Source of the DNA: Macrostomum hystrix
Lineage: Eukaryota; Animalia; Platyhelminthes
Reading direction: 5' to 3'
Assembly (NCBI GenBank): GCA_950097015.1
Contig: CATNEN010000002.1
Coordinates: 3,224,001 to 3,288,000 of the forward strand
Length of the DNA stretch: 64,000 nucleotides
Shown here: piece after piece, positions 1 to 64,000 of the stretch
Numbering within the stretch: position 1 is the stretch's first letter
Layout: each line of letters begins with the position of its first letter
The notes under the pieces: generated by a model
The model's input: only the letters and a program-made list of their open reading frames with translations
Database searches by the model: none
Told to the model about the DNA's origin: nothing
Program-made: the position numbers and the translations under genes

Positions 1-1
1 G

Positions 2-307
2 CGCATCGCTCGCCTGTGCATTGGGATCGTCGCCCTGCTGACCGGCTCGCCGCTGGGCCTGTTGCTAACCGGTTGCTGGGCGTCCGGCGCCGGCTCGCGC
101 AGCCTCGTCGGTATCTGGACCTGCGCCGAGTACGGAGCTCTGCAGGGCTTTGTTGAAGGCCAACTGCTCGGCAGCTGGACTTACTCGCTGAGCTGCCTGC
201 TGCTGCTGCCGTGCTGGCTGCTGATCTGGTGCCAGCTGTTCGCCAGGGCCTGGCCAAAGTCGCCCGTGTGCGCCGAAGCTGAGCCGCCCGCTGACAAATC
301 CGAGTGA
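2..307 (+). CDS. 3' end of a probable membrane protein, running in from the window edge
   Basis: Frame 2 is open from base 2 to TGA at 305-307. It is GC-rich and has two hydrophobic stretches (LCIGIVALLTGSPLGLLLTGCW and YSLSCLLLLPCWLLIW). No family motif recognised. Confidence 0.45.
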   Translation, partial: RIARLCIGIVALLTGSPLGLLLTGCWASGAGSRSLVGIWTCAEYGALQGFVEGQLLGSWTYSLSCLLLLPCWLLIWCQLFARAWPKSPVCAEAEPPADKSE

Positions 308-493
308 GCTCGACTTGGTTCTCCGCAATAGAACAATTCTTGTAGTTGTGTTCTCAGTTTTACCTTGTCACATTTCTCCTAGTAGCACTAATGAGCCATT
401 TTTGAGCTCATTGTGGGATAAATTAACCGATAGGATTTTGAGCAATCAATGCTCAATGGTATTTTAAACTCAGCATAGTATCAAAAATCCAAT

Positions 494-775
494 GGGATTG
501 TAGTCCAGTGGTTAGAGCCTCAGACTTACGACTGGAAGGTCGCGGGTTCGATTCGCATCGCCACAGAAAAAATTTGTGTCCTTTAGCAAGACACTTAACT
601 CTGCATTGATTCAGTTCACCCAGCTGTTAAATGGGTGCCAGCATCAGCTGGGGTAATTGAGGGTGGGTGTAGCGTCCACCCAGTCCATGGACTGAACAGC
701 CGTACGCAGCCTTCAATGCGCAATAGCTGCGGCTGTGCTGTCGGTTGCACCTTTGGCCCAACAATAGGATGTTGA
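494..775 (+). mobile_element. tRNA-derived SINE, family A (CORE-like central domain)
   Basis: A-box-like GTAGTCCAGTGGTTAGAG and B-box GGTTCGATTCG, followed by TTGTGTCCTTTAGCAAGACACTTAACTCTG. Homologous copies at about 50645 (+) and 39270 (-), with fragments at about 10046 and 38335. Confidence 0.8.
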
Positions 776-1267
776 GCTTATTTGCTGGTAGGATTTTCAT
801 TGACTTGCACTCGCAATCTATTCGTGAGTTATAAATTTTGCCTTCGTGTTATCTAAATCAGTTTATTATTTGTTTTGCTAACTTCTTCTATAATTCAATT
901 ACATTGCGGTTGTCTGTCACACTTCAATGTACTTTTCCTGCGCTGCTTCACATTCTGTTTCTTTAAATTGTGTTTTTCCGAGCCTGAAGAATGTCGTCAT
1001 TTCTACTTGCAGTAGTTTGCTTCGTTCCTTATCGTCTAACTTTAAAATGTTTCTTTTTCTACTGTTCAATCGGCCAAAACAGTCAGTTTGAAGTGCATGT
1101 CTAATTATAATAAAATCTGCGGAAATATGTACAATTGTTGTTCTTTTATCGATTCTCAGCTATCAGAAAAGTGAAATGTGGAATGTCGCGTAAGGAATTT
1201 TTTTTGAATAGTCGAGAAATTATTTGGCAACTTCTGTTTGAATTGAAAAAAGTCTCTCATACTAAAT

Positions 1268-2085
1268 GAGAGATTTGAGTCCATCTCATGGTAAATTAAC
1301 ATAGATTTGAGTCCATCTCATGGTAAATTAACATAGATTTGAGTCCATCTCATGGTAAATTAACATAGATTTGAGTCCATCTCATGGTAAATGAATAGAG
1401 ATTTGAGTCCATCTCATGGTAAATTAACATAGATTTGAGTCCATCTCATGGTAAATGAATAGAGATTTGAGTCCATCTCATGGTAAATTAACAGAGATTT
1501 GAGTCCATCTCATGGTAAATTAACATAGATTTGAGTCCATCTCATGGTAAATGAATAGAGATTTGAGTCCATCTCATGGTAAATGAATAGAGATTTGAGT
1601 CCATCTCATGGTAAATTAACAGAGATTTGAGTCCATCTCATGGTTAATGAATAGAGATTTGAGTCCATCTAATGGTAAATTAACAGAGATTTGAGTCCAT
1701 CTCATGGTAAATGAATAGAGATTTGAGTCCATCTCATGGTAAATGAATAGAGATTTGAGTCCATCTCATGGTAAATGAATAGAGATTTGAGTCCATCTCA
1801 TGGTAAATGAACAGAGATTTGAGTCCATCTCATGGTAAATGAATAGAGATTTGAGTCCATCTCATGGTAAATGAATAGAGATTTGAGTCCATCTCATGGT
1901 AAATTAACAGAGATTTGAGTCCATCTCATGGTTAATGAATAGAGATTTGAGTCCATCTAATGGTAAATTAACAGAGATTTGAGTCCATCTCATGGTAAAT
2001 GAATAGAGATTTGAGTCCATCTCATGGTAAATGAATAGAGATTTGAGTCCATCTCATGGTAAATGAATAGAGATTTGAGTCTATC
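1268..2085. repeat. Tandem repeat, 32-bp unit, about 25 copies
   Basis: Unit AGATTTGAGTCCATCTCATGGTAAAT(G/T)AA(T/C)A(G/T); period 32 (for example 1271 and 1303). Confidence 0.95.
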
Positions 2086-2644
2086 TCTCAGTGCATATGC
2101 GAACAAATTAACAAGGATTTAAGTTGACTTTGAGTAGTTAAGGATATTAATGGTGCAAAAGTTAGCATTCAACTGGTTAAGAACAGTATAGCTCTTGTTT
2201 ACAAACACTTGAAGGCCATTATGAAAGTTTTTTGCTACTTTTGTTACTAATTCTGGCAGTTAGTGGTTGATTGGTTTAAGTAAAAACACTTGAACTGACA
2301 GCTGGGACAGCTGCATCCAATATGTCCAGTTGCCGACTGAAGTCCTACCCCAGCAGGCTAACCTCAGCCATTGTGTTAAGCGCTGTTGAACTCGGCCTCA
2401 ATGTGAAACGCTTAGGTAAAAAAGCTATTCAATAACCTTACAAGCAACTAACTCACCACCCAGCTTTCTCAACTGAATTGAAGACACAACAATGCGACAA
2501 TCATCGGGCCAAGCCGTGACTGCTAAACGCTGCAGAGGTCATTCTCACAGCAGCTAATTTTTCTGAACTTACGATATTGTTTACGTCTGCGGGGCTCACT
2601 GTGTTAAGCGCCAATTCGCGTTGAAATAACGATAACGGTGTGAG

Positions 2645-2805
2645 ATACGCTAGCTCTCATGAGAAACATCTGACCTTCGGCAAGAACCGTAGAATATCTC
2701 GACGTTCTGAAAAGCTAGTGACTTCGATTCTTGTTTCAGAAGATGCACAACAAAAAGTTGGCTAGCTGTGTTCTTGAGTTTCGTCTGCTTGCGTTGCTCC
2801 GGTGG
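2645..2805. repeat. Interspersed repeat of about 160 bp; second copy at about 22503-22655
   Basis: Both sites share GATTCTTGTTTCAGAAGATGC...TGTTCTTGAGTTTCGTCTGCTTGCGTTGCTCC in the same orientation. Confidence 0.75.
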
Positions 2806-3211
2806 GGAGGGGAATTCCCCCTTTGTACAGTTCATGTACAAAATAGCATTGATTAACATTTGCGTGAATCTTTGTAGCATTATTTGTCTACGAAAAGTAC
2901 TAAACTGAAAATTATTTGTCAACGTGTAATTGGGGAGTCTGTCATAGGCTTTGAAAATATCCGAGCAATCGCGCATTAATTAAAAGTTGTAAAATCTCAC
3001 AAACCTGCGAGGTTGCATTAAGCTGCACCTCGCTCACTTATTTTTATCGTGTCGTAAAATTGGAGCTATTTTTAGCCTCAGGTTTTAAGCTACTCCCACC
3101 CAGTGGCTCTCCGGGCATATATGGGGCCCCAGCTTCATGCTGGAACGGTAATTCAGCAATTAAACAGAAAAATACTCGCAATAGATGCAAGTCTAGTCAG
3201 CCAGAGAAGCC

Positions 3212-4336
3212 ATGGCCTCTCAAACTGCAACAAATCAGGGACAGACTCTGCGCCAGCGTCAGGTCCTTCTAGAAGAGATTCCGCCTGAGCGGTGCCGGCC
3301 GCCGCGTCGCTCCGAGCTGCGCCTATATGCTCGCGCTGCCCTGGGAATCGACCCAGACCAGGAGCCAGAGCTCATGACCCTGGCCTTGGCCGGCCTGACT
3401 TCAACCCTGCCACCAGATTGGCAAGCGGTTAAGCTGTTGATGAATGCGGAGGCGGAGGACGGCAGCCGGACAGGCTGGGTGCACTATTACTACAACCGAG
3501 CCACCGGCGAGTCAACCTGGGAGCATCCGAACGATGCAAAATTTCGTCGACTGGCGACTCGCCAGAGGCGTCGCATTGCCGAGTCGAGGTCGGCCGGCCC
3601 AACGACGAACTCAAGCTCATCGTCGTCCAGTCGGGTTATTCAGTATTTGCGTCGCCGGCAGCGACTTCACAGCAACTCCGATCAAGCTGTCGATGTTTCT
3701 GAGGCCGTTGAGTTCGGTATCGGTAGCGACGCAGAAGAATTTTCGATTGAGAATAGTCAATCAAGACGCGTGTCACCTAACAGGTATAATTACTGATTGA
3801 TTGCTTGAAAGTTGTGACTTAAACCAGGCAAATTATACTCAAAATTACCAGGTGTGCATACCTATAAATTTCCAGGTGTTTGGCGAAATATACCGACACG
3901 CCAGAACATCGCCAGACAGTCAAGAGCCAGCCAAGCCCGAAGCGTCGAAACAGTTTGAGCACAGCATCGACCTCAGCGGCTGCGGACTCCGTGGACTCAG
4001 GAGTGATCAGGTGTGCCCTTGTTGAAATAAGCTGACTCAAAATTGAGCCTTTTAGAAATGACCAAGTGTTACTGTTTCTTGGAAAAATTACATTTCAGTG
4101 AACGTCTGGAGTCCAAGCTAGTGGAAGGACTCAATGACCCTGCAAGTGACAGCAGAGGGCGAAAACCTTCAAGCTGCCATCAGCAACTTCATCAGCACCA
4201 GCGGAAGACGCCTTGTCAAGCTATCCACCGAGCACTGGACTGGTCCAAGGTTGCCTGCGGGCGAGTCTCTGCGGGCTTGCCACCCAGTGGCTGTTGCGTC
4301 CTTAGCAACAGAGGAAGTCGAGCCGATCGCAAATGA
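3212..4336 (+). CDS. WW-domain protein with a CEP164-like N-terminal module; exons 3212-3783, 3876-4010, 4099-4336
   Basis: QVLLEE...ELRLYARAALGIDPDQEPELMTLALAGLTSTLPPDW...HYYYNRATGESTWEHPNDAKFRRL resembles the CEP164 N-terminus (GIDPxxEPELMWLA...W...YYFN...S.WDHP.D). Both GT-AG introns are phase 2. The reading of the last exon is less certain. Confidence 0.7.
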
Positions 4337-4731
4337 ATTAGAATTTATAACAGATTAAACATTTTCCTAGTTGTTTTATCAACCAAATGCGCCAATTCAT
4401 GTACAATTATTTATTTATTGTCAGTTATTATTTGCAACTAATAAAGTGTGAAATAGAGTCAACCACTGTACTTACAGTAGCTTGTTTGGACCGCAACAAA
4501 GGCACAATGAGTTTTAAATAAAGTCCGTTGACGATGCGAATTCGCTCTGCCGGAGGCTTTAGCCACTGCCACCTCGACTAAAATGTCGAAACAAAACTGG
4601 ACTATTGAGCGAGGAAAACTCCGGCACTGGAGCCCCGCCCAGGTCCGTCGACACCCCCGCCCCACGGGCCAGCGTCCCTCATCTCCACCTTCGATTCGTG
4701 TGCGCGTATCTGGAGTCAGGGCGACTCGGCA

Positions 4732-7700
4732 GTGGCGGACGGGGACGAATATCGAGTGCCTTCCCGCTCTTCTCGACTGGCCCCGTGTTCTGTCTTCCCA
4801 AATACTTGTTCTCCCCGCCTCACTTGTTCCGCCCTGGCCTCCACCCCTCCTGCCTGGCAACCCGTCTCTCCTCCAGCTACTCCCGATCCTGCGCCACTCC
4901 CCTCCCGCCTCCCGTCCTCTCTACCGCTGCATCCGCCAGCGGCGAGTTCTCGACACGGAGAGGAGGCGCATTGGGGATTAGGGATTAGAAGAAGACGAAG
5001 GGATGCAACCGGGAATGAGGAAATCGAAGTAAGCCTCCTGTCTGCCTGAGCTAGCTTAAAGTATTCAAGGATTCTTGGATTTTGATCAGGTAGGTGGGAC
5101 GAACAGCGTCGAAGAATCACCTGTCAATCAACCCTCGCCAGATGCAGCGTCTGCAGTCAATACTTCGGCGACGCCTTCGTCGGCTACGCGGACCCGACCC
5201 GGCCTGCACCTGTGGTCACGTCAACATCGCCATGGAGGCCAGCGATATCTCCTCAGCGTCGGAAGACGACGACGAGGATGACGCCGAAACGGAGGACGAT
5301 GCCGATGCCGATGGCGGGGAAGTGGAATCCGACAGAGCCGAGCAGAGCGTGGAGCCAGCGGGAGAATCTGGAACGTCTAAAATCACATTCGAGGATGGCA
5401 CGGAGGAGCTGACTGATGTGTCCAAAAGCTTCTCCGTTGGCACCTGTTTGGGACCTCAACGGCTCTTGAATACGCTGTTCGGTAAAGCTCACGACTTGTG
5501 GCTGCTTATTTAGGTCGGCATCTCGTTTGTCCCGTGATATCCTTGATTGATCCTTGACTGACTCGGATGCCTCCAATGCCAAAAAAATTCAGGTGTTCAG
5601 GTGTTCAGGTGTTCTACGAGTATGATGTTTATTGACGGCTTTGTGATAGATAATAACAATATAATAATAATAATAATGTGCCATTATAATAATAATTCCA
5701 CGGTGGCCTCACAGTGGAATCGACCTGAGAGACATTGGTCGACGTTTGCGTTTGCGTTTGCGAGCGTTTGCGAGACGCAAACGCTTTAGACCGCTCTACC
5801 ACTCACTCTCCTCAGTCATGCTGTTACAAAGGCGAATGTTTATTTTACAGCTCTGTTTTGGCCTGAAAACGTCGTCAAAACAGCCCGACCTAAATAAGAG
5901 AACTATGAAACAATTTCTCTATGCCAGGTCGGTACAGAGCCACGGCCGTCGATTCCGACGCAGTAGCTGCGGCCACCGTGACAGCCGGAGTCGAAGCGGC
6001 TCGCAGCTTTACCGGCTGGTCGCGCCGGCTCTGCTGGGGCCATCTGCGCCGCCTGCGCCACCAGCGACAACGCCGATTCTTAGGCCTCGAGTCAGGCCTG
6101 CTGGCCGACCTTCTCTGCGTTGCTGCAGTTGCCGACACAGCTGGCCTGAGCAGCCGTCTCGCCGACGTCTCCTTAGCGGCGGAAGCCAGCACTGAGGCCT
6201 ACAATCTCGACGATGTTGACGACAGAAGAGCCGAGACCAGCTGCATATTTCACCTCTGTCTGCGGGTGGCCATCGGTGATGTCGCGGACTGCTGGCTCTC
6301 GGCCTGGTCAACGGCCCTCCTGGACGAGCTGACTGCTCGCCTGCCGCTGCCTGAAGGTCTCGGGCCACTGGCACTGGGACCCTGCGACCGGGTCTGCTTG
6401 GAGACGGGACGGCCGCTGGGCGCCACTCCCTGCTGCCGCCAGCGGGTGTGCCTCGCCTGCCTGGCTGCCCACGCCCGCTCCAGGCTGCTCGAGGGCCGGC
6501 CGCAGCCGCCACCGTGTCCCCTCTGCCCAGCCGAGGCCGTCTTCAGCGTTACCCAGCTGCGCTTCCTGCTGGCCAACTGCTGCAGCGGTTGCCATGGAGA
6601 CGCTGCCACTCCGCGTCAGCTGCTCGCTCTGCTCGACAGGCGTCTGGCTGACCAGGCGGTGGGGCAGGACAGCCGCACCTGCCCGCACTGCGGCCTGCTG
6701 ACTCAGCGGCCACCACCGTTGACCCCGTCGCAGGCATTGCAGCCGCCGCCACCGCCACCGCAGCAGCGGCAGAATTCGATAGAGGTTGAAATCGAGCCTC
6801 AACAACAGAACGCTGATGACAACGAGGACGAATCTGCGGCCACCACCACGTGCACAGTGGCCTGTCAGCGCTGTTTCCAGGTGATTCTCGGCTTTAAAGT
6901 ACATCTAGATGCTCATAACTTAAAAGTACATTATACGTCATTTTCCGCAGAAAAATATGCAAAATAAATAACCAACCTGAAATGAGGCGAGCTACATCTT
7001 GCGAGTTTAGAGTAGGCAACCCTGAGCTACCGAGACTTTGCGAACCATTTTCAGAACAGAGAAGTTGAAAATTATACTCACTTAGTTCTCCGATGGAAAG
7101 ATACTACGAGTCTCGTATAACCAACGTAGAGCTAAAGCAATAAATTTTGCTGATAAAAATTGAAAGTCATTGAGTCTTTGGTGCATGAGTTACAGGTTAA
7201 AAAAGTAGTATCAATCAATGATCGTCACTTGCGTTCTCAAACTCGTCAGGCCTGGTGCTTCGACTGTCACGCGCCGCTGCATCCGGACCGCAGCTGCCTC
7301 AACTTTCGTCGCAGTCAGGACCAACTGCTGGCGCAGTGGTGCAACGTCACCTACTCGGAGAATGGCCAGATCCTGCGCCGGGCGCAGCGCTGTCCCCGCT
7401 GCAGCGTCCTGATCGAAAAGGACTCCGGCTGCAACCACGTCGTGTGCGCCCGCTGCGGCTACGAGTTCTGCTACGCCTGCCGTGCGCCGCACCACGCCGG
7501 CGACTGCGTCCCACTCGACCTCGCCGAGGCCGCTGCTCAACGCTCCCGCAACGCGCGCCTCTGTCGCCAGTACCGCTTCTGGGAGGAGTTCAACCGCTCG
7601 GTGCCTCTGGCGCGGCCCTGCCCCGGGCCCTCGTGTCGCTACTACGTGGCTCTTCCGGAGTCTTCAGTAAGGCGCGCTCCCTACGACTGGGAGACCCGCT

Positions 7701-8404
7701 GCGACCTCTGTCAGATTGTGTTCTGCTACCTGTGCGGCACCCGGTCCCACCTGGGCCTGCACTGCCCCATTGTGAAGCGGCGTCTCGAGGAGATGACCAC
7801 CGAGATGGTGACGGATCCGGTGAGCGGACTGCAGCTGTCCCGGGCGCGACAATGTCCTCGCTGTCCGGCTTTGGTACCGCTGCCCCTGAGCCTAGACCTT
7901 CAACAGCAGGAGCAGCAGCAGCAGCAGCCGACACAGCGTCAGAATCAGCAGGACGAGTTCTGCAGCCGCTGTTTGGAGTGTTCGCACCTGTTCTGCTACC
8001 GCTGCGGCGAAAGCTGGTCACCGGACTTCAGCTGCTACCTGCTGTTGTCCCAGCAGCACGTGGAGTCGATATTCGGCGGGCACACGGACGCCCTGAGTGT
8101 GTTCGGCTGTCGCTACATTTACCAGCGGGACAGGGCTGCTGTCAGGCGCCTAATGCGGGGTTTGCGGCTGAGTGAGTGCTGAGTATAGAGTACTGAGCTC
8201 ATTGAAAAACATCTTATGTCCGAACTGTTAGCTCTAAACTGATTAACCCCTACATTTTCAGTCGGAATAATCATTTTCCTAATCATAGCCGTAGCCTTAC
8301 TGTCGCCATTCATTGCCGCATTCCTGTCCATCGCCGTGATCGTAGTCATCGTAGCCGGGCTATTTGTGCTGGCCTACAAAATCTTCCGCAGACTGGGAAG
8401 ATGA
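4732..8404 (+). CDS. RNF217: RBR E3 ubiquitin ligase, RNF217-like, with C-terminal TM anchor; exons (<=4732)-5028, 5094-5481, 5928-6880, 7250-8171, 8262-8404; start codon not located
   Basis: RING1 (CDRVC...CCRQRVCLAC...CPLC), IBR (TCPHC...CQRCFQ|AWCFDCHAPLH), RING2 with catalytic-type motif CPRCSVLIEKDSGCNHVVCARC, and the RNF217-type tail FGGHTDALSVFGCRYIY...VRRLMRG. The last exon encodes the hydrophobic IGIIIFLIIAVALLSPFIAAFLSIAVIVVIVAGLFVLAYKIFRR. Intron phases 0, 1, 0, 1 are compatible. The two 5'-most exons are tentative. Confidence 0.8.
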
Positions 8405-9092
8405 CGTCATCAGAGGGGAGCTGAGGATGTTGACCTGACGATTGGCGATAGCATTATACTCAACAGTGTACTCATTCCACGGAACCCTGAAAACACACAT
8501 TTTATACGTTATATTTCAATTTTTAATAGTACATCATTCACCTGAAATCATTCAATTAGTTTTTAAATCTAACAAAACTGTTGTTTACCTTTCAATGTTG
8601 GCGTGCACATTTCGCACAAATATGCGTTTCCATGACAACTCAGCAAGAATCACAAATGTTCACCCAATTAAAAATTGTTTATTTTTGTTAGTTCGAACAG
8701 TTAAATGTTTATATTGTCTTAAACAAAAGACCACGCATTAAAATATTTTGCAACCCAAATTCCGCTTGTGAGTCCCTAGTAAAGTACATTTGTACTTATA
8801 ATTCAGCAGCCTGTTGACGAGCCCACCTGCAGACTCACAGGTGGCGTTTCGCTAGCTGCTCACGCACTTGCACCTGACGTCGAAAAGATGAACAGGTTTT
8901 TGAGCAGTTGAGACTGAAATTGTTCAAACGACTGGCAGCTGAGCACTCAACCAGCAGATGCCCTTTGAATTGGAAAGGAAATGCTGTGTCTCTCGCCTTG
9001 AGCAACAGCCTGCATGCTGCTGGGGGGAAATCTTACATTGATTTTTTAAATAAGAACAAGAACCTCTTGACTATTTCTTGAGAATGATAGCC

Positions 9093-9362
<270 letters not shown>

Positions 9363-10045
9363 TCCACGAATAAATGGTGTCTAGACAGTGATAATCAAAT
9401 TTAAATCAGATATCGCTAATCTACTGAGTTTTAAACTTTATAACTCGGAATTCGAAATGAAATCACGAAATACACTAAAGAGGACTTGGCTACATTTCGT
9501 CAAAACCTTTGTCTGTCTGTAGTCATCCTTTATCTTTGAGTCTTTAGATCTGCTCATAATCATAATCCTTAATCCTCTCAAGTGAACAAGTCAAAGCAAA
9601 GGATTAGAAAGATAATCCTGGGTAGCTATTGACGGTTGCGGGCAATACTTTTTAGTCAAATCCCAGGAAGGTGTTTTTGTGCCTTTTACCCCGTGTCCAA
9701 ATGGACTTTTATGACAACCTCACACGTAACCTACCTGCTATTATGTTCCCATTTCCATCTGTGAATCCAATTTCCACACGGTGACCTTAATCGATTCAAT
9801 GTCCCAATTTATTCATAGTTCTATTTCACAGCTCGTAGATCATCTGACTGAGCAACTATTTAGTTTCTAAATAAATTTACACACTGCCCGCTCATATAAC
9901 TATCGTGAAGTAGGCAGTGGGTATTTGCAATACCCTGCGGGAAATATAATGTTCTTTCTATGGTTAAAAGCGTACATTTTAACGATACTGCAATAGCTTG
10001 TAATTATAAAGTTAATAATTGAGTACTAATTGAGTAATTATAATT

Positions 10046-10245
10046 GAGTACACCTGCCACAAATTGGGTCAGATGTGCAGCCGACAGCACAGCCGCGGCG
10101 CTTCTGAAGGCTGCTGTTCAGTCCATGGACTGGGGGGGACGCCACACTATACCCTTAATTACCCCAGCAAGTGCCTTGCTAAAGGACCCGAACCCCCGAC
10201 CTTCAAGTCGTGAGTCAGACGCTCAGACCACTAGGCTAACCTCCC
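10046..10245 (-). mobile_element. SINE family A, internally deleted copy
   Basis: Carries CTGTTCAGTCCATGGAC and TTGCTAAAGGAC...CGAACCCCCGACCTTCAAGTCGTGAGTC, the reverse complement of the family A head and body. Confidence 0.7.
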
Positions 10246-10656
10246 CAAAGCTGCAAAAAAAAATCATGCATCCTGGAGTTATACAAGATTCTCGCAAAAC
10301 TACTCACAGAATTGCATAATAGAATGCGCTGGCATGTACAGATGAAGTGGCATTGTTGGCCATTAGCTGAAGGAGAGTTGTAGAAGCAATTAAATGGGCG
10401 GAACCCTTATCTCGACCACGCCCCTTGCGTTCAGCAGTCTCGCTAAGTCGATGCATTACCACGTTTTATTGTCCAATTTTAATTATTAAAATGCCTTAAA
10501 TGGACGAGTTAGTTTAAATGTGCAAGCAAAAAATTAGGCTGAATGTCTAGCCTAACGGATCTGTGAGTAGTCAGAAATGCAGGATTTGCAAAATCAAATG
10601 CAACTTGGCACCTGCCCACTGAGGTGTTGATTTCAACTGTGGCATGGCTGTGGTAC

Positions 10657-10664
10657 TATAAATA
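10657..10664 (+). promoter_or_regulatory. Candidate TATA box of the secreted-peptide gene
   Basis: TATAAATA about 95 bp upstream of ATG 10759. An AATAAA at 11583 lies downstream of the stop codon. Confidence 0.4.
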
Positions 10665-10758
10665 CATGCTCACACAAATTAAATATTTTGCTGACTCTAA
10701 GCATAAGTTTCTATATAGACTTTCAGTTATTTTGTAATAACCATTATTAGAGAGAGAA

Positions 10759-11393
10759 ATGATTAGCAAGAGATCAGAGGCCTCGCTGATGCTGCCGCTG
10801 TGTCTGACGTTGGCAGCCTTCTGTCTTCTTCTCCTAGCAACCGGGGCAGCAGAGGCCTTGCCAAGATCGGTGAGTTTTAAACAAAAAATAATTTTTACCT
10901 GCTTTATTCAATCCTTGCACTGGCGAGGCTTAAGCTCGTCCACCTCATTCTACAGCCTGATGAACTGAAGCAACGGGGAACTAATTTTATTTACTTCAGG
11001 ACACATTTTTCCAAATACTGGGACTCGAACCCCCGACCTCTGAAAATCAAACCACAAGGCTAATTATGTCAACTTATGGAGATCCAGGGATCTCAAATTT
11101 AGGCTTTAGAATCGACTGAAACCAGTAAGTTTGCCGGGGTGCCAAGGGTTCCATGGGTTCGAGAGCCTGAAGTTGACACCTTGGATCTATATATTCGCAC
11201 TGATTTAGAATTTCATTTCTGTTTCTAGTTTCGTGTGTCACTGCCAAACACTCAAACAAACCCCTAGGCGCAGGAGACCCAGCAACAGCCTGACATGAAG
11301 TGGCCAGATTCCATGAGACTGAGCTCGTCAGACCTGTCCAAGTACAACTGGCTGCTGAACAAGTACGGGCCCTATGTGCAGTACCGGAAATGA
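10759..11393 (+). CDS. 78-aa secreted peptide precursor; exons 10759-10869 and 11268-11393
   Basis: Signal-peptide-like MLPLCLTLAAFCLLLLATGAAEA, donor TCG|GTGAGT, acceptor CCCCTAG|GCG in phase 0. Exon 2 reads AQETQQQPDMKWPDSMRLSSSDLSKYNWLLNKYGPYVQYRK*. Confidence 0.65.
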
Positions 11394-11796
11394 CTGCTCT
11401 GATGCCGCGAATGAGCCTGACGATAACAATGTTCTAATTCAAAACGTCTTCTGTCTTCAAGACTGTGTTTCGAATGACGTAAAATTTGTCTAAATAGTTC
11501 GTGTTGGTGAAGATTTCTTTGCGTGTAAGCATTAAAATGACGGACCTGCTTTAGTTCCTAAGGCGGTGAATAATAGAGGCTTAATAAAAGATAATGCGAT
11601 ATGTGGTACGAATACTAACAGCCTATCATGAGCAGTCTCAGTTGTCTTGTCCTAGTTCCTCTTTGAAACTTCCTAATAGGCACACGTAATTTCTTACTAT
11701 AACAAAATAAATCTAAGATACGTTTTACCCTTTACCTGGTGTTTTCGGTGGCTGTTGCTGCAGTTTTTAAGAATATACTTGAAGTATAACACAGAT

Positions 11797-12084
11797 TGAG
11801 TACGACATCTTGAGTACGACATCTTGAGTACGACATCTTGAGTACGACATCTTGAGTACGACATCTTGAGTACGACATCTTGAGTACGACATCTTGAGTA
11901 CGACATCTTGAGTACGACATCTTGAGTACGACATCTTGAGTACGACATCTTGAGTACGACATCTTGAGTACGACATCTTGAGTACGACATCTTGAGTACG
12001 ACATCTTGAGTACGACATCTTGAGTACGACATCTTGAGTACGACATCTTGAGTACGACATCTTAAGTGGCGACATCTTGAGTAC
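11797..12084. repeat. Tandem repeat, 14-bp unit (TTGAGTACGACATC), about 20 copies
   Basis: Read directly; it explains the three overlapping repetitive minus-strand ORFs. Confidence 0.97.
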
Positions 12085-12312
12085 TTACAGACTTGTCGCC
12101 AGTACTGATTCTGCTTCTAAATCGTGTTTAAGTAAACAAAATATGTATTTTAAAATATTTTCTGAATTTCTTGAAGAACGGGTTACTTTTCACTAAACAA
12201 AATAATTTCTTATTCTTATTATTTCAACAGTATTTCTACAGCTTTAGTAATGCGAACTAAATGATTTGCAGACATACAGGTCTCTTTGATGGTCAACAGT
12301 GTGCAGCATTTA

Positions 12313-12660
12313 CAGGGATCAGTGGCACAGCGGTGAAAGCGTTCAAGGTCCCTGAGCTCGATTCCGCGGCGAGGCCACATTAATTTGCGGCGCAGCCGCG
12401 GAGTGAAGGCTGGGGGGCTTGTCGTGCAATTTACGCCCTTGAAGGACCAATCTGCTAGGCACAGTGAAAAGTGTCCACTACCCGACGATGAGAAAGTCAG
12501 GGCAGATGTACGCACCTGTGTGGTCGTGTGCCTGCGTACGGTATCTGTGTGCGTGTGTGCTCAGGAGTCAGCGGAATGGGTAAAATGTCTTCCTCGCTGG
12601 ATGTAGGTCTAGTGTCATCAAATGATGTACAATTGCCCGCAGCCCTCCTGCAATTATAAA
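12313..12660 (+). mobile_element. tRNA-derived SINE, family B, ending in an ATT-rich tail
   Basis: Head CAGGGATCAGTGGCACAGCGG...CTCGATTCCGCGGCGAGGCCACATT, body GGGGCTTGTCGTGCAATTTACGCC...GATGAGAAAGTC, tail GCCCGCAGCCCTCCTGCAATTAT. At least six further copies or fragments occur in the window. Confidence 0.8.
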
Positions 12661-12910
12661 CTCAGGAACCTAATATATAATACTCGTAGTTCGACAGGCA
12701 AGTAGCAAGCAGAATATTGGTTCGTCATTAATTTTAACTAAGCATTTTTATCAAAGGCTGCTTGTGTGGCTGCGAGTAGTACTTACCGTTCTTCATGAGT
12801 ATCAAAGAAAAATTCACGTTAAAGCCATACAAAAAGTATGAAATTAACTTACATTTTCACGCGTAAAGTATAAAAATATCTCACTTTCAATCAGAATCCA
12901 TTAGACGAAA

Positions 12911-14206
12911 CAGGGACAACTAAAACCCTCGGGACGCGAAACGAGCCAATTCATGGCAAAAAATCTGAGGGGCTCGCTTAAAAATATTGTTCTATGGCTT
13001 TTTCGAGTCTTCTCTGCTATCAGGCATTAACGGTTAGATTAAATAGTAAAGCGAGGCAATGTCGAGTATTTAATTTAAAGAATAGGAACCATCGATATAA
13101 TTAAAATTTATTTACAATAAAGTAACCGCCATGTCAACAAAAAACTCCAACGGCAAGAAGATAAAAGATGAAAGCAAAGATATAACTCCAACGGCAAAAA
13201 GATAAAGGATGAAAGCGAATAATTTCATTCGTCGGAGTCGAGCACTGAGCAGCACTTGCTCCACAGATACATAGTAGTTGCCGCCGCTCATTTGGCAATC
13301 TCAATTTTCCAGAATCTCACTATGGTTTTGATAAATTCCGCAGTGTCTGAGTATCCATCACACTCAATGCAGCGGCAACCCTTTCATCGAGAACTTGGAG
13401 AGCGAGACTGACTTTAGTTTTCTGAATGCTTGTGGGATAACAGGCCTCATGAGTTAGACATGTGCGCTTGACTACGTGGTCTTTCTCCATTCTCCATTCT
13501 CCATAAAGAACACCGCGCTTTTCGGCCTGTCGGTCCTGGTCTAAAATAAGAGTAAAAATAAAAGTAAGATAATTGTGTGCGGCAAAATCGATATAGACGA
13601 TAAGTGTTGAGCAATCTTTAAGTTACGTACCTTGGTTCTGAACAAAACACGAGCTAGGAACTCCATTAAAAACAGAAGGAGGATTAATTGGCCTTTCGGT
13701 AGAGTTTTTCTTGTCCATTGGAGCATCGCTTGGCCAATGCTTTACGCACACGCCCATATTGTCAGTCACTCTCTAAAATTATACATTTTGGGTTTCAAGT
13801 TGTTTGGACGAGACTGGCATGCAGAATTGAAGCGGAATTATGCAGCAGTAATGACAGCAAATGATCTGGTTTCTTACCTGGAGAATATTTGGCAGCGCCT
13901 TTCTCCACCGCTCTCGCTCCCGTGGATCTCTGGGAAACGCAAATATCCGTGCTCGAACGGCTTGAGAGTTGTAATTTGACGAGCACGGAAATACGCTGCA
14001 CTTTCTTGGCATTTCAACGAGTGAAAAATGCTTCTCTTGATATAGTTCAGCTTAGCTTCACTGCTGGCCGCAGCTAAAGCAATTTTAATTTGCTTGATAG
14101 CAGAGAAGACTCGAAAAAGCCATAGAACAATACTTTTAAGCGAGCCCCTCAGATTTTTTGCCATGAATTGGCTCGTTTCGCGTCCCGAGGGTTTTAGTTG
14201 TCCCTG
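12911..14206 (-). mobile_element. Internally deleted P-superfamily (THAP) DNA transposon
   Basis: TIRs of about 112 bp starting CAGGGACAACTAAAACCCTCGGG (12911-13022 and 14095-14206, one indel) and an 8-bp TSD AGACGAAA. Inside are a spliced THAP domain and P-type transposase fragments (LTHEACYPTSIQKTKVSLALQVLDERVAAAL; DTAEFIKTIVRFWKI; QMSGGNYYVSVEQV). Confidence 0.9.
13620..14012 (-). pseudogene. THAP zinc-finger 5' part of the transposase; exons 14012-13878 and 13772-about 13620
   Basis: MPRKCSVFPCSSNY...FAFPRDPRERERWRKALPNILQ|RVTDNMGVCVKHWP...RPINPPSVF supplies the C2CH ligands. A 105-bp phase-0 GT-AG intron separates the two parts. Confidence 0.8.
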
Positions 14207-14722
14207 AGACGAAACCCACTCCCGCCGCACTATAATGCACTATGAGAGCATCGGTGCGGAGACCACCCAGTCCATGGACTGAACAGCTGTTGGCTGCACA
14301 TATGGACCGATCAGGACTGGTGTAATAGATTTTATTTATGATTATTAAGCATCGTTTTCGAAATACTAGCATTCTGAATTAAAATAGGAGTAATAATATA
14401 TGAACTCAGTTCCAATGACTGTGATAGCATCCTGGCTTTCCAAACTAGCCCGCAGCCTCCTCAACATCGCGCCTCGGCTAGCGTCAATGAACCGTCACGA
14501 TGACCTGGCGCTGCTGCAGCTGTCTCAGGGGCATACCCGGGTGATCCTCAGGAACTGGCCCGCAGATTATCCAATGATCTAAAATACAAGTAATCTAGTA
14601 TTGTCCTTGAACCCTATTCTTACAAACGAAAAGAAAACACCGCAAAAGAAAAAATGTACACAATGAGTTAAGCAATGTCGAAGTTTATAGTTGCTGTCAT
14701 GCGGAAGAGTACAATCAGCGAC

Positions 14723-15728
14723 CTACAAGGACTCGACTTCGTCACAGGAATATCCGTAATCCTCAAAGCAGCCAGCGCCATCAGCATCTGATCGCAGAGG
14801 CAGCTGTAGGGCTTCACCAAGCCTCTTGTCATGCGAGCAGTTGCAGACTCCAAGACGTACTTTCGAGGCCAGCATCCGACAATTCTTGTGGCAGTATTTC
14901 TGGCAAAACCTGCAAGCCAGGGAAGTCTGGTCGGAACTGCAGCTGCCGCATTCCGTTAGCAGCTGCATTGGAAATTGGTCCGATCCGCCGAACTCTCTGG
15001 TGCACGAGGAGTTTATCTTGACGCCCTTCAAGTTCATGCCGCTGTTTGAAACACGAATCTCAATTAAGTGCATCTCCGCGTCGAGTAGACCCAGCGATCT
15101 GAAAAAGGGCTATGAAGTTTTTATCGTTGATTTATCGCGATATTTTTATATAGAGAAATGAATCAACTTCTTGCCTGTCATCTTCAAATTTGAATGTACA
15201 CTGTGTCAACGAAGCAGATGACGTGGCCGCCCCCACCAATACGCTGCCAGCTAGCAGTCTTGGAATCTGCAGAACAGGTGCAGCTAGAGTCCAACGTGAT
15301 TGGTAGCTGACTCGCTTGCCGAGAATGACTTCCCGAACAAAGTGCTCGCAGTTGTTGGTGATTGGGTTGTAGCCAGCCTTGCCAACTCGGTAGAGGCACT
15401 CGAGAATCACTTCCGACCTCTTTCTTGCAGTGCAGCTGCAGCTGTACACCCGTATGGTGCACTTCTGCACAATGTCTCTGAAGTCGTCCAGTCTTACTGA
15501 TACCTTCGGTACCGTGTTGGCGTCTCCGGAGAGGTGGCAGAGCAATGGAATCGGCTCATTGTGCTCCGAGTTGTCTCGCTTTGGCCAGGCCCAGCCAAGG
15601 AAGATAGCGAAGTGGTAGAAGCCGATCCTATTGAAGCCGACAGCGGAGCCAGGAATGGCGGCCCTGATGGCATCTTCGGTCCTCTTCGAGTCAAAATCTT
15701 CGTATCCGTTTGTGAAGCCAACGCACAT
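14723..15728 (-). CDS. LRAT/PLAAT-like + UBR-type zinc finger, copy 1 (309 aa); exons 15728-15175 and 15098-14723, GC-AG intron
   Basis: HFAIFLG, LCHLSG and NNCEHF form the H-H-C triad. Exon 2 reads CTREFGG...CGSC...CRFCQKYCHKNC...CNC. The phase-2 intron is at the same position as in the paralogs. Confidence 0.85.
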
Positions 15729-17100
15729 TTTCTGTCTGTCTGTTTGTGTAGCGAAAATTCTAACTGCTTGGACAAAACGACTGCATCAACCGCCTTTATC
15801 TTTCTCTCCGTCTCAGCAACAGTCCTATAACGGACTAAGAGCCTAACAGATAATTCCACAGGCTCCAAGCTGTGCACTTCAGATTCAAGCTACTACCTAA
15901 ATCTAAAGATAACGCATCGCTTCTCAGCACACACAAGCTACGTGTTGATAGAATTCGCACAAAAGGTTGGCTCAGAAAAGTCTCTCTATTGAGCTTTGGA
16001 AGTCCGATGTAGCAATATGAATTCTGCCAGCAAGTTGCATGAAAGTTCTGACTTCCATTGTTCTGGACTACTCTGATACCCCTACTGTACTCACTAAACT
16101 CAATCCGAACTAAGCTCTATAGTCCTCTCTATTATGGCAATTTCAGGGCCTTCTGGTCCAGGTCTCTGGGGCTGTTGATTGGGCTTCGCATTCTAATCGG
16201 TCAGCATGAATATACTTTATTGAATACCGAAAGGACTTGACTGCCTCGCATTGACGATTGAATAAGAGGCCATTAAGCTACAAAGTTGGCTGGTCCGCGT
16301 GCAAAGCTAAAGCTTCAGTCTTGTACATATAGCACTGAATAAGGATTAGGAACTTCCGTAAAGCTGGTCACAGATAATATAGACATATATATATCATATA
16401 TACATATGTCGAGAGGGCTCATGGTTAACGTTTATCGGAGAAACTTCTGAACTTCTTCTTGTTGCTTCGTTGTAGAATTTCTCACTGCTAACTTCTATCT
16501 ATTCCTTTTTGTGATAACTAACTTTGTTATCTAATATTAATTGCGAAATGCTATCTCATTCAACCGCGAATTTTAACTCCCATATAGCCCAGGCAGCTCA
16601 GAGCAGTCGCAATCAGTTCACTTCCAAGTATTACGATGAGGGTGTCTGGGAGGATATAAAAGGTCTCATTCAGACGTATTCCACAATAGGAATCGTTCTC
16701 ACAATCGGTGATTTTAATGCAAGGACGAGATCAATGCAAGCAAATTGTGGTCCTCATTTCCGTAGAGTTCGGGAAAAAACAAACATGGCCTCCAACTCTT
16801 AGAAGTTTGAGTTTGAGTTTGAGTATATCCAATCCTTAGGCTTGGATATACTCCTAACCAATGGTCACTAGCATTGGTAAGCCCAATCTACAAGACTGGG
16901 TCTCGCAGTGATCCAAAAAAACTACAGACCAATAAGCGTCCAGCCAGCCATCGCAAGACTGTTTGCATCAATTATTTACGAGAAATTAGAAGCACACATC
17001 AAAGACCTGAACTTAGTATCGGCTAGTCAAATAGGAAACAGAAACTTCCGAAACTGCCGGACTTCCGATCACATTGCAACCCTATTGACATTAATTCATA

Positions 17101-17820
17101 TGTAGTGACAGTGGTCGGTTTGAGATCCCCGGCCCACAGCCCTATGAAGTAAAATATTATCGATCACTGAACCAGGCGTTAGGACGCTCTGTTGCAGTCA
17201 GGGACTGGTGGCGTTAGGACGCTCTGTTGCAGTCAGGGACTGGTGGCGTTAGGACGCTCACACAGTACTTCTAAGATTATTACAGTACTCCGTGCGGACC
17301 TGGCACCCTGAAAGGACAGACACAAATACAGTGCTTACCGGTCGGGACGCACGATAGGAGGGCAGGATGACGCTGAATGTATTTGTCGGCAATTTTTGCA
17401 CTTTAATAAACCATACGCTCGGAATCACTCGTCAATAATCACTTCGCTATGCAATAAATTGAGCCTTCGCCGTAAGAGACCGTCTTTACGGCACGATCTT
17501 TTAAAGTTCGCAAGGGGGGGTAGGCCTGGCCCGGGCAGAAAACGATACCTTAAGGGCTGACAAGGGGGCAGACAGGGGCGGAGCACAAACAAAGCCTACA
17601 GCGCGCTGGGGGGGTAGTGTTGTACGCGCTGGACGGGTGGACGGGCAAAGCTACGCAGAGCTGATTGGCGTGAGGGCAAAGCCACGCAGGGCTGGGGTAG
17701 GATAGGCACACAATGCCCGCGCCCAGCCAATCAGATGGCGGCACCGGGCACTCTGAGCCAAGACGGCGTTGGGTGAGGAAGGCCTAACAAAACCACAAGG
17801 CCAGAGACACCGGCACCACA
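17101..17820. mobile_element. Solo LTR (720 bp) with 4-bp TSD
   Basis: Termini TGTAGTG...CACCACA, flanked by CATA/CATA. Removing it restores the RT frame (LIH-KKKKMKRPSHLVFFDLK). It contains internal 35-bp direct repeats at about 17176-17260. Confidence 0.85.
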
Positions 17821-18300
17821 CATAAAAAGAAGAAAATGAAAAGACCTTCCCATCTAGTTTTCTTTGATTTAAAAAGCGCCTTTGACATGGTTCACCACCC
17901 AACCCTAGTCACACGATTGAAGCAGTTGGTCGTGAACCCAGCAATAAAAAGTACCATTGAGAGTATGTACTCAAGCGCGAAATTTCATCTCAAGGTGTCA
18001 GAAGGCACAGCTACTGAGGCGTGTCGAATCACTAATGGCGTCAGGCAAGGATGCCCCCTATCTCCACTGCTATTCTCCCTATACATCGACCCGCTAAGCA
18101 GAATTCTATAAGACTCATTTCAAAGCCATACCTCCATATTGAATGAAGAAGTAAACAACTTGCTTTATTGTGACGATTTAGTCATTTTTGGTGTAGACCT
18201 GACAGAATTACAAAAAGGCCTCGACGAAGTAGCCGATTTTTGCAATACTCATAAATTAGAAATAAACATTGAGAAGACAAAGCTTCTGAGCTTCAATCTC

Positions 18301-18500
18301 CAATCTCCATCTCAATCTCCATCTCAATCTCCATCTCAATCTCCATCTCAATCTCCATCTCAATCTCCATCTCAATCTCCATCTCAATCTCCATCTCAAT
18401 CTCCATCTCAATCTCCATCTCAATCTCCATCTCAATCTCCATCTCAATCTCCATCTCAATCTCCATCTCAATCTCCATCTCAATCTCCATCTCAATCTCC
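18301..18500. repeat. 12-bp tandem repeat (CAATCTCCATCT), about 17 copies, inside the LINE RT
   Basis: Read directly; reads SQSP in the RT frame. Confidence 0.97.
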
Positions 18501-20312
18501 AACACAATCGAGCGTAGACAGTTTTTACATGGTCAACTGGTTGAACCCGTACAGCAGTGGAAATATCTTGGGTTTCACATGAACGTGAAGGAAATAATAG
18601 ATGCTCATTCCATAGAACTAGGCAAAAAATGGATATCCAATAATGCTTATGAGAAAGTTGGCGGGATTTCAGAGAGTAAAACACAAACAGCCTGTTTAGC
18701 ACAAACTGGGTCTTCTGAAAACTGGGTACTTGGGATCGGAACCTTTATCCTTTATCTCTCTATCGGAAAAGAGAGAATTACTAATTTTAGAATCTGCAAG
18801 TCGATTCTGCAAGTTAGTCCAAACACTGACAGCAATGGTGCTCGGTCTGAATTAGGAAGACTACCACTGTTATATAGTATTCAAAAAAGAAGCCTTCAAT
18901 ACTGGTCCTCAGTTCGGAGCCGACCAGACTCCATCATCGCGAAATTGGAGGCAGATACAGAATACAGCGATGTTGGCATTGGGGAAAAATGAGTAGTGAA
19001 GTAATGCGGAATTGTCAACAGACTAGAAAAACAGTCCATCAAAACGCACAGGGAGAACTTTGAGTCAGAGTTTCGAAGGCACTGGACTCAGAGGATGGGA
19101 AAATCAGCCAAGCTCAGCCACTTCTTCTACACGTTTAAGAAAGATTTCTTCCGAGAAAAGTACCTAACAATAATCTCAAACCCAGAACAAATGCGCACAA
19201 TGTCCCGATTTCGTCTAGGAAACCACAAACTGGCCTGTGAGACATTGCGCACTGTAAGAACGAAAATCACCTATGAAAACAGAACATGCCCAAAATGTAG
19301 AGTCGAGGTAGAGAACGAAACTCATATTCTCTTTAGATGCGATTGGTCCGTTTATGTTCCAATTAGAAATAAATTCATAGAGAAGGTGGCAGGTACTGTT
19401 CGAAATTTCGAAAGCCTAACAGCTGATGACAAAATTGTGTATTTAACGACACAGGAAAGCACAGAATTAACAGAAAGTTTTGTGGACTTCATAGAAAGCA
19501 TAATTAAAGCTAGATAAAAAGCCACTGCCCTGAGGCCCATAGTTAGAATGTTTAGAAACACAAGAGCTATTCTTCTTTCGGTCAGTTTTAATTTTCTAGT
19601 TAAATTTAAATATTTCATTTTTTGTTTTAATGCCTTTGTTATTTCAGAAATTTGTTTTTTTTCAAATATTTTACTCACCTAAAATTAATCTTATGCTGCT
19701 ACTGTTTTCCTATCGCCTTCTTTTTAAAAAATCGAATTGTTCAGCCTCAAACATAAAATTAACAAAAAAATCAGCACTCAATCGGCGTGCGCACCTCAAT
19801 AAAAAAATAATTATAGAAATTAACTAATAAAAATAATATATGTTAGTTAAGAAAATCATTAAAATACAAAATTGTACTTTAGCTTAAGTACTAAAAAGTC
19901 TGTCCTGCTTATTTTGCTAAACGTGGTGTATTGATAATTTTTTGCTACTCGTTAGGAATTATCGGAGCTGAGTATAATACAAGCACCAGGATACGCATTT
20001 AGGGACATACACAGGTGTGAACACACAGGTGTGAACATCTGCCCTGAATATTGTCAAACAGTTAGTTTACAGGCTCATTGTCTCTTGGAAGTTGACCCTC
20101 TCTAACTCACAGGCGCATAAATTGCAAAGCAATTCCGCAAGCCGTTCACCCAGTCTGCGCCCTAAATTAATGTGACCTCGGCACGGATTCGATCTTGCAG
20201 GAACTTCGGTGCAAAATCCAGACCCCTTAACCACTCCGCGACTCAACCCCCTTGGAATAGGTCTCCTTTGTTCACTTAGGGTTTGAGTAACTCAGTCACC
20301 ACAATAATAAGA

Positions 20313-20636
20313 ATTGTAGGAAGGCTGCGGGCAGTGGCACTTTATTTAGTGACACTAGACACGCAGCCAGCGAGGAGGCAGTTCTGCCCATTTCGCTGAC
20401 TCCTGAGCACACACGCACACAGACACTGTACGCAGGCACACGCTCACACAGGTGTGTACAACTGCCCTGACTTTCTCATCGTCAGGCAGTGTACATTTCA
20501 CTGTGCCTTGGAGTTTGGCCCTCAATGGCGTAAATTGCACGACAAGCCCTCAAGCCTTCTCTCCGCGGCTGCGCCCCAAGATTCCACAGCCTCGCGGTGG
20601 AATCGAACTTATAACCGCTCTGCCACCGACCCCTGA
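20313..20636 (-). mobile_element. SINE family B copy; a related head fragment lies at about 20110-20250
   Basis: Reverse complement of the 12313 element. Confidence 0.8.
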
Positions 20637-21040
20637 ATATAATTAATATAATAATATTATATTATTATTATTATTTAACTCAGTTACCACACCCGTAGAT
20701 GCTACAGTGTACGTACTTTTTATTTTTTTATTATTAATAAATTATTTTAACCAATTAAGGCTAGAATAAAAAGCGTTGTGCAACAATATTATTCACAAGA
20801 CGTATGCAAATTCATTTCGATTGTACAACAAAACCCTGAAAGAAATGTGTACATTTCTTTGTCTTGTACGAGACGAGTTACAGAGAACTTTGCAGACTAA
20901 AACACTTCGTTCGTTTCTTATGTGGAAAACACAAAAATTAGCACATAAAACTACATGCCTGCATGAATAGATCACATAAGGAGCGAAAAGTATCAAGTTA
21001 AAACAGTATATTTCTTCAAGTGAAGCGGCTCACTTACCGC

Positions 21041-23003
21041 ATGTGCGTCGGAGTTTACGACGAATTCGGGTCGTGGCGTTTCGACGCCGCCTTGAAGTCC
21101 ATGGTGCCTGGCTCCGCCGTGTCTTTCGATCGAGGATCTCTCCATCACTTCGCCATCTTCCTGGGCTGGGCCTGGCCTATGGGAGGCGGCTCGAACCCCC
21201 TGCCGCTGCTAGGACACCTGACAGGAAGTCCGCATACACGACCCCGCGCCTCTGTGCGTCTTGACGACGTCCGTGATGTTGTCCAGGGAAGCTCTGTGCG
21301 GGTGTACCGCTGCAGTTGCAGTTCAGCCAAGCGAGCTCGCGTCATCGAGGAGTGCCTTCGACGAGTTGGCGAAGAGGGATACAATCTGGTCACCAACAAC
21401 TGCGAGCACTTTGTGCGTTCGCTGATCGATGGCAGGAGCGTCAGCTACCAGACGCGTTGGACGATGGCGCTGCCAATCATCCAGCTGCCCAGACTGGTCA
21501 TTGGCATCACAGGGATAGTGGTGCCACTGCTGAGGTCGGGACAGAGGGCCCGGCTGCTGCAAGATGACAGGTGAGGCTTAGTGACTTGTGGTGCATTCTC
21601 TCATTTTCGGAAAAAATAACGTCACTTTTCTAGAAAAACCAAGGACGCTTCTTGTAATTTGCTAAAGTTGTGTACAGAGACCAGAGTAGGCATTGTAAAG
21701 AGAAATTAAACATCAAATGCTTTCGATCGAAAAGCTATACAATTAGTTTCGACAAGATCATTGAGATATCATGCATAAAAGAACTTATTTTGACAAACGG
21801 CTATACCGTTAAGGCTTTTGCCTCTCGCACCAAGGTCCCTGAGCTCGATTCTGCAGCGAGGCCACATTCATTTGAGGTGAAGCCACGGAGAAAAGGCTTG
21901 GGGGGCTTGTCGTGTGATTCACGCCCTTCAGGCACCGAACTGGAAGGCACAGTGAAACTGTACACTGCCTGAAAATGAGAAAGTCATGGCAGACGTGCAC
22001 ACCTGTATGCCTGCAGGTATGCCTGCGTAAAGCATCTGCGTGTGTCACCAAATGATATGCCGTTGCCCGCAGCCCTCCTGCAATTATTATTGCTATTATT
22101 AACTATTAACTATTATTAGCTATTATTAACAGCTGGACTGCCTAGCCATTTTGCCGCCTGTTTTTATGCCAAGAAGGTGGGTTTTGGCAGCGCCTGAATG
22201 CTAACAGCCTTGGGTGGTGACAGATTGGTTGACGGACAAGGCGATGGTGTCCTGTGGTTCAGCTGCGCCTAATATTTGGGCTTGATGAGTAAAATCGGAT
22301 AAATTCGCGTCAGGGTGTCCATAGTGGCTTAGTTCCACCTGTTGTAGCCGTTGAAGGTCCAGCAGCTCCGTCTAGATAAAGGTAGGCGACCACTGAAGAC
22401 GGCGATGATGCAGGCACATTCGGGTGACATGCTGATAAATTTCGAAGGCCTGGCAAGGCCGCACTGAGGCGCAGTGCTAATTTGTGTATAGGGGTGCATG
22501 AAATACACTAGCGCTTTTATAAAAAATCCGACCTTCAGCCAGAACCACTGAATATCTTGACGTTCGGAAAACCTGGCGACTTGATTCTTGTTTCAGAAGA
22601 TGCGCAAAAAAAAGTTGGCCCGTGTTCTTGAGTTTCGTCTGCTTGCGTTGCTCCATTCGGGTGCAGCACAAAAATTTATCAGGCAGTTCTTGGTAGTTCT
22701 ACTGTTAACTTATTTTGACTCCACAGCTACCTCGGCCTCATCGACCCCGAGTCCAGACTGCTGTTAATCCGGCCTCAGCACGGCGGCCTTAGAGTGGAAA
22801 TTCAGCGAGCCACGTGCTGCACCCGCTGCTTCACGGGCGCGAATTCACAGGCTGCGCAGACTCTGCACCACTGCATCGACTGCCGCCTGGTTGGAGCTTC
22901 GGCTGTGTGCGGAAACTGCGCCCGAAGCTGCCACAGGAACTGCTTGACTCGACGACTTCAGACTCGTTTGGTAGGATTCTGTAGCTGCCACTGCTGTCTT
23001 TAG
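21041..23003 (+). CDS. LRAT/PLAAT-like + UBR-type zinc finger, copy 2 (268 aa, the only copy on +); exons 21041-21570 and 22727-23003
   Basis: MCVG start; HHFAIFLG, LGHLTG and NNCEHF. Donor GACAG|GTGAGG, acceptor CCACAG|C in phase 2. Exon 2 reads CCTRCFTG...CIDC...CGNCARSCHRNC...FCSC. Confidence 0.85.
21800..22125 (+). mobile_element. SINE family B copy in the intron of copy 2
   Basis: GGTCCCTGAGCTCGATTCTGCAGCGAGGCCACATT...GCCCGCAGCCCTCCTGCAATTATTATT. Confidence 0.78.
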
Positions 23004-23276
23004 ACAGTTAATTAGTTTACCAGTACTGCCACTGTATAGTCACTGCTTCCAAATAAGCATAAAAAATGTTTTATCGCTTTTATTTTTGCTAAATGTTTAC
23101 CTCGAAATACATTACTAGTACTAGGGAGACACATCTGCCTATGGATGATTGTGAGAGAAGAGTTTGTTGTGAGCTGCAAATACAGCAAAAAGTCAACCAC
23201 ATTGCTTCCAATTGAATTGTAAAAACTAGTATAATTTTTTTATCGTTGAAAACACAATATCATTTTGAGCAGTATA

Positions 23277-23548
23277 ACAATAATTACAGGAGGGCTACGG
23301 GCAGTGGCACTTTATTGAGAGACCCGCAGCCAGCGAGTAGGCAATTCTTCCCATTTCGCTGACTCCTGAGCACACACGCACACAGATACTGTACGTAGGC
23401 ATACGCCCACAAGGGCGTAAATTGCACGACAAGCCCTCAGGCCTTCTCTCCGCGGCTGCGCCCCAAATAAATGTGGCCTCGCCGTAGAATCGAACTCAGG
23501 GACCGTGGTGCGAGAGGCAAACGCGTTAACCGCTCTGCCACCGACTCA
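23277..23548 (-). mobile_element. SINE family B copy (internally deleted)
   Basis: Reverse-complement match to the family B head and tail. Confidence 0.75.
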
Positions 23549-24038
23549 TCGATTTTGAGCAGACTTTCACTTTGGAATGTGTAGCCAAGTTAAAAATGGT
23601 GTAACCAAGTTGTTGGTAAATAAGCTGGAATAGTGTACCAGAATCACATAAAATAGAAAATAAACCCAACAATCTGGCCTTTCTAAAAAGCTGCGAACAG
23701 CTGTTTAGTCTCATAGCAAAGTAAAATTTAATTTTAAATCTAGTTGTCTATAGAGGCTTTTTTAAAACAAATGTAGAAAATAAGAGAATCCATCAAGAAG
23801 ACTGTCTACTGGTCGTTGTCTGTTTCAGTGTCGAGACTGTAATAAAGCAATAAACCTGTTGTGGTTCAATCACGGAATTCGACTCGAATGGGGGCACCAC
23901 TGCTTCCAAATTCTCTACCTCAGCTGACAAAAACATATAGTAAAATTATACTCTATTCCAGGGGTCGGCAAACTGATTACCGTGCGGGCGGCGGAGAGAA
24001 CCTAAAAGACGACAGCGACCGCATTAACTGTAGGAATA

Positions 24039-24705
24039 TGAGACAGCAGAGAGATGAGACACAGGATAGATAAGACAGGGAGAGATGATACAGGGGAAAG
24101 ATGAGACAGGGGGAGATGAGACAGGGGAAAGATGAGACAGGGGAAAGATGAGACAGGGGAGATGAGACATGAGAGAGATGAGACATGGAGAGATGAGACA
24201 GGGAGAGATGAGACAGGGAGAGATGAGACAGGGAGAGATGAGACGGGGGAGCGATGAGACAAGGGAGAGATGAGACGGGGGAGAGATGAGATGGGGGAGA
24301 GGTGAGACACAGGATAGATAAGACAGGGAGAGATGATACAGGGGAAAGATGAGACAGGGGAGATGAGACAGGGGAAAGATGAGACAGGGGAAAGATGAGA
24401 CAGGGGAGATGAGACATGAGAGAGATGAGACATGGAGAGATGAGACAGGGAGAGATGAGACAGGGAGAGATGAGACAGGGAGAGATGAGACGGGGGAGCG
24501 ATGAGACAAGGGAGAGATGAGACGGGGGAGAGATGAGATGGGGGAGAGGTGAGACACCGGATAGATAAGACAGGGAGAGATGATACAGGGGAGAGATGAG
24601 ACACAGGATAGATAAGGCAGGGGAGAGATGATACAGCGAAGAGATGAGACAGGGGGTTGAGAAAGGGGAGAGATGAGACACAGGATAGATAAGACAGGGA
24701 GTGAT
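24039..24705. repeat. Degenerate purine-rich minisatellite (GAGATGAGACAGGG-type, about 15 bp) with a higher-order repeat of about 250 bp
   Basis: Read directly. The three long minus-strand ORFs here are by-products. Confidence 0.9.
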
Positions 24706-25258
24706 GATACAGGGGTTTGTTTCTGACGCAAATTTTGAGATCTGACGCAATGGAATTTCCATGAAGTAGTGAAAAAATGACGCACTGTATTCCTATGAGA
24801 ACGAAACAAAATTACAAATTACGCAAACCGTAACCCTAACCCTAACCACTTTTCCTTTTTGTCTGTATGTCTTGCCATCAAAAACCTATATTATAGCCTT
24901 GTAAATGGCTCTTATGGACTCAGGATACAGCAATAGCAATTTTATATTGAATTCTATATGTAAAAGCAATTAAATAGCAAGATCGAAAAGCAAAAGCAAA
25001 AATGTAAGAATCCTTTTTTTAATACAAGCAGCATGAATGAATGTATTAAGCAATAGTAAATGCCTAAGTCAGTACTAATTAGCTAAAAGTGATGACATTA
25101 TGTGCTCGAATATATCAAGCAAATAATACACTATTCGGCAAAATCCTTTGTCTACAAAGCTTCTGAACTGGAAATATGACGCGTCAGAAATCAGAGGTTA
25201 TTAACGATTTCGTCAGATATCACCTTGTCAAAGTTTTTTTCGAAATCAAGGCAAAGCA

Positions 25259-25965
25259 GCTTGCGTCATTTTTCAAAATGAATTAAACATGACGCGTCAG
25301 ATTTCATCCAATCGAATTTTTCTTCAGAATTAAATTGGTAACATACTATTATAAATGTATATACAATAGTACTACTGCAAGTAACTTGCCATTAGGGTCC
25401 AGCAGTGCTTGCGTCATTTTTCAAAATGAATTAAACATGACGCGTCAGATTTCATCCAATCGAATTTTTCTTCAGAATTAAATTGGTAACATACTATTAT
25501 AAATGTATATACAATAGTACTACTGCAAGTAACTTGCCATTAGGGTCCAGCAGTGCTTGCGTCATTTTTCAAAATGAATTAAACATGACGCGTCAGATTT
25601 CATCCAATCGAATTTTTCTTCAGAATTAAATTGGTAACATACTATTATAAATGTATATACAATAGTACTACTGCAAGTAACTTACCATTAGGGTCCAGCA
25701 GTGCTTGCGTCATTTTTCAAAATGAATTAAACATGACGCGTCAGATTTCATCCAATCGAATTTTTCTTCAGAATTAAATTGGTAACATACTATTATAAAT
25801 GTATATACAATAGTACTACTGCAAGTAACTTGCCATTAGGGTCCAGCAGTGCTTGCGTCATTTTTCAAAATGAATTAAACATGATGCGTCAGATTTCATC
25901 CAATCGAATTTTTCTTCAGAATTCAATTCGTAACATACTATTATAAATTCATATACAATAATACT
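25259..25965. repeat. 148-bp tandem repeat, about 4.8 copies, containing the palindrome TGACGCGTCA
   Basis: TTGCGTCATT recurs at 25261, 25409, 25557, 25705 and 25853. Confidence 0.95.
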
Positions 25966-26849
25966 ACTGCTAGTAATTTGCCAGCTAGGATCTGTAATAA
26001 TTGCAAAAATCTGTAATGAGTGTATTACATGTCTGCTAAATACAGGAAACGTAACATGTCGAATGTCCTGGAATCCAAATTCTGCTTTCATCACTAGTCT
26101 TTCAGAATACGAGTAGCTTACAACCTTTCCACAACTTCGTAGAGTACTACATGTTAGATGTATACATCTACATGTATATGTATCCTTAAGCAATCAGTGT
26201 CCTAGACATGCCCACAGTTCATAAGAGAGCAGTCAGAATCTATTACAATAATATTATTGTCGAATTTTATGAAATTAACATTTGATTTACTAATAAACAT
26301 TCTGAATTATAACAAAGCATCATTCCAGTGCACTTTTGTCAGAATGCTTATACAAAACATTATTACTGACAGACACATTCAATACTATTTGGACAACGAA
26401 ATTGAAGCTGCGGACATGCATAGAGCAGAAATTCGTATATTTTGAGCATAATAGTGAGTTCAATGAGAGGCTTAGCCAATGCAGAAAAAGGTTTGCAAAT
26501 TACAAAATGTTTTTATTGCTTAAAGGTTCCATTACATCAAATCTATAGGCATTGAATTGAATGGCATCAAACTAATTGTGTCTTTCGTTTGAAAGAAATC
26601 ATGACTCGTCAGATTTCAGACAGCTGGAAAATGACGCGTCAGATTTGAAGGATCTGATACGCACTATTTTAGGGCAGCTTTTCACTGCACGCTACTGCAA
26701 AGTAATATGGCTAATATGTTTGCAGACGCCACGTAATACCTGTAGATTCGAAAAGGGCAAAAAAATAATAGCACCAAATACACTGAGCACAGTAATTTGA
26801 GTACCTGTAGATTAGAAGTTCTTAATCGAGAGTTTACAAAGCATTATTC

Positions 26850-29800
26850 TTATTCATCGATTAGGTACCGTGCGAGCCGTTCTTCTCGATTGAAGAAAAC
26901 AGTTGCCTCATTGGCCATTGAAAATGCATTGAGTAGCTCTGGGTCAGCGCTTTCCGGCCTGTCGAAGGTGTCGAAAGGTTTGATTCTTCCCAGGTCAATC
27001 CACATCCTCGTAGGTGGCGTCTCAAAAAATTGTACGTGGATTCTCTGTCCTTTAGTGTGCGTTAAGGTGCATGGGTCATTGCAGACCATTGCTGGCCAAA
27101 AAGGATACGTTGAAAATTTCGCGTGGACGAGGTCGCCACAATTAAAAGATTTGCACATTTGCTCGTGCTTCTGCCGAAGGCTGTGCTTGATCTCACCGGC
27201 ATCTAGATTAACACCCTTTTTGTCGATTTTTGTTACTTCGGCTGGCTCCAGGGAAGCATCGGCAGGCTTTGGTGCTTTTCTGGGCTTCTCGCTGCTGGAT
27301 GAGTCGGACTGCCGCTTTCTAGAACTAGCCTTCTTACGCACTGCAGGCTTTGCAACACCTGACTCAGTAGAAATCACCTTGTCGGCATCTAGATTGGCAC
27401 AATTTTTGTCGATTTTTGTTACTTCGGCTGGCTCCAGGGAAGCATCGGCAGGCTTTGGTGCTTTTCTGGGCTTCTCGCTGCTGGATGAGTCGGACTGCCG
27501 CTTTCTAGAACTAGCCTTCTTACGCACTGCAGGCTTTGCAACACCTGACTCAGTAGAAATCACTTTGTCGGCATCTAGATTGGCACAATTTTTGTCGATT
27601 TTTGTTACTTCGGCTGGCTCCAGGGAAGCATCGGCAGGCTTTGGTGCTTTTCTGGGCTTCTCGCTGCTGGATGAGTCGGACTGCCGCTTTCTAGAACTAG
27701 CCTTCTTACGCACTGCAGGCTCTGCAACACCTGACTCAGTAGAAATCACCTTATCCGTCTCTAGATCATCGGCATCTAGATCAGTAACATGAACTTTGGT
27801 CTGATGGCCAAAAACCAAATCGAAGGTTGACCGCTTAGCATCCTGCACTGCTCGTGTGTGAGTTAGAGTGTTGGCCATGTACGACTTTAAGGCCTCAGCG
27901 CGACTATGGTTCATGCCATAACTAACAAGTCCTTGTTTCTCCACATCGTTGATGTTAATTTCTCGATTCTTGGACTCAAAAAAATGCCTCAAAGCATTTG
28001 CAGACATCCTGGTAATTGAGCCAAGATTGGAAAACTGTTTCCTACACACTCTTAAAAAAGTTGAGAATGAGTGGTTGGGTGCAGAGAAGCCAAAAAACTT
28101 GTCATCAGACTTAGCACCTGCTTTGATTCTGTGATCACCGTAGGCAAGAAGGAGGTCCTTAAATTCGTAAACGCTCACAAAAACTGGACCTTTCACAGCG
28201 GTCTTGTGATCATGCACTTCAAAAAGCGCTTCTGGGTCTGAGTTACTCTTCCACTCTTCGAATTCTTTAACTTTTGCATTGGAAACGATGTCCGCTCGGT
28301 TTGCGTTGCCGCGAGAAAACATGAAGTTCAGTCCCAGAAAAAGAACGCACTCTTTCGAGTCCAAGCAAGCCTCGGCTGCCGGTTTAAACGATTGGATCAC
28401 GTCGCAAATCATTTTTGCTTCTTCGACAGAGAGAAGATTTTTGTCTAATTTGAGTCGCCGCTCCACCTCTGCACGATTTTTGTCCCGCTGTCGCGACTTC
28501 CCGTAACAGGAACATGTAATTATGAACGAATCTAGCTGCGCACCCAGGCCTTCCGCTTCAATGAGTCCTAAATATGTTGATTTCAGGTACTCACCGAATC
28601 GAGTTAGTGCCGTTACATAAGGCTTGCAAGGATCGGCATGCGCATTGCTCTTTTCAGTCAAAAAAGAGGTGATACTAGTTCGGTTTGCCTCTTTGATAAG
28701 ATCCAAAATACTTTCTGCTTGAATGTGATTCAGAACTGCATTTAAGGCCCTTCTTAGTCCCAAAGCGGTGCTTCCTGCGTTCTTTGCTCCGGCGTAGCCT
28801 TGCAAATGTTCTTCGAAGTGCTTGATTGTTGGAAACCCAGGTGGAGCAGCTACCGGTGCTTTGTTCTGAGATGCTTGAATTTTCTTTTGCTGCCAAGACT
28901 GCTCTACGTGGTCTGCTGCCTTCTGCTTTTTTTCGTCCAACATCAACTTCTGTGACTCCTCCTTTGACAATTTATGCCAATTAGCAAGATGGCTAGCAAG
29001 GTATACAAACGGAATGTTGCATATTGGACAAGGACGACCAGCTGTGCCAGTTGAGACAATTGGCTGATTGTACTCTTTTGTCTCGTCAATGCAAAACTTT
29101 GCGCCCTTTTCGGCCAATTTTTCAGGATGACGACGCTGAAAATGCTCAGAAAATCGTGAGTTTTTAATGACGAATATTTCGCAATAAGGGCAAACGTAAT
29201 CACTGCCCTGTCTGTCTTGACAGTTTGTCTTGTCGGCAAGTTTTTTTGGCACCACTTCAACGATGTCGACAGTCGACTGAATCGACTGATGTCGTGCCTT
29301 GTTGAAAGCATACAACTCATCTCGGATGTCTTTCTTTGACTTTAAGAGGGTCTCCTCAAAGTGATAGCGCTGAAAGTGCTCTGCAATTCGTGAACCCACA
29401 ATTACATGTTTGGTAGGGTCCAGATAGCAGACGAATTCAGTAGTAGCTTTAGTCGTAGAACATCCTGAATCGTCTTTGGATAAGACACACTCATTCTGTT
29501 GATTGACAAACCGAATTACGTTCTCTTCATCGACTGTTGCCGAGGACTCCATCATGGGTCTTTGATCAGGAAGTAGAAACGGAAAATTATAATCATCATT
29601 CACCAGCTCTTGCAGCAAACTTGAAGCAAGAGCATCATCATCTTCGGACAGGTTGGCACCAGAAGCAGCTGCAGACAGCTCGTCACATCGAGGCAGGTTG
29701 GCACCAGAAGCAGCTTCAGACAGCTCGTCACATCGAGGCAGGTTGGCACCAGAAGCAGCTGCAGACAGCTCGTCACATCGAGGCAGGTTGGCACCAGAAG

Positions 29801-31445
29801 CAGCTTCAGACAGCTCGTCACATCGAGGCAGGTTGGCACCAGAAGCAGCTTCAGACAGCTCGTCACATCGAGGCAGGTTGGCACCAGAAGCAGCTTCAGA
29901 CAGATCGTCACATCGAGGCAGGTTGGCACAAGAAGCAGCTTCAGACAGCTCGTCACATCGAGGCAGGTTGGCACCAGAAGCAGCTTCAGACAGCTCGTCA
30001 CATCGAGGCAGGTTGGCACCAGAAGCAGCTGCAGACAGCTCGTCACATCGAGGCAGGTTGGCACCAGAAGCAGCTTCAGACAGCTCGTCACATCGAGGCA
30101 GGTTGGCACCAGAAGCAGCTTCAGACAGCTCGTCACATCGAGGCAGGTTGGCACCAGAAGCAGCTTCAGACAGCTCGTCACATCGAGGCAGGTTGGCACC
30201 AGAAGCAGCTGCAGACAGCTCGTCACATCGAGGCAGGTTGGCACCAGAAGCAGCTTCAGACAGCTCGTCACATCGAGGCAGGTTGGCACAAGAAGCAGCT
30301 TCAGACAGATCGTCACATCGAGGCAGGTTGGCACAAGAAGCAGCTTCAGACAGCTCGTCACATCGAGGCAGGTTGGCACCAGAAGCAGCTTCAGACAGCT
30401 CGTCACATCGAGGCAGGTTGGCACCAGAAGCAGCTGCAGACAGCTCGTCACATCGAGGCAGGTTGGCACCAGAAGCAGCTTCAGACAGCTCGTCACATCG
30501 AGGCAGGTTGGCACCAGAAGCAGCTTCAGACAGCTCGTCACATCGAGGCAGGTTGGCACCAGAAGCAGCTTCAGACAGCTCGTCACATCGAGGCAGGTTG
30601 GCACCAGAAGCAGCTGCAGACAGCTCGTCACATCGAGGCAGGTTGGCACCAGAAGCAGCTTCAGACAGCTCGTCACATCGAGGCAGGTTGGCACAAGAAG
30701 CAGCTTCAGACAGATCGTCACATCGAGGCAGGTTGGCACAAGAAGCAGCTTCAGACAGCTCGTCACATCGAGGCAGGTTGGCACCAGAAGCAGCTTCAGA
30801 CAGCTCGTCACATCGAGGCAGGTTGGCACCAGAAGCAGCTTCAGACAGATCGTCACATCGAGGCAGGTTGGCACAAGAAGCAGCTTCAGACAGCTCGTCA
30901 CATCGAGGCAGGTTGGCACCAGAAGCAGCTGCAGACAGCTCGTCACATCGAGGCAGGTTGGCACCAGAAGCAGCTTCAGACAGCTCGTCACATCGAGGCA
31001 GGTTGGCACCAGAAGCAGCTTCAGACAGATCGTCACATCGAGGCAGGTTGGCACAAGAAGCAGCTTCAGACAGCTCGTCACATCGAGGCAGGTTGGCACC
31101 AGAAGCAGCTTCAGACAGCTCGTCACATCGAGGCAGGTTGGCACCAGAAGCAGCTGCAGACAGCTCGTCACATCGAGGCAGGTTGGCACCAGAAGCAGCT
31201 GCAGACAGCTCGTCACATCGAGGCAGGTTGGCACCAGAAGCAGCTTCAGACAGCTCGTCACATCGAGGCAGGTTGGCACCTGGCAGCTGGCATCGATGTC
31301 GGAGCTGAAGTGGCAGATCACGGGCAGCGGCTCTGAGCCGCCCTTGGACCAGCCCCAGCCAATGAAAATGGCGAAATGGTAGAGCGAGACTCGGTTGAAG
31401 CTGACACAAGAGCCAGGAACCAGGGCGGCCATGGCTGCGTTGCAC
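26850..31445 (-). CDS. C2H2-ZnF + tyrosine recombinase-like + PWWP ORF; unique core 29555-26850 (901 aa from MMESS), preceded in frame by the 45-bp array
   Basis: CPYC...SEHFQRRH and CPIC...LASHLANWH fingers. YR-like boxes NRAD, HDHKTA, NALRHFF and MNHSRAEALKSY (H to Y spacing +9). PWWP GDLVHAKFSTYPFWPAMVC...IHVQFFETPPTRMWID. No stops or introns. Confidence 0.75.
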   Translation of the reverse strand: MQRSHGRPGSWLLCQLQPSLALPFRHFHWLGLVQGRLRAAARDLPLQLRHRCQLPGANLPRCDELSEAASGANLPRCDELSAAASGANLPRCDELSAAASGANLPRCDELSEAASGANLPRCDELSEAASCANLPRCDDLSEAASGANLPRCDELSEAASGANLPRCDELSAAASGANLPRCDELSEAASCANLPRCDDLSEAASGANLPRCDELSEAASGANLPRCDELSEAASCANLPRCDDLSEAASCANLPRCDELSEAASGANLPRCDELSAAASGANLPRCDELSEAASGANLPRCDELSEAASGANLPRCDELSEAASGANLPRCDELSAAASGANLPRCDELSEAASGANLPRCDELSEAASCANLPRCDDLSEAASCANLPRCDELSEAASGANLPRCDELSAAASGANLPRCDELSEAASGANLPRCDELSEAASGANLPRCDELSEAASGANLPRCDELSAAASGANLPRCDELSEAASGANLPRCDELSEAASCANLPRCDDLSEAASGANLPRCDELSEAASGANLPRCDELSEAASGANLPRCDELSAAASGANLPRCDELSEAASGANLPRCDELSAAASGANLSEDDDALASSLLQELVNDDYNFPFLLPDQRPMMESSATVDEENVIRFVNQQNECVLSKDDSGCSTTKATTEFVCYLDPTKHVIVGSRIAEHFQRYHFEETLLKSKKDIRDELYAFNKARHQSIQSTVDIVEVVPKKLADKTNCQDRQGSDYVCPYCEIFVIKNSRFSEHFQRRHPEKLAEKGAKFCIDETKEYNQPIVSTGTAGRPCPICNIPFVYLASHLANWHKLSKEESQKLMLDEKKQKAADHVEQSWQQKKIQASQNKAPVAAPPGFPTIKHFEEHLQGYAGAKNAGSTALGLRRALNAVLNHIQAESILDLIKEANRTSITSFLTEKSNAHADPCKPYVTALTRFGEYLKSTYLGLIEAEGLGAQLDSFIITCSCYGKSRQRDKNRAEVERRLKLDKNLLSVEEAKMICDVIQSFKPAAEACLDSKECVLFLGLNFMFSRGNANRADIVSNAKVKEFEEWKSNSDPEALFEVHDHKTAVKGPVFVSVYEFKDLLLAYGDHRIKAGAKSDDKFFGFSAPNHSFSTFLRVCRKQFSNLGSITRMSANALRHFFESKNREININDVEKQGLVSYGMNHSRAEALKSYMANTLTHTRAVQDAKRSTFDLVFGHQTKVHVTDLDADDLETDKVISTESGVAEPAVRKKASSRKRQSDSSSSEKPRKAPKPADASLEPAEVTKIDKNCANLDADKVISTESGVAKPAVRKKASSRKRQSDSSSSEKPRKAPKPADASLEPAEVTKIDKNCANLDADKVISTESGVAKPAVRKKASSRKRQSDSSSSEKPRKAPKPADASLEPAEVTKIDKKGVNLDAGEIKHSLRQKHEQMCKSFNCGDLVHAKFSTYPFWPAMVCNDPCTLTHTKGQRIHVQFFETPPTRMWIDLGRIKPFDTFDRPESADPELLNAFSMANEATVFFNREERLARYLIDE
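27205..27770 (-). repeat. Coding 186-bp (62-aa) basic Ser/Lys/Arg-rich repeat x3 between the YR and PWWP domains
   Basis: Period 186 (27221 and 27407); peptide DKVISTESGVAKPAVRKKASSRKRQ... Confidence 0.95.
29649..31280. repeat. 45-bp tandem repeat, about 36 copies (EAASGANLPRCDELS in the YR frame)
   Basis: Unit GCACCAGAAGCAGCTTCAGACAGCTCGTCACATCGAGGCAGGTTG; open in two minus frames and two plus frames. Confidence 0.97.
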
Positions 31446-31492
31446 TCATGCGCCTTGAAGTCGTCAAAGCCGTTGGTGTATCCGACGCACAT
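31275..31492 (-). pseudogene. LRAT/PLAAT-like copy 3, 5' half only, fused to the 45-bp array
   Basis: MCVGYTNGFDDF...YHFAIFIGWGW...ICHFSSDIDASCQVP then the repeat. The NCEHF motif and the zinc-finger exon were not found downstream. Confidence 0.8.
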
Positions 31493-32490
31493 TCTCGATT
31501 TTTTTTCCAAAGCTGCCGCCGTATGTTAAGAAGTTCCCTTTTAACTTTAGCTACTCTTCTCCATATAAGGAAAGACTTTGCCGGCAATTCCGAGGAAATT
31601 CCGCAAAAAAAACTGCACACGAATGTTCGCTTCGTGTATTTAGTGTACTTCGCGTGAGTACAGTCCGAGGTTAGGGCGTGTGTGCACGTATGTAAACTAT
31701 AGTGAAGTTCCTTTTTAAGAAAACAACTTATAATAATGCTCTTGTACAGACTGCACACTGAAAGAGACAATGACCAATAGATGGCCTGCTTATTTGATTA
31801 TCTTATTTTTTTATTGAAAGGGCTACTGTATACGAGCTACTACGCTCGTATATTTACAATATTAAGTTAAAATTTATAATTTAAAATAAAATAAAATAAA
31901 ATAATTTAAAATAATTTAAAATAACCTTTGCTTAGTTTAAATGGCAAATAAGCAATACAGTTCGCGTAAAGTAGTTATCATCACTGCTTTACTTATCTGC
32001 TAAATTAACCCCACAATTAGAGCGCTAAAGTTGTAAAAAAATTCGCGAATTAAAGCAATAAATTATGTTATGAGTGTAGTGCGCCGCGTGTATGTCATTA
32101 CTATTAGGTCCTATGTACTTATATACGCAAAATATACCCAAAATATATGGACTTTTTGCAACGTCTTTTCACTGCCAGGTTATTACAGATATTACAATGA
32201 GATTGAGGAATGATTAAAAATGTAAATGTAATAAGAATAATAATTCATAATCTATTGTACATGAAAACATTATAACAGTATTTTTAGAACTACAGAACAA
32301 TAGACGCAAGTGTCAACAGGTAACGATATTGTTGACAGAAAAAGTGAAACAAAGTTGATCAGAAATGGCGCGTCAAAAATGTGCCGTATTTTAGAATTTA
32401 ATGTGCCCATGGAACTCGATTCATATGCAGAGAAAAAATTGGTTTGTATGAAATCTGTAAAAATACACACATTAAAATTGTACTCTCAAA

Positions 32491-33445
32491 TCATCTCATT
32501 CTGCATTTCCTCTGGCGATTACCTTCCAGCTTCATGAGAGCTTCCATTCTGTTGTTGGCAAACTTGATTTGATCTGCACTGTACGCATCGCACACGGTGC
32601 ATTCGCAGATGCCGCTGCCCTCAAACTGGTAAAGATTTCCGCTGAGTCTCTGATGGCAGTGCGTCAAGCAGCTCCTACAGATCGCGAGTTCTGGCGCCAG
32701 TGTATTCTTGAGATCGTTTCCCAAGTAGCGCCTAGTGCAGGTTTCATTGACTGACGAGACCAAATTTAAGCCATGGTTGAATAGCTTCATCTCTATGAAG
32801 TTTCCTTCTGGGTCTAGAAGACCGAGGCTCCTGAAAGCGAAACACGAGCGTAAATCTAAGCATTTTGTCTTGCCATTTGCATTCAACAGATAAAGCTTAC
32901 TTGTTTTTTAGGCCTTTCTTGCCGCCCAACGAGAAAGAGGATGTTCTCGCTCCGCTTACTGACCCGCCGAATACTAGTCGAGGAATGGACAGCATTGGCA
33001 GCAAGAAGAACCAAAGAACTTGAAAGCTGAAAGGGTTTCCGTTAATGACCCATCGGACAAAGTGCTCGCAGTTATTGGTCACAATGTTGTAATCACGCCT
33101 TCCCACAAGGTCCAGGCATTGTTTAATAACTGTCGCTCTTTTTTGGACGCTGCAGCTACACTTGAAGACTCTAATAACTGAGCTTTCTACTACATCTCGA
33201 ACATCTTCGAGTCGAACAGACGCTTTCGGCTGCGTGCCTACCTCGCCAGAGAGGTGGCAGAGCAGCGGGATGGGCTGAGCAGACTCCTCATCCCGCGGCG
33301 GCAGTGCCCAACCCAAGAAGATGGCAAAGTGGTCCAGGGCGATTCGGTTAAAGCTGACAGCGGAGCCAGGTACCATGGACTTCAGTGCCAAATCTAAATT
33401 TAATGGCGAAAAATCTTCGAAACCGTTTGTAAAGCCGACGCACAT
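32491..33445 (-). CDS. LRAT/PLAAT-like + UBR-type zinc finger, copy 4 (294 aa); exons 33445-32901 and 32830-32491
   Basis: MCVG start; DHFAIFLG, LCHLSG and NNCEHF. 70-bp phase-2 GT-AG intron. The finger lacks the first CxxC pair. Confidence 0.85.
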
Positions 33446-34077
33446 TTTCAGTAGTAGAAATTTTTAAACTTTCAGATTCTGGCTTTTACGACTGAAGACT
33501 TCACAGAAACGTTGAAAGCTAGAAAAATTCCTCTATTTTTAAGTACACTAACTTATACTGCAGTATCATGCTTCAATCAGAATGGTTCCTAGTACGAAGT
33601 ACTTTGGGTACAGAAAATGTGGGTACAGTGCTTAGCGCGAGTGTAAACTAACTACTATTGTCTTTTTAGCCAATATAGTTCAGCTATGCAAAGCGAGTTG
33701 GACCTTGTTCCCAGGTAGAATATATCACACAATCTCATCCACCAGAGAGAGGCAGACACAGAGGGAGAGGGAACGTACATACTTATTTACGAGCTATATA
33801 GAAATCTCGATTCGGCAACTTACAAAGAAATTTAAAAGTTGTTAAGAAATCTCACCTAAAATCTTTTACTTACATAATGTGCGAGATTTCAAAGTGTCAG
33901 ATTTCTAAATCTTGTCAAAGCTAACACTTGCAGCATCCTCAAATTTCTTGACGTCTTGGAATTTAACTCAAGTCGTTGAAATGCTTCAGCAAAGAAAATT
34001 TGCAAACGAAAAAATTTCAGCCTTATCAAATTTCGAGGCTGACTGATTGGGTTAGAAATCTTTACGAATACTATCAG

Positions 34078-34388
34078 ATGATAATAACAATAATAACAAT
34101 AATAATAATAATTGCAGGAGGGCTGCGGGCCTGCAGTAGCACATCATTTAGTGACACTAGACCCGCAGCCAGTGAGGAGGCAATTCTTCCCATTTCGCTG
34201 ACTCCTGAGCACACACACACAGATACTGTACGCAGGCATACGCTCACACAGGTGTGTACATCTGCACGACAAGCCCTCAAGCCTTCTCTCCGCGGCTGCG
34301 CTCCAAATAAATGTGGCCTCGCCGTGGAATCGAACTTAGGGACCGTGGTGCGCGAGGCAAACGCGATAACCGCTCTGCCACCGACCGC
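34078..34388 (-). mobile_element. SINE family B copy; a further partial copy lies at about 34790-34960
   Basis: Reverse-complement match to family B with an (AAT)n tail. Confidence 0.78.
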
Positions 34389-36145
34389 CCTTACTATCAG
34401 ATAGCTGCTACCGATTTTAACGCCGAGATTTCAAGTGCAATCAGCTTCGCTTTTTCAAACTGGTCAGAAAATTGGCAGCTTTTCCACATTTTACTACCAA
34501 GCTGGCGTTGTGTGTTTGACAAATGCAGCAGGTATCCATCCGACTGACTAAGAGATCTATTTTCATCGCCTAAATGACACAAAACTACTGACGGAAATTG
34601 GTACCTATTTTTCCTCTTTGTTTTTTTGGCGACGACTGTCTCGTTCTAGCTTTTGTTTTGGCATCGATTTTTTGTGTTTATTTATTGTGTTTATTTTTAC
34701 TTACGTAAAAACATATTTTAGATACTACTGACAGCCGTCACCGACGTTGCGTTGACGATTTTTTATGTAGAAAACTAATTTTAATTTAGAACACTTTCAC
34801 TGTACCTTGGAGGTTGGTCCTAAAGAGCGTAAATTGCACGACAAGCCCCCAAGCCTTCTCTCTGCGGCTGCGCCACAATTTAATGTGGCCTCGCCGCGGA
34901 ATCGAGCTCAGGGACATTGGTGTGGGAGGCAGACGTTTACCCTCTGCCACTGACCCCAAAGCACCCATAGGAAGCAACATACACCGCATGGCTTTAGCTG
35001 CATGGTAAGCATAATTCATAGTTTATGTAGCAATTGCTTGATCAACATTTTGTGAGGCTGTGTTTTTAAGTTCGCGAAAAATAGGCTTTTTTAAACTTTC
35101 TATCGAGAGTCCAAGTATGATTTCTTGGAACGATAAGTAAAATAATAAATATGTTATTAAGGACATGCTGCGCCAACTCATTCTGTACAGCAAACCAGCT
35201 TTGCTCGCAGAGTATTTATTTTCTTTCATTCGGCACAAGGCATGCAGATATGAGACCGGGTCTGCTCCGCAAGCTTTCTTCTGTCGCACCGAAGTTTCCA
35301 CAAATAATAACTCATTGTATTGAGTGCGGCCTTACATCTGGGTGCGATAGCTCTTGCTCACATTTTGCATGGCAACCCTGTGCGGCTCCGACCATTCGCA
35401 CTCGCCCACGCTGTTCACTGTGCGCCAGAGTGCTCACTAAAGCAACTAAGAGCTTATTTTCGAGTCTGCCCTAGAATGTAGATGAGCTCGTATATGGCAA
35501 TGGCGCATTTGCGTCATTGGAAACCATATTGCGAATGAACAAGATCAGGAAATGCTCGGCTATGTAACTACTGTGGCAGTGCACCCTGAGCTTGTCTGTA
35601 TAAGGTGAATGTTAATTATTGATGGTCTATTTTAACTTTAATGTTTGCCTTCACTGCTTTTGACTGGGAATTGGAATTAACAGGATTCTGAACACAGGAG
35701 AACTTGCAAGACATGCAAGACATTATGAAAATCTGTCGAAGTATATTTGAGTCTAATAAATAAGCATTCTGTTTAAAATGTACAGGGCACAACAGTAAAA
35801 CCAGCGATTCGGGTAGCAATATGTTATGTCAATTGTGACATGGCAATCTCTGCGTACGACTACATAGTCCGAAGTGACCGCTTTAAAATAGTCAACGGAG
35901 GCAAGCAGCATTGAAAGTGCATCACAGCAAGTAATGTTTTCCAGCGCTTAAACTAAGCAACCAGTAAGACCTTCGATAATGGAGAAAGACAAATAGAAAT
36001 CTCTGCACAAAATCATATTGCTTTTTAACTCTGGCCTGACGTAACCAGACAGGCGCAATGCGCAAAATAAAATCTTGATTACCAGGTGCTTGTTCTGATT
36101 CGCTCTCTACTAGTTGTCGTTGGGGGGTCTTGGAAAACACGCGGT

Positions 36146-37069
36146 CTACGTGAGGACCCTGCTTGACGACCCGTCGCGCTCTGGACGCGGGGATTGGCGC
36201 GAAGCTTCTCCCTTCAGAGCGTGGGAGCATTGGCACAAGCCTTCGGACACGTCTTGGCAGGCAATGACAGTGCAGTTCTTGTGGCAGTACTTCTGGCAAG
36301 GCTTGCAGACTAAGGCGCCGCGGCAGTTGCAGCACTTGAACAAGGCTTGCCTCGAGAAGGCGAACTCGCAAGTGCATGTGGAATTCAAGCGAACTCCTTG
36401 AAGCTGGAGGCCTCCGTTTGACACGAGAATCTCCACGAGGTCCATTTCCGGGTTGAGAAGGCCTAGCGATCTAGAAATAAGGCATGCACTATTATGGTGT
36501 GTCGCAGAGCTTTGCGCGATCGGTAGATAATAAAATTACCTGTTTCCCTCTAAACTGGAAATGCACATTGTTGATAGCGAGCAGCAGGCGGTGGCCAGCG
36601 CGCCGATGATCATTCCCGGAAGCTTGGACAGCGGCGAAGCCCGCATTCGGCGGATCTGGTAGCTGACGCTTTCTCCGCAGATCACTTGCCGGACAAAGTG
36701 CTCGCAGTTGTTGCTCATAATGTTGAACCCCATTGAGCCAACTCGGTACAGACATTCCAGAATCACCTCAGATCGCTTGCTAGCTGTGCAGGTGCAGCTG
36801 TACACCCGGATAGTGCAGTTCTGCACAATATCCCTAAAGTCGTCGAGTCGCACAGAAGCGATGGGTTTGGTGTTCGGGTCGCCAGACAGGTGGCAGAGGA
36901 GGGGAATGGGCTCCTCGCCGGCGCCTCGCGGCCAGGCCCAGCCCAGGAAGATGGCGTAGTGTGAAAAGCCGACCCTGTTGAAGCTGACTGCGGACCCGGG
37001 CACCAAGGCGTTGATGGCGTATTTGAATCTTCGAAAATCTTGGTAGCCGTGCTTGAACCCGACGCACAT
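36146..37069 (-). CDS. LRAT/PLAAT-like + UBR-type zinc finger, copy 5 (284 aa); exons 37069-36540 and 36470-36146
   Basis: MCVG start with an in-frame TGA 18 nt upstream; SHYAIFLG, LCHLSG and NNCEHF. 69-bp phase-2 intron. Finger CTCEF...CCNC...CKPCQKYCHKNC...CQC. Confidence 0.87.
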
Positions 37070-37815
37070 GATGTGCGGTGCTCGTCAGTGCTCAAATTAC
37101 TGCTAGCTGAAACAAAGCAACTATTTTTTATGTCACGTGGGTGTGCAGTGGTTATATAAAAGTGAATAACTAGTCAAGCTGCATGGACGGCTTGTCGTGT
37201 CTGGCATTGTGCAGCGCGTCTTACTCTCTATCCCAGCGCACGGAAAACCGAGGTACTTGAAGCGTGTATCAGGGCAGGGGGCACAGCGGTCGCCAAGCAT
37301 TCTGAGAACAGTCAATACAGGGAGTGAGCCTCTGGGTCAGAGAAGGCAGGGGATGCAGGGCGTGCCCGTGAGAGCTGGACTTTGCGACTGTACTCAGCAC
37401 TCAGAGGTTGAGTGATGTAAACTCATAAAGGATCTCAGGCTTGTTGTCGAGAAGGCGACACATTGGAGGGAAGAGGTACCTTTGCTTGCGTGCGAAGGCT
37501 CACAATAGTAAAGCAGTTGCTTTAATTTTGTAGCAGGACACTGAAACTAGTCCCAAAAAATTGTGCGTGTACATGCAACCGTTTTTGAGTAGAAAAATTT
37601 GTTTGCGACGCAGTTAACAATAGGTTAGAGTGACCAGGCCTTTGAGTAGTTTCCATCATCATCTCAGATTCAAACTGCAACTTGATAGAGATTGATGCTC
37701 CGTGTTAAGGGTTGGCGTCTTCATAATAGAGGTGCATAATTCTGTGCACCTGTCTACACCTGTCTTCATTTTCTTCCGTTCAGTCATTATGTGCGCGAAG
37801 CTTGAGTGGACTACG

Positions 37816-37910
37816 AGGCAGACACATAGGCAGACACATAGGCAGACACATAGGCAGACACATAGGCAGACACATAGGCAGACACATAGGCAGACACATA
37901 GGCAGACACA
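37816..37910. repeat. 12-bp tandem repeat (AGGCAGACACAT), about 8 copies
   Basis: Read directly. Confidence 0.95.
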
Positions 37911-38334
37911 TGCTCTCACAAAAGCTTGCAAATTATTTCGCACTCCAGCATGCTGTCTTCGCTCAAATAAGTTTACTGGCTTGCGATAAAATTAGTCGCA
38001 GATTGTACTTTTGATAGTTTACCGCAGCTAATTAATAGGTTGCATGGCTAAACTGTAAATAAAAATGTTTGAGTGATTTGTAAATGATTGCGTAATTCAG
38101 TTCAACAAAAGCGTCAACTGAAGCAGGTAATTTCAGTTGACCTAAAATTAATCTAAAATAAGTTAAAGAAGTAAGCAAATTAATCAAAACCAGTGGCAAG
38201 GAAAATATTAAGTCACTATTAAATTGCAGACCGAAAGAACTTATGAAAAAGTAAAATTATAATCGTCTTTACGTAAGTAAGTATAACCTGCCAGCAAAGC
38301 CCTCTCAGGAATCCCTGTAGGAAACCATTGCGCC

Positions 38335-38625
38335 TAGTCCATCAGCGGGTGACGACTTGAAGGTCGGAGGTTCGATTCCCGATTCAACTGGAACAATTTG
38401 TGTCCTTTAGCAAGACAATTCATCGATTTCCTGCGGTCTGAGACCTTGAGGTAGAGATGGGGTTGATGACGAACGTTTGCCAGAGATTATCTTATGAGAT
38501 TCACAACTCTTTCCGTGTTCGGTATTGAATTCAAGTCCAACCAGTGCTCCCTGAGCTCGAATCCGCGGCGAGACCACATTCATTTGTGGCACAGCCGCCG
38601 AAAAAGGTTTGGGGGCTTGTCGGGC
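38335..38625 (+). mobile_element. Adjacent fragments of SINE A (about 38335-38420) and SINE B (about 38525-38625)
   Basis: GGTTCGATTCCCGATTCAACTGGAACAATTTGTGTCCTTTAGCAAGAC and CCCTGAGCTCGAATCCGCGGCGAGACCACATT. Confidence 0.65.
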
Positions 38626-39269
38626 TATTTTTGCCCTTTTGGGGCCGGGTGTTAGCCCTTGCAAACTACCGTAATACACCATAATACTATTAAAGCAGTA
38701 AATGCGTGGCTTACAAAAATAAATGACAAATCAATGTCATTGTAGAGATAGGAGTTTAATGATAATTCAATGTTTTATGTAAACTTAATTTAAGCGCAAT
38801 GCATCTTACTTACCACCATCAGTAGTGTAATGTGCCTATTATTAGCTAATTTATATTTACTGTACAACCATACGTAGCCCATACGTATACATAATGCACG
38901 AGTAAAATGTACATGGCCATAGTACAGTGTTATAGTAAGCCACAAACCGTAGGCCACAAATACATTTTTGACTGATTATGTACAATGTGACAGAAAATTC
39001 ATTATGGCGTCAAAATGATTTTGCAATGCCTATATGAACAAGACACCTGAATTCATGAAATCATGAAATATTTGCAAGGCGATGTAAAACTCAATTCTTT
39101 AAGGCGAATTGGCTTGAGCAGTTGAAACCTCCGCAGAGGTGCAAGTGCAAAAACTAGATATCCTGGAACACTTTTGCTGTTGCTTAGAAGAAAAAATAGT
39201 TACTCGAGAATGCTTCATTATGATAATTTCATAAGCCTTTGTTGCGGGCGAAAAGGTTTACAAAAATAA

Positions 39270-39578
39270 TAATAGTAACTGATTACACCTGCCCCAATTG
39301 GGCAACATATGCAGCCGACAGTACAGCCACAGATATTGCCAAGCGCATCTGAAGGCTGCGTACGGCTGTTCAGTCCATGGACTGGTTTGGAGAGATACCA
39401 AACCCACCCTCAATAACCCCAACTGATGCTGGCACCCAGGATTTAAGAACTGGATCAACGGAACTAAATGGTTAAGTGCTTTTGCTAAAGGACTCAATTA
39501 GTTCCATTCAAGCCAAGAATCGAACCACCGACCTTCAAGTCATGCGTCTGAAGTCCTAGCCACTAGACTACTATACCA
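39270..39578 (-). mobile_element. SINE family A copy
   Basis: Reverse complement of the head (AATCGAACCACCGACCTTC...CCACTAGACTAC) and body (CAGTCCATGGAC, CCAACTGATGCTGGCACCC). Confidence 0.75.
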
Positions 39579-39654
39579 TTTTAACAGTAAAGAAAAACAT
39601 GTCAATAGAATAGCTGAGTACAGTTGGGATCGAATCAAAGTTGCATGAAGTTGA

Positions 39655-42600
39655 ATTGAATTGAGCAAATTTACAGTGAATATGGACAGTGGGCAATCAC
39701 AAATGAATTGAGCAAATTTACAGTGAATATGGACAGTGGGCAATCACAAATGAAATGAGCAAATTTACAGTGAATATGGACAGTGGGAAATCACAAATGA
39801 AATGAGCAAATTTACAGTGAATATGGACAGTGGGTAATCACAAATGAATTGAGCAAATTTACAGTGAATATGGACAGTGGGTAATCACAAATGAAATGAG
39901 CAAATTTACAGTGAATATGGACAGTGGGAAATCACAAATGAATTGAGCAAATTTACAGTGAATATGGACAGTGGGCAATCACAAATGAATTGAGCAAATT
40001 TACAGTGAATATGGACAGTGGGTAATCACAAATGAAATGAGCAAATTTACAGTGAATATGGACAGTGGGCAATCACAAATGAATTGAGCAAATTTACAGT
40101 GAATATGGACAGTGGGTAATCACAAATGAAATGAGCAAATTTACAGTGAATATGGACAGTGGGTAATCACAAATTAATTGAGCAAATTTACAGTGAATAT
40201 GGACAGTGGGAAATCACAAATGAATTGAGCAAATTTACAGTGAATATGGACAGTGGGTAATCACAAATGAAATGAGCAAATTTACAGTGAATATGGACAG
40301 TGGGTAATCACAAATGAAATGAGCAAATTTACAGTGAATATGGACAGTGGGTAATCACAAATGAAATGAGCAAATTTACAGTGAATATGGACAGTGGGCA
40401 ATCACAAATGAAATGAGCAAATTTACAGTGAATATGGACAGTGGGTAATCACAAATGAAATGAGCAAATTTACAGTGAATATGGACAGTGGGCAATCACA
40501 AATGAAATGAGCAAATTTACAGTGAATATGGACAGTGGGTAATCACAAATGAAATGAGCAAATTTACAGTGAATATGGACAGTGGGCAATCACAAATGAA
40601 ATGAGCAAATTTACAGTGAATATAGACAGTGGGTAATCACAAATGAAATGAGCAAATTTACAGTGAATATGGACAGTGGGAAATCACAAATGAAATGAGC
40701 AAATTTACAGTGAATATGGACAGTGGGCAATCACAAATGAAATGAGCAAATTTACAGTGAATATGGACAGTGGGCAATCACAAATGAAATGAGCAAATTT
40801 ACAGTGAATATGGACAGTGGGTAATCACAAATGAAATGAGCAAATTTACAGTGAATATGGACAGTGGGCAATCACAAATGAAATGAGCAAATTTACAGTG
40901 AATATGGACAGTGGGCAATCACAAATGAAATGAGCAAATTTACAGTGAATATGGACAGTGGGTAATCACAAATGAAATGAGCAAATTTACAGTGAATATG
41001 GACAGTGGGTAATCACAAATGAAATGAGCAAATTTACAGTGAATATGGACAGTGGGCAATCACAAATGAAATGAGCAAATTTACAGTGAATATGGACAGT
41101 GGGCAATCACAAATGAAATGAGCAAATTTACAGTGAATATGGACAGTGGGCAATCACAAATGAAATGAGCAAATTTACAGTGAATATGGACAGTGGGTAA
41201 TCACAAATGAAATGAGCAAATTTACAGTGAATATGGACAGTGGGCAATCACAAATGAAATGAGCAAATTTACAGTGAATATGGACAGTGGGCAATCACAA
41301 ATGAAATGAGCAAATTTACTGTGAATATGGACAGTGGGCAATCACAAATGAAATGAGCAAATTTACAGTGAATATAGACAGTGGGTAATCACAAATGAAA
41401 TGAGCAAATTTACAGTGAATATGGACAGTGGGAAATCACAAATGAAATGAGCAAATTTACAGTGAATATGGACAGTGGGTAATCACAAATTAATTGAGCA
41501 AATTTACAGTGAATATGGACAGTGGGTAATCACAAATGAAATGAGCAAATTTACAGTGAATATGGACAGTGGGAAATCACAAATGAAATGAGCAAATTTA
41601 CAGTGAATATGGACAGTGGGCAATCACAAATTAATTGAGCAAATTTACAGTGAATATGGACAGTGGGCAATCACAAATGAAATGAGCAAATTTACAGTGA
41701 ATATGGACAGTGGGTAATCACAAATGAAATGAGCAAATTTACAGTGAATATGGACAGTGGGTAATCACAAATGAAATGAGCAAATTTACAGTGAATATGG
41801 ACAGTGGGTAATCACAAATGAAATGAGCAAATTTACAGTGAATATGGACAGTGGGTAATCACAAATTAATTGAGCAAATTTACAGTGAATATGGACAGTG
41901 GGCAATCACAAATGAAATGAGCAAATTTACAGTGAATATGGACAGTGGGCAATCACAAATGAAATGAGCAAATTTACAGTGAATATGGACAGTGGGTAAT
42001 CACAAATGAAATGAGCAAATTTACAGTGAATATGGACAGTGGGTAATCACAAATGAAATGAGCAAATTTACAGTGAATATGGACAGTGGGCAATCACAAA
42101 TGAAATGAGCAAATTTACAGTGAATATGGACAGTGGGTAATCACAAATTAATTGAGCAAATTTACAGTGAATATGGACAGTGGGTAATCACAAATTAATT
42201 GAGCAAATTTACAGTGAATATGGACAGTGGGAAATCACAAATGAAATGAGCAAATTTACAGTGAATATGGACAGTGGGTAATCACAAATTAATTGAGCAA
42301 ATTTACAGTGAATATGGACAGTGGGAAATCACAAATGAAATGAGCAAATTTACAGTGCATATGGACAGTGGGTAATCACAAATTAATTGAGCAAATTTAC
42401 TGTGAATATGGACAGTGGGAAATCACAAATGAAATGAGCAAATTTACAGTGAATATGGACAGTGGGTAATCACAAATTAATTGAGCAAATTTACAGTGAA
42501 TATGGACAGTGGGTAATCACAAATGAATTGAGCAAATTTACAGTGAATATGGACAGTGGGCAATCACAAATGAAATGAGCAAATTTACAGTGAATATGGA

Positions 42601-42930
42601 CAGTGGGAAATCACAAATGAAATGAGCAAATTTACAGTGAATATGGACAGTGGGAAATCACAAATGAAATGAGCAAATTTACAGTGAATATGGACAGTGG
42701 GCAATCACAAATGAATTGAGCAAATTTACAGTGAATATGGACAGTGGGAAATCACAAATGAATTGAGCAAATTTACAGTGAATATGGACAGTGGGCAATC
42801 ACAAATGAAATGAGCAAATTTACAGTGAATATGGACAGTGGGAAATCACAAATGAATTGAGCAAATTTACAGTGAATATGGACAGTGGGCAATCACAAAT
42901 GAATTGAGCAAATTTACAGTGAATATGGAC
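39655..42930. repeat. Satellite array, 47-bp unit, about 70 copies (3.3 kb)
   Basis: Unit TGAGCAAATTTACAGTGAATATGGACAGTGGG(C/T/A)AATCACAAATGAAA; period 47. Confidence 0.98.
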
Positions 42931-42977
42931 ACTATGTAACCCAGTTGTAGGCACATATTTGTCCCGCAAGGTCTCAG

Positions 42978-44138
42978 CTAAGCTCGGGTTCGAGTATTGC
43001 TGTCTTCCAGGGCCTCAATTTGTCGATGCTGGCAGTCGCAGTAGCCGTTCGGGCTCTCGGCTTCCTTCAACCTGCGGATACGGCAGTCAGCGTGACAGTC
43101 GGCCGCACAGTGTCGGCAGATGTATTTGGGATCAACAATGCCGCAGCTGAGGCACTCCAGCAGCACTTGACAGGAGCTGAGGTTCTCGCCGGTGAAATCG
43201 CGACTGCACCTGGGACTGACGCGGATCTTTGTGCCCAGGGGCCGGAAGGTGACCTCAAGCATTTCCAGCTTGGCGGATACGAGGCCAAGGAGCCTGAGAG
43301 TGAGTTGGCAGTACATGCGGCAGTAAGTGGTTGATAGCAATTCACAGGAGCTGTCCCCTGTACACAAATACGTAATCGCTACTGCAGCCCATCATTACTT
43401 GACAGTGGCGTAGCCAGGATTTTTGTCTAGGGGGGCCGCCCATTTTGGGACGTCACTACCACGGGGGCGTCACTAGTTTCATCAATTCCCCAGCTACTCT
43501 CACCAGCTCTGATCCCAATCAGCCAGTGGATCTGGCAGTTCATCCAAGATGCTGCACTGCGGCTCAGAGGCGGAGACAGCTCGTCGCAATCTTTTGATGA
43601 GCCAGGACGCTCCGGCAGTCAACTCAGTGCCGAGAAGAGAGGCCGAAATCCAGCCAGTCATTCGAAGAAATTTCTGCTTAACCTGCTCAACAACGACTGG
43701 CTGTTCGGCAACGGCGACAATCTGCCTGATCAGAGCAGAGCAGCAACCGCCAGCTAGACTCCGGTAGCGTAGGAAGCACTGGGAGATCCTGGCATCCCGG
43801 TCCTCAGCTGAACAATCACACTGATAAACTCTCAGAGCGGTGGATCGCAGCGCCAGGTCGTGAAAGCTAGCCAGACGCTGCTCGCCGCCGATCAAGTGGC
43901 TAACAAGGTGCACGGGCTCCAGCTCCACAGTTCCCGCTTTGACCAGCCAGGCCTGGCCGAGGTAGAGACCAAAGTGACGATGGCAGGTGAGGTCGCCATC
44001 GGATGCATCGGCTTGCAACACGAAACTCACCGGAGCGCCGACTGAGACTCTGATCAACGCCTGGGCAATGCCGGTGTACGGTCGGCTGGTCAAGTCAAAG
44101 TCACAGCAGCGCTGCCTTTCCAGAGAGTCGAGACACAT
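42978..44138 (-). CDS. Divergent LRAT/PLAAT-like + UBR-type zinc finger, copy 6 (316 aa); exons 44138-43504 and 43293-42978
   Basis: MCLD start; RHFGLYLG, VSHLIG and LRVYQCDCS; GGCCSALIR in place of NNCEHFVR. Same phase-2 intron. Finger CSRDFTG...CLSC...CRHCAADCHADC...YCDC. Confidence 0.75.
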
Positions 44139-44969
44139 CTTTAGATTTGAAACCAGAATTGCGTAAAATTGTCTTTTCCGAGCAACTTCGAGAAAGCCGC
44201 AACAAATACGCGACGATGAATACACGTAGCTTTGCACAATGCCAATTAGGAACCACGCAAACAAGATGCAGAAATTCTGTCTGTGTTTTTCTGGAATTTT
44301 CCTGGAAATTTTCACTAGAAAGACGCGCCGAAAATAAGTTGCTTTTTGTGAGACAGTGAGACTCAAATTTAATTTTCGTATCAGAGCTTGTGTTTTATTT
44401 TTAGCTAACCCAAACAACTTGCTTCGAGTTTGACTGTTTATTTGCTTCTTATAACTCAAGCAGCTTTCGGTTTTATCAACTTTGCGTCCCGTGATTTATG
44501 AACTTTGGCGTCCGAAATACGTCCGAAAGACGTCCCGAAATATGACAAAATCTTAAAATAAATATATAATTTACATGAGAAACTTCTACCTGTAGATTAG
44601 CAGGTGCCACTTCACGCATACAGCATTGCGGAATAGGAGGAAAATATTGATGACAGACGGAATCAATGAGGAACAGTGACAGTGAAAGGTGGAGTGAGCT
44701 GGAATGAAAGGTAGACTGAGGGGTAGAGTGAGGTAGAGTGAGAGGTAGATTAAGAGGTAGAGTGAAAGGAAAAATGAGTGAGGCGACCTTCAGGAGACCG
44801 GCCTACCCCTTCCCATCACCTACAAAAGAGATTCTCAACCCTTTAGAGACGAAAAGGTGATCTTGTATACCAATAACACTGCAAGACTGATTAAAACAGT
44901 TAGTTTTTATTACAATTGTACTTTTACGGTTGCTTTAAGTTCGATCTAATCATACATGGAGCTCGCGAT

Positions 44970-47535
44970 CTAGTTGAGTTTTTGAGAACCCAGACTCCCA
45001 GCTTCATTGGTTAAGGGCACCTGTTTGCCCGAGCTGGTGGGGCGCATCTTGTGCTGGCAGTCGCAGAATCCCGGGCCGTCGTTGAAGCCACGCGTGTCGC
45101 AGTCGACGTGGCACATCAGCACGCAGGCTCGGCAGACGACCTTGTCGCCGGTGATGCCGCAGCTGAGGCAGTGGAAGAGTTCCTGCTCGATGCTCTGGTT
45201 AGGCCCTGTGTAAACCTTGGTGCAGCACGGGTTCACATCGACCGTGGCAGAAAGTCCCGATCCGTTGACTCCGATCTCAATTAGATCCATGTCGGGATTG
45301 ATCAGGCCTAGGGATCTGCCGGAGTAGTTTTTCTAGATCAACGTAGGGCTAGGAACAATAAGAATTGGTAATCATTTTTTTACTTTGCGCTACAGGGTCC
45401 CTGGCAGCTCAATCTCCTGGCCAGTCAAGACACCATCGCTAGGCTTGTCTGGATCCCTGGCAGCTCAATCTCCTGGCCAGTCAAGACACCATCGCTAGGC
45501 TTGTCTGGATCCCTGGCAGCTCAATCTCCTGGCCAGTCAAGACACCATCGCTAGGCTTGTCTGGATCCCTGGCAGCTCAATCTCCTGGCCAGTCAAGACA
45601 CCATCGCTAGGCTTGTCTGGATCCCTGGCAGCTCAATCTCCTGGCCAGTCAAGACACCATCGCTAGGCTTGTCTGGATCCCTGGCAGCTCAATCTCCTGG
45701 CCAGTCAAGACACCATCGCTAGGCTTGTCTGGATCCCTGGCAGCTCAATCTCCTGGCCAGTCAAGACACCATCGCTAGGCTTGTCTGGATCCCTGGCAGC
45801 TCAATCTCCTGGCCAGTCAAGACACCATCGCTAGGCTTGTCTGGATCCCTGGCAGCTCAATCTCCTGGCCAGTCAAGACACCATCGCTAGGCTTGTCTGG
45901 ATCCCTGGCAGCTCAATCTCCTGGCCAGTCAAGACACCATCGCTAGGCTTGTCTGGATCCCTGGCAGCTCAATCTCCTGGCCAGTCAAGACACCATCGCT
46001 AGGCTTGTCTGGATCCCTGGCAGCTCAATCTCCTGGCCAGTCAAGACACCATCGCTAGGCTTGTAGGGTCCCTGGCAGCTCAATCTCCTGGCCAGTCAAG
46101 ACACCATCGCTAGGCTTGTCTGGATCCCTGGCAGCTCAATCTCCTGGCCAGTCAAGACACCATCGCTAGGCTTGTAGGGTCCCTGGCAGCTCAATCTCCT
46201 GGCCAGTCAAGACACCATCGCTAGGCTTGTCTGGATCCCTGGCAGCTCAATCTCCTGGCCAGTCAAGACACCATCGCTAGGCTTGTCTGGATCCCTGGCA
46301 GCTCAATCTCCTGGCCAGTCAAGACACCATCGCTAGGCTTGTCTGGATCCCTGGCAGCTCAATCTCCTGGCCAGTCAAGACACCATCGCTAGGCTTGTAG
46401 GGTCCCTGGCAGCTCAATCTCCTGGCCAGTCAAGACACCATCGCTAGGCTTGTCTGGATCCCTGGCAGCTCAATCTCCTGGCCAGTCAAGACACCATCGC
46501 TAGGCTTGTCTGGATCCCTGGCAGCTCAATCTCCTGGCCAGTCAAGACACCATCGCTAGGCTTGTCTGGATCCCTGGCAGCTCAATCTCCTGGCCAGTCA
46601 AGACACCATCGCTAGGCTTGTCTGGATCCCCAGTCACAAGCTTCCATGTGAATGAGCTCGCAGTCAGCCAATTGCCAAACATCCAGAGCGTCAGTCCCGT
46701 GGCCCTCCAAGGCTCAGGAATATCTAACCTCACTGGTCACACGGCTGCTAAGCTATAGGCACTGCTTCCTTCGAGGGTCCCTCCGGAGTGCATGGACTTT
46801 GTCCCCTTTGTGCGAAGCGGGTCTTCAGGCATTAGCGATATGGGCGACTCCCGCTTCCTCGCTGCGTGTACGGACCACCCAACAGCTTAAGTCAAGTAAG
46901 TCGAGTTGTGGGCCACATACATGTACAGCCAGTGACAGTTGCGTCTGATACAATGTCCCAATAGAAAGCAAAGCCAGGCAGCAAATCAAAACTCACCCGA
47001 TCTTCGTCAGTCCGATGGCCACGCAGGAGCTGGACGAAGTGATGGAGCCTCCAAGTGGCGCACCGATTAGCAGCCTGGGCAGCTGCACAATCGGCGCGGC
47101 GAATGTCCAGAAGGCCTGGTAGCTGAAGCTGCGATTGTTGATGACGTGGCGCACGAAGTGCTCGCAGTTGTTCGTCACCAGGTTGTAGCCCTCCTCGCCG
47201 ACCCGCGCCAGGCAGTCGCGAATGACGCGCATCCGTTTGGCCGGCTGGCAGCGACACTTGTACACGCGCACAGTCGAGTTCTGCACCACGTCGCGCAGAT
47301 CGTCCAGTCGCACGGAGGCCATCGGGACGGTTCTGGCGTCGCCAGAGAAGTGGCAGACTAGCGGGATAGGCTCGTCTAGAGTCTCCTTGGGCCAGGCCAG
47401 GCCCAGGTAGATAGCGAAGTGGAACAGGCCGATCCGATCGAAGCTGATGGCGGAGCCCGGTGTCATGGCTGCCACGGCGTCTTTAACCTTCCAGTAGGGG
47501 AAGTCTTTGTAGCCGTTGGTGAAGCCGACGCACAT
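44970..47535 (-). CDS. LRAT/PLAAT-like + UBR-type zinc finger, copy 7 (294 aa); exons 47535-46997 and 45315-44970
   Basis: MCVG start; FHFAIYLG, VCHFSG and NNCEHF. 1.68-kb phase-2 intron. Finger CCTKVYTG...EQELFHCLSC...CRACVLMCHVDC...FCDC. Confidence 0.85.
45396..46630. repeat. 56-bp tandem repeat, about 22 copies, in the intron of copy 7
   Basis: Unit CTGGCAGCTCAATCTCCTGGCCAGTCAAGACACCATCGCTAGGCTTGTCTGGATCC; three 55-bp variants. Confidence 0.97.
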
Positions 47536-48673
47536 GGCTTTGTTGGATATTCTTCGAGTTAACAACAAAGAGAATGCAAGAAGACATTGCCTAAGACATT
47601 TGCTGGCCCACTAATATAGTTGCTTTATGTGCAAGTTTCATGCCCACTTTTGAGCTTGATAAGATAAAAGATCACTAAGTCACATGATTATCTGACCAAT
47701 TCTTAGGCCCTTAATTAAGAGTGCACTTTTCCATATACAAAACTGGCTCTCTGGAGATAAAATTGTCTCAGCCAGGAAAATCCTGCTTAGCAAACCAAGT
47801 GACGTTACTTGAACCCAAAAAATAATTTTTATTTACAAAATTTCACGTTTCGATCTTGAGACTATCAATACGAGTAAGGAAAATTTGCAGCTGAAGTGTC
47901 AAAGTTGTAATCGATTACACCTGCCCAATCGGGCCAGATTGGAAGACAGTCTGCGGCTGTTTAGTCCATGGACTGGGGGGCCGCCACATCCACCCAGGAT
48001 TACCACCAGCTAACGCTGGTACTCATTAATCTCGAAATCAAGCTCAGGTACCTTGGTGCGAGTGGCAAACGCATTAAACGTTCTGCCACCGACCCCCCGG
48101 CTTTTGTATCAAAGCCGAGATGCTTACTTTGCCGGTTGTATTTGTACTATACATATATTATAGAAGGATTTTCCGTGGAAATTCCTTCAGAATTTTGAAT
48201 GAAGTTTTATTATCGAATACTTGGAATTCCAAGATAAGAAAAAATACGACATCACCTGTTAGTTTATGGGCTTTGCACTTAAAATTGTGTAATCAGGTAG
48301 TGCGAAAGTGCGGAAAAATGTAAACTTACTAAGCGAGTGAAAAAAAACAAAAAATCACAGTTAAAGGAAAATCATATTTATAGGAATATTTTATTTCTTT
48401 AAAACAAATACAACACAAGTAAACACACCTTAAAGTAATGAATTTATATGCAATAGTATTTTGTTCGCATGGTGAAATAACAAAGTATTAGAAATAAACA
48501 ATAAAATAACAAGCAACAGCTGCAAAGAACAATTCAATCCAAACGATTATAAGCATCTCGTATCACGGAATTAAACAAGGTCACAGAGTTACAGCAAACA
48601 TACAAGCAACTATTGCGGATAACAGACGCAACAAATCAGTGAGTTGCATTTCTCACACAAACTACTGAATTCA

Positions 48674-51600
48674 TTAACGCCTGAACTTGGTGAACACAAG
48701 CAGAATGGTGAACAGCACAACCAGGCCTGCCAGCACCAGAATGATTAGCATCTTGCGATTTTTCTTCTGGTACTTCTCCGCCTTCTTCAGCTGCTGAAGG
48801 CCTTCGTGCACTCGGGTCTCCACCAGGTCCAGGTTGTAGTCGATGCGGTCGATCACCTCGCCCTGGTCAACCACCAGGCGAGCCACGTCTGTGAAGATCT
48901 CGCTCAGCTCCTACAGGTGTTTTCACGACATGTCAAATTCGGATTTTAAAGGCCTGAAAGCATACAAGACTTTTCCTTTTAATCAAAATAGCACTAAATC
49001 CCCAATTGACAATAAACAATCACAACAAAATCCCATATAAACAATAGACAATCACAACAAAATTCCATATAAACAATAGAACAGCACAGAATATCATCCA
49101 ACTGCTGCGAGTTACCCAGTCAAATGAATCGAAAGTCGCCCACCTGTATGGAGCGCAGCACTGAGTTGATTTCCTGCTCCCGCTGCTGCACCAGAGCCGT
49201 GTTGTCCTCCACCAGCTGCAGAGCGAAGCCACGATCGATGAACTCCGACAGGCCGTCGTCGTCAGCTCCGGTGGCTGCCGATGAAGACGACCCGGCCGCG
49301 GCCGCAGCCGCCGCAGCCGCAGACGAGGTAGCGACTGGTGTTGAACGATCTTCGCGGGACTTCAAACGCCGAAGATAGGCCGACTGGGAGGCGCGGAATT
49401 CGCTGCTCATGTCCTGCAGACTGCGGGCCAGCGCCTGCGGGCGGCGGAGGCGACTCGCTTTGAAATTCTAGCCAATTTCAGCTACTACCTACTAATTCTG
49501 CACCCCAAGCCGCTGGCTTTGAGTTGCATCAACTTTACCTGCTGAATGTTGCAGCCGAATTGACTTCCGCTGGCCGATCTTTGACCTTCCAACGCCTTCA
49601 GTTTTCGATGGCAGCGGCTGAATGCGTCCGTCAGCTGTCTGGTGGCGTCCTGAATTCGTTGCTCCTCTTCGGCCGTGTCATCGAAAGTTGGCCTTCAAAT
49701 GTAACAGGAATTTAATGCTCATGGAGTGGGGCTACTATCAGAGAACTGTCTCAATTCCTAATATACTCAATTGATCAGTCAAGACTCGCACCTGTTCAAA
49801 TGTTTGTCATGCATCTGAGCCAGTTCTCGCATCTTAGCCCGGATGCGGTCAAAGTCGTACTGCATCTCCTCATAGCTGTGGACAACCTCCGGCACAACAG
49901 CTCCTTGACTGCCGCCACCAACACTGCCAGACTCGGTGTCATGACTGTCCCGACGTGAAATCAATGGCTTCTCATCACCAGTTTTCTAATAAATGTTAGA
50001 ACCAAAATATAACATTAAGCAGGCTAAGTCCAAGTTTACAAATTTTTGACTTATCTGACATTGGTAAGAAGCTGGATATCTTCCAGCTATCATTCTTGAC
50101 AGCAATATTTTATTTTAATTTTTCCACTAGTACATATAATTCTTTCACATAAAATGGAAATAAATGGAAATATATGCTAGACCCAGCTGAGATGTTACAG
50201 AACTACAAACTTACTGTTAGGCCCTACAAACTTACAGAAGTACCCAAGAGCATCTAACTTAATTTTGAAGAATTTCAATAACAAAAACATGTCATATAAC
50301 AATACCGGAAATAAAAAAAGGATTGGCCTTTAGCCTATGGTCAATATTTAACACAATTGTAGATTTTTATGAATATATTTATGATAAAAAGTATTGTGAT
50401 CAAGACATTACATTAAAAAGTTGTAATAATAGTGAAACTTGTATTTTTTCTTATGTCAAAAGTTACTACAAGCACATAAAATACTTAAATTTTACTATTA
50501 TTTTTTTGCTGTTAGAGTTTTTGCTTTTCATGTTTTCAGTTTATCTGTTTGGTGCCTTAACTTTACTATTTATCTATGCTTGTGTGTGCCAATTCTCTTC
50601 TTACTTGTTTGGAGTATGTATGCTAGGTGTTTTAGTCCTAGAGGTTGTAGCCTAGTGGTTAGGGCGTCGGACTCACGAGTTGAAGGTTGGGGGTTCAATC
50701 CCGACTCCACTGGAACAATTTGCGTCCTTTAGCAAGACACTTAACTCTGCATTGCTTCAGTTCACCTAGCTGTTAAATGGGTACCAGCATCAGCTGGGAT
50801 AAGTGAAGGTGGGTGTGGCGTCCTCCTAGTCCGTGGACTGAACAGCTGTACACAGCCTTCAGATGCGCTGCGCATTAGCTGTGGCTGTGCTGTCGGCTGC
50901 ACATCTGACCAAATTGGGGCAGGTGTGATCAATTATTATTATTATAATTTAGTCCTAGGGTGGGGTCAACTTTATATTTTATGTTCTGTGTTATGTTAAT
51001 ATATGTTTGTACTATTACTTCTCTCAATCATGAATTTTTTTGTCTCACTGCAGGCTTTTGTCTTGGCTTATTATTTGCAACATTTTGACATTGCAAGTAC
51101 TATCATTGGATCTCTATAAAGATATAAGACCCATTGCCCCTAAATGGAATCAAAGAGCTTCAGGCATGGGTTAAAGTCTTGATGATTAAGTGTGGTCTGC
51201 CCAACTAATCAAAGACAAATAGCTAGTAGCACCCAAAGAGCTTGCAAAGATGACATGAAATTACCAAATTGTCTCATTCAGTCTTTGGAAACATAAAGAA
51301 GAAGTACTGCTGATTGCAGAAAAAGGGGCTTTGATTTCAAGGCAAGGGTGAGACAAGGCTATGAGAGTTTTTTAGTCTAGAGAACAGGCATAGGTGAATT
51401 TAAGAAACTAAGAGGGCAAGGACATGGATTCTGCTGAGCATCCAATCTAGAAATGCTGGTCATTGCTGGTCTTAGCAACTCAGCGACCAGAAGCAAAGCC
51501 CTCAGGCAAGAAATGACATATAATTTTTTTATATTTGCTATTTTACATAAAATGCTACTTTCCTAAACATGCAATTTTCATGTTTGCATGCTGGCTCTGT

Positions 51601-51947
51601 GGTGCGCCGTCTTATGCTGCCTCCCTGACTTTTGGGGCTAGGGTCTGTTGTTTTTGTTGCTAGGCCTACTTTCCTAATGATACACATATTTGTTAAATAT
51701 AAATTAGGCCTAGGCCTACAAAAAGACTGAATAAATTTTCTTGATACATAAATAATGGAATAATTTATTAAAATAAATTATGGAAAATGTATACACAGAG
51801 TTTTTTGCAATTGAGAACCAGTACATATAATAGGAAATTATTTATAACATATTATCAGAAGCTTACATTGTCAGTATAGAAGCTCCTATGGCGAACTGCA
51901 TTGTCCCTCATAAGAATAAATATGCTAGTCGAATTTCGAGTCACCAT
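48674..51947 (-). CDS. STX16: Syntaxin-16 (Qa-SNARE), 318 aa; exons 51947-51867, 49985-49792, 49692-49539, 49434-49144, 48910-48674
   Basis: N-peptide MVTRNSTSIFILMRDNA, HDKHLNRPTFDD, SNARE motif ELSEIF...VVDQGEVIDRIDYN, and AEKYQKKNRKMLIIL plus TM. All introns are GT-AG with compatible phases (0, 2, 0, 0). Confidence 0.93.
50645..50935 (+). mobile_element. SINE family A copy in STX16 intron 1
   Basis: TTGTAGCCTAGTGGTTAGGGCG...GGTTCAATCCCG...TCCTTTAGCAAGACACTTAACTCTG; (ATT)n tail. Confidence 0.8.
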
Positions 51948-52504
51948 TATAATTTTGCTAGACTCTTGCTAGAGTAATATCAAAAGAACTTAGACTGCAG
52001 TGGCTGTGTCAGCTGTCAATTCGAGATCAGCATAGCTATAGCTAGGCCTTAGTCTTAGGCCCTAGTGAACAGATCTAGTTGGGTACCCAGATAAAAACGT
52101 GAAACAAACTGTTGTAGTCCTGTTTTTTCCTACTTATAAATGTAATTATAGTCTACCTACTTTTGTTATTGTTATCATATGACTGTAAGTCAATAATAGT
52201 AGCCTACGCCTTACTTATCTGTTATAATTTACATTTTATTTAAAAAAAATTGATTTTTAATGCAGAATGTAAAATAACAAAATTTTAAACTTGTATTGTA
52301 TTTGCTTTTTTCCACAAGTTATTAAACATGTCTGATTTTCTCTCTCGTACTCGTACCTTCTGTGTCGCCTGTTATAGTTTATATTTTGTTTTTTTCTGAG
52401 CCGGATTTCGCACTAATTATTTCGCACCATTTTATTTTAGTGTTCGGTGTTTCGTGCCCGTTAGGTTTCATATAATCATGACAGAAAAGCATCTGTAACG
52501 CATT

Positions 52505-54608
52505 TAAAACCTTATCAGCGAAGTGAAGCTACCTCCACATGCTGCTTGTTCGCAAACCGCCGACCATCTAGAAGTTCTGGAGGGATCTGAACACATGGTA
52601 GTTACATGGCGAGAGGTCCGGCGAGTAAGGTGGGTGAGGCAAAACGCTGAAGCCGAGGCTCGCGAGTTTGGCTTGGGTGATTCTAGCCTTAAGTGGTCGG
52701 GCATTGTCAAACAGAAGAACTTTGTCCCGGTGCCCTGGGCACACGGATCGCAGCTGCAGGTGGGCAACTTGCTCCAGTTCTTCGCAGATGACAGCAGCAG
52801 TGCAGACAGCCACACCATGCGGGATGAGCTCCCAGAAGATGGGGCCCGATGAGCAGAACCAGAAGGACAAGAGCTCCTTCCCACAGTGGGGGTTTTGCCT
52901 GGAGCAGATTGGTGGCTCTTCATCAGTGTAAGCCTTGCAAATACGCTTCAGAACATTGTATTTGCAAGGCTCACATGATTCGCGTACACGACGAGGCGTC
53001 CGTGGATCGATACGGCCCAGGAATGTGAGGAAGAAGTTCGGCGAGCGTTCGCTGGGGAGCGTGTGCGTGTGGGACAAAGAAACAGCTGCCCCTGTGTTAG
53101 CAATCTCCCAGCGTTTCTCCCTCTCTCCCCATTCTGCCTCTGTTGTGCGCGCTGCTTGAATTTAAATACACTGGAAGCGAGATCGGCAGAGCTTCGCTGC
53201 CGCTTTTCATGTGACTCCGGAGTCCACACAGAAACGGGCCTCTGGCCCGTGGAGCGTTTATCTCTCTGTTGCTGTGGCAGAAGGTAACAGGAAGGCAAAA
53301 CTTTCCTGTTATACGTGGTTCCCTGAGAGAGAGTCACCCTTTTCGCCTTTTTCAACGACGGGTGATTGCCGAAAGGTTCCTACACCGCTAGACACCAGAT
53401 TCCTGCAACGGCTTCAGAGAGAAACGAACAGAACGAACGTAACATCAGCAGAAAAAGCTATGCGACGCAGTCAACGTACCAGCAACTGAGTAACTATCTA
53501 CAATTCAGTATTGGCAGTAACTATCTACAATTCACGACCATCAACCTGGACAAAAAACTGCAAGTTAACCTCAAATGCTCTACTAGTTTTGAATTTGGTC
53601 AGACTACGGCAGCATGTGACAATGGAAAACAAAAGCGGTCGCAGTGGCTCTAATCGTGTTTTGGCCTACGAGCTATAGTTACTCACTGACACTAAATTTG
53701 CATGCACAAAAGACATGCCCTACGTGAAGCAGGTGAGCTTCACCGATTAACCAATTCGACTGCAAATGCTCGAAGAGAAGCCTGAGCTGCAACCCAGCAA
53801 GTCCGAAGAGGCTGTGGACAGTGGGTGCAGGCCAGGACAATTGCTGCAATAAGAAGACCAAATCGGGATCCCACGGCTCATCTGAAGCAACTTGGAAGAA
53901 AACTCGGCCTAAACTGAACAGAAGCTGCTGACTAGAATTTTATCTCCCTCAATTTTTAGGCAAACCAACTGGCTGGTACGGAACTACGCGTCGTGTCACC
54001 CCGAGACAACGTCATCATCAGGACAATTCAAGAAGAACGCGATCCAGACTGCCAAAGCACTGACAGGAGTGTCAGTTAGAAAAACGGGGGTATATGTAAG
54101 CCTTGCAAATACGCTTCAGAACATTGTATTTGCATGGCTCACATGATTCGCGTACACGACGAGTCGTCCGTGGATCGATACGGCCCAGGAATGTGAGGAA
54201 GAAGTTCGGCGAGCGTTCGCTGGGGAGCGTGTGCGTGTGGGACAAAGAAACAGCTGCCCCTGTGTTAGCAATCTCCCAGCGTTTCTCCCTCTCTCCCCAT
54301 TCTGCCTCTGTTGTGCGCGCTGCTTGAATTTAAATACACTGGAAGCGAGAGGCAGAGCTTGGCTGCCGCTTTTCATGTGACTCCGCAGTCCACACAGAAA
54401 CGGGCCTCTGGCCCGTGGAGCGTTTATCTCTCTGTTGCTGTGGCAGAAGGTAACAGGAAGACAAAACTTTCCTTTTATAATCAGCATTGACACAGACTGC
54501 CGATGCGATAGGATTTTCATATGAGAACCACTTCTCATCCTGCGCAATGATATGGACTTTAGAGATATGACGAGCGGGCCTGGAGGGAGCTAGGTTCGAA
54601 GTTGCCAT
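52505..54608 (-). mobile_element. Degenerate mariner transposase, split by an LTR element
   Basis: 5' piece IIAQDEKWFSYENP...VCVNA and 3' piece DEEPP...ELLSFW...FDNARP...HPPYSPDLSPCNYHVFRSLQN. Removing 52927-54479 and one TSD rejoins VNA-DEE in frame. Confidence 0.85.
52927..54479 (+). mobile_element. Non-autonomous LTR element (TRIM-like): LTRs 52927-about 53313 and 54095-54479
   Basis: Direct repeats of about 385 bp starting TGTAAGCC. PBS TGGTTCCCTGA at 53316-53326, PPT AGAAAAACGGGGG at 54078-54090, TSD (A)TCAG on both flanks. No long internal ORF. Confidence 0.85.
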
Positions 54609-54895
54609 CTCGACCCGAGTGCCTATCTGCTGGGGGTCACCCTATTAAAATTTTCTGACTAAAAAGTTTCTAAAAGTTGGCTGCAGCTAGTTTCTTACAT
54701 GTCTAAAAGTCGTCTAGAAGTAGACTCACTATTGACTAAAAACTTGCTAGAAATGGTCCTACTGTTACGAGAAAAGTCACTTTTGAAAGTTACTTTTTAG
54801 ACAATTATTAGACACCTTACTAAGTCACTAAGAGTCGTCTTAAGATCACTTTAAGATTTCTAAAAGTTGTTTTCTTATTAGCTTCTAGTTTACTT

Positions 54896-55813
54896 CAGTG
54901 TTATTTTTTTCGGGGTTGAGTAGTACCCGAATTGGGGTATCAAGCTTCCGAGTAGTACCCATTTTGGTGGAGCAATACCCCATGGCATTCCTAATTCTTC
55001 AAGTTCCATAAAAATGCAATTATGGCCAATGTCGGAAAAATTAACCCCATCATAAATATTGCAGTGCTTTTGGATAAATAGCTGTTCAGTGCGCAGCGTG
55101 TAGCAGTCTGTGATTGGGATAAGTTTTCTTTCCTATGATTATTTCCTTGTACTCCGATTCATAGTATCAAAGAAAAACTGTCATCTGTTCATGTACATTC
55201 TTTTTTCTCTTTCCCCTGCTGACTGACCCCACTACTTTGTAACGGGTCTGTCTCCAAAGTACATTTATTTCAAGCTTCAACAACAACAACCCCACTCCCC
55301 CCATCTCTCCCAATGCCATGATCGGTTCCCTCTTCCCTGCCCCCTTTTCGCATCCGACTCTCAGTCTCAGTCTCAGACTCCTCCGTCCCCGCTTCCGTCC
55401 CCACTCCACTCCCCGACACCACCCCTCTCCACTTTTTCTGGGCTAGCCTAGCAGCCAGCCACTCCAGTCGATGTACAAACTTACAAAGACCTATGTTGGC
55501 CCAGCCCAGGCCCCAGCTTATTATACCGATTCCCTCCCTTCCTTCCCATCCCATCCGAACTTAGTCATGGTCATAGGAGTCTAAGCCTCCAAGACTTAGA
55601 CTTAGTTCGCATTACCGGCTCCCTCTGTATGTCTGGCTCCAGCCTTTAAGTCTAAGAGATGTCCCCCAGGTCCAGATCCAGAAAAGCAAAGCCTTAATTT
55701 TTCAATGTCGAAAAGGTAATACCCCTTTTTGGGGTATCAAAGGGCAAAATAGTACCCCAAATCAGTTGACTAATACCCCATGGGGTACTAATTGGGGTTA
55801 AAAAAAAACCCTG
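54896..55813. mobile_element. Non-autonomous hAT-like DNA element (918 bp)
   Basis: Imperfect TIRs CAGTGTTATTTTTT / AAAAAAAAACCCTG and a perfect 8-bp TSD GTTTACTT. Subterminal TACCCC/GGGGTA motifs are clustered at both ends. Confidence 0.8.
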
Positions 55814-56294
55814 GTTTACTTCCAGTATTAGATATTCGCAGTATACTACTTTTTACAGTAGCTACTTTATTGCGCTTTATAGGCAGCTTTTAAATTGCTT
55901 TACTTAAGATCAATACCGTAAATATATATGCACTTTGGCACACATTTTATAGATTTAAATTAATTGAACCAGAAAGTAATTACCAAATTCAAACTAGTAT
56001 TAAGAAATTGAAGACACTAAACAGGCCGTTGATTAAAGCGTGGAGCGATAATTTATTATCATAATGACTTATGAGGTAAGCCATGAATAATATGCATGAA
56101 CAAATTTATGCATTTGATTTGTCGTTCGGTGTGTATTTGGCGATAACTTGAATTAAAAAAACGAAAACGGTAAAAATCAGTTCAAAATATTATTTCAAAC
56201 AAGCTAAAATCCAATAGTGACAATTCCAGAACCGAGTCTCGGAAAATTGAATCAGCAGCCACTATAAAAGCACAAAAAGGCAAAGGAAACATAC

Positions 56295-56635
56295 ATGAAA
56301 ATGGTAAAATGGGAATATCCCTTTAATGTACTACCAAAAAGCCCTGAGAAAAAAGCCCTGAAAGCCCCGGGTGACTTGGTGCTTGCCTTTTGGCCTGGCG
56401 ATGGCGAGCAGTGGTGGCCTGCAATTGTCTGCTTGCCGCTAATTTGCTAAGAGGCAAATTTGCTACACGTGGCAACCGCGTCCATGTTCAGTTTTTGGAC
56501 GAGCCCCCAAGCCGGGATTGGGTCGACAACGTGCGGCCCGCGGCAAACCATGGTATTGGCTTTGAGGCTAAAAGCCAGGCCTTCATCCTTTCCATGAAGA
56601 AACTGAAGCTGGCTTTAAAAATGTCCAGATTATAG
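56295..56635 (+). pseudogene. Frameshifted PWWP-domain remnant
   Basis: GDLVLAFWPGDGEQWWPAIVC in one frame and RGNRVHVQFLDEPPSRDWVDNVRP in the next; colinear with the PWWP of the YR ORF. Confidence 0.65.
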
Positions 56636-56937
56636 CGCCTCGAGCACTTTTTAAAAGTTTAACTGACTAGTAACTAAGTCTACTTACTGTCTTTTACTAA
56701 TTGCTTACTAATTACTAATTGCTAAAGGAACTAAGTCTTTTACTAATTGCATTTTCTTCAATTAAATCTCGAAATATACTCGTATTATAATTAGCTAATT
56801 TGTTTGTCAGCACAAAGAAAAAATTACAATTTAAAACTGTAATATTCTTCTGTCTCTGTCGTGTGTTCTACACATTATCTTTGACATGATATATATAACT
56901 CTATCCTCTCTCTTTCCCCGCCTGATGTCCATTCTGT

Positions 56938-58535
56938 CCAGCCAGCCTCAGCCATTTAAGGTCATTTTGTCCGGCCAGCCTCTCAGCCATTTAAGGTCAT
57001 TTTGTCCGGCCAGCCTCAGCCATTTAAGGTCATTTTGTCCGGCCAGCCTGTCAGCCATTTAAGGTCATTTTGTCCGGCCAGCCTCAGCCATTTAAGGTCA
57101 TTTTGTCCGGCCAGCCTGTCAGCCATTTAAGGTCATTTTGTCCGGCCAGCCTCAGCCATTTAAGGTCATTTTGTCCGGCCAGCCTCAGCCATTTAAGGTC
57201 ATTTTGTCCGGCCAGCCTGTCAGCCATTTAAGGTCATTTTGTCCGGCCAGCCTCTCAGCCATTTAAGGTCATTTTGTCCGGCCAGCCTGTCAGCCATTTA
57301 AGGTCATTTTGTCCGGCCAGCCTCTCAGCCATTTAAGGTCATTTTGTCCGGCCAGCCTGTCAGCCATTTAAGGTCATTTTGTCACTATTAGCCTGTCACT
57401 CACTAGTCTTTCACTCTGCGAGTCTGTCACTCACTCTACTAGTCTTTCACTCTGCGAGTCTGTCACTCACTATACTAGTCTTTCACTCTGCGAGTCTGTC
57501 ACTCACTCTACTAGTCTTTCACTCTGCGAGTCTGTCACTCACTCTACTAGTCTTTCACTCTGCGAGTCTGTCACTCACTCTACTAGCCTTTCACTCTGCG
57601 AATCTGTGACTCTATTAGCCTGTCACTCACTCAACTAGCCTTTCACTCTCCAAGTCTGTTGAGTAGAGTTGTGTAGCTCCAATTGAGTAGCTGTTTTTAG
57701 TAGGTATTGAGTGGCTAGTTTTTTTAGAGCTTGCTTTAGACAGGCCTTTCATCCAACATGAATTTGGAAACAATTGATTTGACTGCATTGTAAGAGTCGG
57801 GATGGAGGATTGAGATGGAGATTGGATGGAGATAGGATGGAGATTGGCGGGATGGAGGAAAAAAGCATTATCATACAAGCTACTATCTGATTGCCTATAC
57901 AGAAGGTGGCGCCTCGATATACAGTAGCTCAATTATTGGCATTTTTCACACAGTATATCAATAATAGAAGATAGAAGATAGAAAAACAACTCGCTTTGGA
58001 AGTTTCGGCCACACAGAAGAAATGGCACGATTGATTCAGTTGCAGATGATTAATGAAGACTGTGATTCTCATTTGTGGAATGTGTAAATGATAACCGTGA
58101 TGGCAGTTAAAAGAGGCGTATATGGATGGAAATAGGAGACAGGAGATAGGAGGGAGAGGAGATAGGGAAGAGTATCAGCAGAGAGTGGAGAAAGTAGAGA
58201 GTGGAGACAGCTGATTGTGGAGCCTGGAGAAATGGCTGACAGGCTGGCCGGACAAAATGACCTTAAATGGCTGAGAGGCTGGCCGGACAAAATGACCTTA
58301 AATGGCTGAGAGGCTGGCCGGACAAAATGACCTTAAATGGCTGACAGGCTGGCCGGACAAAATGACCTTAAATGGCTGACAGGCTGGCCGGACAAAATGA
58401 CCTTAGATGGCTGAGAGGCTGGCCGGACAAAATGACCTTAAATGGCTGAGAGGCTGGCCGGACAAAATGACCTTAAATGGCTGAGAGGCTAGGGGGCAAA
58501 ATGACCTTAAATGGCTGAGAGGCTGGGGGGCAAAA
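56938..58535. repeat. Foldback-like structure: inverted arrays of a 33-35-bp unit (56938-57383 and 58230-58535) around a spacer with a 36-bp repeat (57402-57600)
   Basis: CAGCCATTTAAGGTCATTTTGTCCGGCCAGCCT about 13 times on the left and its reverse complement about 9 times on the right. No TSD identified. Confidence 0.85.
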
Positions 58536-58609
58536 CTTGCTAGTAAACTGCTAAGTTTATTGCTTCTCTCACGCCGTAGCGGGTTGATTCAGCTAACTTT
58601 TAATTTTAG

Positions 58610-59025
58610 CGGTTAAAACTGCGCCGTTCCCTACTGGGCGTCTTTCGGAGCGCTTCGAAGCCATCAAGCAGCAGGCCAACAGTACCAATTTTACGGGCAC
58701 AGTCTTCCACGACATAAAGAATACCAATGACACCGAAGTCATGCCAAAACTCGCAGGCACCAGAAACATCTATCTAAAAGAGGGTGAAGGCGTCAACTTA
58801 TCATGCTTGCCTAGCAGCAACAATCTGGATGATGACGGGCTGCCATGTCATCGCTATTCCTGGGTGTACACGCCGCTAAAAAGTGCCCGGCAGTTGCTCG
58901 GACGCACTCGGCCCAAGATGATCCCATTGTACTCGGAGACTCAGCCGACATTGAACATCACCGGCGCGAAGCACGACAGCTCTGGCATGTACTATTGCCG
59001 TTGCCATCACTGCAGTCTTCAGTGA
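58610..59025 (+). pseudogene. Isolated Ig-domain exon ending in an inverted-duplication junction
   Basis: Acceptor TTTTAG|CG in phase 1; LKEGEGVNLSC...YSW...TLNITGAKHDSSGMYYC. The frame stops inside a 22-bp hairpin. Confidence 0.6.
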
Positions 59026-60774
59026 TGGCACCGGCAATAGTCATTAGGCAATAGGCAATAGGCAATAGGCAACTGATGAACGTCTTCTCACTGCAGTCAA
59101 ACGTACCAGGCCTAAATTGGAAAGAAAGCTTATGAGCTGGAGCTAGGGGTAACTTTGGAAGTATGCTTTTATTATCTATTTATTTATTTCTTATTTCCTA
59201 TTATTTCTATGAATTCCACAAACATTTCTGTTAATTCTGTGCTTTGCCGCTCATGTAGAGAATGAGCGGCAAATCGAGCCAGTGGGCAATAAAGAAAGCT
59301 TGAGTTTGTTCGCTCTTACGATGGCTTGCACGCAGCATTAGCCAATGGCTACGAAACAATGCTGAACGGAGGTCTGCGGCTAAACTGGCATAGGTACAAA
59401 ACACCTTGTCCAAAAGCCGTCAAGGCGGAGATAAAGGGTGCCGGTGAGGTGGAGATCATTAGAGGCTTTGTTTTAGAACTGGTTTTAGAATCGAATTTTA
59501 ACTGGGAATTACAAATCGGCTTAGACTCAGGAATGCCTCAAATGCGACCTAGAAATAGAATCTAAGGGAAAATAACAGCACGAAGACCAAGCTCGACTGT
59601 TTAAGCACGAACAGTTTTTCGGTTTCAATCGCTAGTCTTCAAAGTGTAGGCAATGGCAAATATTCGGGAAAATGAATCACTAGATGTCCCACCAATTGGA
59701 TTGAAAATGATTTTCTAGAAATTACAGTATTCCTGAATGCTCTCTGTCAACTACGAGTACTATAAACATAATGCATCTGTTGCACCAAGTTTCTCCAACC
59801 TCGACAACTGTCTTTCAAGAAGCATCAATAATCGAACCACCATTTCGTCAGTCATTTCACCCAGCTAAAACTGGTACGGTGAGGCATCACATCACATCAT
59901 GTCAGAGCATACAGAAGCACAAACGGATAGCATGCGGAACAACACGCTATGTTGAATCCCGTCAGTCTGAAGATCTATCAGTTTACAGTTACATACTGAA
60001 TGCGTGGTTCCTAATTACATCGTCGTCACGTTTGACTGAGGGCATCACGAATGTCGTCATTTCTACCAGTAGCACTAAAAATTGTAACAGGCCACCTTGT
60101 CAAAACATTTAAACAAACACGAGAATTTTTATAGCGAATGTAATATACCGAATTATCCCAAAATATTATACTGTATTAAATTCATGCGCAAAGTTGTTTT
60201 AATCCGCGAAATATCACAAAATATCTTGCTAAGCTCAAATTCGTGCCAATATCATTTAATTTGACTACGTTTGTTTTAATGCGCAAATACGAGCCAATTC
60301 CCGTATATTAATCCTTTTATGTTTTGCATCTTACCCCAATTAGTATCCCAATAAACCACTCGTACATCGTATATTCAGTATTTGTTGTCAACTTGAATCA
60401 GCAAACCCCTATAAATAGACGAGAATTCCTAAGGGAGAAACCGAACCCTTGTCTGACCCTGTCAGCCTTGCCTCACCTCATAATCTTGCGAACAAGCAAT
60501 TATTGAATCATCGAATTGCATGCAGATAGTTAGTTCAAGAGTTAGTTATTTAGCCGTGACCCTTTTAGTCATTGGAAGCCCAGCAAGACTGGAGTTTAAA
60601 CCAGAACTCAGCGCCTTGCAATAAACCGCTCGAGCCGAGTGAAAATCAAACTGCTGAGATCAGGGACTTAGCAATGAGAAACGCTACCGCACTGAACTGG
60701 GCCGGTCGCGACGGCTGCATTGTGGAGTGGACGGTTGTGAGTTATTATCAAGTTTCTCAAGTTTTAATTTCACT

Positions 60775-61116
60775 TAGAGAAGAGCGACGAACCTCCATGG
60801 GCACAACTGAGCACTTTAGAGTGGTGGTGTCGGGGTCCTTGGGATCGCTTCGCAGCAACACCCTCTTCACAGAGCTGCTTTGCACCGTCAGGTTTGAAAA
60901 TGCCACTGCGGACCCGGATCGTCTGTTGGAGCCTTCGCATCTGTACCGACCACTGTCTGACGGGCTGGCGTCCTTGATCACAAGGCGGGTCGACTTCTCA
61001 TCGCGCACCTGGTAGATTCGGGACGTATCTGCCAAACGACGTCCATCAGAGTCCTGCCACTCCAGCAGCCAGGCGGTGCCGTTGTAGCCGGGTTTTTGTC
61101 GCCTGACCAGGCGATG
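60775..61116 (-). CDS. Ig-like exon(s); connection to the laminin-type gene unresolved
   Basis: LEWQDSDG...STRLVIKDASPSDSGRYRCEGSN (Ig E-F strands), followed by the start of another domain (TTLKCSV). Confidence 0.6.
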
Positions 61117-61178
61117 CTGCAAATTCCCATCATAGCATGGTCTAGCCTTAGTCAGCAGTGGCTCTTATTTGACCAATT

Positions 61179-64000
61179 TTAATATGAGCCGATCAGCTCG
61201 GCTATAAACAGCACCCATAAAGGCAAAACCAGTGCACTTGATATCGCTATTATATACTTAGCACATTGAACTCGGCCATTCCATTTGAATGGCAATAGTT
61301 AGGTGGAAATGGAAATGGAATGGAAGCAAAGCTATTGGTTAGCTTACACTCTTCACAATCGGGTCGCTGTCCTCTTGGTCGGCCCACAATCTTGTCTGCA
61401 TAGCCTTCCTCGCAGCTGAAATCGTTGAACAAGGAGAGCAAGCAGTACATGTACCATGCATGAATGAATGCTTGTTTCCCATGTAGAACTTTCGCTTTTC
61501 GAATGTGAAATCTTATCTAACCACGACTCGGCAAGCGACTATTAGACTCTGCTGAGGTACTGAGTTTTTTACCTGATTTTCCTCCTAGACTCTTAATAAC
61601 CAACCAGGTAATTTAAAGGCTATTTTATCTTCTGTCTGAATTGAACTGGATTTTGGTCTTACGTGCCACAACCCGGAGAGTTCCTGTAGCCTTCTAGGCA
61701 GGGAACACACTTCCACCTGTTCACAGTTGAGTTGTAGTCCACAATCTTGTGGAAATCCCCGGTTGTCTTGCAGTCCTGACGATGAAATTGTTAAGTCTTG
61801 ATGTAAAACATTTGAATTACGGTTTGCTGCCAAACCATTTGGTGATATCAGCTTTCATTTGAGTTTATCTTATTCCACTGTTTAGTTACCTCAGTCCAGC
61901 TTGCAATCAACATGGACTTCGATCGTGACAACTTGTTGCGAAAACTAATTCATGGTACTCCACAATTTCAGCTGCGGAGATAAAAATTTCAAGAGCCAAC
62001 TTGTTTCTTGTGTCGCAGGTTCACATGTCTTATTGAACGGGCCACCGCCTGCCGCCAGCAGTTATTGTTAAAACCTGAAAAATGCCCTGAAAAATCGCCT
62101 AACGCTCTTCCACAGATCCTACGAAGATGTTTGCGTTAATTCTGTTTGCGCAGAAAATTGATTTGCGCAATCTTTCAGGGGCCAGGTTGCTGCCCGGGCC
62201 ACCGCCTGCCGCCAGCAGCTGCGTTTAAAACCTGAAAAATGCGCCCAGCATCTTAGGAGGCCCTGTGAAGTGGGCGGCATGGTGCCGACTTGCAAAGATG
62301 CAGAAATGCAAACGTGACCCCTGGTACGGGTTTAGTCTTTGTTATAAAAACATGGAAAACTGCTTTGACCTTAGATTTGCTTGCTGAACCCTTCCGCCGA
62401 AATTCAGGTTTCTCTTGTCATTTGTCCCGTCCTATGCGAATCATTTGCTAAACCAGCTTTATCAGTTGTAAAACTGCTCCAAAGTGATCCAGGTGATGGA
62501 CCCAAGCCTTGCATTTTCCGAGGTTCAATTGCAAATAGCTGCTTCTCTGACAAAATTTGTGAATTTCCCCTGTCCCTCGGCTCAGAACCTTCGTGCAACA
62601 ATTGCGCTAACGTCAACTGTGACCTTAAAAGGGCACCCGTCTGCTGGTTTTTGGCCTTACCTCACAGAAAGCGCCCTGGTAGGGATCGGGGCAAACAGTG
62701 CAGCGCTCTACGGGAGCTGGTTCAGCACCCGAGCTGGTGTTGGTACTTGACTGGTACGTGATGTCCAGAATGCACACGTTTATCTGGCCCTGGAATTGGT
62801 AGATCCGGAAGAAAATTCCACGCAGATCAGCGAGGGCGGTCATCACGTCCATTCTAGTGACGGCCGAACCGTCGATGGCACGCAGGTTCTGCTCGTCGAG
62901 TGTCACGGAGAAGCGAGTCTCTGGGGCGCGGTTGGTGGTTCGGTCCCAATACACCAAGGTCTGGCCTCTCCAGCCCTGTTAGTTGGATGAACAATAATGC
63001 ATTTGAATGTAAATAACAGATGCCATTGTTGAGCAAAGCACTCTGATTTTCGACATTTCCTAAATATGACTGTCATTCTTCATCTCAAGCACGCTCGCTG
63101 TTACGATCGTCTTCCATTCTGCTAAGCAGTTTTTTCACTTTTCCCAACGGCCCCTGTCAATTTTAGCATAGACGCTGTCGCCGTACCTTGATGCCGAAGA
63201 TTGGGAACGCCGTATCGGCCGTCAGCGCTGTGTCCATGCGCACGTTGACTCGCACGGTGAAGCTCAATTTGCCGCCGTAGGCTGCCAGCTGAAAATGAAA
63301 GTTCACACGATTTCTTTTATTTTACATCACGAACTTGGATTCAGAGTGTCCCAGACTGTTGTCTAGCCGTACCCGCTTGCCAGACAAGCTCGTCAAGAAC
63401 ACGTAGGACTCGTCATCGTCTCGCAAAGCTGACGAGTCGTCTCCAGTTGGGGCCACGGCTATCTCCGCTCCGGACTGTACTGTGAGCTTGGCGCGTGAAG
63501 TAGCGTCCTCGTACACTCCGTACAGGCCCCAGCCCATCAAACGCACCGCGGATGCTTCCACTGGTACTCGCTTCTGCAGTCGTGTGTCAAATGAAACCAT
63601 GTACAGTTGATAAGCATGTCGAGACAAATTTATTAACCTATTCTAAACTGATGAGAGACTTTTCTGTACCTCTTCGAAGTAAAGGCCGGCATTTTCGCAA
63701 GCATTCGATCGGTCGGAGCAGAAGCAGGGCACGCATCCATCCGGGTGGTCCCGCCTGAGACTGTGGAAGCCCGGCTTGCACTTGTCACAGTTTTCACCTT
63801 TCACGTTCGCCTGAATTCGAAAGATGAAACAATTTCCAATTAGCTTTTTTCGTTGCACTTTATGCTCATGTGGCTCTGTACTTTTAGTATTTTCTTTAGG
63901 ATGAAACAAAATCTGCAATCAGCTGCTCACCTTGCAATTGCAGACGTTGTTCTGACAAATGCCACCGATGTTGCAGGTCTTGTTGCAGTCGATGCCAGTG
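61179..64000 (-). CDS. Laminin/perlecan-like gene, 3' part (LE repeats + laminin IV/B domain); exons 64000-63931, 63810-63670, 63573-63373, 63288-63187, 62975-62661, 61775-61663, 61415-61348 and candidate terminal exon 61246-61179
   Basis: CKANVKGENCDKCKPGF...GCVPCFC (LE), GKRLAAYGGKLSFTV and VTRMDVMTALADLRGIFFR (laminin IV), VERCTVCPDPYQGAFCEDC (LE). Intron phases are compatible throughout. Confidence 0.75.

What the first reader, a model, noticed from the sequence alone, without database searches (positions are those of the whole stretch)
14723..47535. Seven-member cluster of LRAT/PLAAT-type enzyme genes fused to a UBR-box-like zinc finger
Seen in sequence: six complete genes and one truncated copy. 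Each complete gene has exon 1 encoding an H-box/NC catalytic domain (HFAIFLG...CHLSG...NNCEHF, then a hydrophobic segment) spliced by one conserved phase-2 intron to exon 2 encoding a Cys/His finger (C...CxxC...CxxC...CHxxC...CxC). Established knowledge: this H-H-C permuted NlpC/P60 fold is the LRAT/PLAAT acyltransferase-phospholipase family, and the finger pattern resembles the zf-UBR domain of FBXO11-type proteins. Inference: I do not know this fusion from characterised proteins. The copies differ substantially yet five keep the full NNCEHF motif and all six complete genes keep open frames, which points to a selected lineage-specific expansion. They may be ligand- or degron-sensing lipid-modifying or protease-like effectors, and they lie next to an RBR ligase.
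Basis: partly seen in the sequence, partly recalled or inferred. Interest (0 to 1): 0.85.

Follow-up and report, generated by a model that had tools for sequence, protein, structure and literature searches.

The report
Flatworm PLAAT-like enzymes fused to UBR box
A flatworm (Macrostomum-type) genome carries a tandem cluster of expressed two-exon genes that join a PLAAT/LRAT-type lipid-modifying enzyme domain to a UBR-box zinc finger, a combination found so far only in this genus and never studied.

Summary
There are six complete genes (A, B, D, E, F, G) and one truncated copy (C) at exactly the stated coordinates. Each complete gene has an LRAT/PLAAT exon joined by a phase-2 intron to a Cys/His-finger exon.

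- **Splicing:** intron-less contigs, read as transcripts, in four public runs join the exons of copy E (4 of 4 runs) and copy D (2 of 4) at the predicted GT-AG sites.
- **Enzyme domain:** it passes Pfam LRAT (41-53 bits against a cut-off of 24.3) and models onto PLAAT2/3/4 (Z 12-13).
- **Finger:** it is a genuine UBR box of the UBR4/UBR5/FBXO11 type. The profile against PDB gives E 7e-8, and the copy G model fits the UBR4 box at 0.9 Å.
- **Ligand site:** the aspartate that holds a substrate's N-terminus is kept only in F and G, so most copies are probably not classical N-recognins.
- **Distribution:** an exhaustive search of 1.84 billion proteins found the fusion only in Macrostomum lignano, as unstudied predicted proteins. 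No paper mentions it.
- **Age and selection:** paralogs pair with M. lignano orthologs, so the expansion predates the species split. dN is below dS, although dS is saturated.
- **Sister genes:** in M. lignano the same LRAT module is fused to a caspase.

Function is inferred, not shown. This is a new domain architecture built from known parts.

The parts
15175..15728 (-). Copy A exon 1: Met-Cys start, LRAT/PLAAT domain (HFAIFLG, CHLSG, NNCEHF), hydrophobic APxxQIPRL segment, Ser-rich linker
   Evidence: Pfam LRAT E 2.1e-10, 41.4 bits. Model. A GC donor sits at the site homologous to the M. lignano junction; an alternative GT donor lies 33 nt upstream.
14723..15098 (-). Copy A exon 2: beta-strand lead-in plus a UBR box with the full Cys/His ligand set. 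Asn stands at the UBR4 Asp1715 position.
   Evidence: Pfam zf-UBR E 1.6e-4, below cut-off. Member of profile A2, which hits the UBR4 box at E 6.9e-8.
21041..21570 (+). Copy B exon 1 (LRAT domain, NNCEHF kept)
   Evidence: tblastn E 3e-61 to copy A. GT donor and phase 2.
22727..23003 (+). Copy B exon 2 (UBR box; the protein ends right after the CxC..CC motif). The intron is 1156 nt.
   Evidence: Groups with M. lignano P0002 (97/100).
31259..31492 (-). Copy C: truncated exon 1 (first ~80 codons, with the H-box and second His). Homology stops where a 45-nt tandem array begins. No NCEHF and no finger exon.
   Evidence: tblastn E 6e-25 over residues 1-81 only. Tandem array 29649-31280.
32901..33445 (-). 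Copy D exon 1 (LRAT domain, NNCEHF kept)
   Evidence: Pfam LRAT E 6.9e-14. Contigs cover 32902/32926-33504.
32491..32830 (-). Copy D exon 2: UBR-like finger lacking the CxxC pair and the Cys after CHxx (one zinc site lost). Glu stands at the Asp1715 position.
   Evidence: Alignments. Joint 32829-32900 skipping 70 nt in runs X2 and X4.
36540..37069 (-). Copy E exon 1 (LRAT domain, NNCEHF kept)
   Evidence: Pfam LRAT E 2.1e-12. Contigs of ~1300 nt in 4 of 4 runs.
36146..36470 (-). Copy E exon 2 (UBR box, full ligand set; Gln at the Asp1715 position). The contigs run on to ~35735, read as the 3' UTR.
   Evidence: Joint 36470-36540 skipping 69 nt with GT..AG ends, 4 of 4 runs, no mismatches.
43504..44138 (-). 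Copy F exon 1: highly diverged LRAT-like domain. His/His/Cys remain at the aligned positions, but NCEHF is replaced by a CCSAL-type stretch.
   Evidence: tblastn E 5e-11 to copy A. No Pfam hit. Long branch. Alignment.
42978..43293 (-). Copy F exon 2: intact UBR box with the canonical aromatic-Cys-Asp-Cys ligand-site motif
   Evidence: Pfam zf-UBR E 5.6e-5. Alignments.
46997..47535 (-). Copy G exon 1 (LRAT domain, NNCEHF kept)
   Evidence: Pfam LRAT E 1.9e-13. phmmer against PDB: PLAAT4 E 9e-5, with the H-box and NCEHF aligned.
44970..45315 (-). Copy G exon 2: UBR box with Phe-Cys-Asp-Cys as in UBR4. The intron is 1681 nt.
   Evidence: AF2 pLDDT 83. Foldseek: UBR4 box 8j9r at rmsd 0.9 Å over 56 columns, 32% identity.

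Best explanation
**Shown**
- The region is a tandem cluster of a Macrostomum-specific gene family.
- Each protein starts Met-Cys.
- Next comes a PLAAT/LRAT-type NlpC/P60 domain with the Cys-His-His catalytic residues.
- A conserved, moderately hydrophobic segment (APxxQ[IL]PRL) follows, at the place where PLAAT1-4 carry their membrane anchor.
- After a Ser-rich linker and a short beta-strand lead-in comes a three-zinc UBR box of the UBR4/UBR5/FBXO11 subtype.
- At least two copies are transcribed and spliced as predicted.
- The paralogs are older than the split from M. lignano and have been kept intact.

**Inferred**
- The N-terminal domain works like PLAATs. Its cysteine takes an acyl chain from a membrane phospholipid as a thioester and passes it to water or to an acceptor.
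- The hydrophobic segment holds the enzyme at a membrane surface rather than spanning it. A 100-residue zinc domain behind it is hard to reconcile with tail-anchor insertion.
- The UBR box acts as a protein or peptide recognition module that decides where or when the enzyme acts.
- Each paralog probably has its own ligand, because the residues lining the UBR ligand pocket differ from copy to copy while the zinc ligands are fixed.
- Only F and G look able to bind a free N-terminus in the classical way.
For: - **Architecture and frames:**
- **Splicing and expression of D and E:**
- **LRAT domain:** Pfam 41-53 bits against a 24.3 cut-off. PLAAT4/PLAAT2 are the nearest solved sequences. The AF2 model of ortholog P0001 has pLDDT 82 and pTM 0.81, and PLAAT2/3/4 fit at Z 12.2-12.8, rmsd 2.5-3.6 Å over ~100 residues.
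- **UBR box:** the profile against PDB gives UBR4 6.9e-8, FBXO11 2.2e-5 and UBR1 8e-4. The copy G finger model fits UBR4 at 0.9 Å, and its top 13 hits are all UBR4/5/6 boxes.
- **Zinc ligands:** they are invariant across 10 family members, and the same cysteines and the histidine stay invariant when outside UBR boxes are added.
- **Variable pocket:** residues equivalent to UBR4 Phe1713/Asp1715 are V/N, F/S, I/E, L/Q, Y/D and F/D in A, B, D, E, F and G. The roles of these residues come from PMC10687169.
- **Evolutionary rates:** the finger changes about 2-3 times faster in dN than the LRAT domain.
- **Orthology:** B pairs with P0002 (97/100). A and E group with P0001 and P0004 (97/99).
- **Relatives with a tail anchor:** P0025 and P0017 are LRAT proteins ending in a clearly hydrophobic C-terminal stretch, the classical PLAAT layout.
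- **PLAAT chemistry and anchor dependence:** PMC4624172.
Against: - No enzyme activity, metal content, ligand or localisation has been measured.
- The hydrophobic segment is only borderline: Kyte-Doolittle 19-residue maxima are 1.3-2.0, with Pro, Arg and Gly inside. It is modelled at pLDDT below 50, so membrane association is a guess.
- The alignment of the second catalytic His rests on motif position, not on the HMMER alignment.
- Pfam zf-UBR stays just under its cut-off (21.9-23.6 against 25.2 bits).
- dS is saturated in every pair, so the dN/dS values (0.12-0.47) are rough.
- Variability of the pocket could reflect relaxed constraint rather than different ligands.
- Expression of A, B, F and G was not tested.
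- The four runs are not labelled as RNA. That reading rests on intron-less contigs and on empty intergenic bins.
Confidence: 0.5

Rival explanations
1. The proteins are N-degron-gated effectors. The UBR box binds free destabilising N-termini, such as neo-N-termini made by proteases or the protein's own conserved N-terminal Cys after Met removal. This binding switches on, or recruits, the PLAAT-type membrane-attacking domain.
For: - The box belongs to the UBR4/5/6 subtype.
- F and G keep the aromatic-Cys-Asp-Cys motif. Its Asp and backbone hold the alpha-amino group in UBR2 and UBR4.
- Every family member, including the caspase-fused paralogs, begins Met-Cys. Only 3 of 137 other LRAT hits do, and all three belong to this subfamily or close to it.
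- Sister genes fuse the same LRAT module to a caspase and lie next to LRAT-UBR genes in M. lignano.
Against: - Asp1715 is replaced by Asn, Ser or Gln in A, B and E, and by Arg, Gln, Arg and His in four M. lignano members.
- The FBXO11-type (UBR6) box is, from general knowledge not checked here, not known to bind N-degrons.
- No binding data exist.
- The Met-Cys start could equally serve lipidation.
Confidence: 0.12
2. The finger does not read peptides. It would be a lipid-binding (C1-like, diacylglycerol) module, or a purely structural zinc module that stabilises or dimerises the enzyme.
For: - One M. lignano member is auto-named 'Phorbol-ester/DAG-type domain-containing protein'.
- Pfam C1_1 gives a weak hit, E 0.025.
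- The pocket residues are poorly conserved.
- pTM 0.81 for the two-domain model hints that the finger region packs against the enzyme.
Against: - No C1 domain appears among the PDB profile hits (E up to 10) or the listed fold-search hits, whereas UBR boxes fill the top ranks.
- The C1 score is 14.9 bits against a cut-off of 26.5.
Confidence: 0.2
3. The NlpC/P60 domain acts on proteins rather than lipids, as a cysteine peptidase, isopeptidase or protein acyl-transferase. The UBR box would present the substrate, possibly in a ubiquitin-related pathway together with the neighbouring RBR ligase.
For: - There are weak Pfam hits to Peptidase_C97/PPPDE (E 5.8e-4 in G).
- The NlpC/P60 superfamily includes peptidases (PMC10318531, listed).
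- UBR boxes normally sit in ubiquitin ligases.
- An IBR-containing gene lies 6.5 kb from copy A.
Against: - LRAT scores are far higher (up to 52.6 bits against 20.2), and the NCEHF motif and nearest structures are PLAAT-type.
- The PPPDE score is below its 29.2-bit cut-off.
- No RBR neighbour was listed in the M. lignano loci.
Confidence: 0.13
4. The cluster is neutral debris of recent duplication, with copies drifting toward pseudogenes and the exon join of no functional consequence.
For: - Copy C is truncated.
- F has lost the NCEHF motif, and D has lost one zinc site.
- Transposon and repeat insertions lie between the copies.
Against: - Six spliced frames are open even though synonymous divergence is saturated.
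- Splice sites and intron phase are conserved in all six.
- D and E are transcribed and spliced.
- Paralog lineages are retained in two species.
- The zinc ligands are invariant.
Confidence: 0.05

Closest known systems
PLAAT1-5 / HRASLS phospholipase A-acyltransferases (LRAT family, Pfam PF04970)
   Same: - Same fold (Z 12.2-12.8 to PLAAT2/3/4).
- Same H-box His and NCEHF Cys.
- A hydrophobic segment directly after the catalytic domain, where PLAAT1-4 have their membrane anchor (PMC4624172).
   Different: - Only 22-30% identity.
- A ~15-residue insert lies between the H-box and the second His.
- The hydrophobic segment is internal, only weakly hydrophobic, and carries a conserved Q-[IL]-P-R-L core.
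- A ~110-residue exon with a UBR box follows it.
- A conserved Met-Cys start.
UBR boxes of UBR4, UBR5 and FBXO11/UBR6 (the all-Cys 'subfamily 2' of PMC10687169)
   Same: - Same zinc-ligand spacing and fold: 0.9 Å to 8j9r, and E 6.9e-8 by profile.
- F and G keep the Phe/Tyr-Cys-Asp-Cys ligand-site motif.
   Different: - It is attached to a lipid-enzyme domain instead of a ubiquitin-ligase scaffold.
- CHxxH is replaced by CHxxC.
- The domain ends shortly after CxC-x-His/Cys.
- The alpha-amino-binding Asp is replaced in most copies.
- One zinc site is missing in copy D and in M. lignano P0003.
Uncharacterised M. lignano 'LRAT domain-containing proteins' (P0001-P0005, P0156 and P0157; e.g. PAA49923.1, UniRef A0A267FR73)
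   Same: - Same two-domain architecture.
- An intron of similar size (~74 nt) between the LRAT and finger parts in the M. lignano gene for P0001.
- Same tandem clustering.
- 45-76% identity, with ortholog pairs to copies A, B and E.
   Different: - Different species.
- These database entries carry only the LRAT annotation. The UBR box is not annotated, and one entry is labelled as a phorbol-ester/DAG-type domain protein.
M. lignano LRAT-caspase fusions (P0009, P0010, P0154; 'Caspase-8-like')
   Same: - Nearest LRAT relatives outside the fusion family (E 5e-22 and 1e-21).
- Same Met-Cys start and NNCEHF motif.
- One such gene lies immediately upstream of LRAT-UBR genes.
   Different: - The C-terminal domain is Peptidase_C14 (E 5e-32 and 3.5e-37) instead of a UBR box.
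- There is no hydrophobic segment.
- The second His is replaced by Gln.
- None is present in this window.

Membership tests
LRAT/PLAAT family (Pfam PF04970, NlpC/P60 clan) | Sequence match to the family profile above the curated cut-off | tested here: met
   A 41.4, D 52.6, E 47.8 and G 51.2 bits against a cut-off of 24.3. B was not scanned but is 52-57% identical to A and D. F gives no Pfam hit and is recognised only through its paralogs.
LRAT/PLAAT family (Pfam PF04970, NlpC/P60 clan) | Cys-His-His(/polar) catalytic residues: H-box His, second His, Cys of NCEHF | tested here: met
   The HFAIFLG-type H-box, the C/G-H-L/F-S/T-G second His and NNCEHF are present in A, B, D, E and G. The H-box and NCEHF align to PLAAT4. 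The second His is assigned by motif position only. F keeps His, His and Cys at the aligned positions in a degenerate context.
LRAT/PLAAT family (Pfam PF04970, NlpC/P60 clan) | Permuted papain-like alpha/beta fold of PLAAT catalytic domains | tested here: met
   AF2 model of ortholog P0001, residues 10-140 at pLDDT around 90 or above. PLAAT2/3/4 fit at Z 12.2-12.8, with Foldseek probability 1.00.
LRAT/PLAAT family (Pfam PF04970, NlpC/P60 clan) | C-terminal transmembrane anchor needed for interfacial catalysis (PLAAT1-4) | tested here: inconclusive
   A conserved hydrophobic segment sits at the homologous place, but it is internal. Its KD19 maxima are 1.3-2.0, with Pro, Arg and Gly inside, and its pLDDT is below 50.
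LRAT/PLAAT family (Pfam PF04970, NlpC/P60 clan) | Phospholipase A1/2 or acyltransferase activity through a thioester intermediate | not testable with these tools
   Needs recombinant protein assays.
UBR box (Pfam PF02207 zf-UBR) | Sequence match to the family profile above the curated cut-off | tested here: not met
   Best scores are 21.9-23.6 bits against a cut-off of 25.2. Five of 10 family members hit at E 4.5e-5 to 2e-4. The family's own profile nevertheless hits solved UBR boxes: UBR4 6.9e-8, FBXO11 2.2e-5, UBR1 8e-4.
UBR box (Pfam PF02207 zf-UBR) | UBR-box fold | tested here: met
   Copy G finger model at pLDDT 83. It fits UBR4 8j9r at rmsd 0.9 Å over 56 columns with TM 0.73 by target. 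Its top 13 hits are all UBR4/5/6 boxes. In the full-length model UBR6 scores Z 7.5 and UBR4 Z 6.2.
UBR box (Pfam PF02207 zf-UBR) | Cys/His ligand set for three zinc ions | tested here: met
   The pattern C..CxxC..CxxCxxxCHxxC..CxC is present in A, B, E, F and G, and the core ligands are invariant in 10 members. D and M. lignano P0003 lack exactly the CxxC pair and the Cys after CHxx, which amounts to one site. Metal binding itself was not measured.
N-recognin type of UBR box (binds free destabilising N-termini) | Asp that binds the substrate alpha-amino group (UBR2 Asp150 / UBR4 Asp1715) next to an aromatic residue (Phe148 / Phe1713) | tested here: not met
   It is met only in F (Tyr-Cys-Asp-Cys) and G (Phe-Cys-Asp-Cys). 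A has Asn, B Ser, E Gln and D Glu. The M. lignano members have Arg, Gln, Arg and His. Residue roles come from PMC10687169.
C1 (phorbol-ester/DAG) domain, PF00130 | Profile match above cut-off | tested here: not met
   14.9 bits against a cut-off of 26.5, E 0.025, in one member only. No C1 structure appears among the fold or profile hits.
PPPDE / Peptidase_C97 | Profile match above cut-off | tested here: not met
   The best score is 20.2 bits (copy G) against a cut-off of 29.2, far below the LRAT score for the same stretch.

The most novel reading that the evidence does not exclude
The family is an N-terminus-reading membrane-rupture or cell-death switch. The UBR box senses a neo-N-terminus, made by a host or pathogen protease or by the linked LRAT-caspase paralogs. 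Alternatively it senses the redox or arginylation state of the protein's own conserved N-terminal cysteine. Either event would release a PLAAT-type phospholipase onto organelle or pathogen membranes. That would be a route from N-degron-style recognition to lipid destruction without ubiquitin.
Probability: 0.1. Interest if true: 0.9.

Novelty: new variant of a known kind. Interest (0 to 1): 0.6.

Why it matters
UBR boxes are known as the substrate-reading parts of ubiquitin ligases. PLAAT enzymes are known as tail-anchored phospholipases that remodel or rupture organelle membranes. A natural fusion of the two has been kept as a multi-gene family in two Macrostomum species. It suggests that a UBR-type reader can steer something other than ubiquitination.

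The paralogs form a natural series: the pocket Asp is kept or replaced, one zinc site is present or lost, and the catalytic motif is intact or degenerate.

The same LRAT module is fused to a caspase in neighbouring M. lignano genes, which points to a possible role in cell death or defence. From general knowledge, M. lignano can be manipulated by RNAi and transgenesis, so the questions are testable.

At a practical level, the M. lignano database entries lack the UBR-box annotation.

Tried and rejected
1. **Other organisms.** I looked for the finger exon next to the two nearest non-M. lignano relatives: L001 (ENA contig, P0014 plus P0008) and L002 (Logan contig, P0007). tblastn, a Cys/His regex and a six-frame hmmsearch with the finger profile found nothing within 10 kb and 2.7 kb downstream. 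The fusion therefore cannot be extended beyond Macrostomum. Those genes may be plain LRAT-plus-hydrophobic-tail proteins.
2. **Hidden fusions.** I scanned all 150 best hits of the exhaustive search with the finger profile. Only M. lignano proteins combine both domains. The other finger hits are multi-UBR-box repeat proteins without LRAT.
3. **ESM Atlas.** Searches by shape and by sequence features gave only single-domain matches.
4. **Shared lead-in.** I tested whether the beta-strand lead-in of exon 2 is shared with the caspase fusions. An apparent LNP-D/E-M resemblance is not significant, and the caspase genes do not have the intron at that place. I dropped the idea.
5. **Caspase in the window.** There is none.
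6. **C1-domain and PPPDE readings.** Both are below their cut-offs.
7. **Literature.** 'LRAT' with 'UBR box' and 'Macrostomum' with 'LRAT' returned zero papers. A broader NlpC/LRAT/caspase search listed nothing relevant among its top 10 of 23 papers.
8. **dN/dS.** Pairwise Nei-Gojobori estimates are limited by saturated dS, and many pairs are not computable.
9. **One-use tools.** I spent them on copies D and E, so A, B, C, F and G have no transcript evidence.

Full report
**1. What is there**

A tblastn of the exon-1 and exon-2 peptides of two copies against the window gives seven exon-1 matches and six exon-2 matches. Each exon-2 match lies downstream of an exon-1 match on the same strand. 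Reading the junctions and locating them exactly gives six two-exon genes with open spliced frames:

| Copy | Strand | Exon 1 | Exon 2 | Protein |
|---|---|---|---|---|
| A | - | 15728-15175 | 15098-14723 | 309 aa |
| B | + | 21041-21570 | 22727-23003 | 268 aa |
| D | - | 33445-32901 | 32830-32491 | 294 aa |
| E | - | 37069-36540 | 36470-36146 | 284 aa |
| F | - | 44138-43504 | 43293-42978 | 316 aa |
| G | - | 47535-46997 | 45315-44970 | 294 aa |

- Every intron is phase 2. Each sits just before a conserved S/Y-L-G-L-[LIV] motif.
- Five donors are GT. Copy A has GC at the site homologous to the M. lignano junction, and a frame-preserving GT 33 nt upstream.
- Copy C (31492-31259) keeps only the first ~80 codons. 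Homology ends where a 45-nt tandem array of 36 units begins (29649-31280). That array runs into a large ORF with a PWWP domain.

**2. Are the exons joined in RNA?**

Four public runs of one study hold about 47% of the sampled words of 32400-37200. Their contigs cover the two genes at 100% identity and leave several intergenic stretches empty (33527-34009, 34493-34653 and 34976-35619). I therefore read them as transcript assemblies, although the runs are not labelled as RNA.

- In all four runs one contig of ~1300 nt covers about 35730-36470 and 36540 to between 37088 and 37116. It skips 69 nt with GT..AG ends on the gene strand. That is exactly the predicted copy E intron.
- In two runs a contig skips 70 nt between 32829/30 and 32900/01, the predicted copy D intron.

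**3. The enzyme domain**

- Pfam LRAT is hit well above its cut-off by A, D, E and G.
- phmmer against PDB sequences finds PLAAT4 and PLAAT2, with the H-box His and NCEHF aligned.
- An AlphaFold model of the M. lignano ortholog P0001 has pLDDT 82 and pTM 0.81. It was built on a 42-row alignment that includes the window's exons.
- The model superposes on PLAAT2/3/4 at Z 12.2-12.8 with 23-30% identity (Foldseek).
- PLAAT chemistry rests on a Cys113-His23-His35 triad, and PLAAT3 activity depends on the C-terminal hydrophobic anchor that PLAAT1-4 carry (PMC4624172).
- A, B, D, E and G keep all three catalytic motifs. F keeps His, His and Cys at the aligned positions but has lost the rest of NCEHF, gives no Pfam hit and sits on a very long branch.

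**4. The hydrophobic segment**

After the catalytic domain comes a segment with a conserved A-P-x-x-Q-[IL]-P-R-L core. It is also present in the two non-Macrostomum relatives P0007 and P0008.

- Its hydropathy is borderline, and it is modelled with low confidence.
- More distant relatives, P0025 and P0017, end in a clearly hydrophobic C-terminal stretch.
- I infer that the segment descends from the PLAAT anchor. With a ~110-residue zinc domain behind it, it more likely lies in or on one leaflet than spans the bilayer.

**5. The finger**

- Individual fingers hit Pfam zf-UBR just below the cut-off.
- A profile of ten family fingers hits the solved UBR boxes of UBR4 (E 6.9e-8), FBXO11/UBR6 (2.2e-5) and UBR1 (8e-4). 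PHD fingers appear only at E above 0.05.
- The exon-2 product of copy G folds with pLDDT 83. Its top 13 Foldseek hits are UBR boxes of UBR4, UBR6 and UBR5, the best at 0.9 Å over 56 columns and 32% identity.
- The domain is therefore a UBR box of the all-Cys subtype described for UBR4-7 (PMC10687169).
- The zinc ligands are invariant. The exception is that D and M. lignano P0003 have lost exactly the three Cys ligands of one site.

In UBR2 and UBR4 the substrate's alpha-amino group is held by Asp150/Asp1715 and the backbone of Phe148/Phe1713. The equivalent pairs here are:

| Copy | Residue at Phe1713 position | Residue at Asp1715 position |
|---|---|---|
| A | Val | Asn |
| B | Phe | Ser |
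| D | Ile | Glu |
| E | Leu | Gln |
| F | Tyr | Asp |
| G | Phe | Asp |

Only F and G look like classical N-terminus binders. The pocket is the most variable part of an otherwise fixed scaffold. About 30 residues of beta-strand precede the box. They are specific to this family and were matched by few of the listed solved chains.

**6. Distribution**

- A word-seeded search of 5.8 billion proteins with copy D exon 1 found five proteins, all from Macrostomum lignano, at 43-58% identity.
- An exhaustive HMM search of 1.84 billion cluster representatives, using a full-length profile, found only two clusters covering both domains. Both are from M. lignano.
- All other hits are LRAT-only or UBR-only.
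- ESM Atlas searches gave only single-domain matches.
- The M. lignano entries are annotated only as 'LRAT domain-containing protein', and one as a phorbol-ester/DAG-type domain protein.
- No paper in the library mentions the combination.
- The window's best identity to M. lignano is 66-76% (A to P0001) and about 70% (B to P0002). The source is therefore a related species, not M. lignano itself.

**7. Evolution**

- On a maximum-likelihood tree B pairs with P0002 (97/100). A and E group with P0001 and P0004 (97/99). The paralog lineages therefore predate the species split and were retained in both species.
- M. lignano shows the same tandem arrangement, with an intron of similar size (74 nt) in the gene for P0001.
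- Pairwise Nei-Gojobori estimates give dN below dS for every whole-gene pair that can be computed (ratio 0.12-0.47). dS is saturated, at 1.4 or more over whole genes, so these are rough bounds.
- dN is 0.14-0.37 in the LRAT domain and 0.38-1.0 in the finger region for the non-F copies.

**8. Relatives with another C-terminus**

The nearest LRAT relatives outside the fusion are M. lignano proteins P0009 and P0010. They carry a caspase domain instead of the UBR box (Peptidase_C14, E 5e-32 and 3.5e-37). One such gene lies directly upstream of LRAT-UBR genes.

All members, including these, begin Met-Cys. Among 137 other LRAT hits only three do: P0010, the first exon of the L001 relative, and P0025. 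Notes from this scan report further LRAT architectures elsewhere in the genome, which I did not check.

**9. Mechanism**

*Shown:* the architecture, the splicing of D and E, the identities of both domains, the intact catalytic and zinc-ligand sets, the restricted distribution and the retention across species.

*Inferred:*
- PLAAT-like acyl-thioester chemistry on membrane phospholipids.
- Peripheral membrane association through the hydrophobic segment.
- A UBR box that recruits or gates the enzyme through a paralog-specific protein or peptide ligand.

*Rivals:*
- A classical N-degron switch. This is plausible for F and G only.
- A non-peptide or purely structural finger.
- A protein-directed NlpC/P60 activity.
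- Neutral decay. This is largely excluded.

The adjacent RBR-type gene is real (IBR, E 8e-22 at 7160-8182), but there is no evidence of a functional link.

**10. Verdict**

This is a new, genus-restricted domain architecture made from two well-known domains, with unknown function. I score it as moderately high interest rather than very high. No activity or ligand is known, and most copies lack the residue that would make the 'degron-sensing' idea straightforward.

The read-laying run stayed under 6,000 letters.

Noticed in passing
window 26850-31445 (-), arrays 29649-31280 and 27197-27766: A mechanical ORF of 1531 codons combines three parts: a 45-nt tandem array (36 units) that abuts truncated copy C, a body with a PWWP domain (Pfam E 1.5e-11), and three 186-nt repeats. 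Another note of this scan reads it as a tyrosine-recombinase-like element. It probably accounts for the truncation of copy C.
   Followed up: partly
window 7160-8182 (+), with ORF 5921-6967 upstream: An RBR-type gene with three IBR stretches (Pfam IBR E 8.3e-22) lies 6.5 kb from copy A. No IBR gene was listed beside the M. lignano LRAT-UBR loci inspected.
   Followed up: partly
L005:10001-13406 and 14063-18035 (M. lignano NIVC01001035.1): An LRAT-caspase fusion gene ('Caspase-8-like', LRAT plus Peptidase_C14) sits directly upstream of two LRAT-UBR copies. As far as the searches here show, this is a second unstudied LRAT architecture. Its second catalytic His is replaced by Gln.
   Followed up: partly
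first codons of all copies (e.g. window 15728-15723, 47535-47530): Every family member, including divergent copy F and the caspase fusions, starts Met-Cys. Only 3 of 137 other LRAT hits do. The conserved Cys2 could be a lipidation site or an N-terminal-Cys signal. Neither idea was tested.
   Followed up: partly
exon-1 donor sites (e.g. window 36539-36536, 32900-32897): In B, D, E, F and G the phase-2 donor (GTAA or GTGA) puts a stop codon one codon after the exon end. An unspliced mRNA would therefore encode an LRAT-plus-hydrophobic-tail protein resembling ordinary PLAATs. This may simply follow from the donor consensus.
   Followed up: no
window 34010-34492 and 34815-34975: These repeat segments between copies D and E have contig depths of about 400-10,800, against about 7-25 for the genes. 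They carry many variant letters and joints, which suggests an abundant, expressed, multi-copy element.
   Followed up: no
window 16524-19517 (+): Between copies A and B lie ORFs resembling a reverse-transcriptase or LINE fragment, interrupted by a long (SPSQ)n-coding microsatellite at about 18290-18510.
   Followed up: no
L001:9749-10513 and L002:3833-4405: Two contigs from unidentified organisms (an ENA assembly and a Logan run) encode close relatives of the LRAT exon, 40-60% identical to the window copies. They have the same conserved hydrophobic Q-[IV]-P-R-L motif (the L001 gene also the MCVGFTNGY start) but no detectable finger exon downstream. The L001 gene has an extra intron inside the LRAT part.
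   Followed up: partly
window 3212-3796 (+): An ORF with a WW domain (Pfam E 3.9e-6) lies upstream of the RBR gene.
   Followed up: no

What the first reader, a model, noticed from the sequence alone, without database searches (positions are those of the whole stretch)
14723..47535. All seven paralogs start Met-Cys and the six complete ones carry a UBR-like domain: possible N-degron or oxygen-sensing switch
Seen in sequence: the ATGs at 15728, 21041, 31492, 33445, 37069 and 47535 give MCVG, and the most divergent copy (44138) still gives MCLD. Copies 4 and 5 have in-frame stops 21 and 18 nt upstream, which supports these as true starts. Established knowledge: Met-Cys proteins lose Met, and the exposed Cys can be oxidised (ADO/PCO, NO) and arginylated by ATE1 to form an N-degron read by UBR boxes. 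Inference: the protein might read its own or a partner's modified N-terminus as an O2/NO-gated switch. Alternatives are that Cys2 is an acylation site or a structural residue. Caveat: several UBR boxes, including that of FBXO11, do not bind N-degrons.
Basis: inference. Interest (0 to 1): 0.75.

Follow-up and report, generated by a model that had tools for sequence, protein, structure and literature searches.

The report
Conserved Met-Cys start on flatworm LRAT–UBR genes
A cluster of seven flatworm genes for PLAAT/LRAT-type lipid enzymes fused to a UBR-type zinc finger really does start Met-Cys in every copy, and that cysteine is as conserved as the catalytic residues, but it goes with the enzyme domain rather than the finger, so the proposed self-reading oxygen switch is unlikely.

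Summary
All seven exon-1 copies begin ATG-TGY at the first in-frame ATG. Spliced RNA contigs for copies 4 and 5 start 38-59 nt upstream, show no upstream exon, and contain the in-frame stops. The genes are two-exon Macrostomum-type genes. Exon 1 is an LRAT/PLAAT (NlpC/P60) domain. Exon 2 is a true but divergent UBR-box homolog (profile E 2.5e-8 to the UBR4 box); copy 4's finger has lost several zinc ligands.

Cys2 is invariant in 15 homologs and is one of only 12 invariant columns out of 163. It sits at position 2 even though the length of the N-terminal tail varies.

- Met-Cys also heads relatives that have no finger: M. lignano LRAT-caspase fusions and an LRAT-TM transcript.
- The Asp that anchors an N-degron's alpha-amine in UBR boxes survives in only 2 of 10 family fingers, against 72% of unrelated UBR-type fingers.

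Cys2 is therefore most likely a position-dependent N-terminal signal of the LRAT module, handled by general cell machinery. It could be a Cys/Arg N-degron read in trans (about 0.3) or a lipidation site (about 0.25-0.3). Self-reading by the finger is about 0.04.

The scan also noted this same cluster as s1-392115. Interest is moderate.

The parts
15175..15728 (-). Copy 1, exon 1: MCVGFTNGYEDF N-terminal tail, LRAT/PLAAT domain (His in HFAIFLG, Cys in NCEHF) and a hydrophobic linker
   Evidence: Pfam LRAT E 2.1e-10. Predicted GC-AG phase-2 donor at 15175|15174. Ortholog P0001 is 74% identical.
14723..15098 (-). Copy 1, exon 2: beta-rich region plus a UBR-type zinc finger with 11 ligands (CNC at the Asp site); stop codon at 14723
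21041..21570 (+). Copy 2, exon 1 (MCVGVYDEF; LRAT domain)
   Evidence: GT donor AG|gtgagg. Groups with M. lignano P0003.
22727..23003 (+). Copy 2, exon 2: UBR-type finger ending CSCHCCL, after a predicted 1156-nt intron
31259..31492 (-). Copy 3: 5' fragment only (MCVGYTNGFDDF..., about 78 codons). It runs into a 45-nt x 36 minisatellite, and no exon 2 was found.
   Evidence: tblastn, tandem repeat 29649-31280, ORFs.
32901..33504 (-). Copy 4, exon 1 with a 59-nt 5' UTR (ATG at 33445; in-frame TAA at -21 lies inside the UTR)
   Evidence: RNA contigs end at 33504 in four runs; the joint skips 70 nt with GT..AG on the minus strand. Pfam LRAT E 6.9e-14.
32491..32830 (-). Copy 4, exon 2: degenerate UBR-type finger (CxxC pair and two further aligned ligand positions lost); transcribed
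   Evidence: No Pfam hit.
36540..37117 (-). Copy 5, exon 1 with a 38-48-nt 5' UTR (ATG at 37069; in-frame TGA at -18 lies inside the UTR)
   Evidence: A single spliced contig in each of four runs covers 35715-36470 + 36540-37117.
35715..36470 (-). Copy 5, exon 2 (UBR-type finger; stop codon at 36146) plus 3' UTR
43504..44138 (-). Copy 6, exon 1: most divergent copy (MCLDS...). The His is kept, the NCEHF motif is replaced by GGCCSAL, and the N-terminal tail is longer.
   Evidence: Branch length 4.9 substitutions per site.
42978..43293 (-). Copy 6, exon 2: UBR-type finger that keeps CDC
   Evidence: Pfam zf-UBR E 5.6e-5.
46997..47535 (-). Copy 7, exon 1 (MCVGFTNGYKDF; LRAT domain)
   Evidence: Pfam LRAT E 1.7e-13.
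44970..45315 (-). Copy 7, exon 2: UBR-type finger that keeps CDC. The predicted 1681-nt intron holds a 56-nt x 22 minisatellite.
26850..31445 (-). Not part of the family: a 1531-codon ORF plus minisatellite that cuts copy 3 short

Best explanation
The cluster encodes cytosolic PLAAT/LRAT-type thiol acyltransferase/phospholipase enzymes carrying a lineage-specific C-terminal UBR-type zinc finger. The Met-Cys start is genuine. After removal of the initiator Met (expected when residue 2 is Cys), every paralog would expose a free N-terminal Cys on a flexible tip of about six residues ahead of the enzyme domain. That Cys is a position-dependent signal inherited with the LRAT module from ancestors that had no finger. 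I propose it is acted on by the cell's general machinery, not by the protein's own finger. The single most likely mechanism is a Cys/Arg N-degron read in trans: oxidation by an ADO-type dioxygenase or NO, arginylation by ATE1, then capture by canonical UBR ligases. This would keep a membrane-damaging enzyme short-lived unless oxygen is low, possibly competing with acylation of the same Cys as in RGS4/RGS16 (RGS behaviour is from my own knowledge). Shown here: the true start, the conservation, the positional constraint, the link to the LRAT domain and the loss of the N-degron pocket in the finger. Inferred: Met removal, oxidation, arginylation and degradation.
For: True start: RNA contigs and in-frame stops. 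Conservation: Cys2 is invariant in 15 homologs, one of 12 invariant columns out of 163, alongside the catalytic His and Cys. It is kept on very long branches: c6 4.9, P0019 4.5 and the caspase fusions above 2 substitutions per site. The duplications predate the split from M. lignano (pairs c2/P0003 and c4/P0004, clade c1+c5/P0001+P0002). Positional constraint: the distance from Cys2 to the conserved PG varies with indels in the aligned N-terminal tails while the Cys stays at residue 2. The PLAAT core begins only at model residues 15-22, and residues 1-6 have pLDDT below 50. Link to the LRAT module: Met-Cys also heads finger-less LRAT-caspase proteins (P0006; P0007 from Met32) and a polyadenylated LRAT-TM transcript with upstream in-frame stops. 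Degron compatibility: hydrophobic residues (Phe, Val, Ile) after Cys are enriched among ATE1-dependent substrates, and MC- starts are otherwise under-represented (PMC12377780). NatA disfavours hydrophobic residues after Nt-Cys (PMC11199558), so the amine probably stays free.
Against: There is no experimental or proteomic evidence for Met removal, oxidation, arginylation or instability. ADO in vitro prefers basic or aromatic residues after Cys, not Val, and dislikes acidic residues, which occur at positions 10-11 (PMC11199558). The presence of ADO and ATE1 in this genome was not tested. Residues 5-12 (FTNGYxDF) are also conserved and modelled as ordered, so part of the N-terminal conservation is structural. 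Lipidation explains the data about equally well. RNA support exists for only two of the seven copies.
Confidence: 0.3

Rival explanations
1. Cys2 is an N-terminal lipid anchor, S-acylated by a DHHC enzyme or by the protein's own LRAT active site, that holds an interfacial phospholipid enzyme on membranes.
For: 14 of 158 retrieved LRAT relatives start MG, several with classic myristoylation-like motifs (MGNTESV, MGGNSSK, MGSNVSV), so N-terminal lipid anchors recur in this superfamily. The post-LRAT hydrophobic segment is a clear TM in P0019 (KD 2.43) but only borderline in the finger-bearing paralogs (1.3-2.0, with a conserved Pro-Arg inside), so another anchor would be useful. PLAAT enzymes carry acyl groups as a Cys thioester, and H-rev107 alters H-RAS palmitoylation (PMC4012743). 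Val-Gly-Phe follows the Cys.
Against: There is a single Cys and no basic or amphipathic patch; the downstream sequence is acidic or polar (TNGYEDF), unlike typical N-terminal palmitoylation sites. S-acylation does not require residue 2 exactly, yet the Cys never drifts. P0019 has both MC and a true TM.
Confidence: 0.27
2. Cys2 is a structural, metal-binding or redox partner within the LRAT domain, for example together with the family-specific invariant CxC (RVYxCxC) or the catalytic Cys. Being at residue 2 would then be incidental.
For: Besides Cys2, the invariant cysteines are the CxC pair and the catalytic Cys. The CxC motif is absent from PLAAT1-5-like relatives. The neighbouring residues 7-12 are ordered in the model.
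Against: Variable spacing to the domain and pLDDT below 50 for residues 1-6. No paralog or ortholog has gained an N-terminal extension, as would be tolerated for an internal ligand. No fourth conserved ligand is evident.
Confidence: 0.15
3. One reading: the UBR-like finger binds the protein's own (or a paralog's) oxidised and arginylated N-terminus, making an O2/NO-gated intramolecular switch.
For: The finger is a genuine UBR-box homolog: profile E 2.5e-8 to the UBR4 box and 1.6e-5 to FBXO11; VIA Z 7.1 to UBR6 and 5.8 to UBR4. Copies 6 and 7 keep the CDC Asp. The MC start is real and conserved.
Against: The alpha-amine-anchoring Asp is kept in only 2 of 10 family fingers, against 68 of 95 (72%) unrelated UBR-type fingers. 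MC is equally conserved without any finger (P0006, P0007, P0019). The copy 4/P0004 finger is degenerate yet MCVG is kept and the gene is expressed.
Confidence: 0.04
4. Cys2 has no function of its own: it is inherited sequence kept by chance, by gene conversion among tandem copies, or by constraints on the translation-start context.
For: The copies are tandem paralogs. The first 24 nt are very similar in c1, c3, c4 and c7.
Against: Synonymous variation in codons 3-5. Retention across species and across branches of more than 4 substitutions per site, and in different architectures. Only 7% of columns are invariant.
Confidence: 0.08

Closest known systems
PLAAT/HRASLS1-5 and LRAT (LRAT family, NlpC/P60 superfamily; Pfam PF04970)
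   Same: Same fold and catalytic layout: a His in the second strand and a Cys in NCEHF at a helix N-terminus. Pfam 41-52 bits against a cut-off of 24.3. Model of ortholog P0001 against HRASLS2 Z 10.1 and PLAAT3 Z 9.8 (about 100 residues, rmsd about 3 A). A hydrophobic segment follows the domain, as in the PLAATs.
   Different: A 15-22-residue N-terminal extension with an invariant Cys2. A family-specific invariant CxC. The post-domain hydrophobic segment is only borderline as a TM. A beta-rich region plus a UBR-type finger is added C-terminally. Copy 6 lacks NCEHF.
UBR boxes of UBR4, FBXO11/UBR6, UBR5 and UBR1/2 (Pfam PF02207)
   Same: Same zinc-ligand pattern, C...CxxC...CxxCxxxCHxxC...CxC.H (11 ligands, three-zinc type). 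Profile E 2.5e-8 (UBR4) and 1.6e-5 (FBXO11). Structural Z 7.1, 5.8 and 5.1.
   Different: The Asp in C-D-C that anchors the N-degron alpha-amine is not conserved (N, S, E, Q, D, D and R, Q, R, H). Single sequences fall below Pfam's gathering score. The finger is attached to a lipid enzyme rather than an E3 ligase. The copy 4 lineage has lost one zinc site.
Cys/Arg N-degron substrates (RGS4/5/16, IL-32, plant ERF-VII)
   Same: A Met-Cys start conserved across paralogs and species, with a bulky non-acidic residue after the Cys. RGS4/16 Cys2 is also a palmitoylation site (from my own knowledge).
   Different: Val rather than a basic or aromatic residue follows the Cys. There is no experimental evidence of oxidation, arginylation or instability. 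The protein class is different (a lipid enzyme).
Bacterial apolipoprotein N-acyltransferase Lnt and Hedgehog acyltransferase (mechanistic analogy only)
   Same: Lnt moves an acyl chain from a phospholipid to its active-site Cys thioester and then to the alpha-amine of an N-terminal Cys (PMC6971011 abstract). This is the same chemistry an LRAT-type Cys could in principle perform on its own N-terminal Cys.
   Different: Unrelated folds. Those reactions act in trans on secreted or membrane substrates. Nothing here shows self-acylation.

Membership tests
LRAT/PLAAT family (PF04970, NlpC/P60) | Pfam LRAT model above its gathering score | tested here: met
   41.4, 52.6 and 51.4 bits for copies 1, 4 and 7 against a cut-off of 24.3. 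Copy 6 alone gave no Pfam hit, but it aligns to the family.
LRAT/PLAAT family (PF04970, NlpC/P60) | Catalytic His and Cys (NCEHF motif) | tested here: met
   His and NCEHF are present in copies 1, 2, 4, 5 and 7 and in all M. lignano orthologs. Copy 6 keeps the His and an aligned Cys but the motif is GGCCSAL.
LRAT/PLAAT family (PF04970, NlpC/P60) | PLAAT-like three-dimensional fold | tested here: met
   AF2 model of ortholog P0001 (pLDDT 72): HRASLS2 Z 10.1, PLAAT3 Z 9.8, Foldseek probability 1.0. The window proteins themselves were not folded, because joined exons were left out.
LRAT/PLAAT family (PF04970, NlpC/P60) | C-terminal transmembrane anchor after the catalytic domain | tested here: inconclusive
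   Kyte-Doolittle 19-residue maxima are 1.3-2.0 with a conserved Pro-Arg inside, against 2.43 for P0019. AF2 pLDDT is below 50 for residues 154-175.
LRAT/PLAAT family (PF04970, NlpC/P60) | Phospholipase A / acyltransferase activity | not testable with these tools
   Needs an enzyme assay.
UBR box (PF02207) | Pfam zf-UBR above its gathering score | tested here: not met
   Best scores are 22.1-23.6 bits against a cut-off of 25.2. Five of 10 family fingers hit at E below 1; copy 4 gave none.
UBR box (PF02207) | Significant profile-level homology to solved UBR boxes | tested here: met
   Profile of 10 fingers: UBR4 box 8j9r E 2.5e-8, FBXO11 7yrb E 1.6e-5, UBR1 E 8.7e-4.
UBR box (PF02207) | Three-zinc Cys/His ligand set | tested here: met
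   All 11 ligand positions are filled in copies 1, 2, 5, 6 and 7. Copy 4 lacks the CxxC pair and two further aligned positions, and its ortholog P0004 shows nearly the same loss.
UBR box (PF02207) | UBR-box fold | tested here: met
   Model residues about 207-275: UBR6 Z 7.1, UBR4 Z 5.8 (65 aligned, rmsd 2.9), UBR5 Z 5.1. Foldseek rmsd 2.2-2.5.
N-recognin (N-degron-binding UBR box) | Asp in C-D-C that hydrogen-bonds the ligand's alpha-amino group (UBR2 D150, UBR4 D1715; PMC10687169) | tested here: not met
   N, S, E, Q, D, D in copies 1, 2, 4, 5, 6, 7 and R, Q, R, H in M. lignano. It is Asp in 68 of 95 unrelated UBR-type fingers.
N-recognin (N-degron-binding UBR box) | Binding of Arg, Lys, His or bulky hydrophobic N-terminal peptides | not testable with these tools
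   Needs ITC or thermal shift with isolated fingers.
Cys/Arg N-degron substrate | Cys is residue 2 of the translated protein | tested here: met
   It follows the first in-frame ATG in all seven copies. For copies 4 and 5, RNA 5' ends and in-frame UTR stops confirm it.
Cys/Arg N-degron substrate | Sequence after Cys permissive for ADO/ATE1 and poor for NatA | tested here: inconclusive
   Val, Leu or Met follow the Cys. These are enriched among ATE1-dependent substrates (PMC12377780) but are not ADO's preferred basic or aromatic residues (PMC11199558).
Cys/Arg N-degron substrate | O2-, ADO- and ATE1-dependent instability; the pathway enzymes present in the organism | not tested
   No reference sequence for ADO or ATE1 was available from the tools, and only one 64-kb window of the genome was readable.

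The most novel reading that the evidence does not exclude
The LRAT-type active site lipidates its own N-terminal cysteine. The acyl chain would be taken from a phospholipid onto the catalytic Cys, passed to the Cys2 thiol and fixed on the free alpha-amine by an S-to-N shift. This is Lnt- or Hedgehog-like chemistry done in cis, and it would give a self-installing membrane anchor. It would explain why the Cys must sit exactly at residue 2, why it travels with the LRAT domain into different architectures (UBR finger, caspase, TM), and why it is as conserved as the catalytic residues.
Probability: 0.08. Interest if true: 0.8.

Novelty: new variant of a known kind. Interest (0 to 1): 0.45.

Why it matters
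If Cys2 is a degron, these would be a new enzyme class of oxygen- or NO-controlled Cys/Arg N-degron substrates in an intertidal flatworm that is a regeneration model. That would link oxygen sensing to membrane-remodelling PLAAT-type enzymes and, through the LRAT-caspase fusions, possibly to cell death. If it is a lipidation site, especially a self-installed one, it would be a new way of anchoring LRAT-family enzymes. The LRAT + UBR-box architecture itself is unannotated: UniProt lists only 'LRAT domain' or 'phorbol-ester/DAG-type'. A full-library HMMER search found it complete only in Macrostomum. The work also shows that a UBR-type finger can be kept while losing the N-degron pocket, which cautions against reading 'UBR box' as 'N-recognin'.

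Tried and rejected
- Upstream coding exons or a spliced-leader AUG extending the ORF: rejected for copies 4 and 5, because the RNA contigs end 38-59 nt upstream with in-frame stops and carry no extra leader letters.
- A splice acceptor directly before the ATG: there is no consistent AG.
- Gene conversion as the sole cause of conservation: rejected by synonymous variation and by conservation across species and architectures.
- The finger as a C1 or PHD domain: C1_1 reaches only E 0.025 and PHD fingers E 0.07 or worse, against 2.5e-8 for UBR4.
- Wider relatives of the finger-less MC protein P0019: the word search found only bacterial LRAT-like proteins with no N-terminal tail.
- ESM Atlas look-alikes: only generic LRAT clusters from annelids and molluscs.
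- Literature search for LRAT + 'UBR box' + Macrostomum: nothing. Literature search for ADO or ATE1 in flatworms: nothing useful.
- A finger downstream of the MCVGFTNGYYDF gene on ENA contig L001: not found by tblastn or a strict regex.
- Model coordinates are not exposed by the tools, so the distance from Cys2 to the active site or to the finger could not be measured.
- Joined spliced models of the window copies were never searched or folded. Exons were used separately, and full-length M. lignano orthologs served as proxies.

Full report
**What is in the window.** The stretch 14723-47535 holds seven copies of one gene family (tblastn). Exon 1 is a Pfam LRAT domain (PF04970; E 2e-10 to 7e-14, above the gathering score). 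It carries the catalytic His (HFAIFLG) and Cys (NCEHF) of PLAAT/HRASLS/LRAT enzymes. Six copies have a second exon encoding a Cys/His-rich finger that scores just under Pfam's zf-UBR cut-off (22-23.6 bits against 25.2).

All six introns sit at the same place and in phase 2, just before x-LGL(L/I)(D/N)P. The gene models are:

| Copy | Exon 1 | Exon 2 | Note |
|---|---|---|---|
| c1 | 15728-15175 | 15098-14723 | predicted GC-AG intron of 76 nt |
| c2 | 21041-21570 | 22727-23003 | plus strand |
| c4 | 33445-32901 | 32830-32491 | RNA-confirmed |
| c5 | 37069-36540 | 36470-36146 | RNA-confirmed |
| c6 | 44138-43504 | 43293-42978 | most divergent |
| c7 | 47535-46997 | 45315-44970 | long intron |
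| c3 | 31492-~31259 | none | 5' fragment |

Copy 3 runs into a 45-nt x 36 minisatellite and a 1531-codon ORF. The closest database proteins are LRAT-domain proteins of the flatworm Macrostomum lignano (51-74% identity). The window therefore comes from a related macrostomid.

**Checking the observation.**
- Every copy starts ATG-TGY at the first in-frame ATG. Six give MCVG and copy 6 gives MCLD.
- Similarity between paralogs begins exactly at the ATG, and the upstream DNA is unrelated.
- Four runs of one study hold spliced contigs, so they are RNA in effect. Copy 5 is one contig covering 35715-36470 + 36540-37117 (69-nt GT..AG intron). Copy 4 covers 32300-32829 and ~32900-33504 (70-nt intron).
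- The 5' ends lie 38-59 nt upstream of the ATG. No upstream exon or leader sequence is attached, no upstream ATG exists, and the in-frame stops at -21 and -18 lie within the transcribed UTR. A spliced-leader AUG therefore could not extend the frame.
- Only copies 4 and 5 could be tested, because one read-laying run was allowed.

**How conserved is Cys2?**
- All five M. lignano homologs start MCVG or MCVR.
- A profile search of 1.84 billion representatives found complete LRAT+finger proteins only in M. lignano.
- The same search also retrieved LRAT proteins with other architectures that still begin Met-Cys. These are M. lignano 'caspase-8-like' LRAT-caspase fusions (P0006 MCMQ; P0007 MCLK from Met32), an ENA contig gene (MCVGFTNGYYDF, stop 9 nt upstream), and a polyadenylated metatranscriptome transcript encoding LRAT plus a clear TM helix (P0019, MCVD, upstream in-frame stops).
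- In a 15-sequence alignment only 12 of 163 scored columns are invariant: Met1, Cys2, the catalytic His and Cys, a family-specific CxC and a few others.
- Cys2 survives on branches of 4.5-4.9 substitutions per site.
- The tree pairs c2 with P0003 and c4 with P0004, and places c1 and c5 with P0001 and P0002. The duplications are therefore older than the two species.
- Codons 3-5 vary synonymously.
- The spacing from Cys2 to the domain varies through indels in the N-terminal tail, but the Cys never leaves residue 2. This argues for a function that needs the N-terminal position itself.

**The finger.**
- A profile of ten fingers matches the solved UBR4 box at E 2.5e-8, FBXO11/UBR6 at 1.6e-5 and UBR1/UBR2 at about 1e-3.
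- An AlphaFold model of ortholog P0001 (pLDDT 72, pTM 0.73) matches PLAAT/HRASLS structures (Z 9.5-10.1). Separately it matches the UBR6, UBR4 and UBR5 boxes (Z 7.1, 5.8, 5.1). It is a real UBR-box homolog of the UBR4/FBXO11 subtype.
- In N-degron-binding boxes the ligand's alpha-amino group is held by the Asp of C-D-C (UBR2 D150, UBR4 D1715; PMC10687169). At that aligned position the window fingers have N, S, E, Q, D, D and the M. lignano fingers have R, Q, R, H. By contrast, 68 of 95 unrelated UBR-type fingers retrieved in the same search have Asp.
- Copy 4 and its ortholog P0004 have lost the CxxC pair and further aligned ligand positions, yet copy 4 is transcribed and keeps MCVG.

**Interpretation.** This is disfavoured because Cys2 is conserved independently of the finger and because the finger's N-degron pocket is not conserved. 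AlphaFold leaves residues 1-6 unplaced (pLDDT below 50), which is weak additional evidence.

What remains is a strongly conserved, position-dependent N-terminal Cys belonging to the LRAT module. Two readings are about equally supported.

1. *A Cys/Arg N-degron read in trans by canonical UBR ligases.*
   - For: MC-Val/Phe/Ile motifs are enriched among ATE1-dependent substrates, and MC- starts are otherwise selected against (PMC12377780).
   - For: NatA disfavours hydrophobic residues after Cys (PMC11199558).
   - For: a strict residue-2 requirement fits chemistry that needs the free amino-terminal Cys.
2. *N-terminal lipidation.*
   - For: 14 of 158 LRAT relatives carry myristoylation-like MG starts.
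   - For: the post-domain hydrophobic segment is only a borderline TM in the finger-bearing paralogs.
   - For: PLAAT chemistry runs through a Cys thioester, and H-rev107 affects H-RAS palmitoylation (PMC4012743).
   - Against: the local sequence is acidic or polar, and S-acylation does not need residue 2.

A structural, metal or redox role with the invariant CxC is a third possibility. I commit to the trans N-degron as the single most likely mechanism, at about 0.3 and only slightly ahead of lipidation. The cis switch gets about 0.04. The most novel reading not excluded is self-acylation of Cys2 by the protein's own LRAT active site (about 0.08).

**Comparison with known families.** The proteins are members of the LRAT/PLAAT family: Pfam, the catalytic residues and the fold were all tested and met. 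Their finger is a UBR-box homolog by profile and fold, but it fails the defining feature of an N-recognin. No paper in the searchable library joins LRAT with a UBR box or with Macrostomum. Database names give only 'LRAT domain-containing' or 'phorbol-ester/DAG-type'. The architecture, and the invariant N-terminal Cys of this LRAT subfamily, appear to be undescribed. I file it as a new variant of a known kind.

**Limits.**
- Exons were used by reference, and M. lignano full-length orthologs stood in.
- The tools do not expose model coordinates, so no distances could be measured.
- The presence of ADO and ATE1 in this genome was not tested.
- RNA support covers two copies, from one study.
- Earlier scan notes list this same cluster (s1-392115). 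They also list several other LRAT expansions in this genome, including an LRAT domain fused to about a dozen CxxC pairs 0.8 Mb away (s1-394584). Those were not checked here.

Noticed in passing
P0006, P0007 (M. lignano): LRAT domain fused N-terminally to a caspase p20/p10 domain (QACRG active site), named 'caspase-8-like' in UniProt. The LRAT module sits where a caspase prodomain would normally be, and it also begins Met-Cys.
   Followed up: partly
window 26850-31445 (-) and 29649-31280: Copy 3 is cut after about 78 codons by a 45-nt x 36 minisatellite.
   Followed up: partly
window 39657-42931; 45398-46630: Two large minisatellites: a 47-nt x 70 array between copies 5 and 6, and a 56-nt x 22 array inside the predicted 1681-nt intron of copy 7. 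They account for the strong GC/AT skew at 40-44 kb.
   Followed up: no
window 15099-15174 (-): The intron of copy 1 is predicted to use a GC donor (AG|gcaaga) instead of GT. The position and phase match the other copies and ortholog P0001, but no RNA was laid on it.
   Followed up: partly
window 32491-32830 (-) and P0004: The copy 4 finger and its M. lignano ortholog show nearly the same loss of zinc ligands (the CxxC pair plus a further aligned position). This is an old, maintained degenerate finger in an expressed gene.
   Followed up: yes
window 43504-44138 (-): Copy 6 has replaced NCEHF with GGCCSAL and has a longer N-terminal tail containing a CC pair. It nevertheless keeps Met-Cys, the catalytic His and the CDC Asp in its finger. 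It may be a pseudo-enzyme or a neofunctionalised copy.
   Followed up: partly
exon 1 of all copies (e.g. window 15430-15450 region, RVYSCSC): A CxC motif (RVYxCxC) is invariant in the Met-Cys LRAT subfamily and absent from PLAAT-like relatives. Its role is unknown.
   Followed up: no
window 18139-19517 (+): Reverse-transcriptase-like ORF fragments (a LINE remnant) containing a 12-nt x 18 repeat that encodes (SPSQ)n, lying between copies 1 and 2.
   Followed up: no
P0011, P0012, P0013, P0027: Proteins made of 4-20 tandem UBR-type fingers, mostly with CDC (P0011 is 1423 aa with about 20 fingers). They come from unnamed metagenomic eukaryotes and appear to be an undescribed multi-UBR-finger repeat class.
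   Followed up: no
model of P0001 vs PDB 8iuf chain E7: The best structural match by Z (10.3, 145 residues aligned) is a subunit of the Euglena gracilis respiratory supercomplex. This suggests an LRAT-like fold in that subunit.
   Followed up: no
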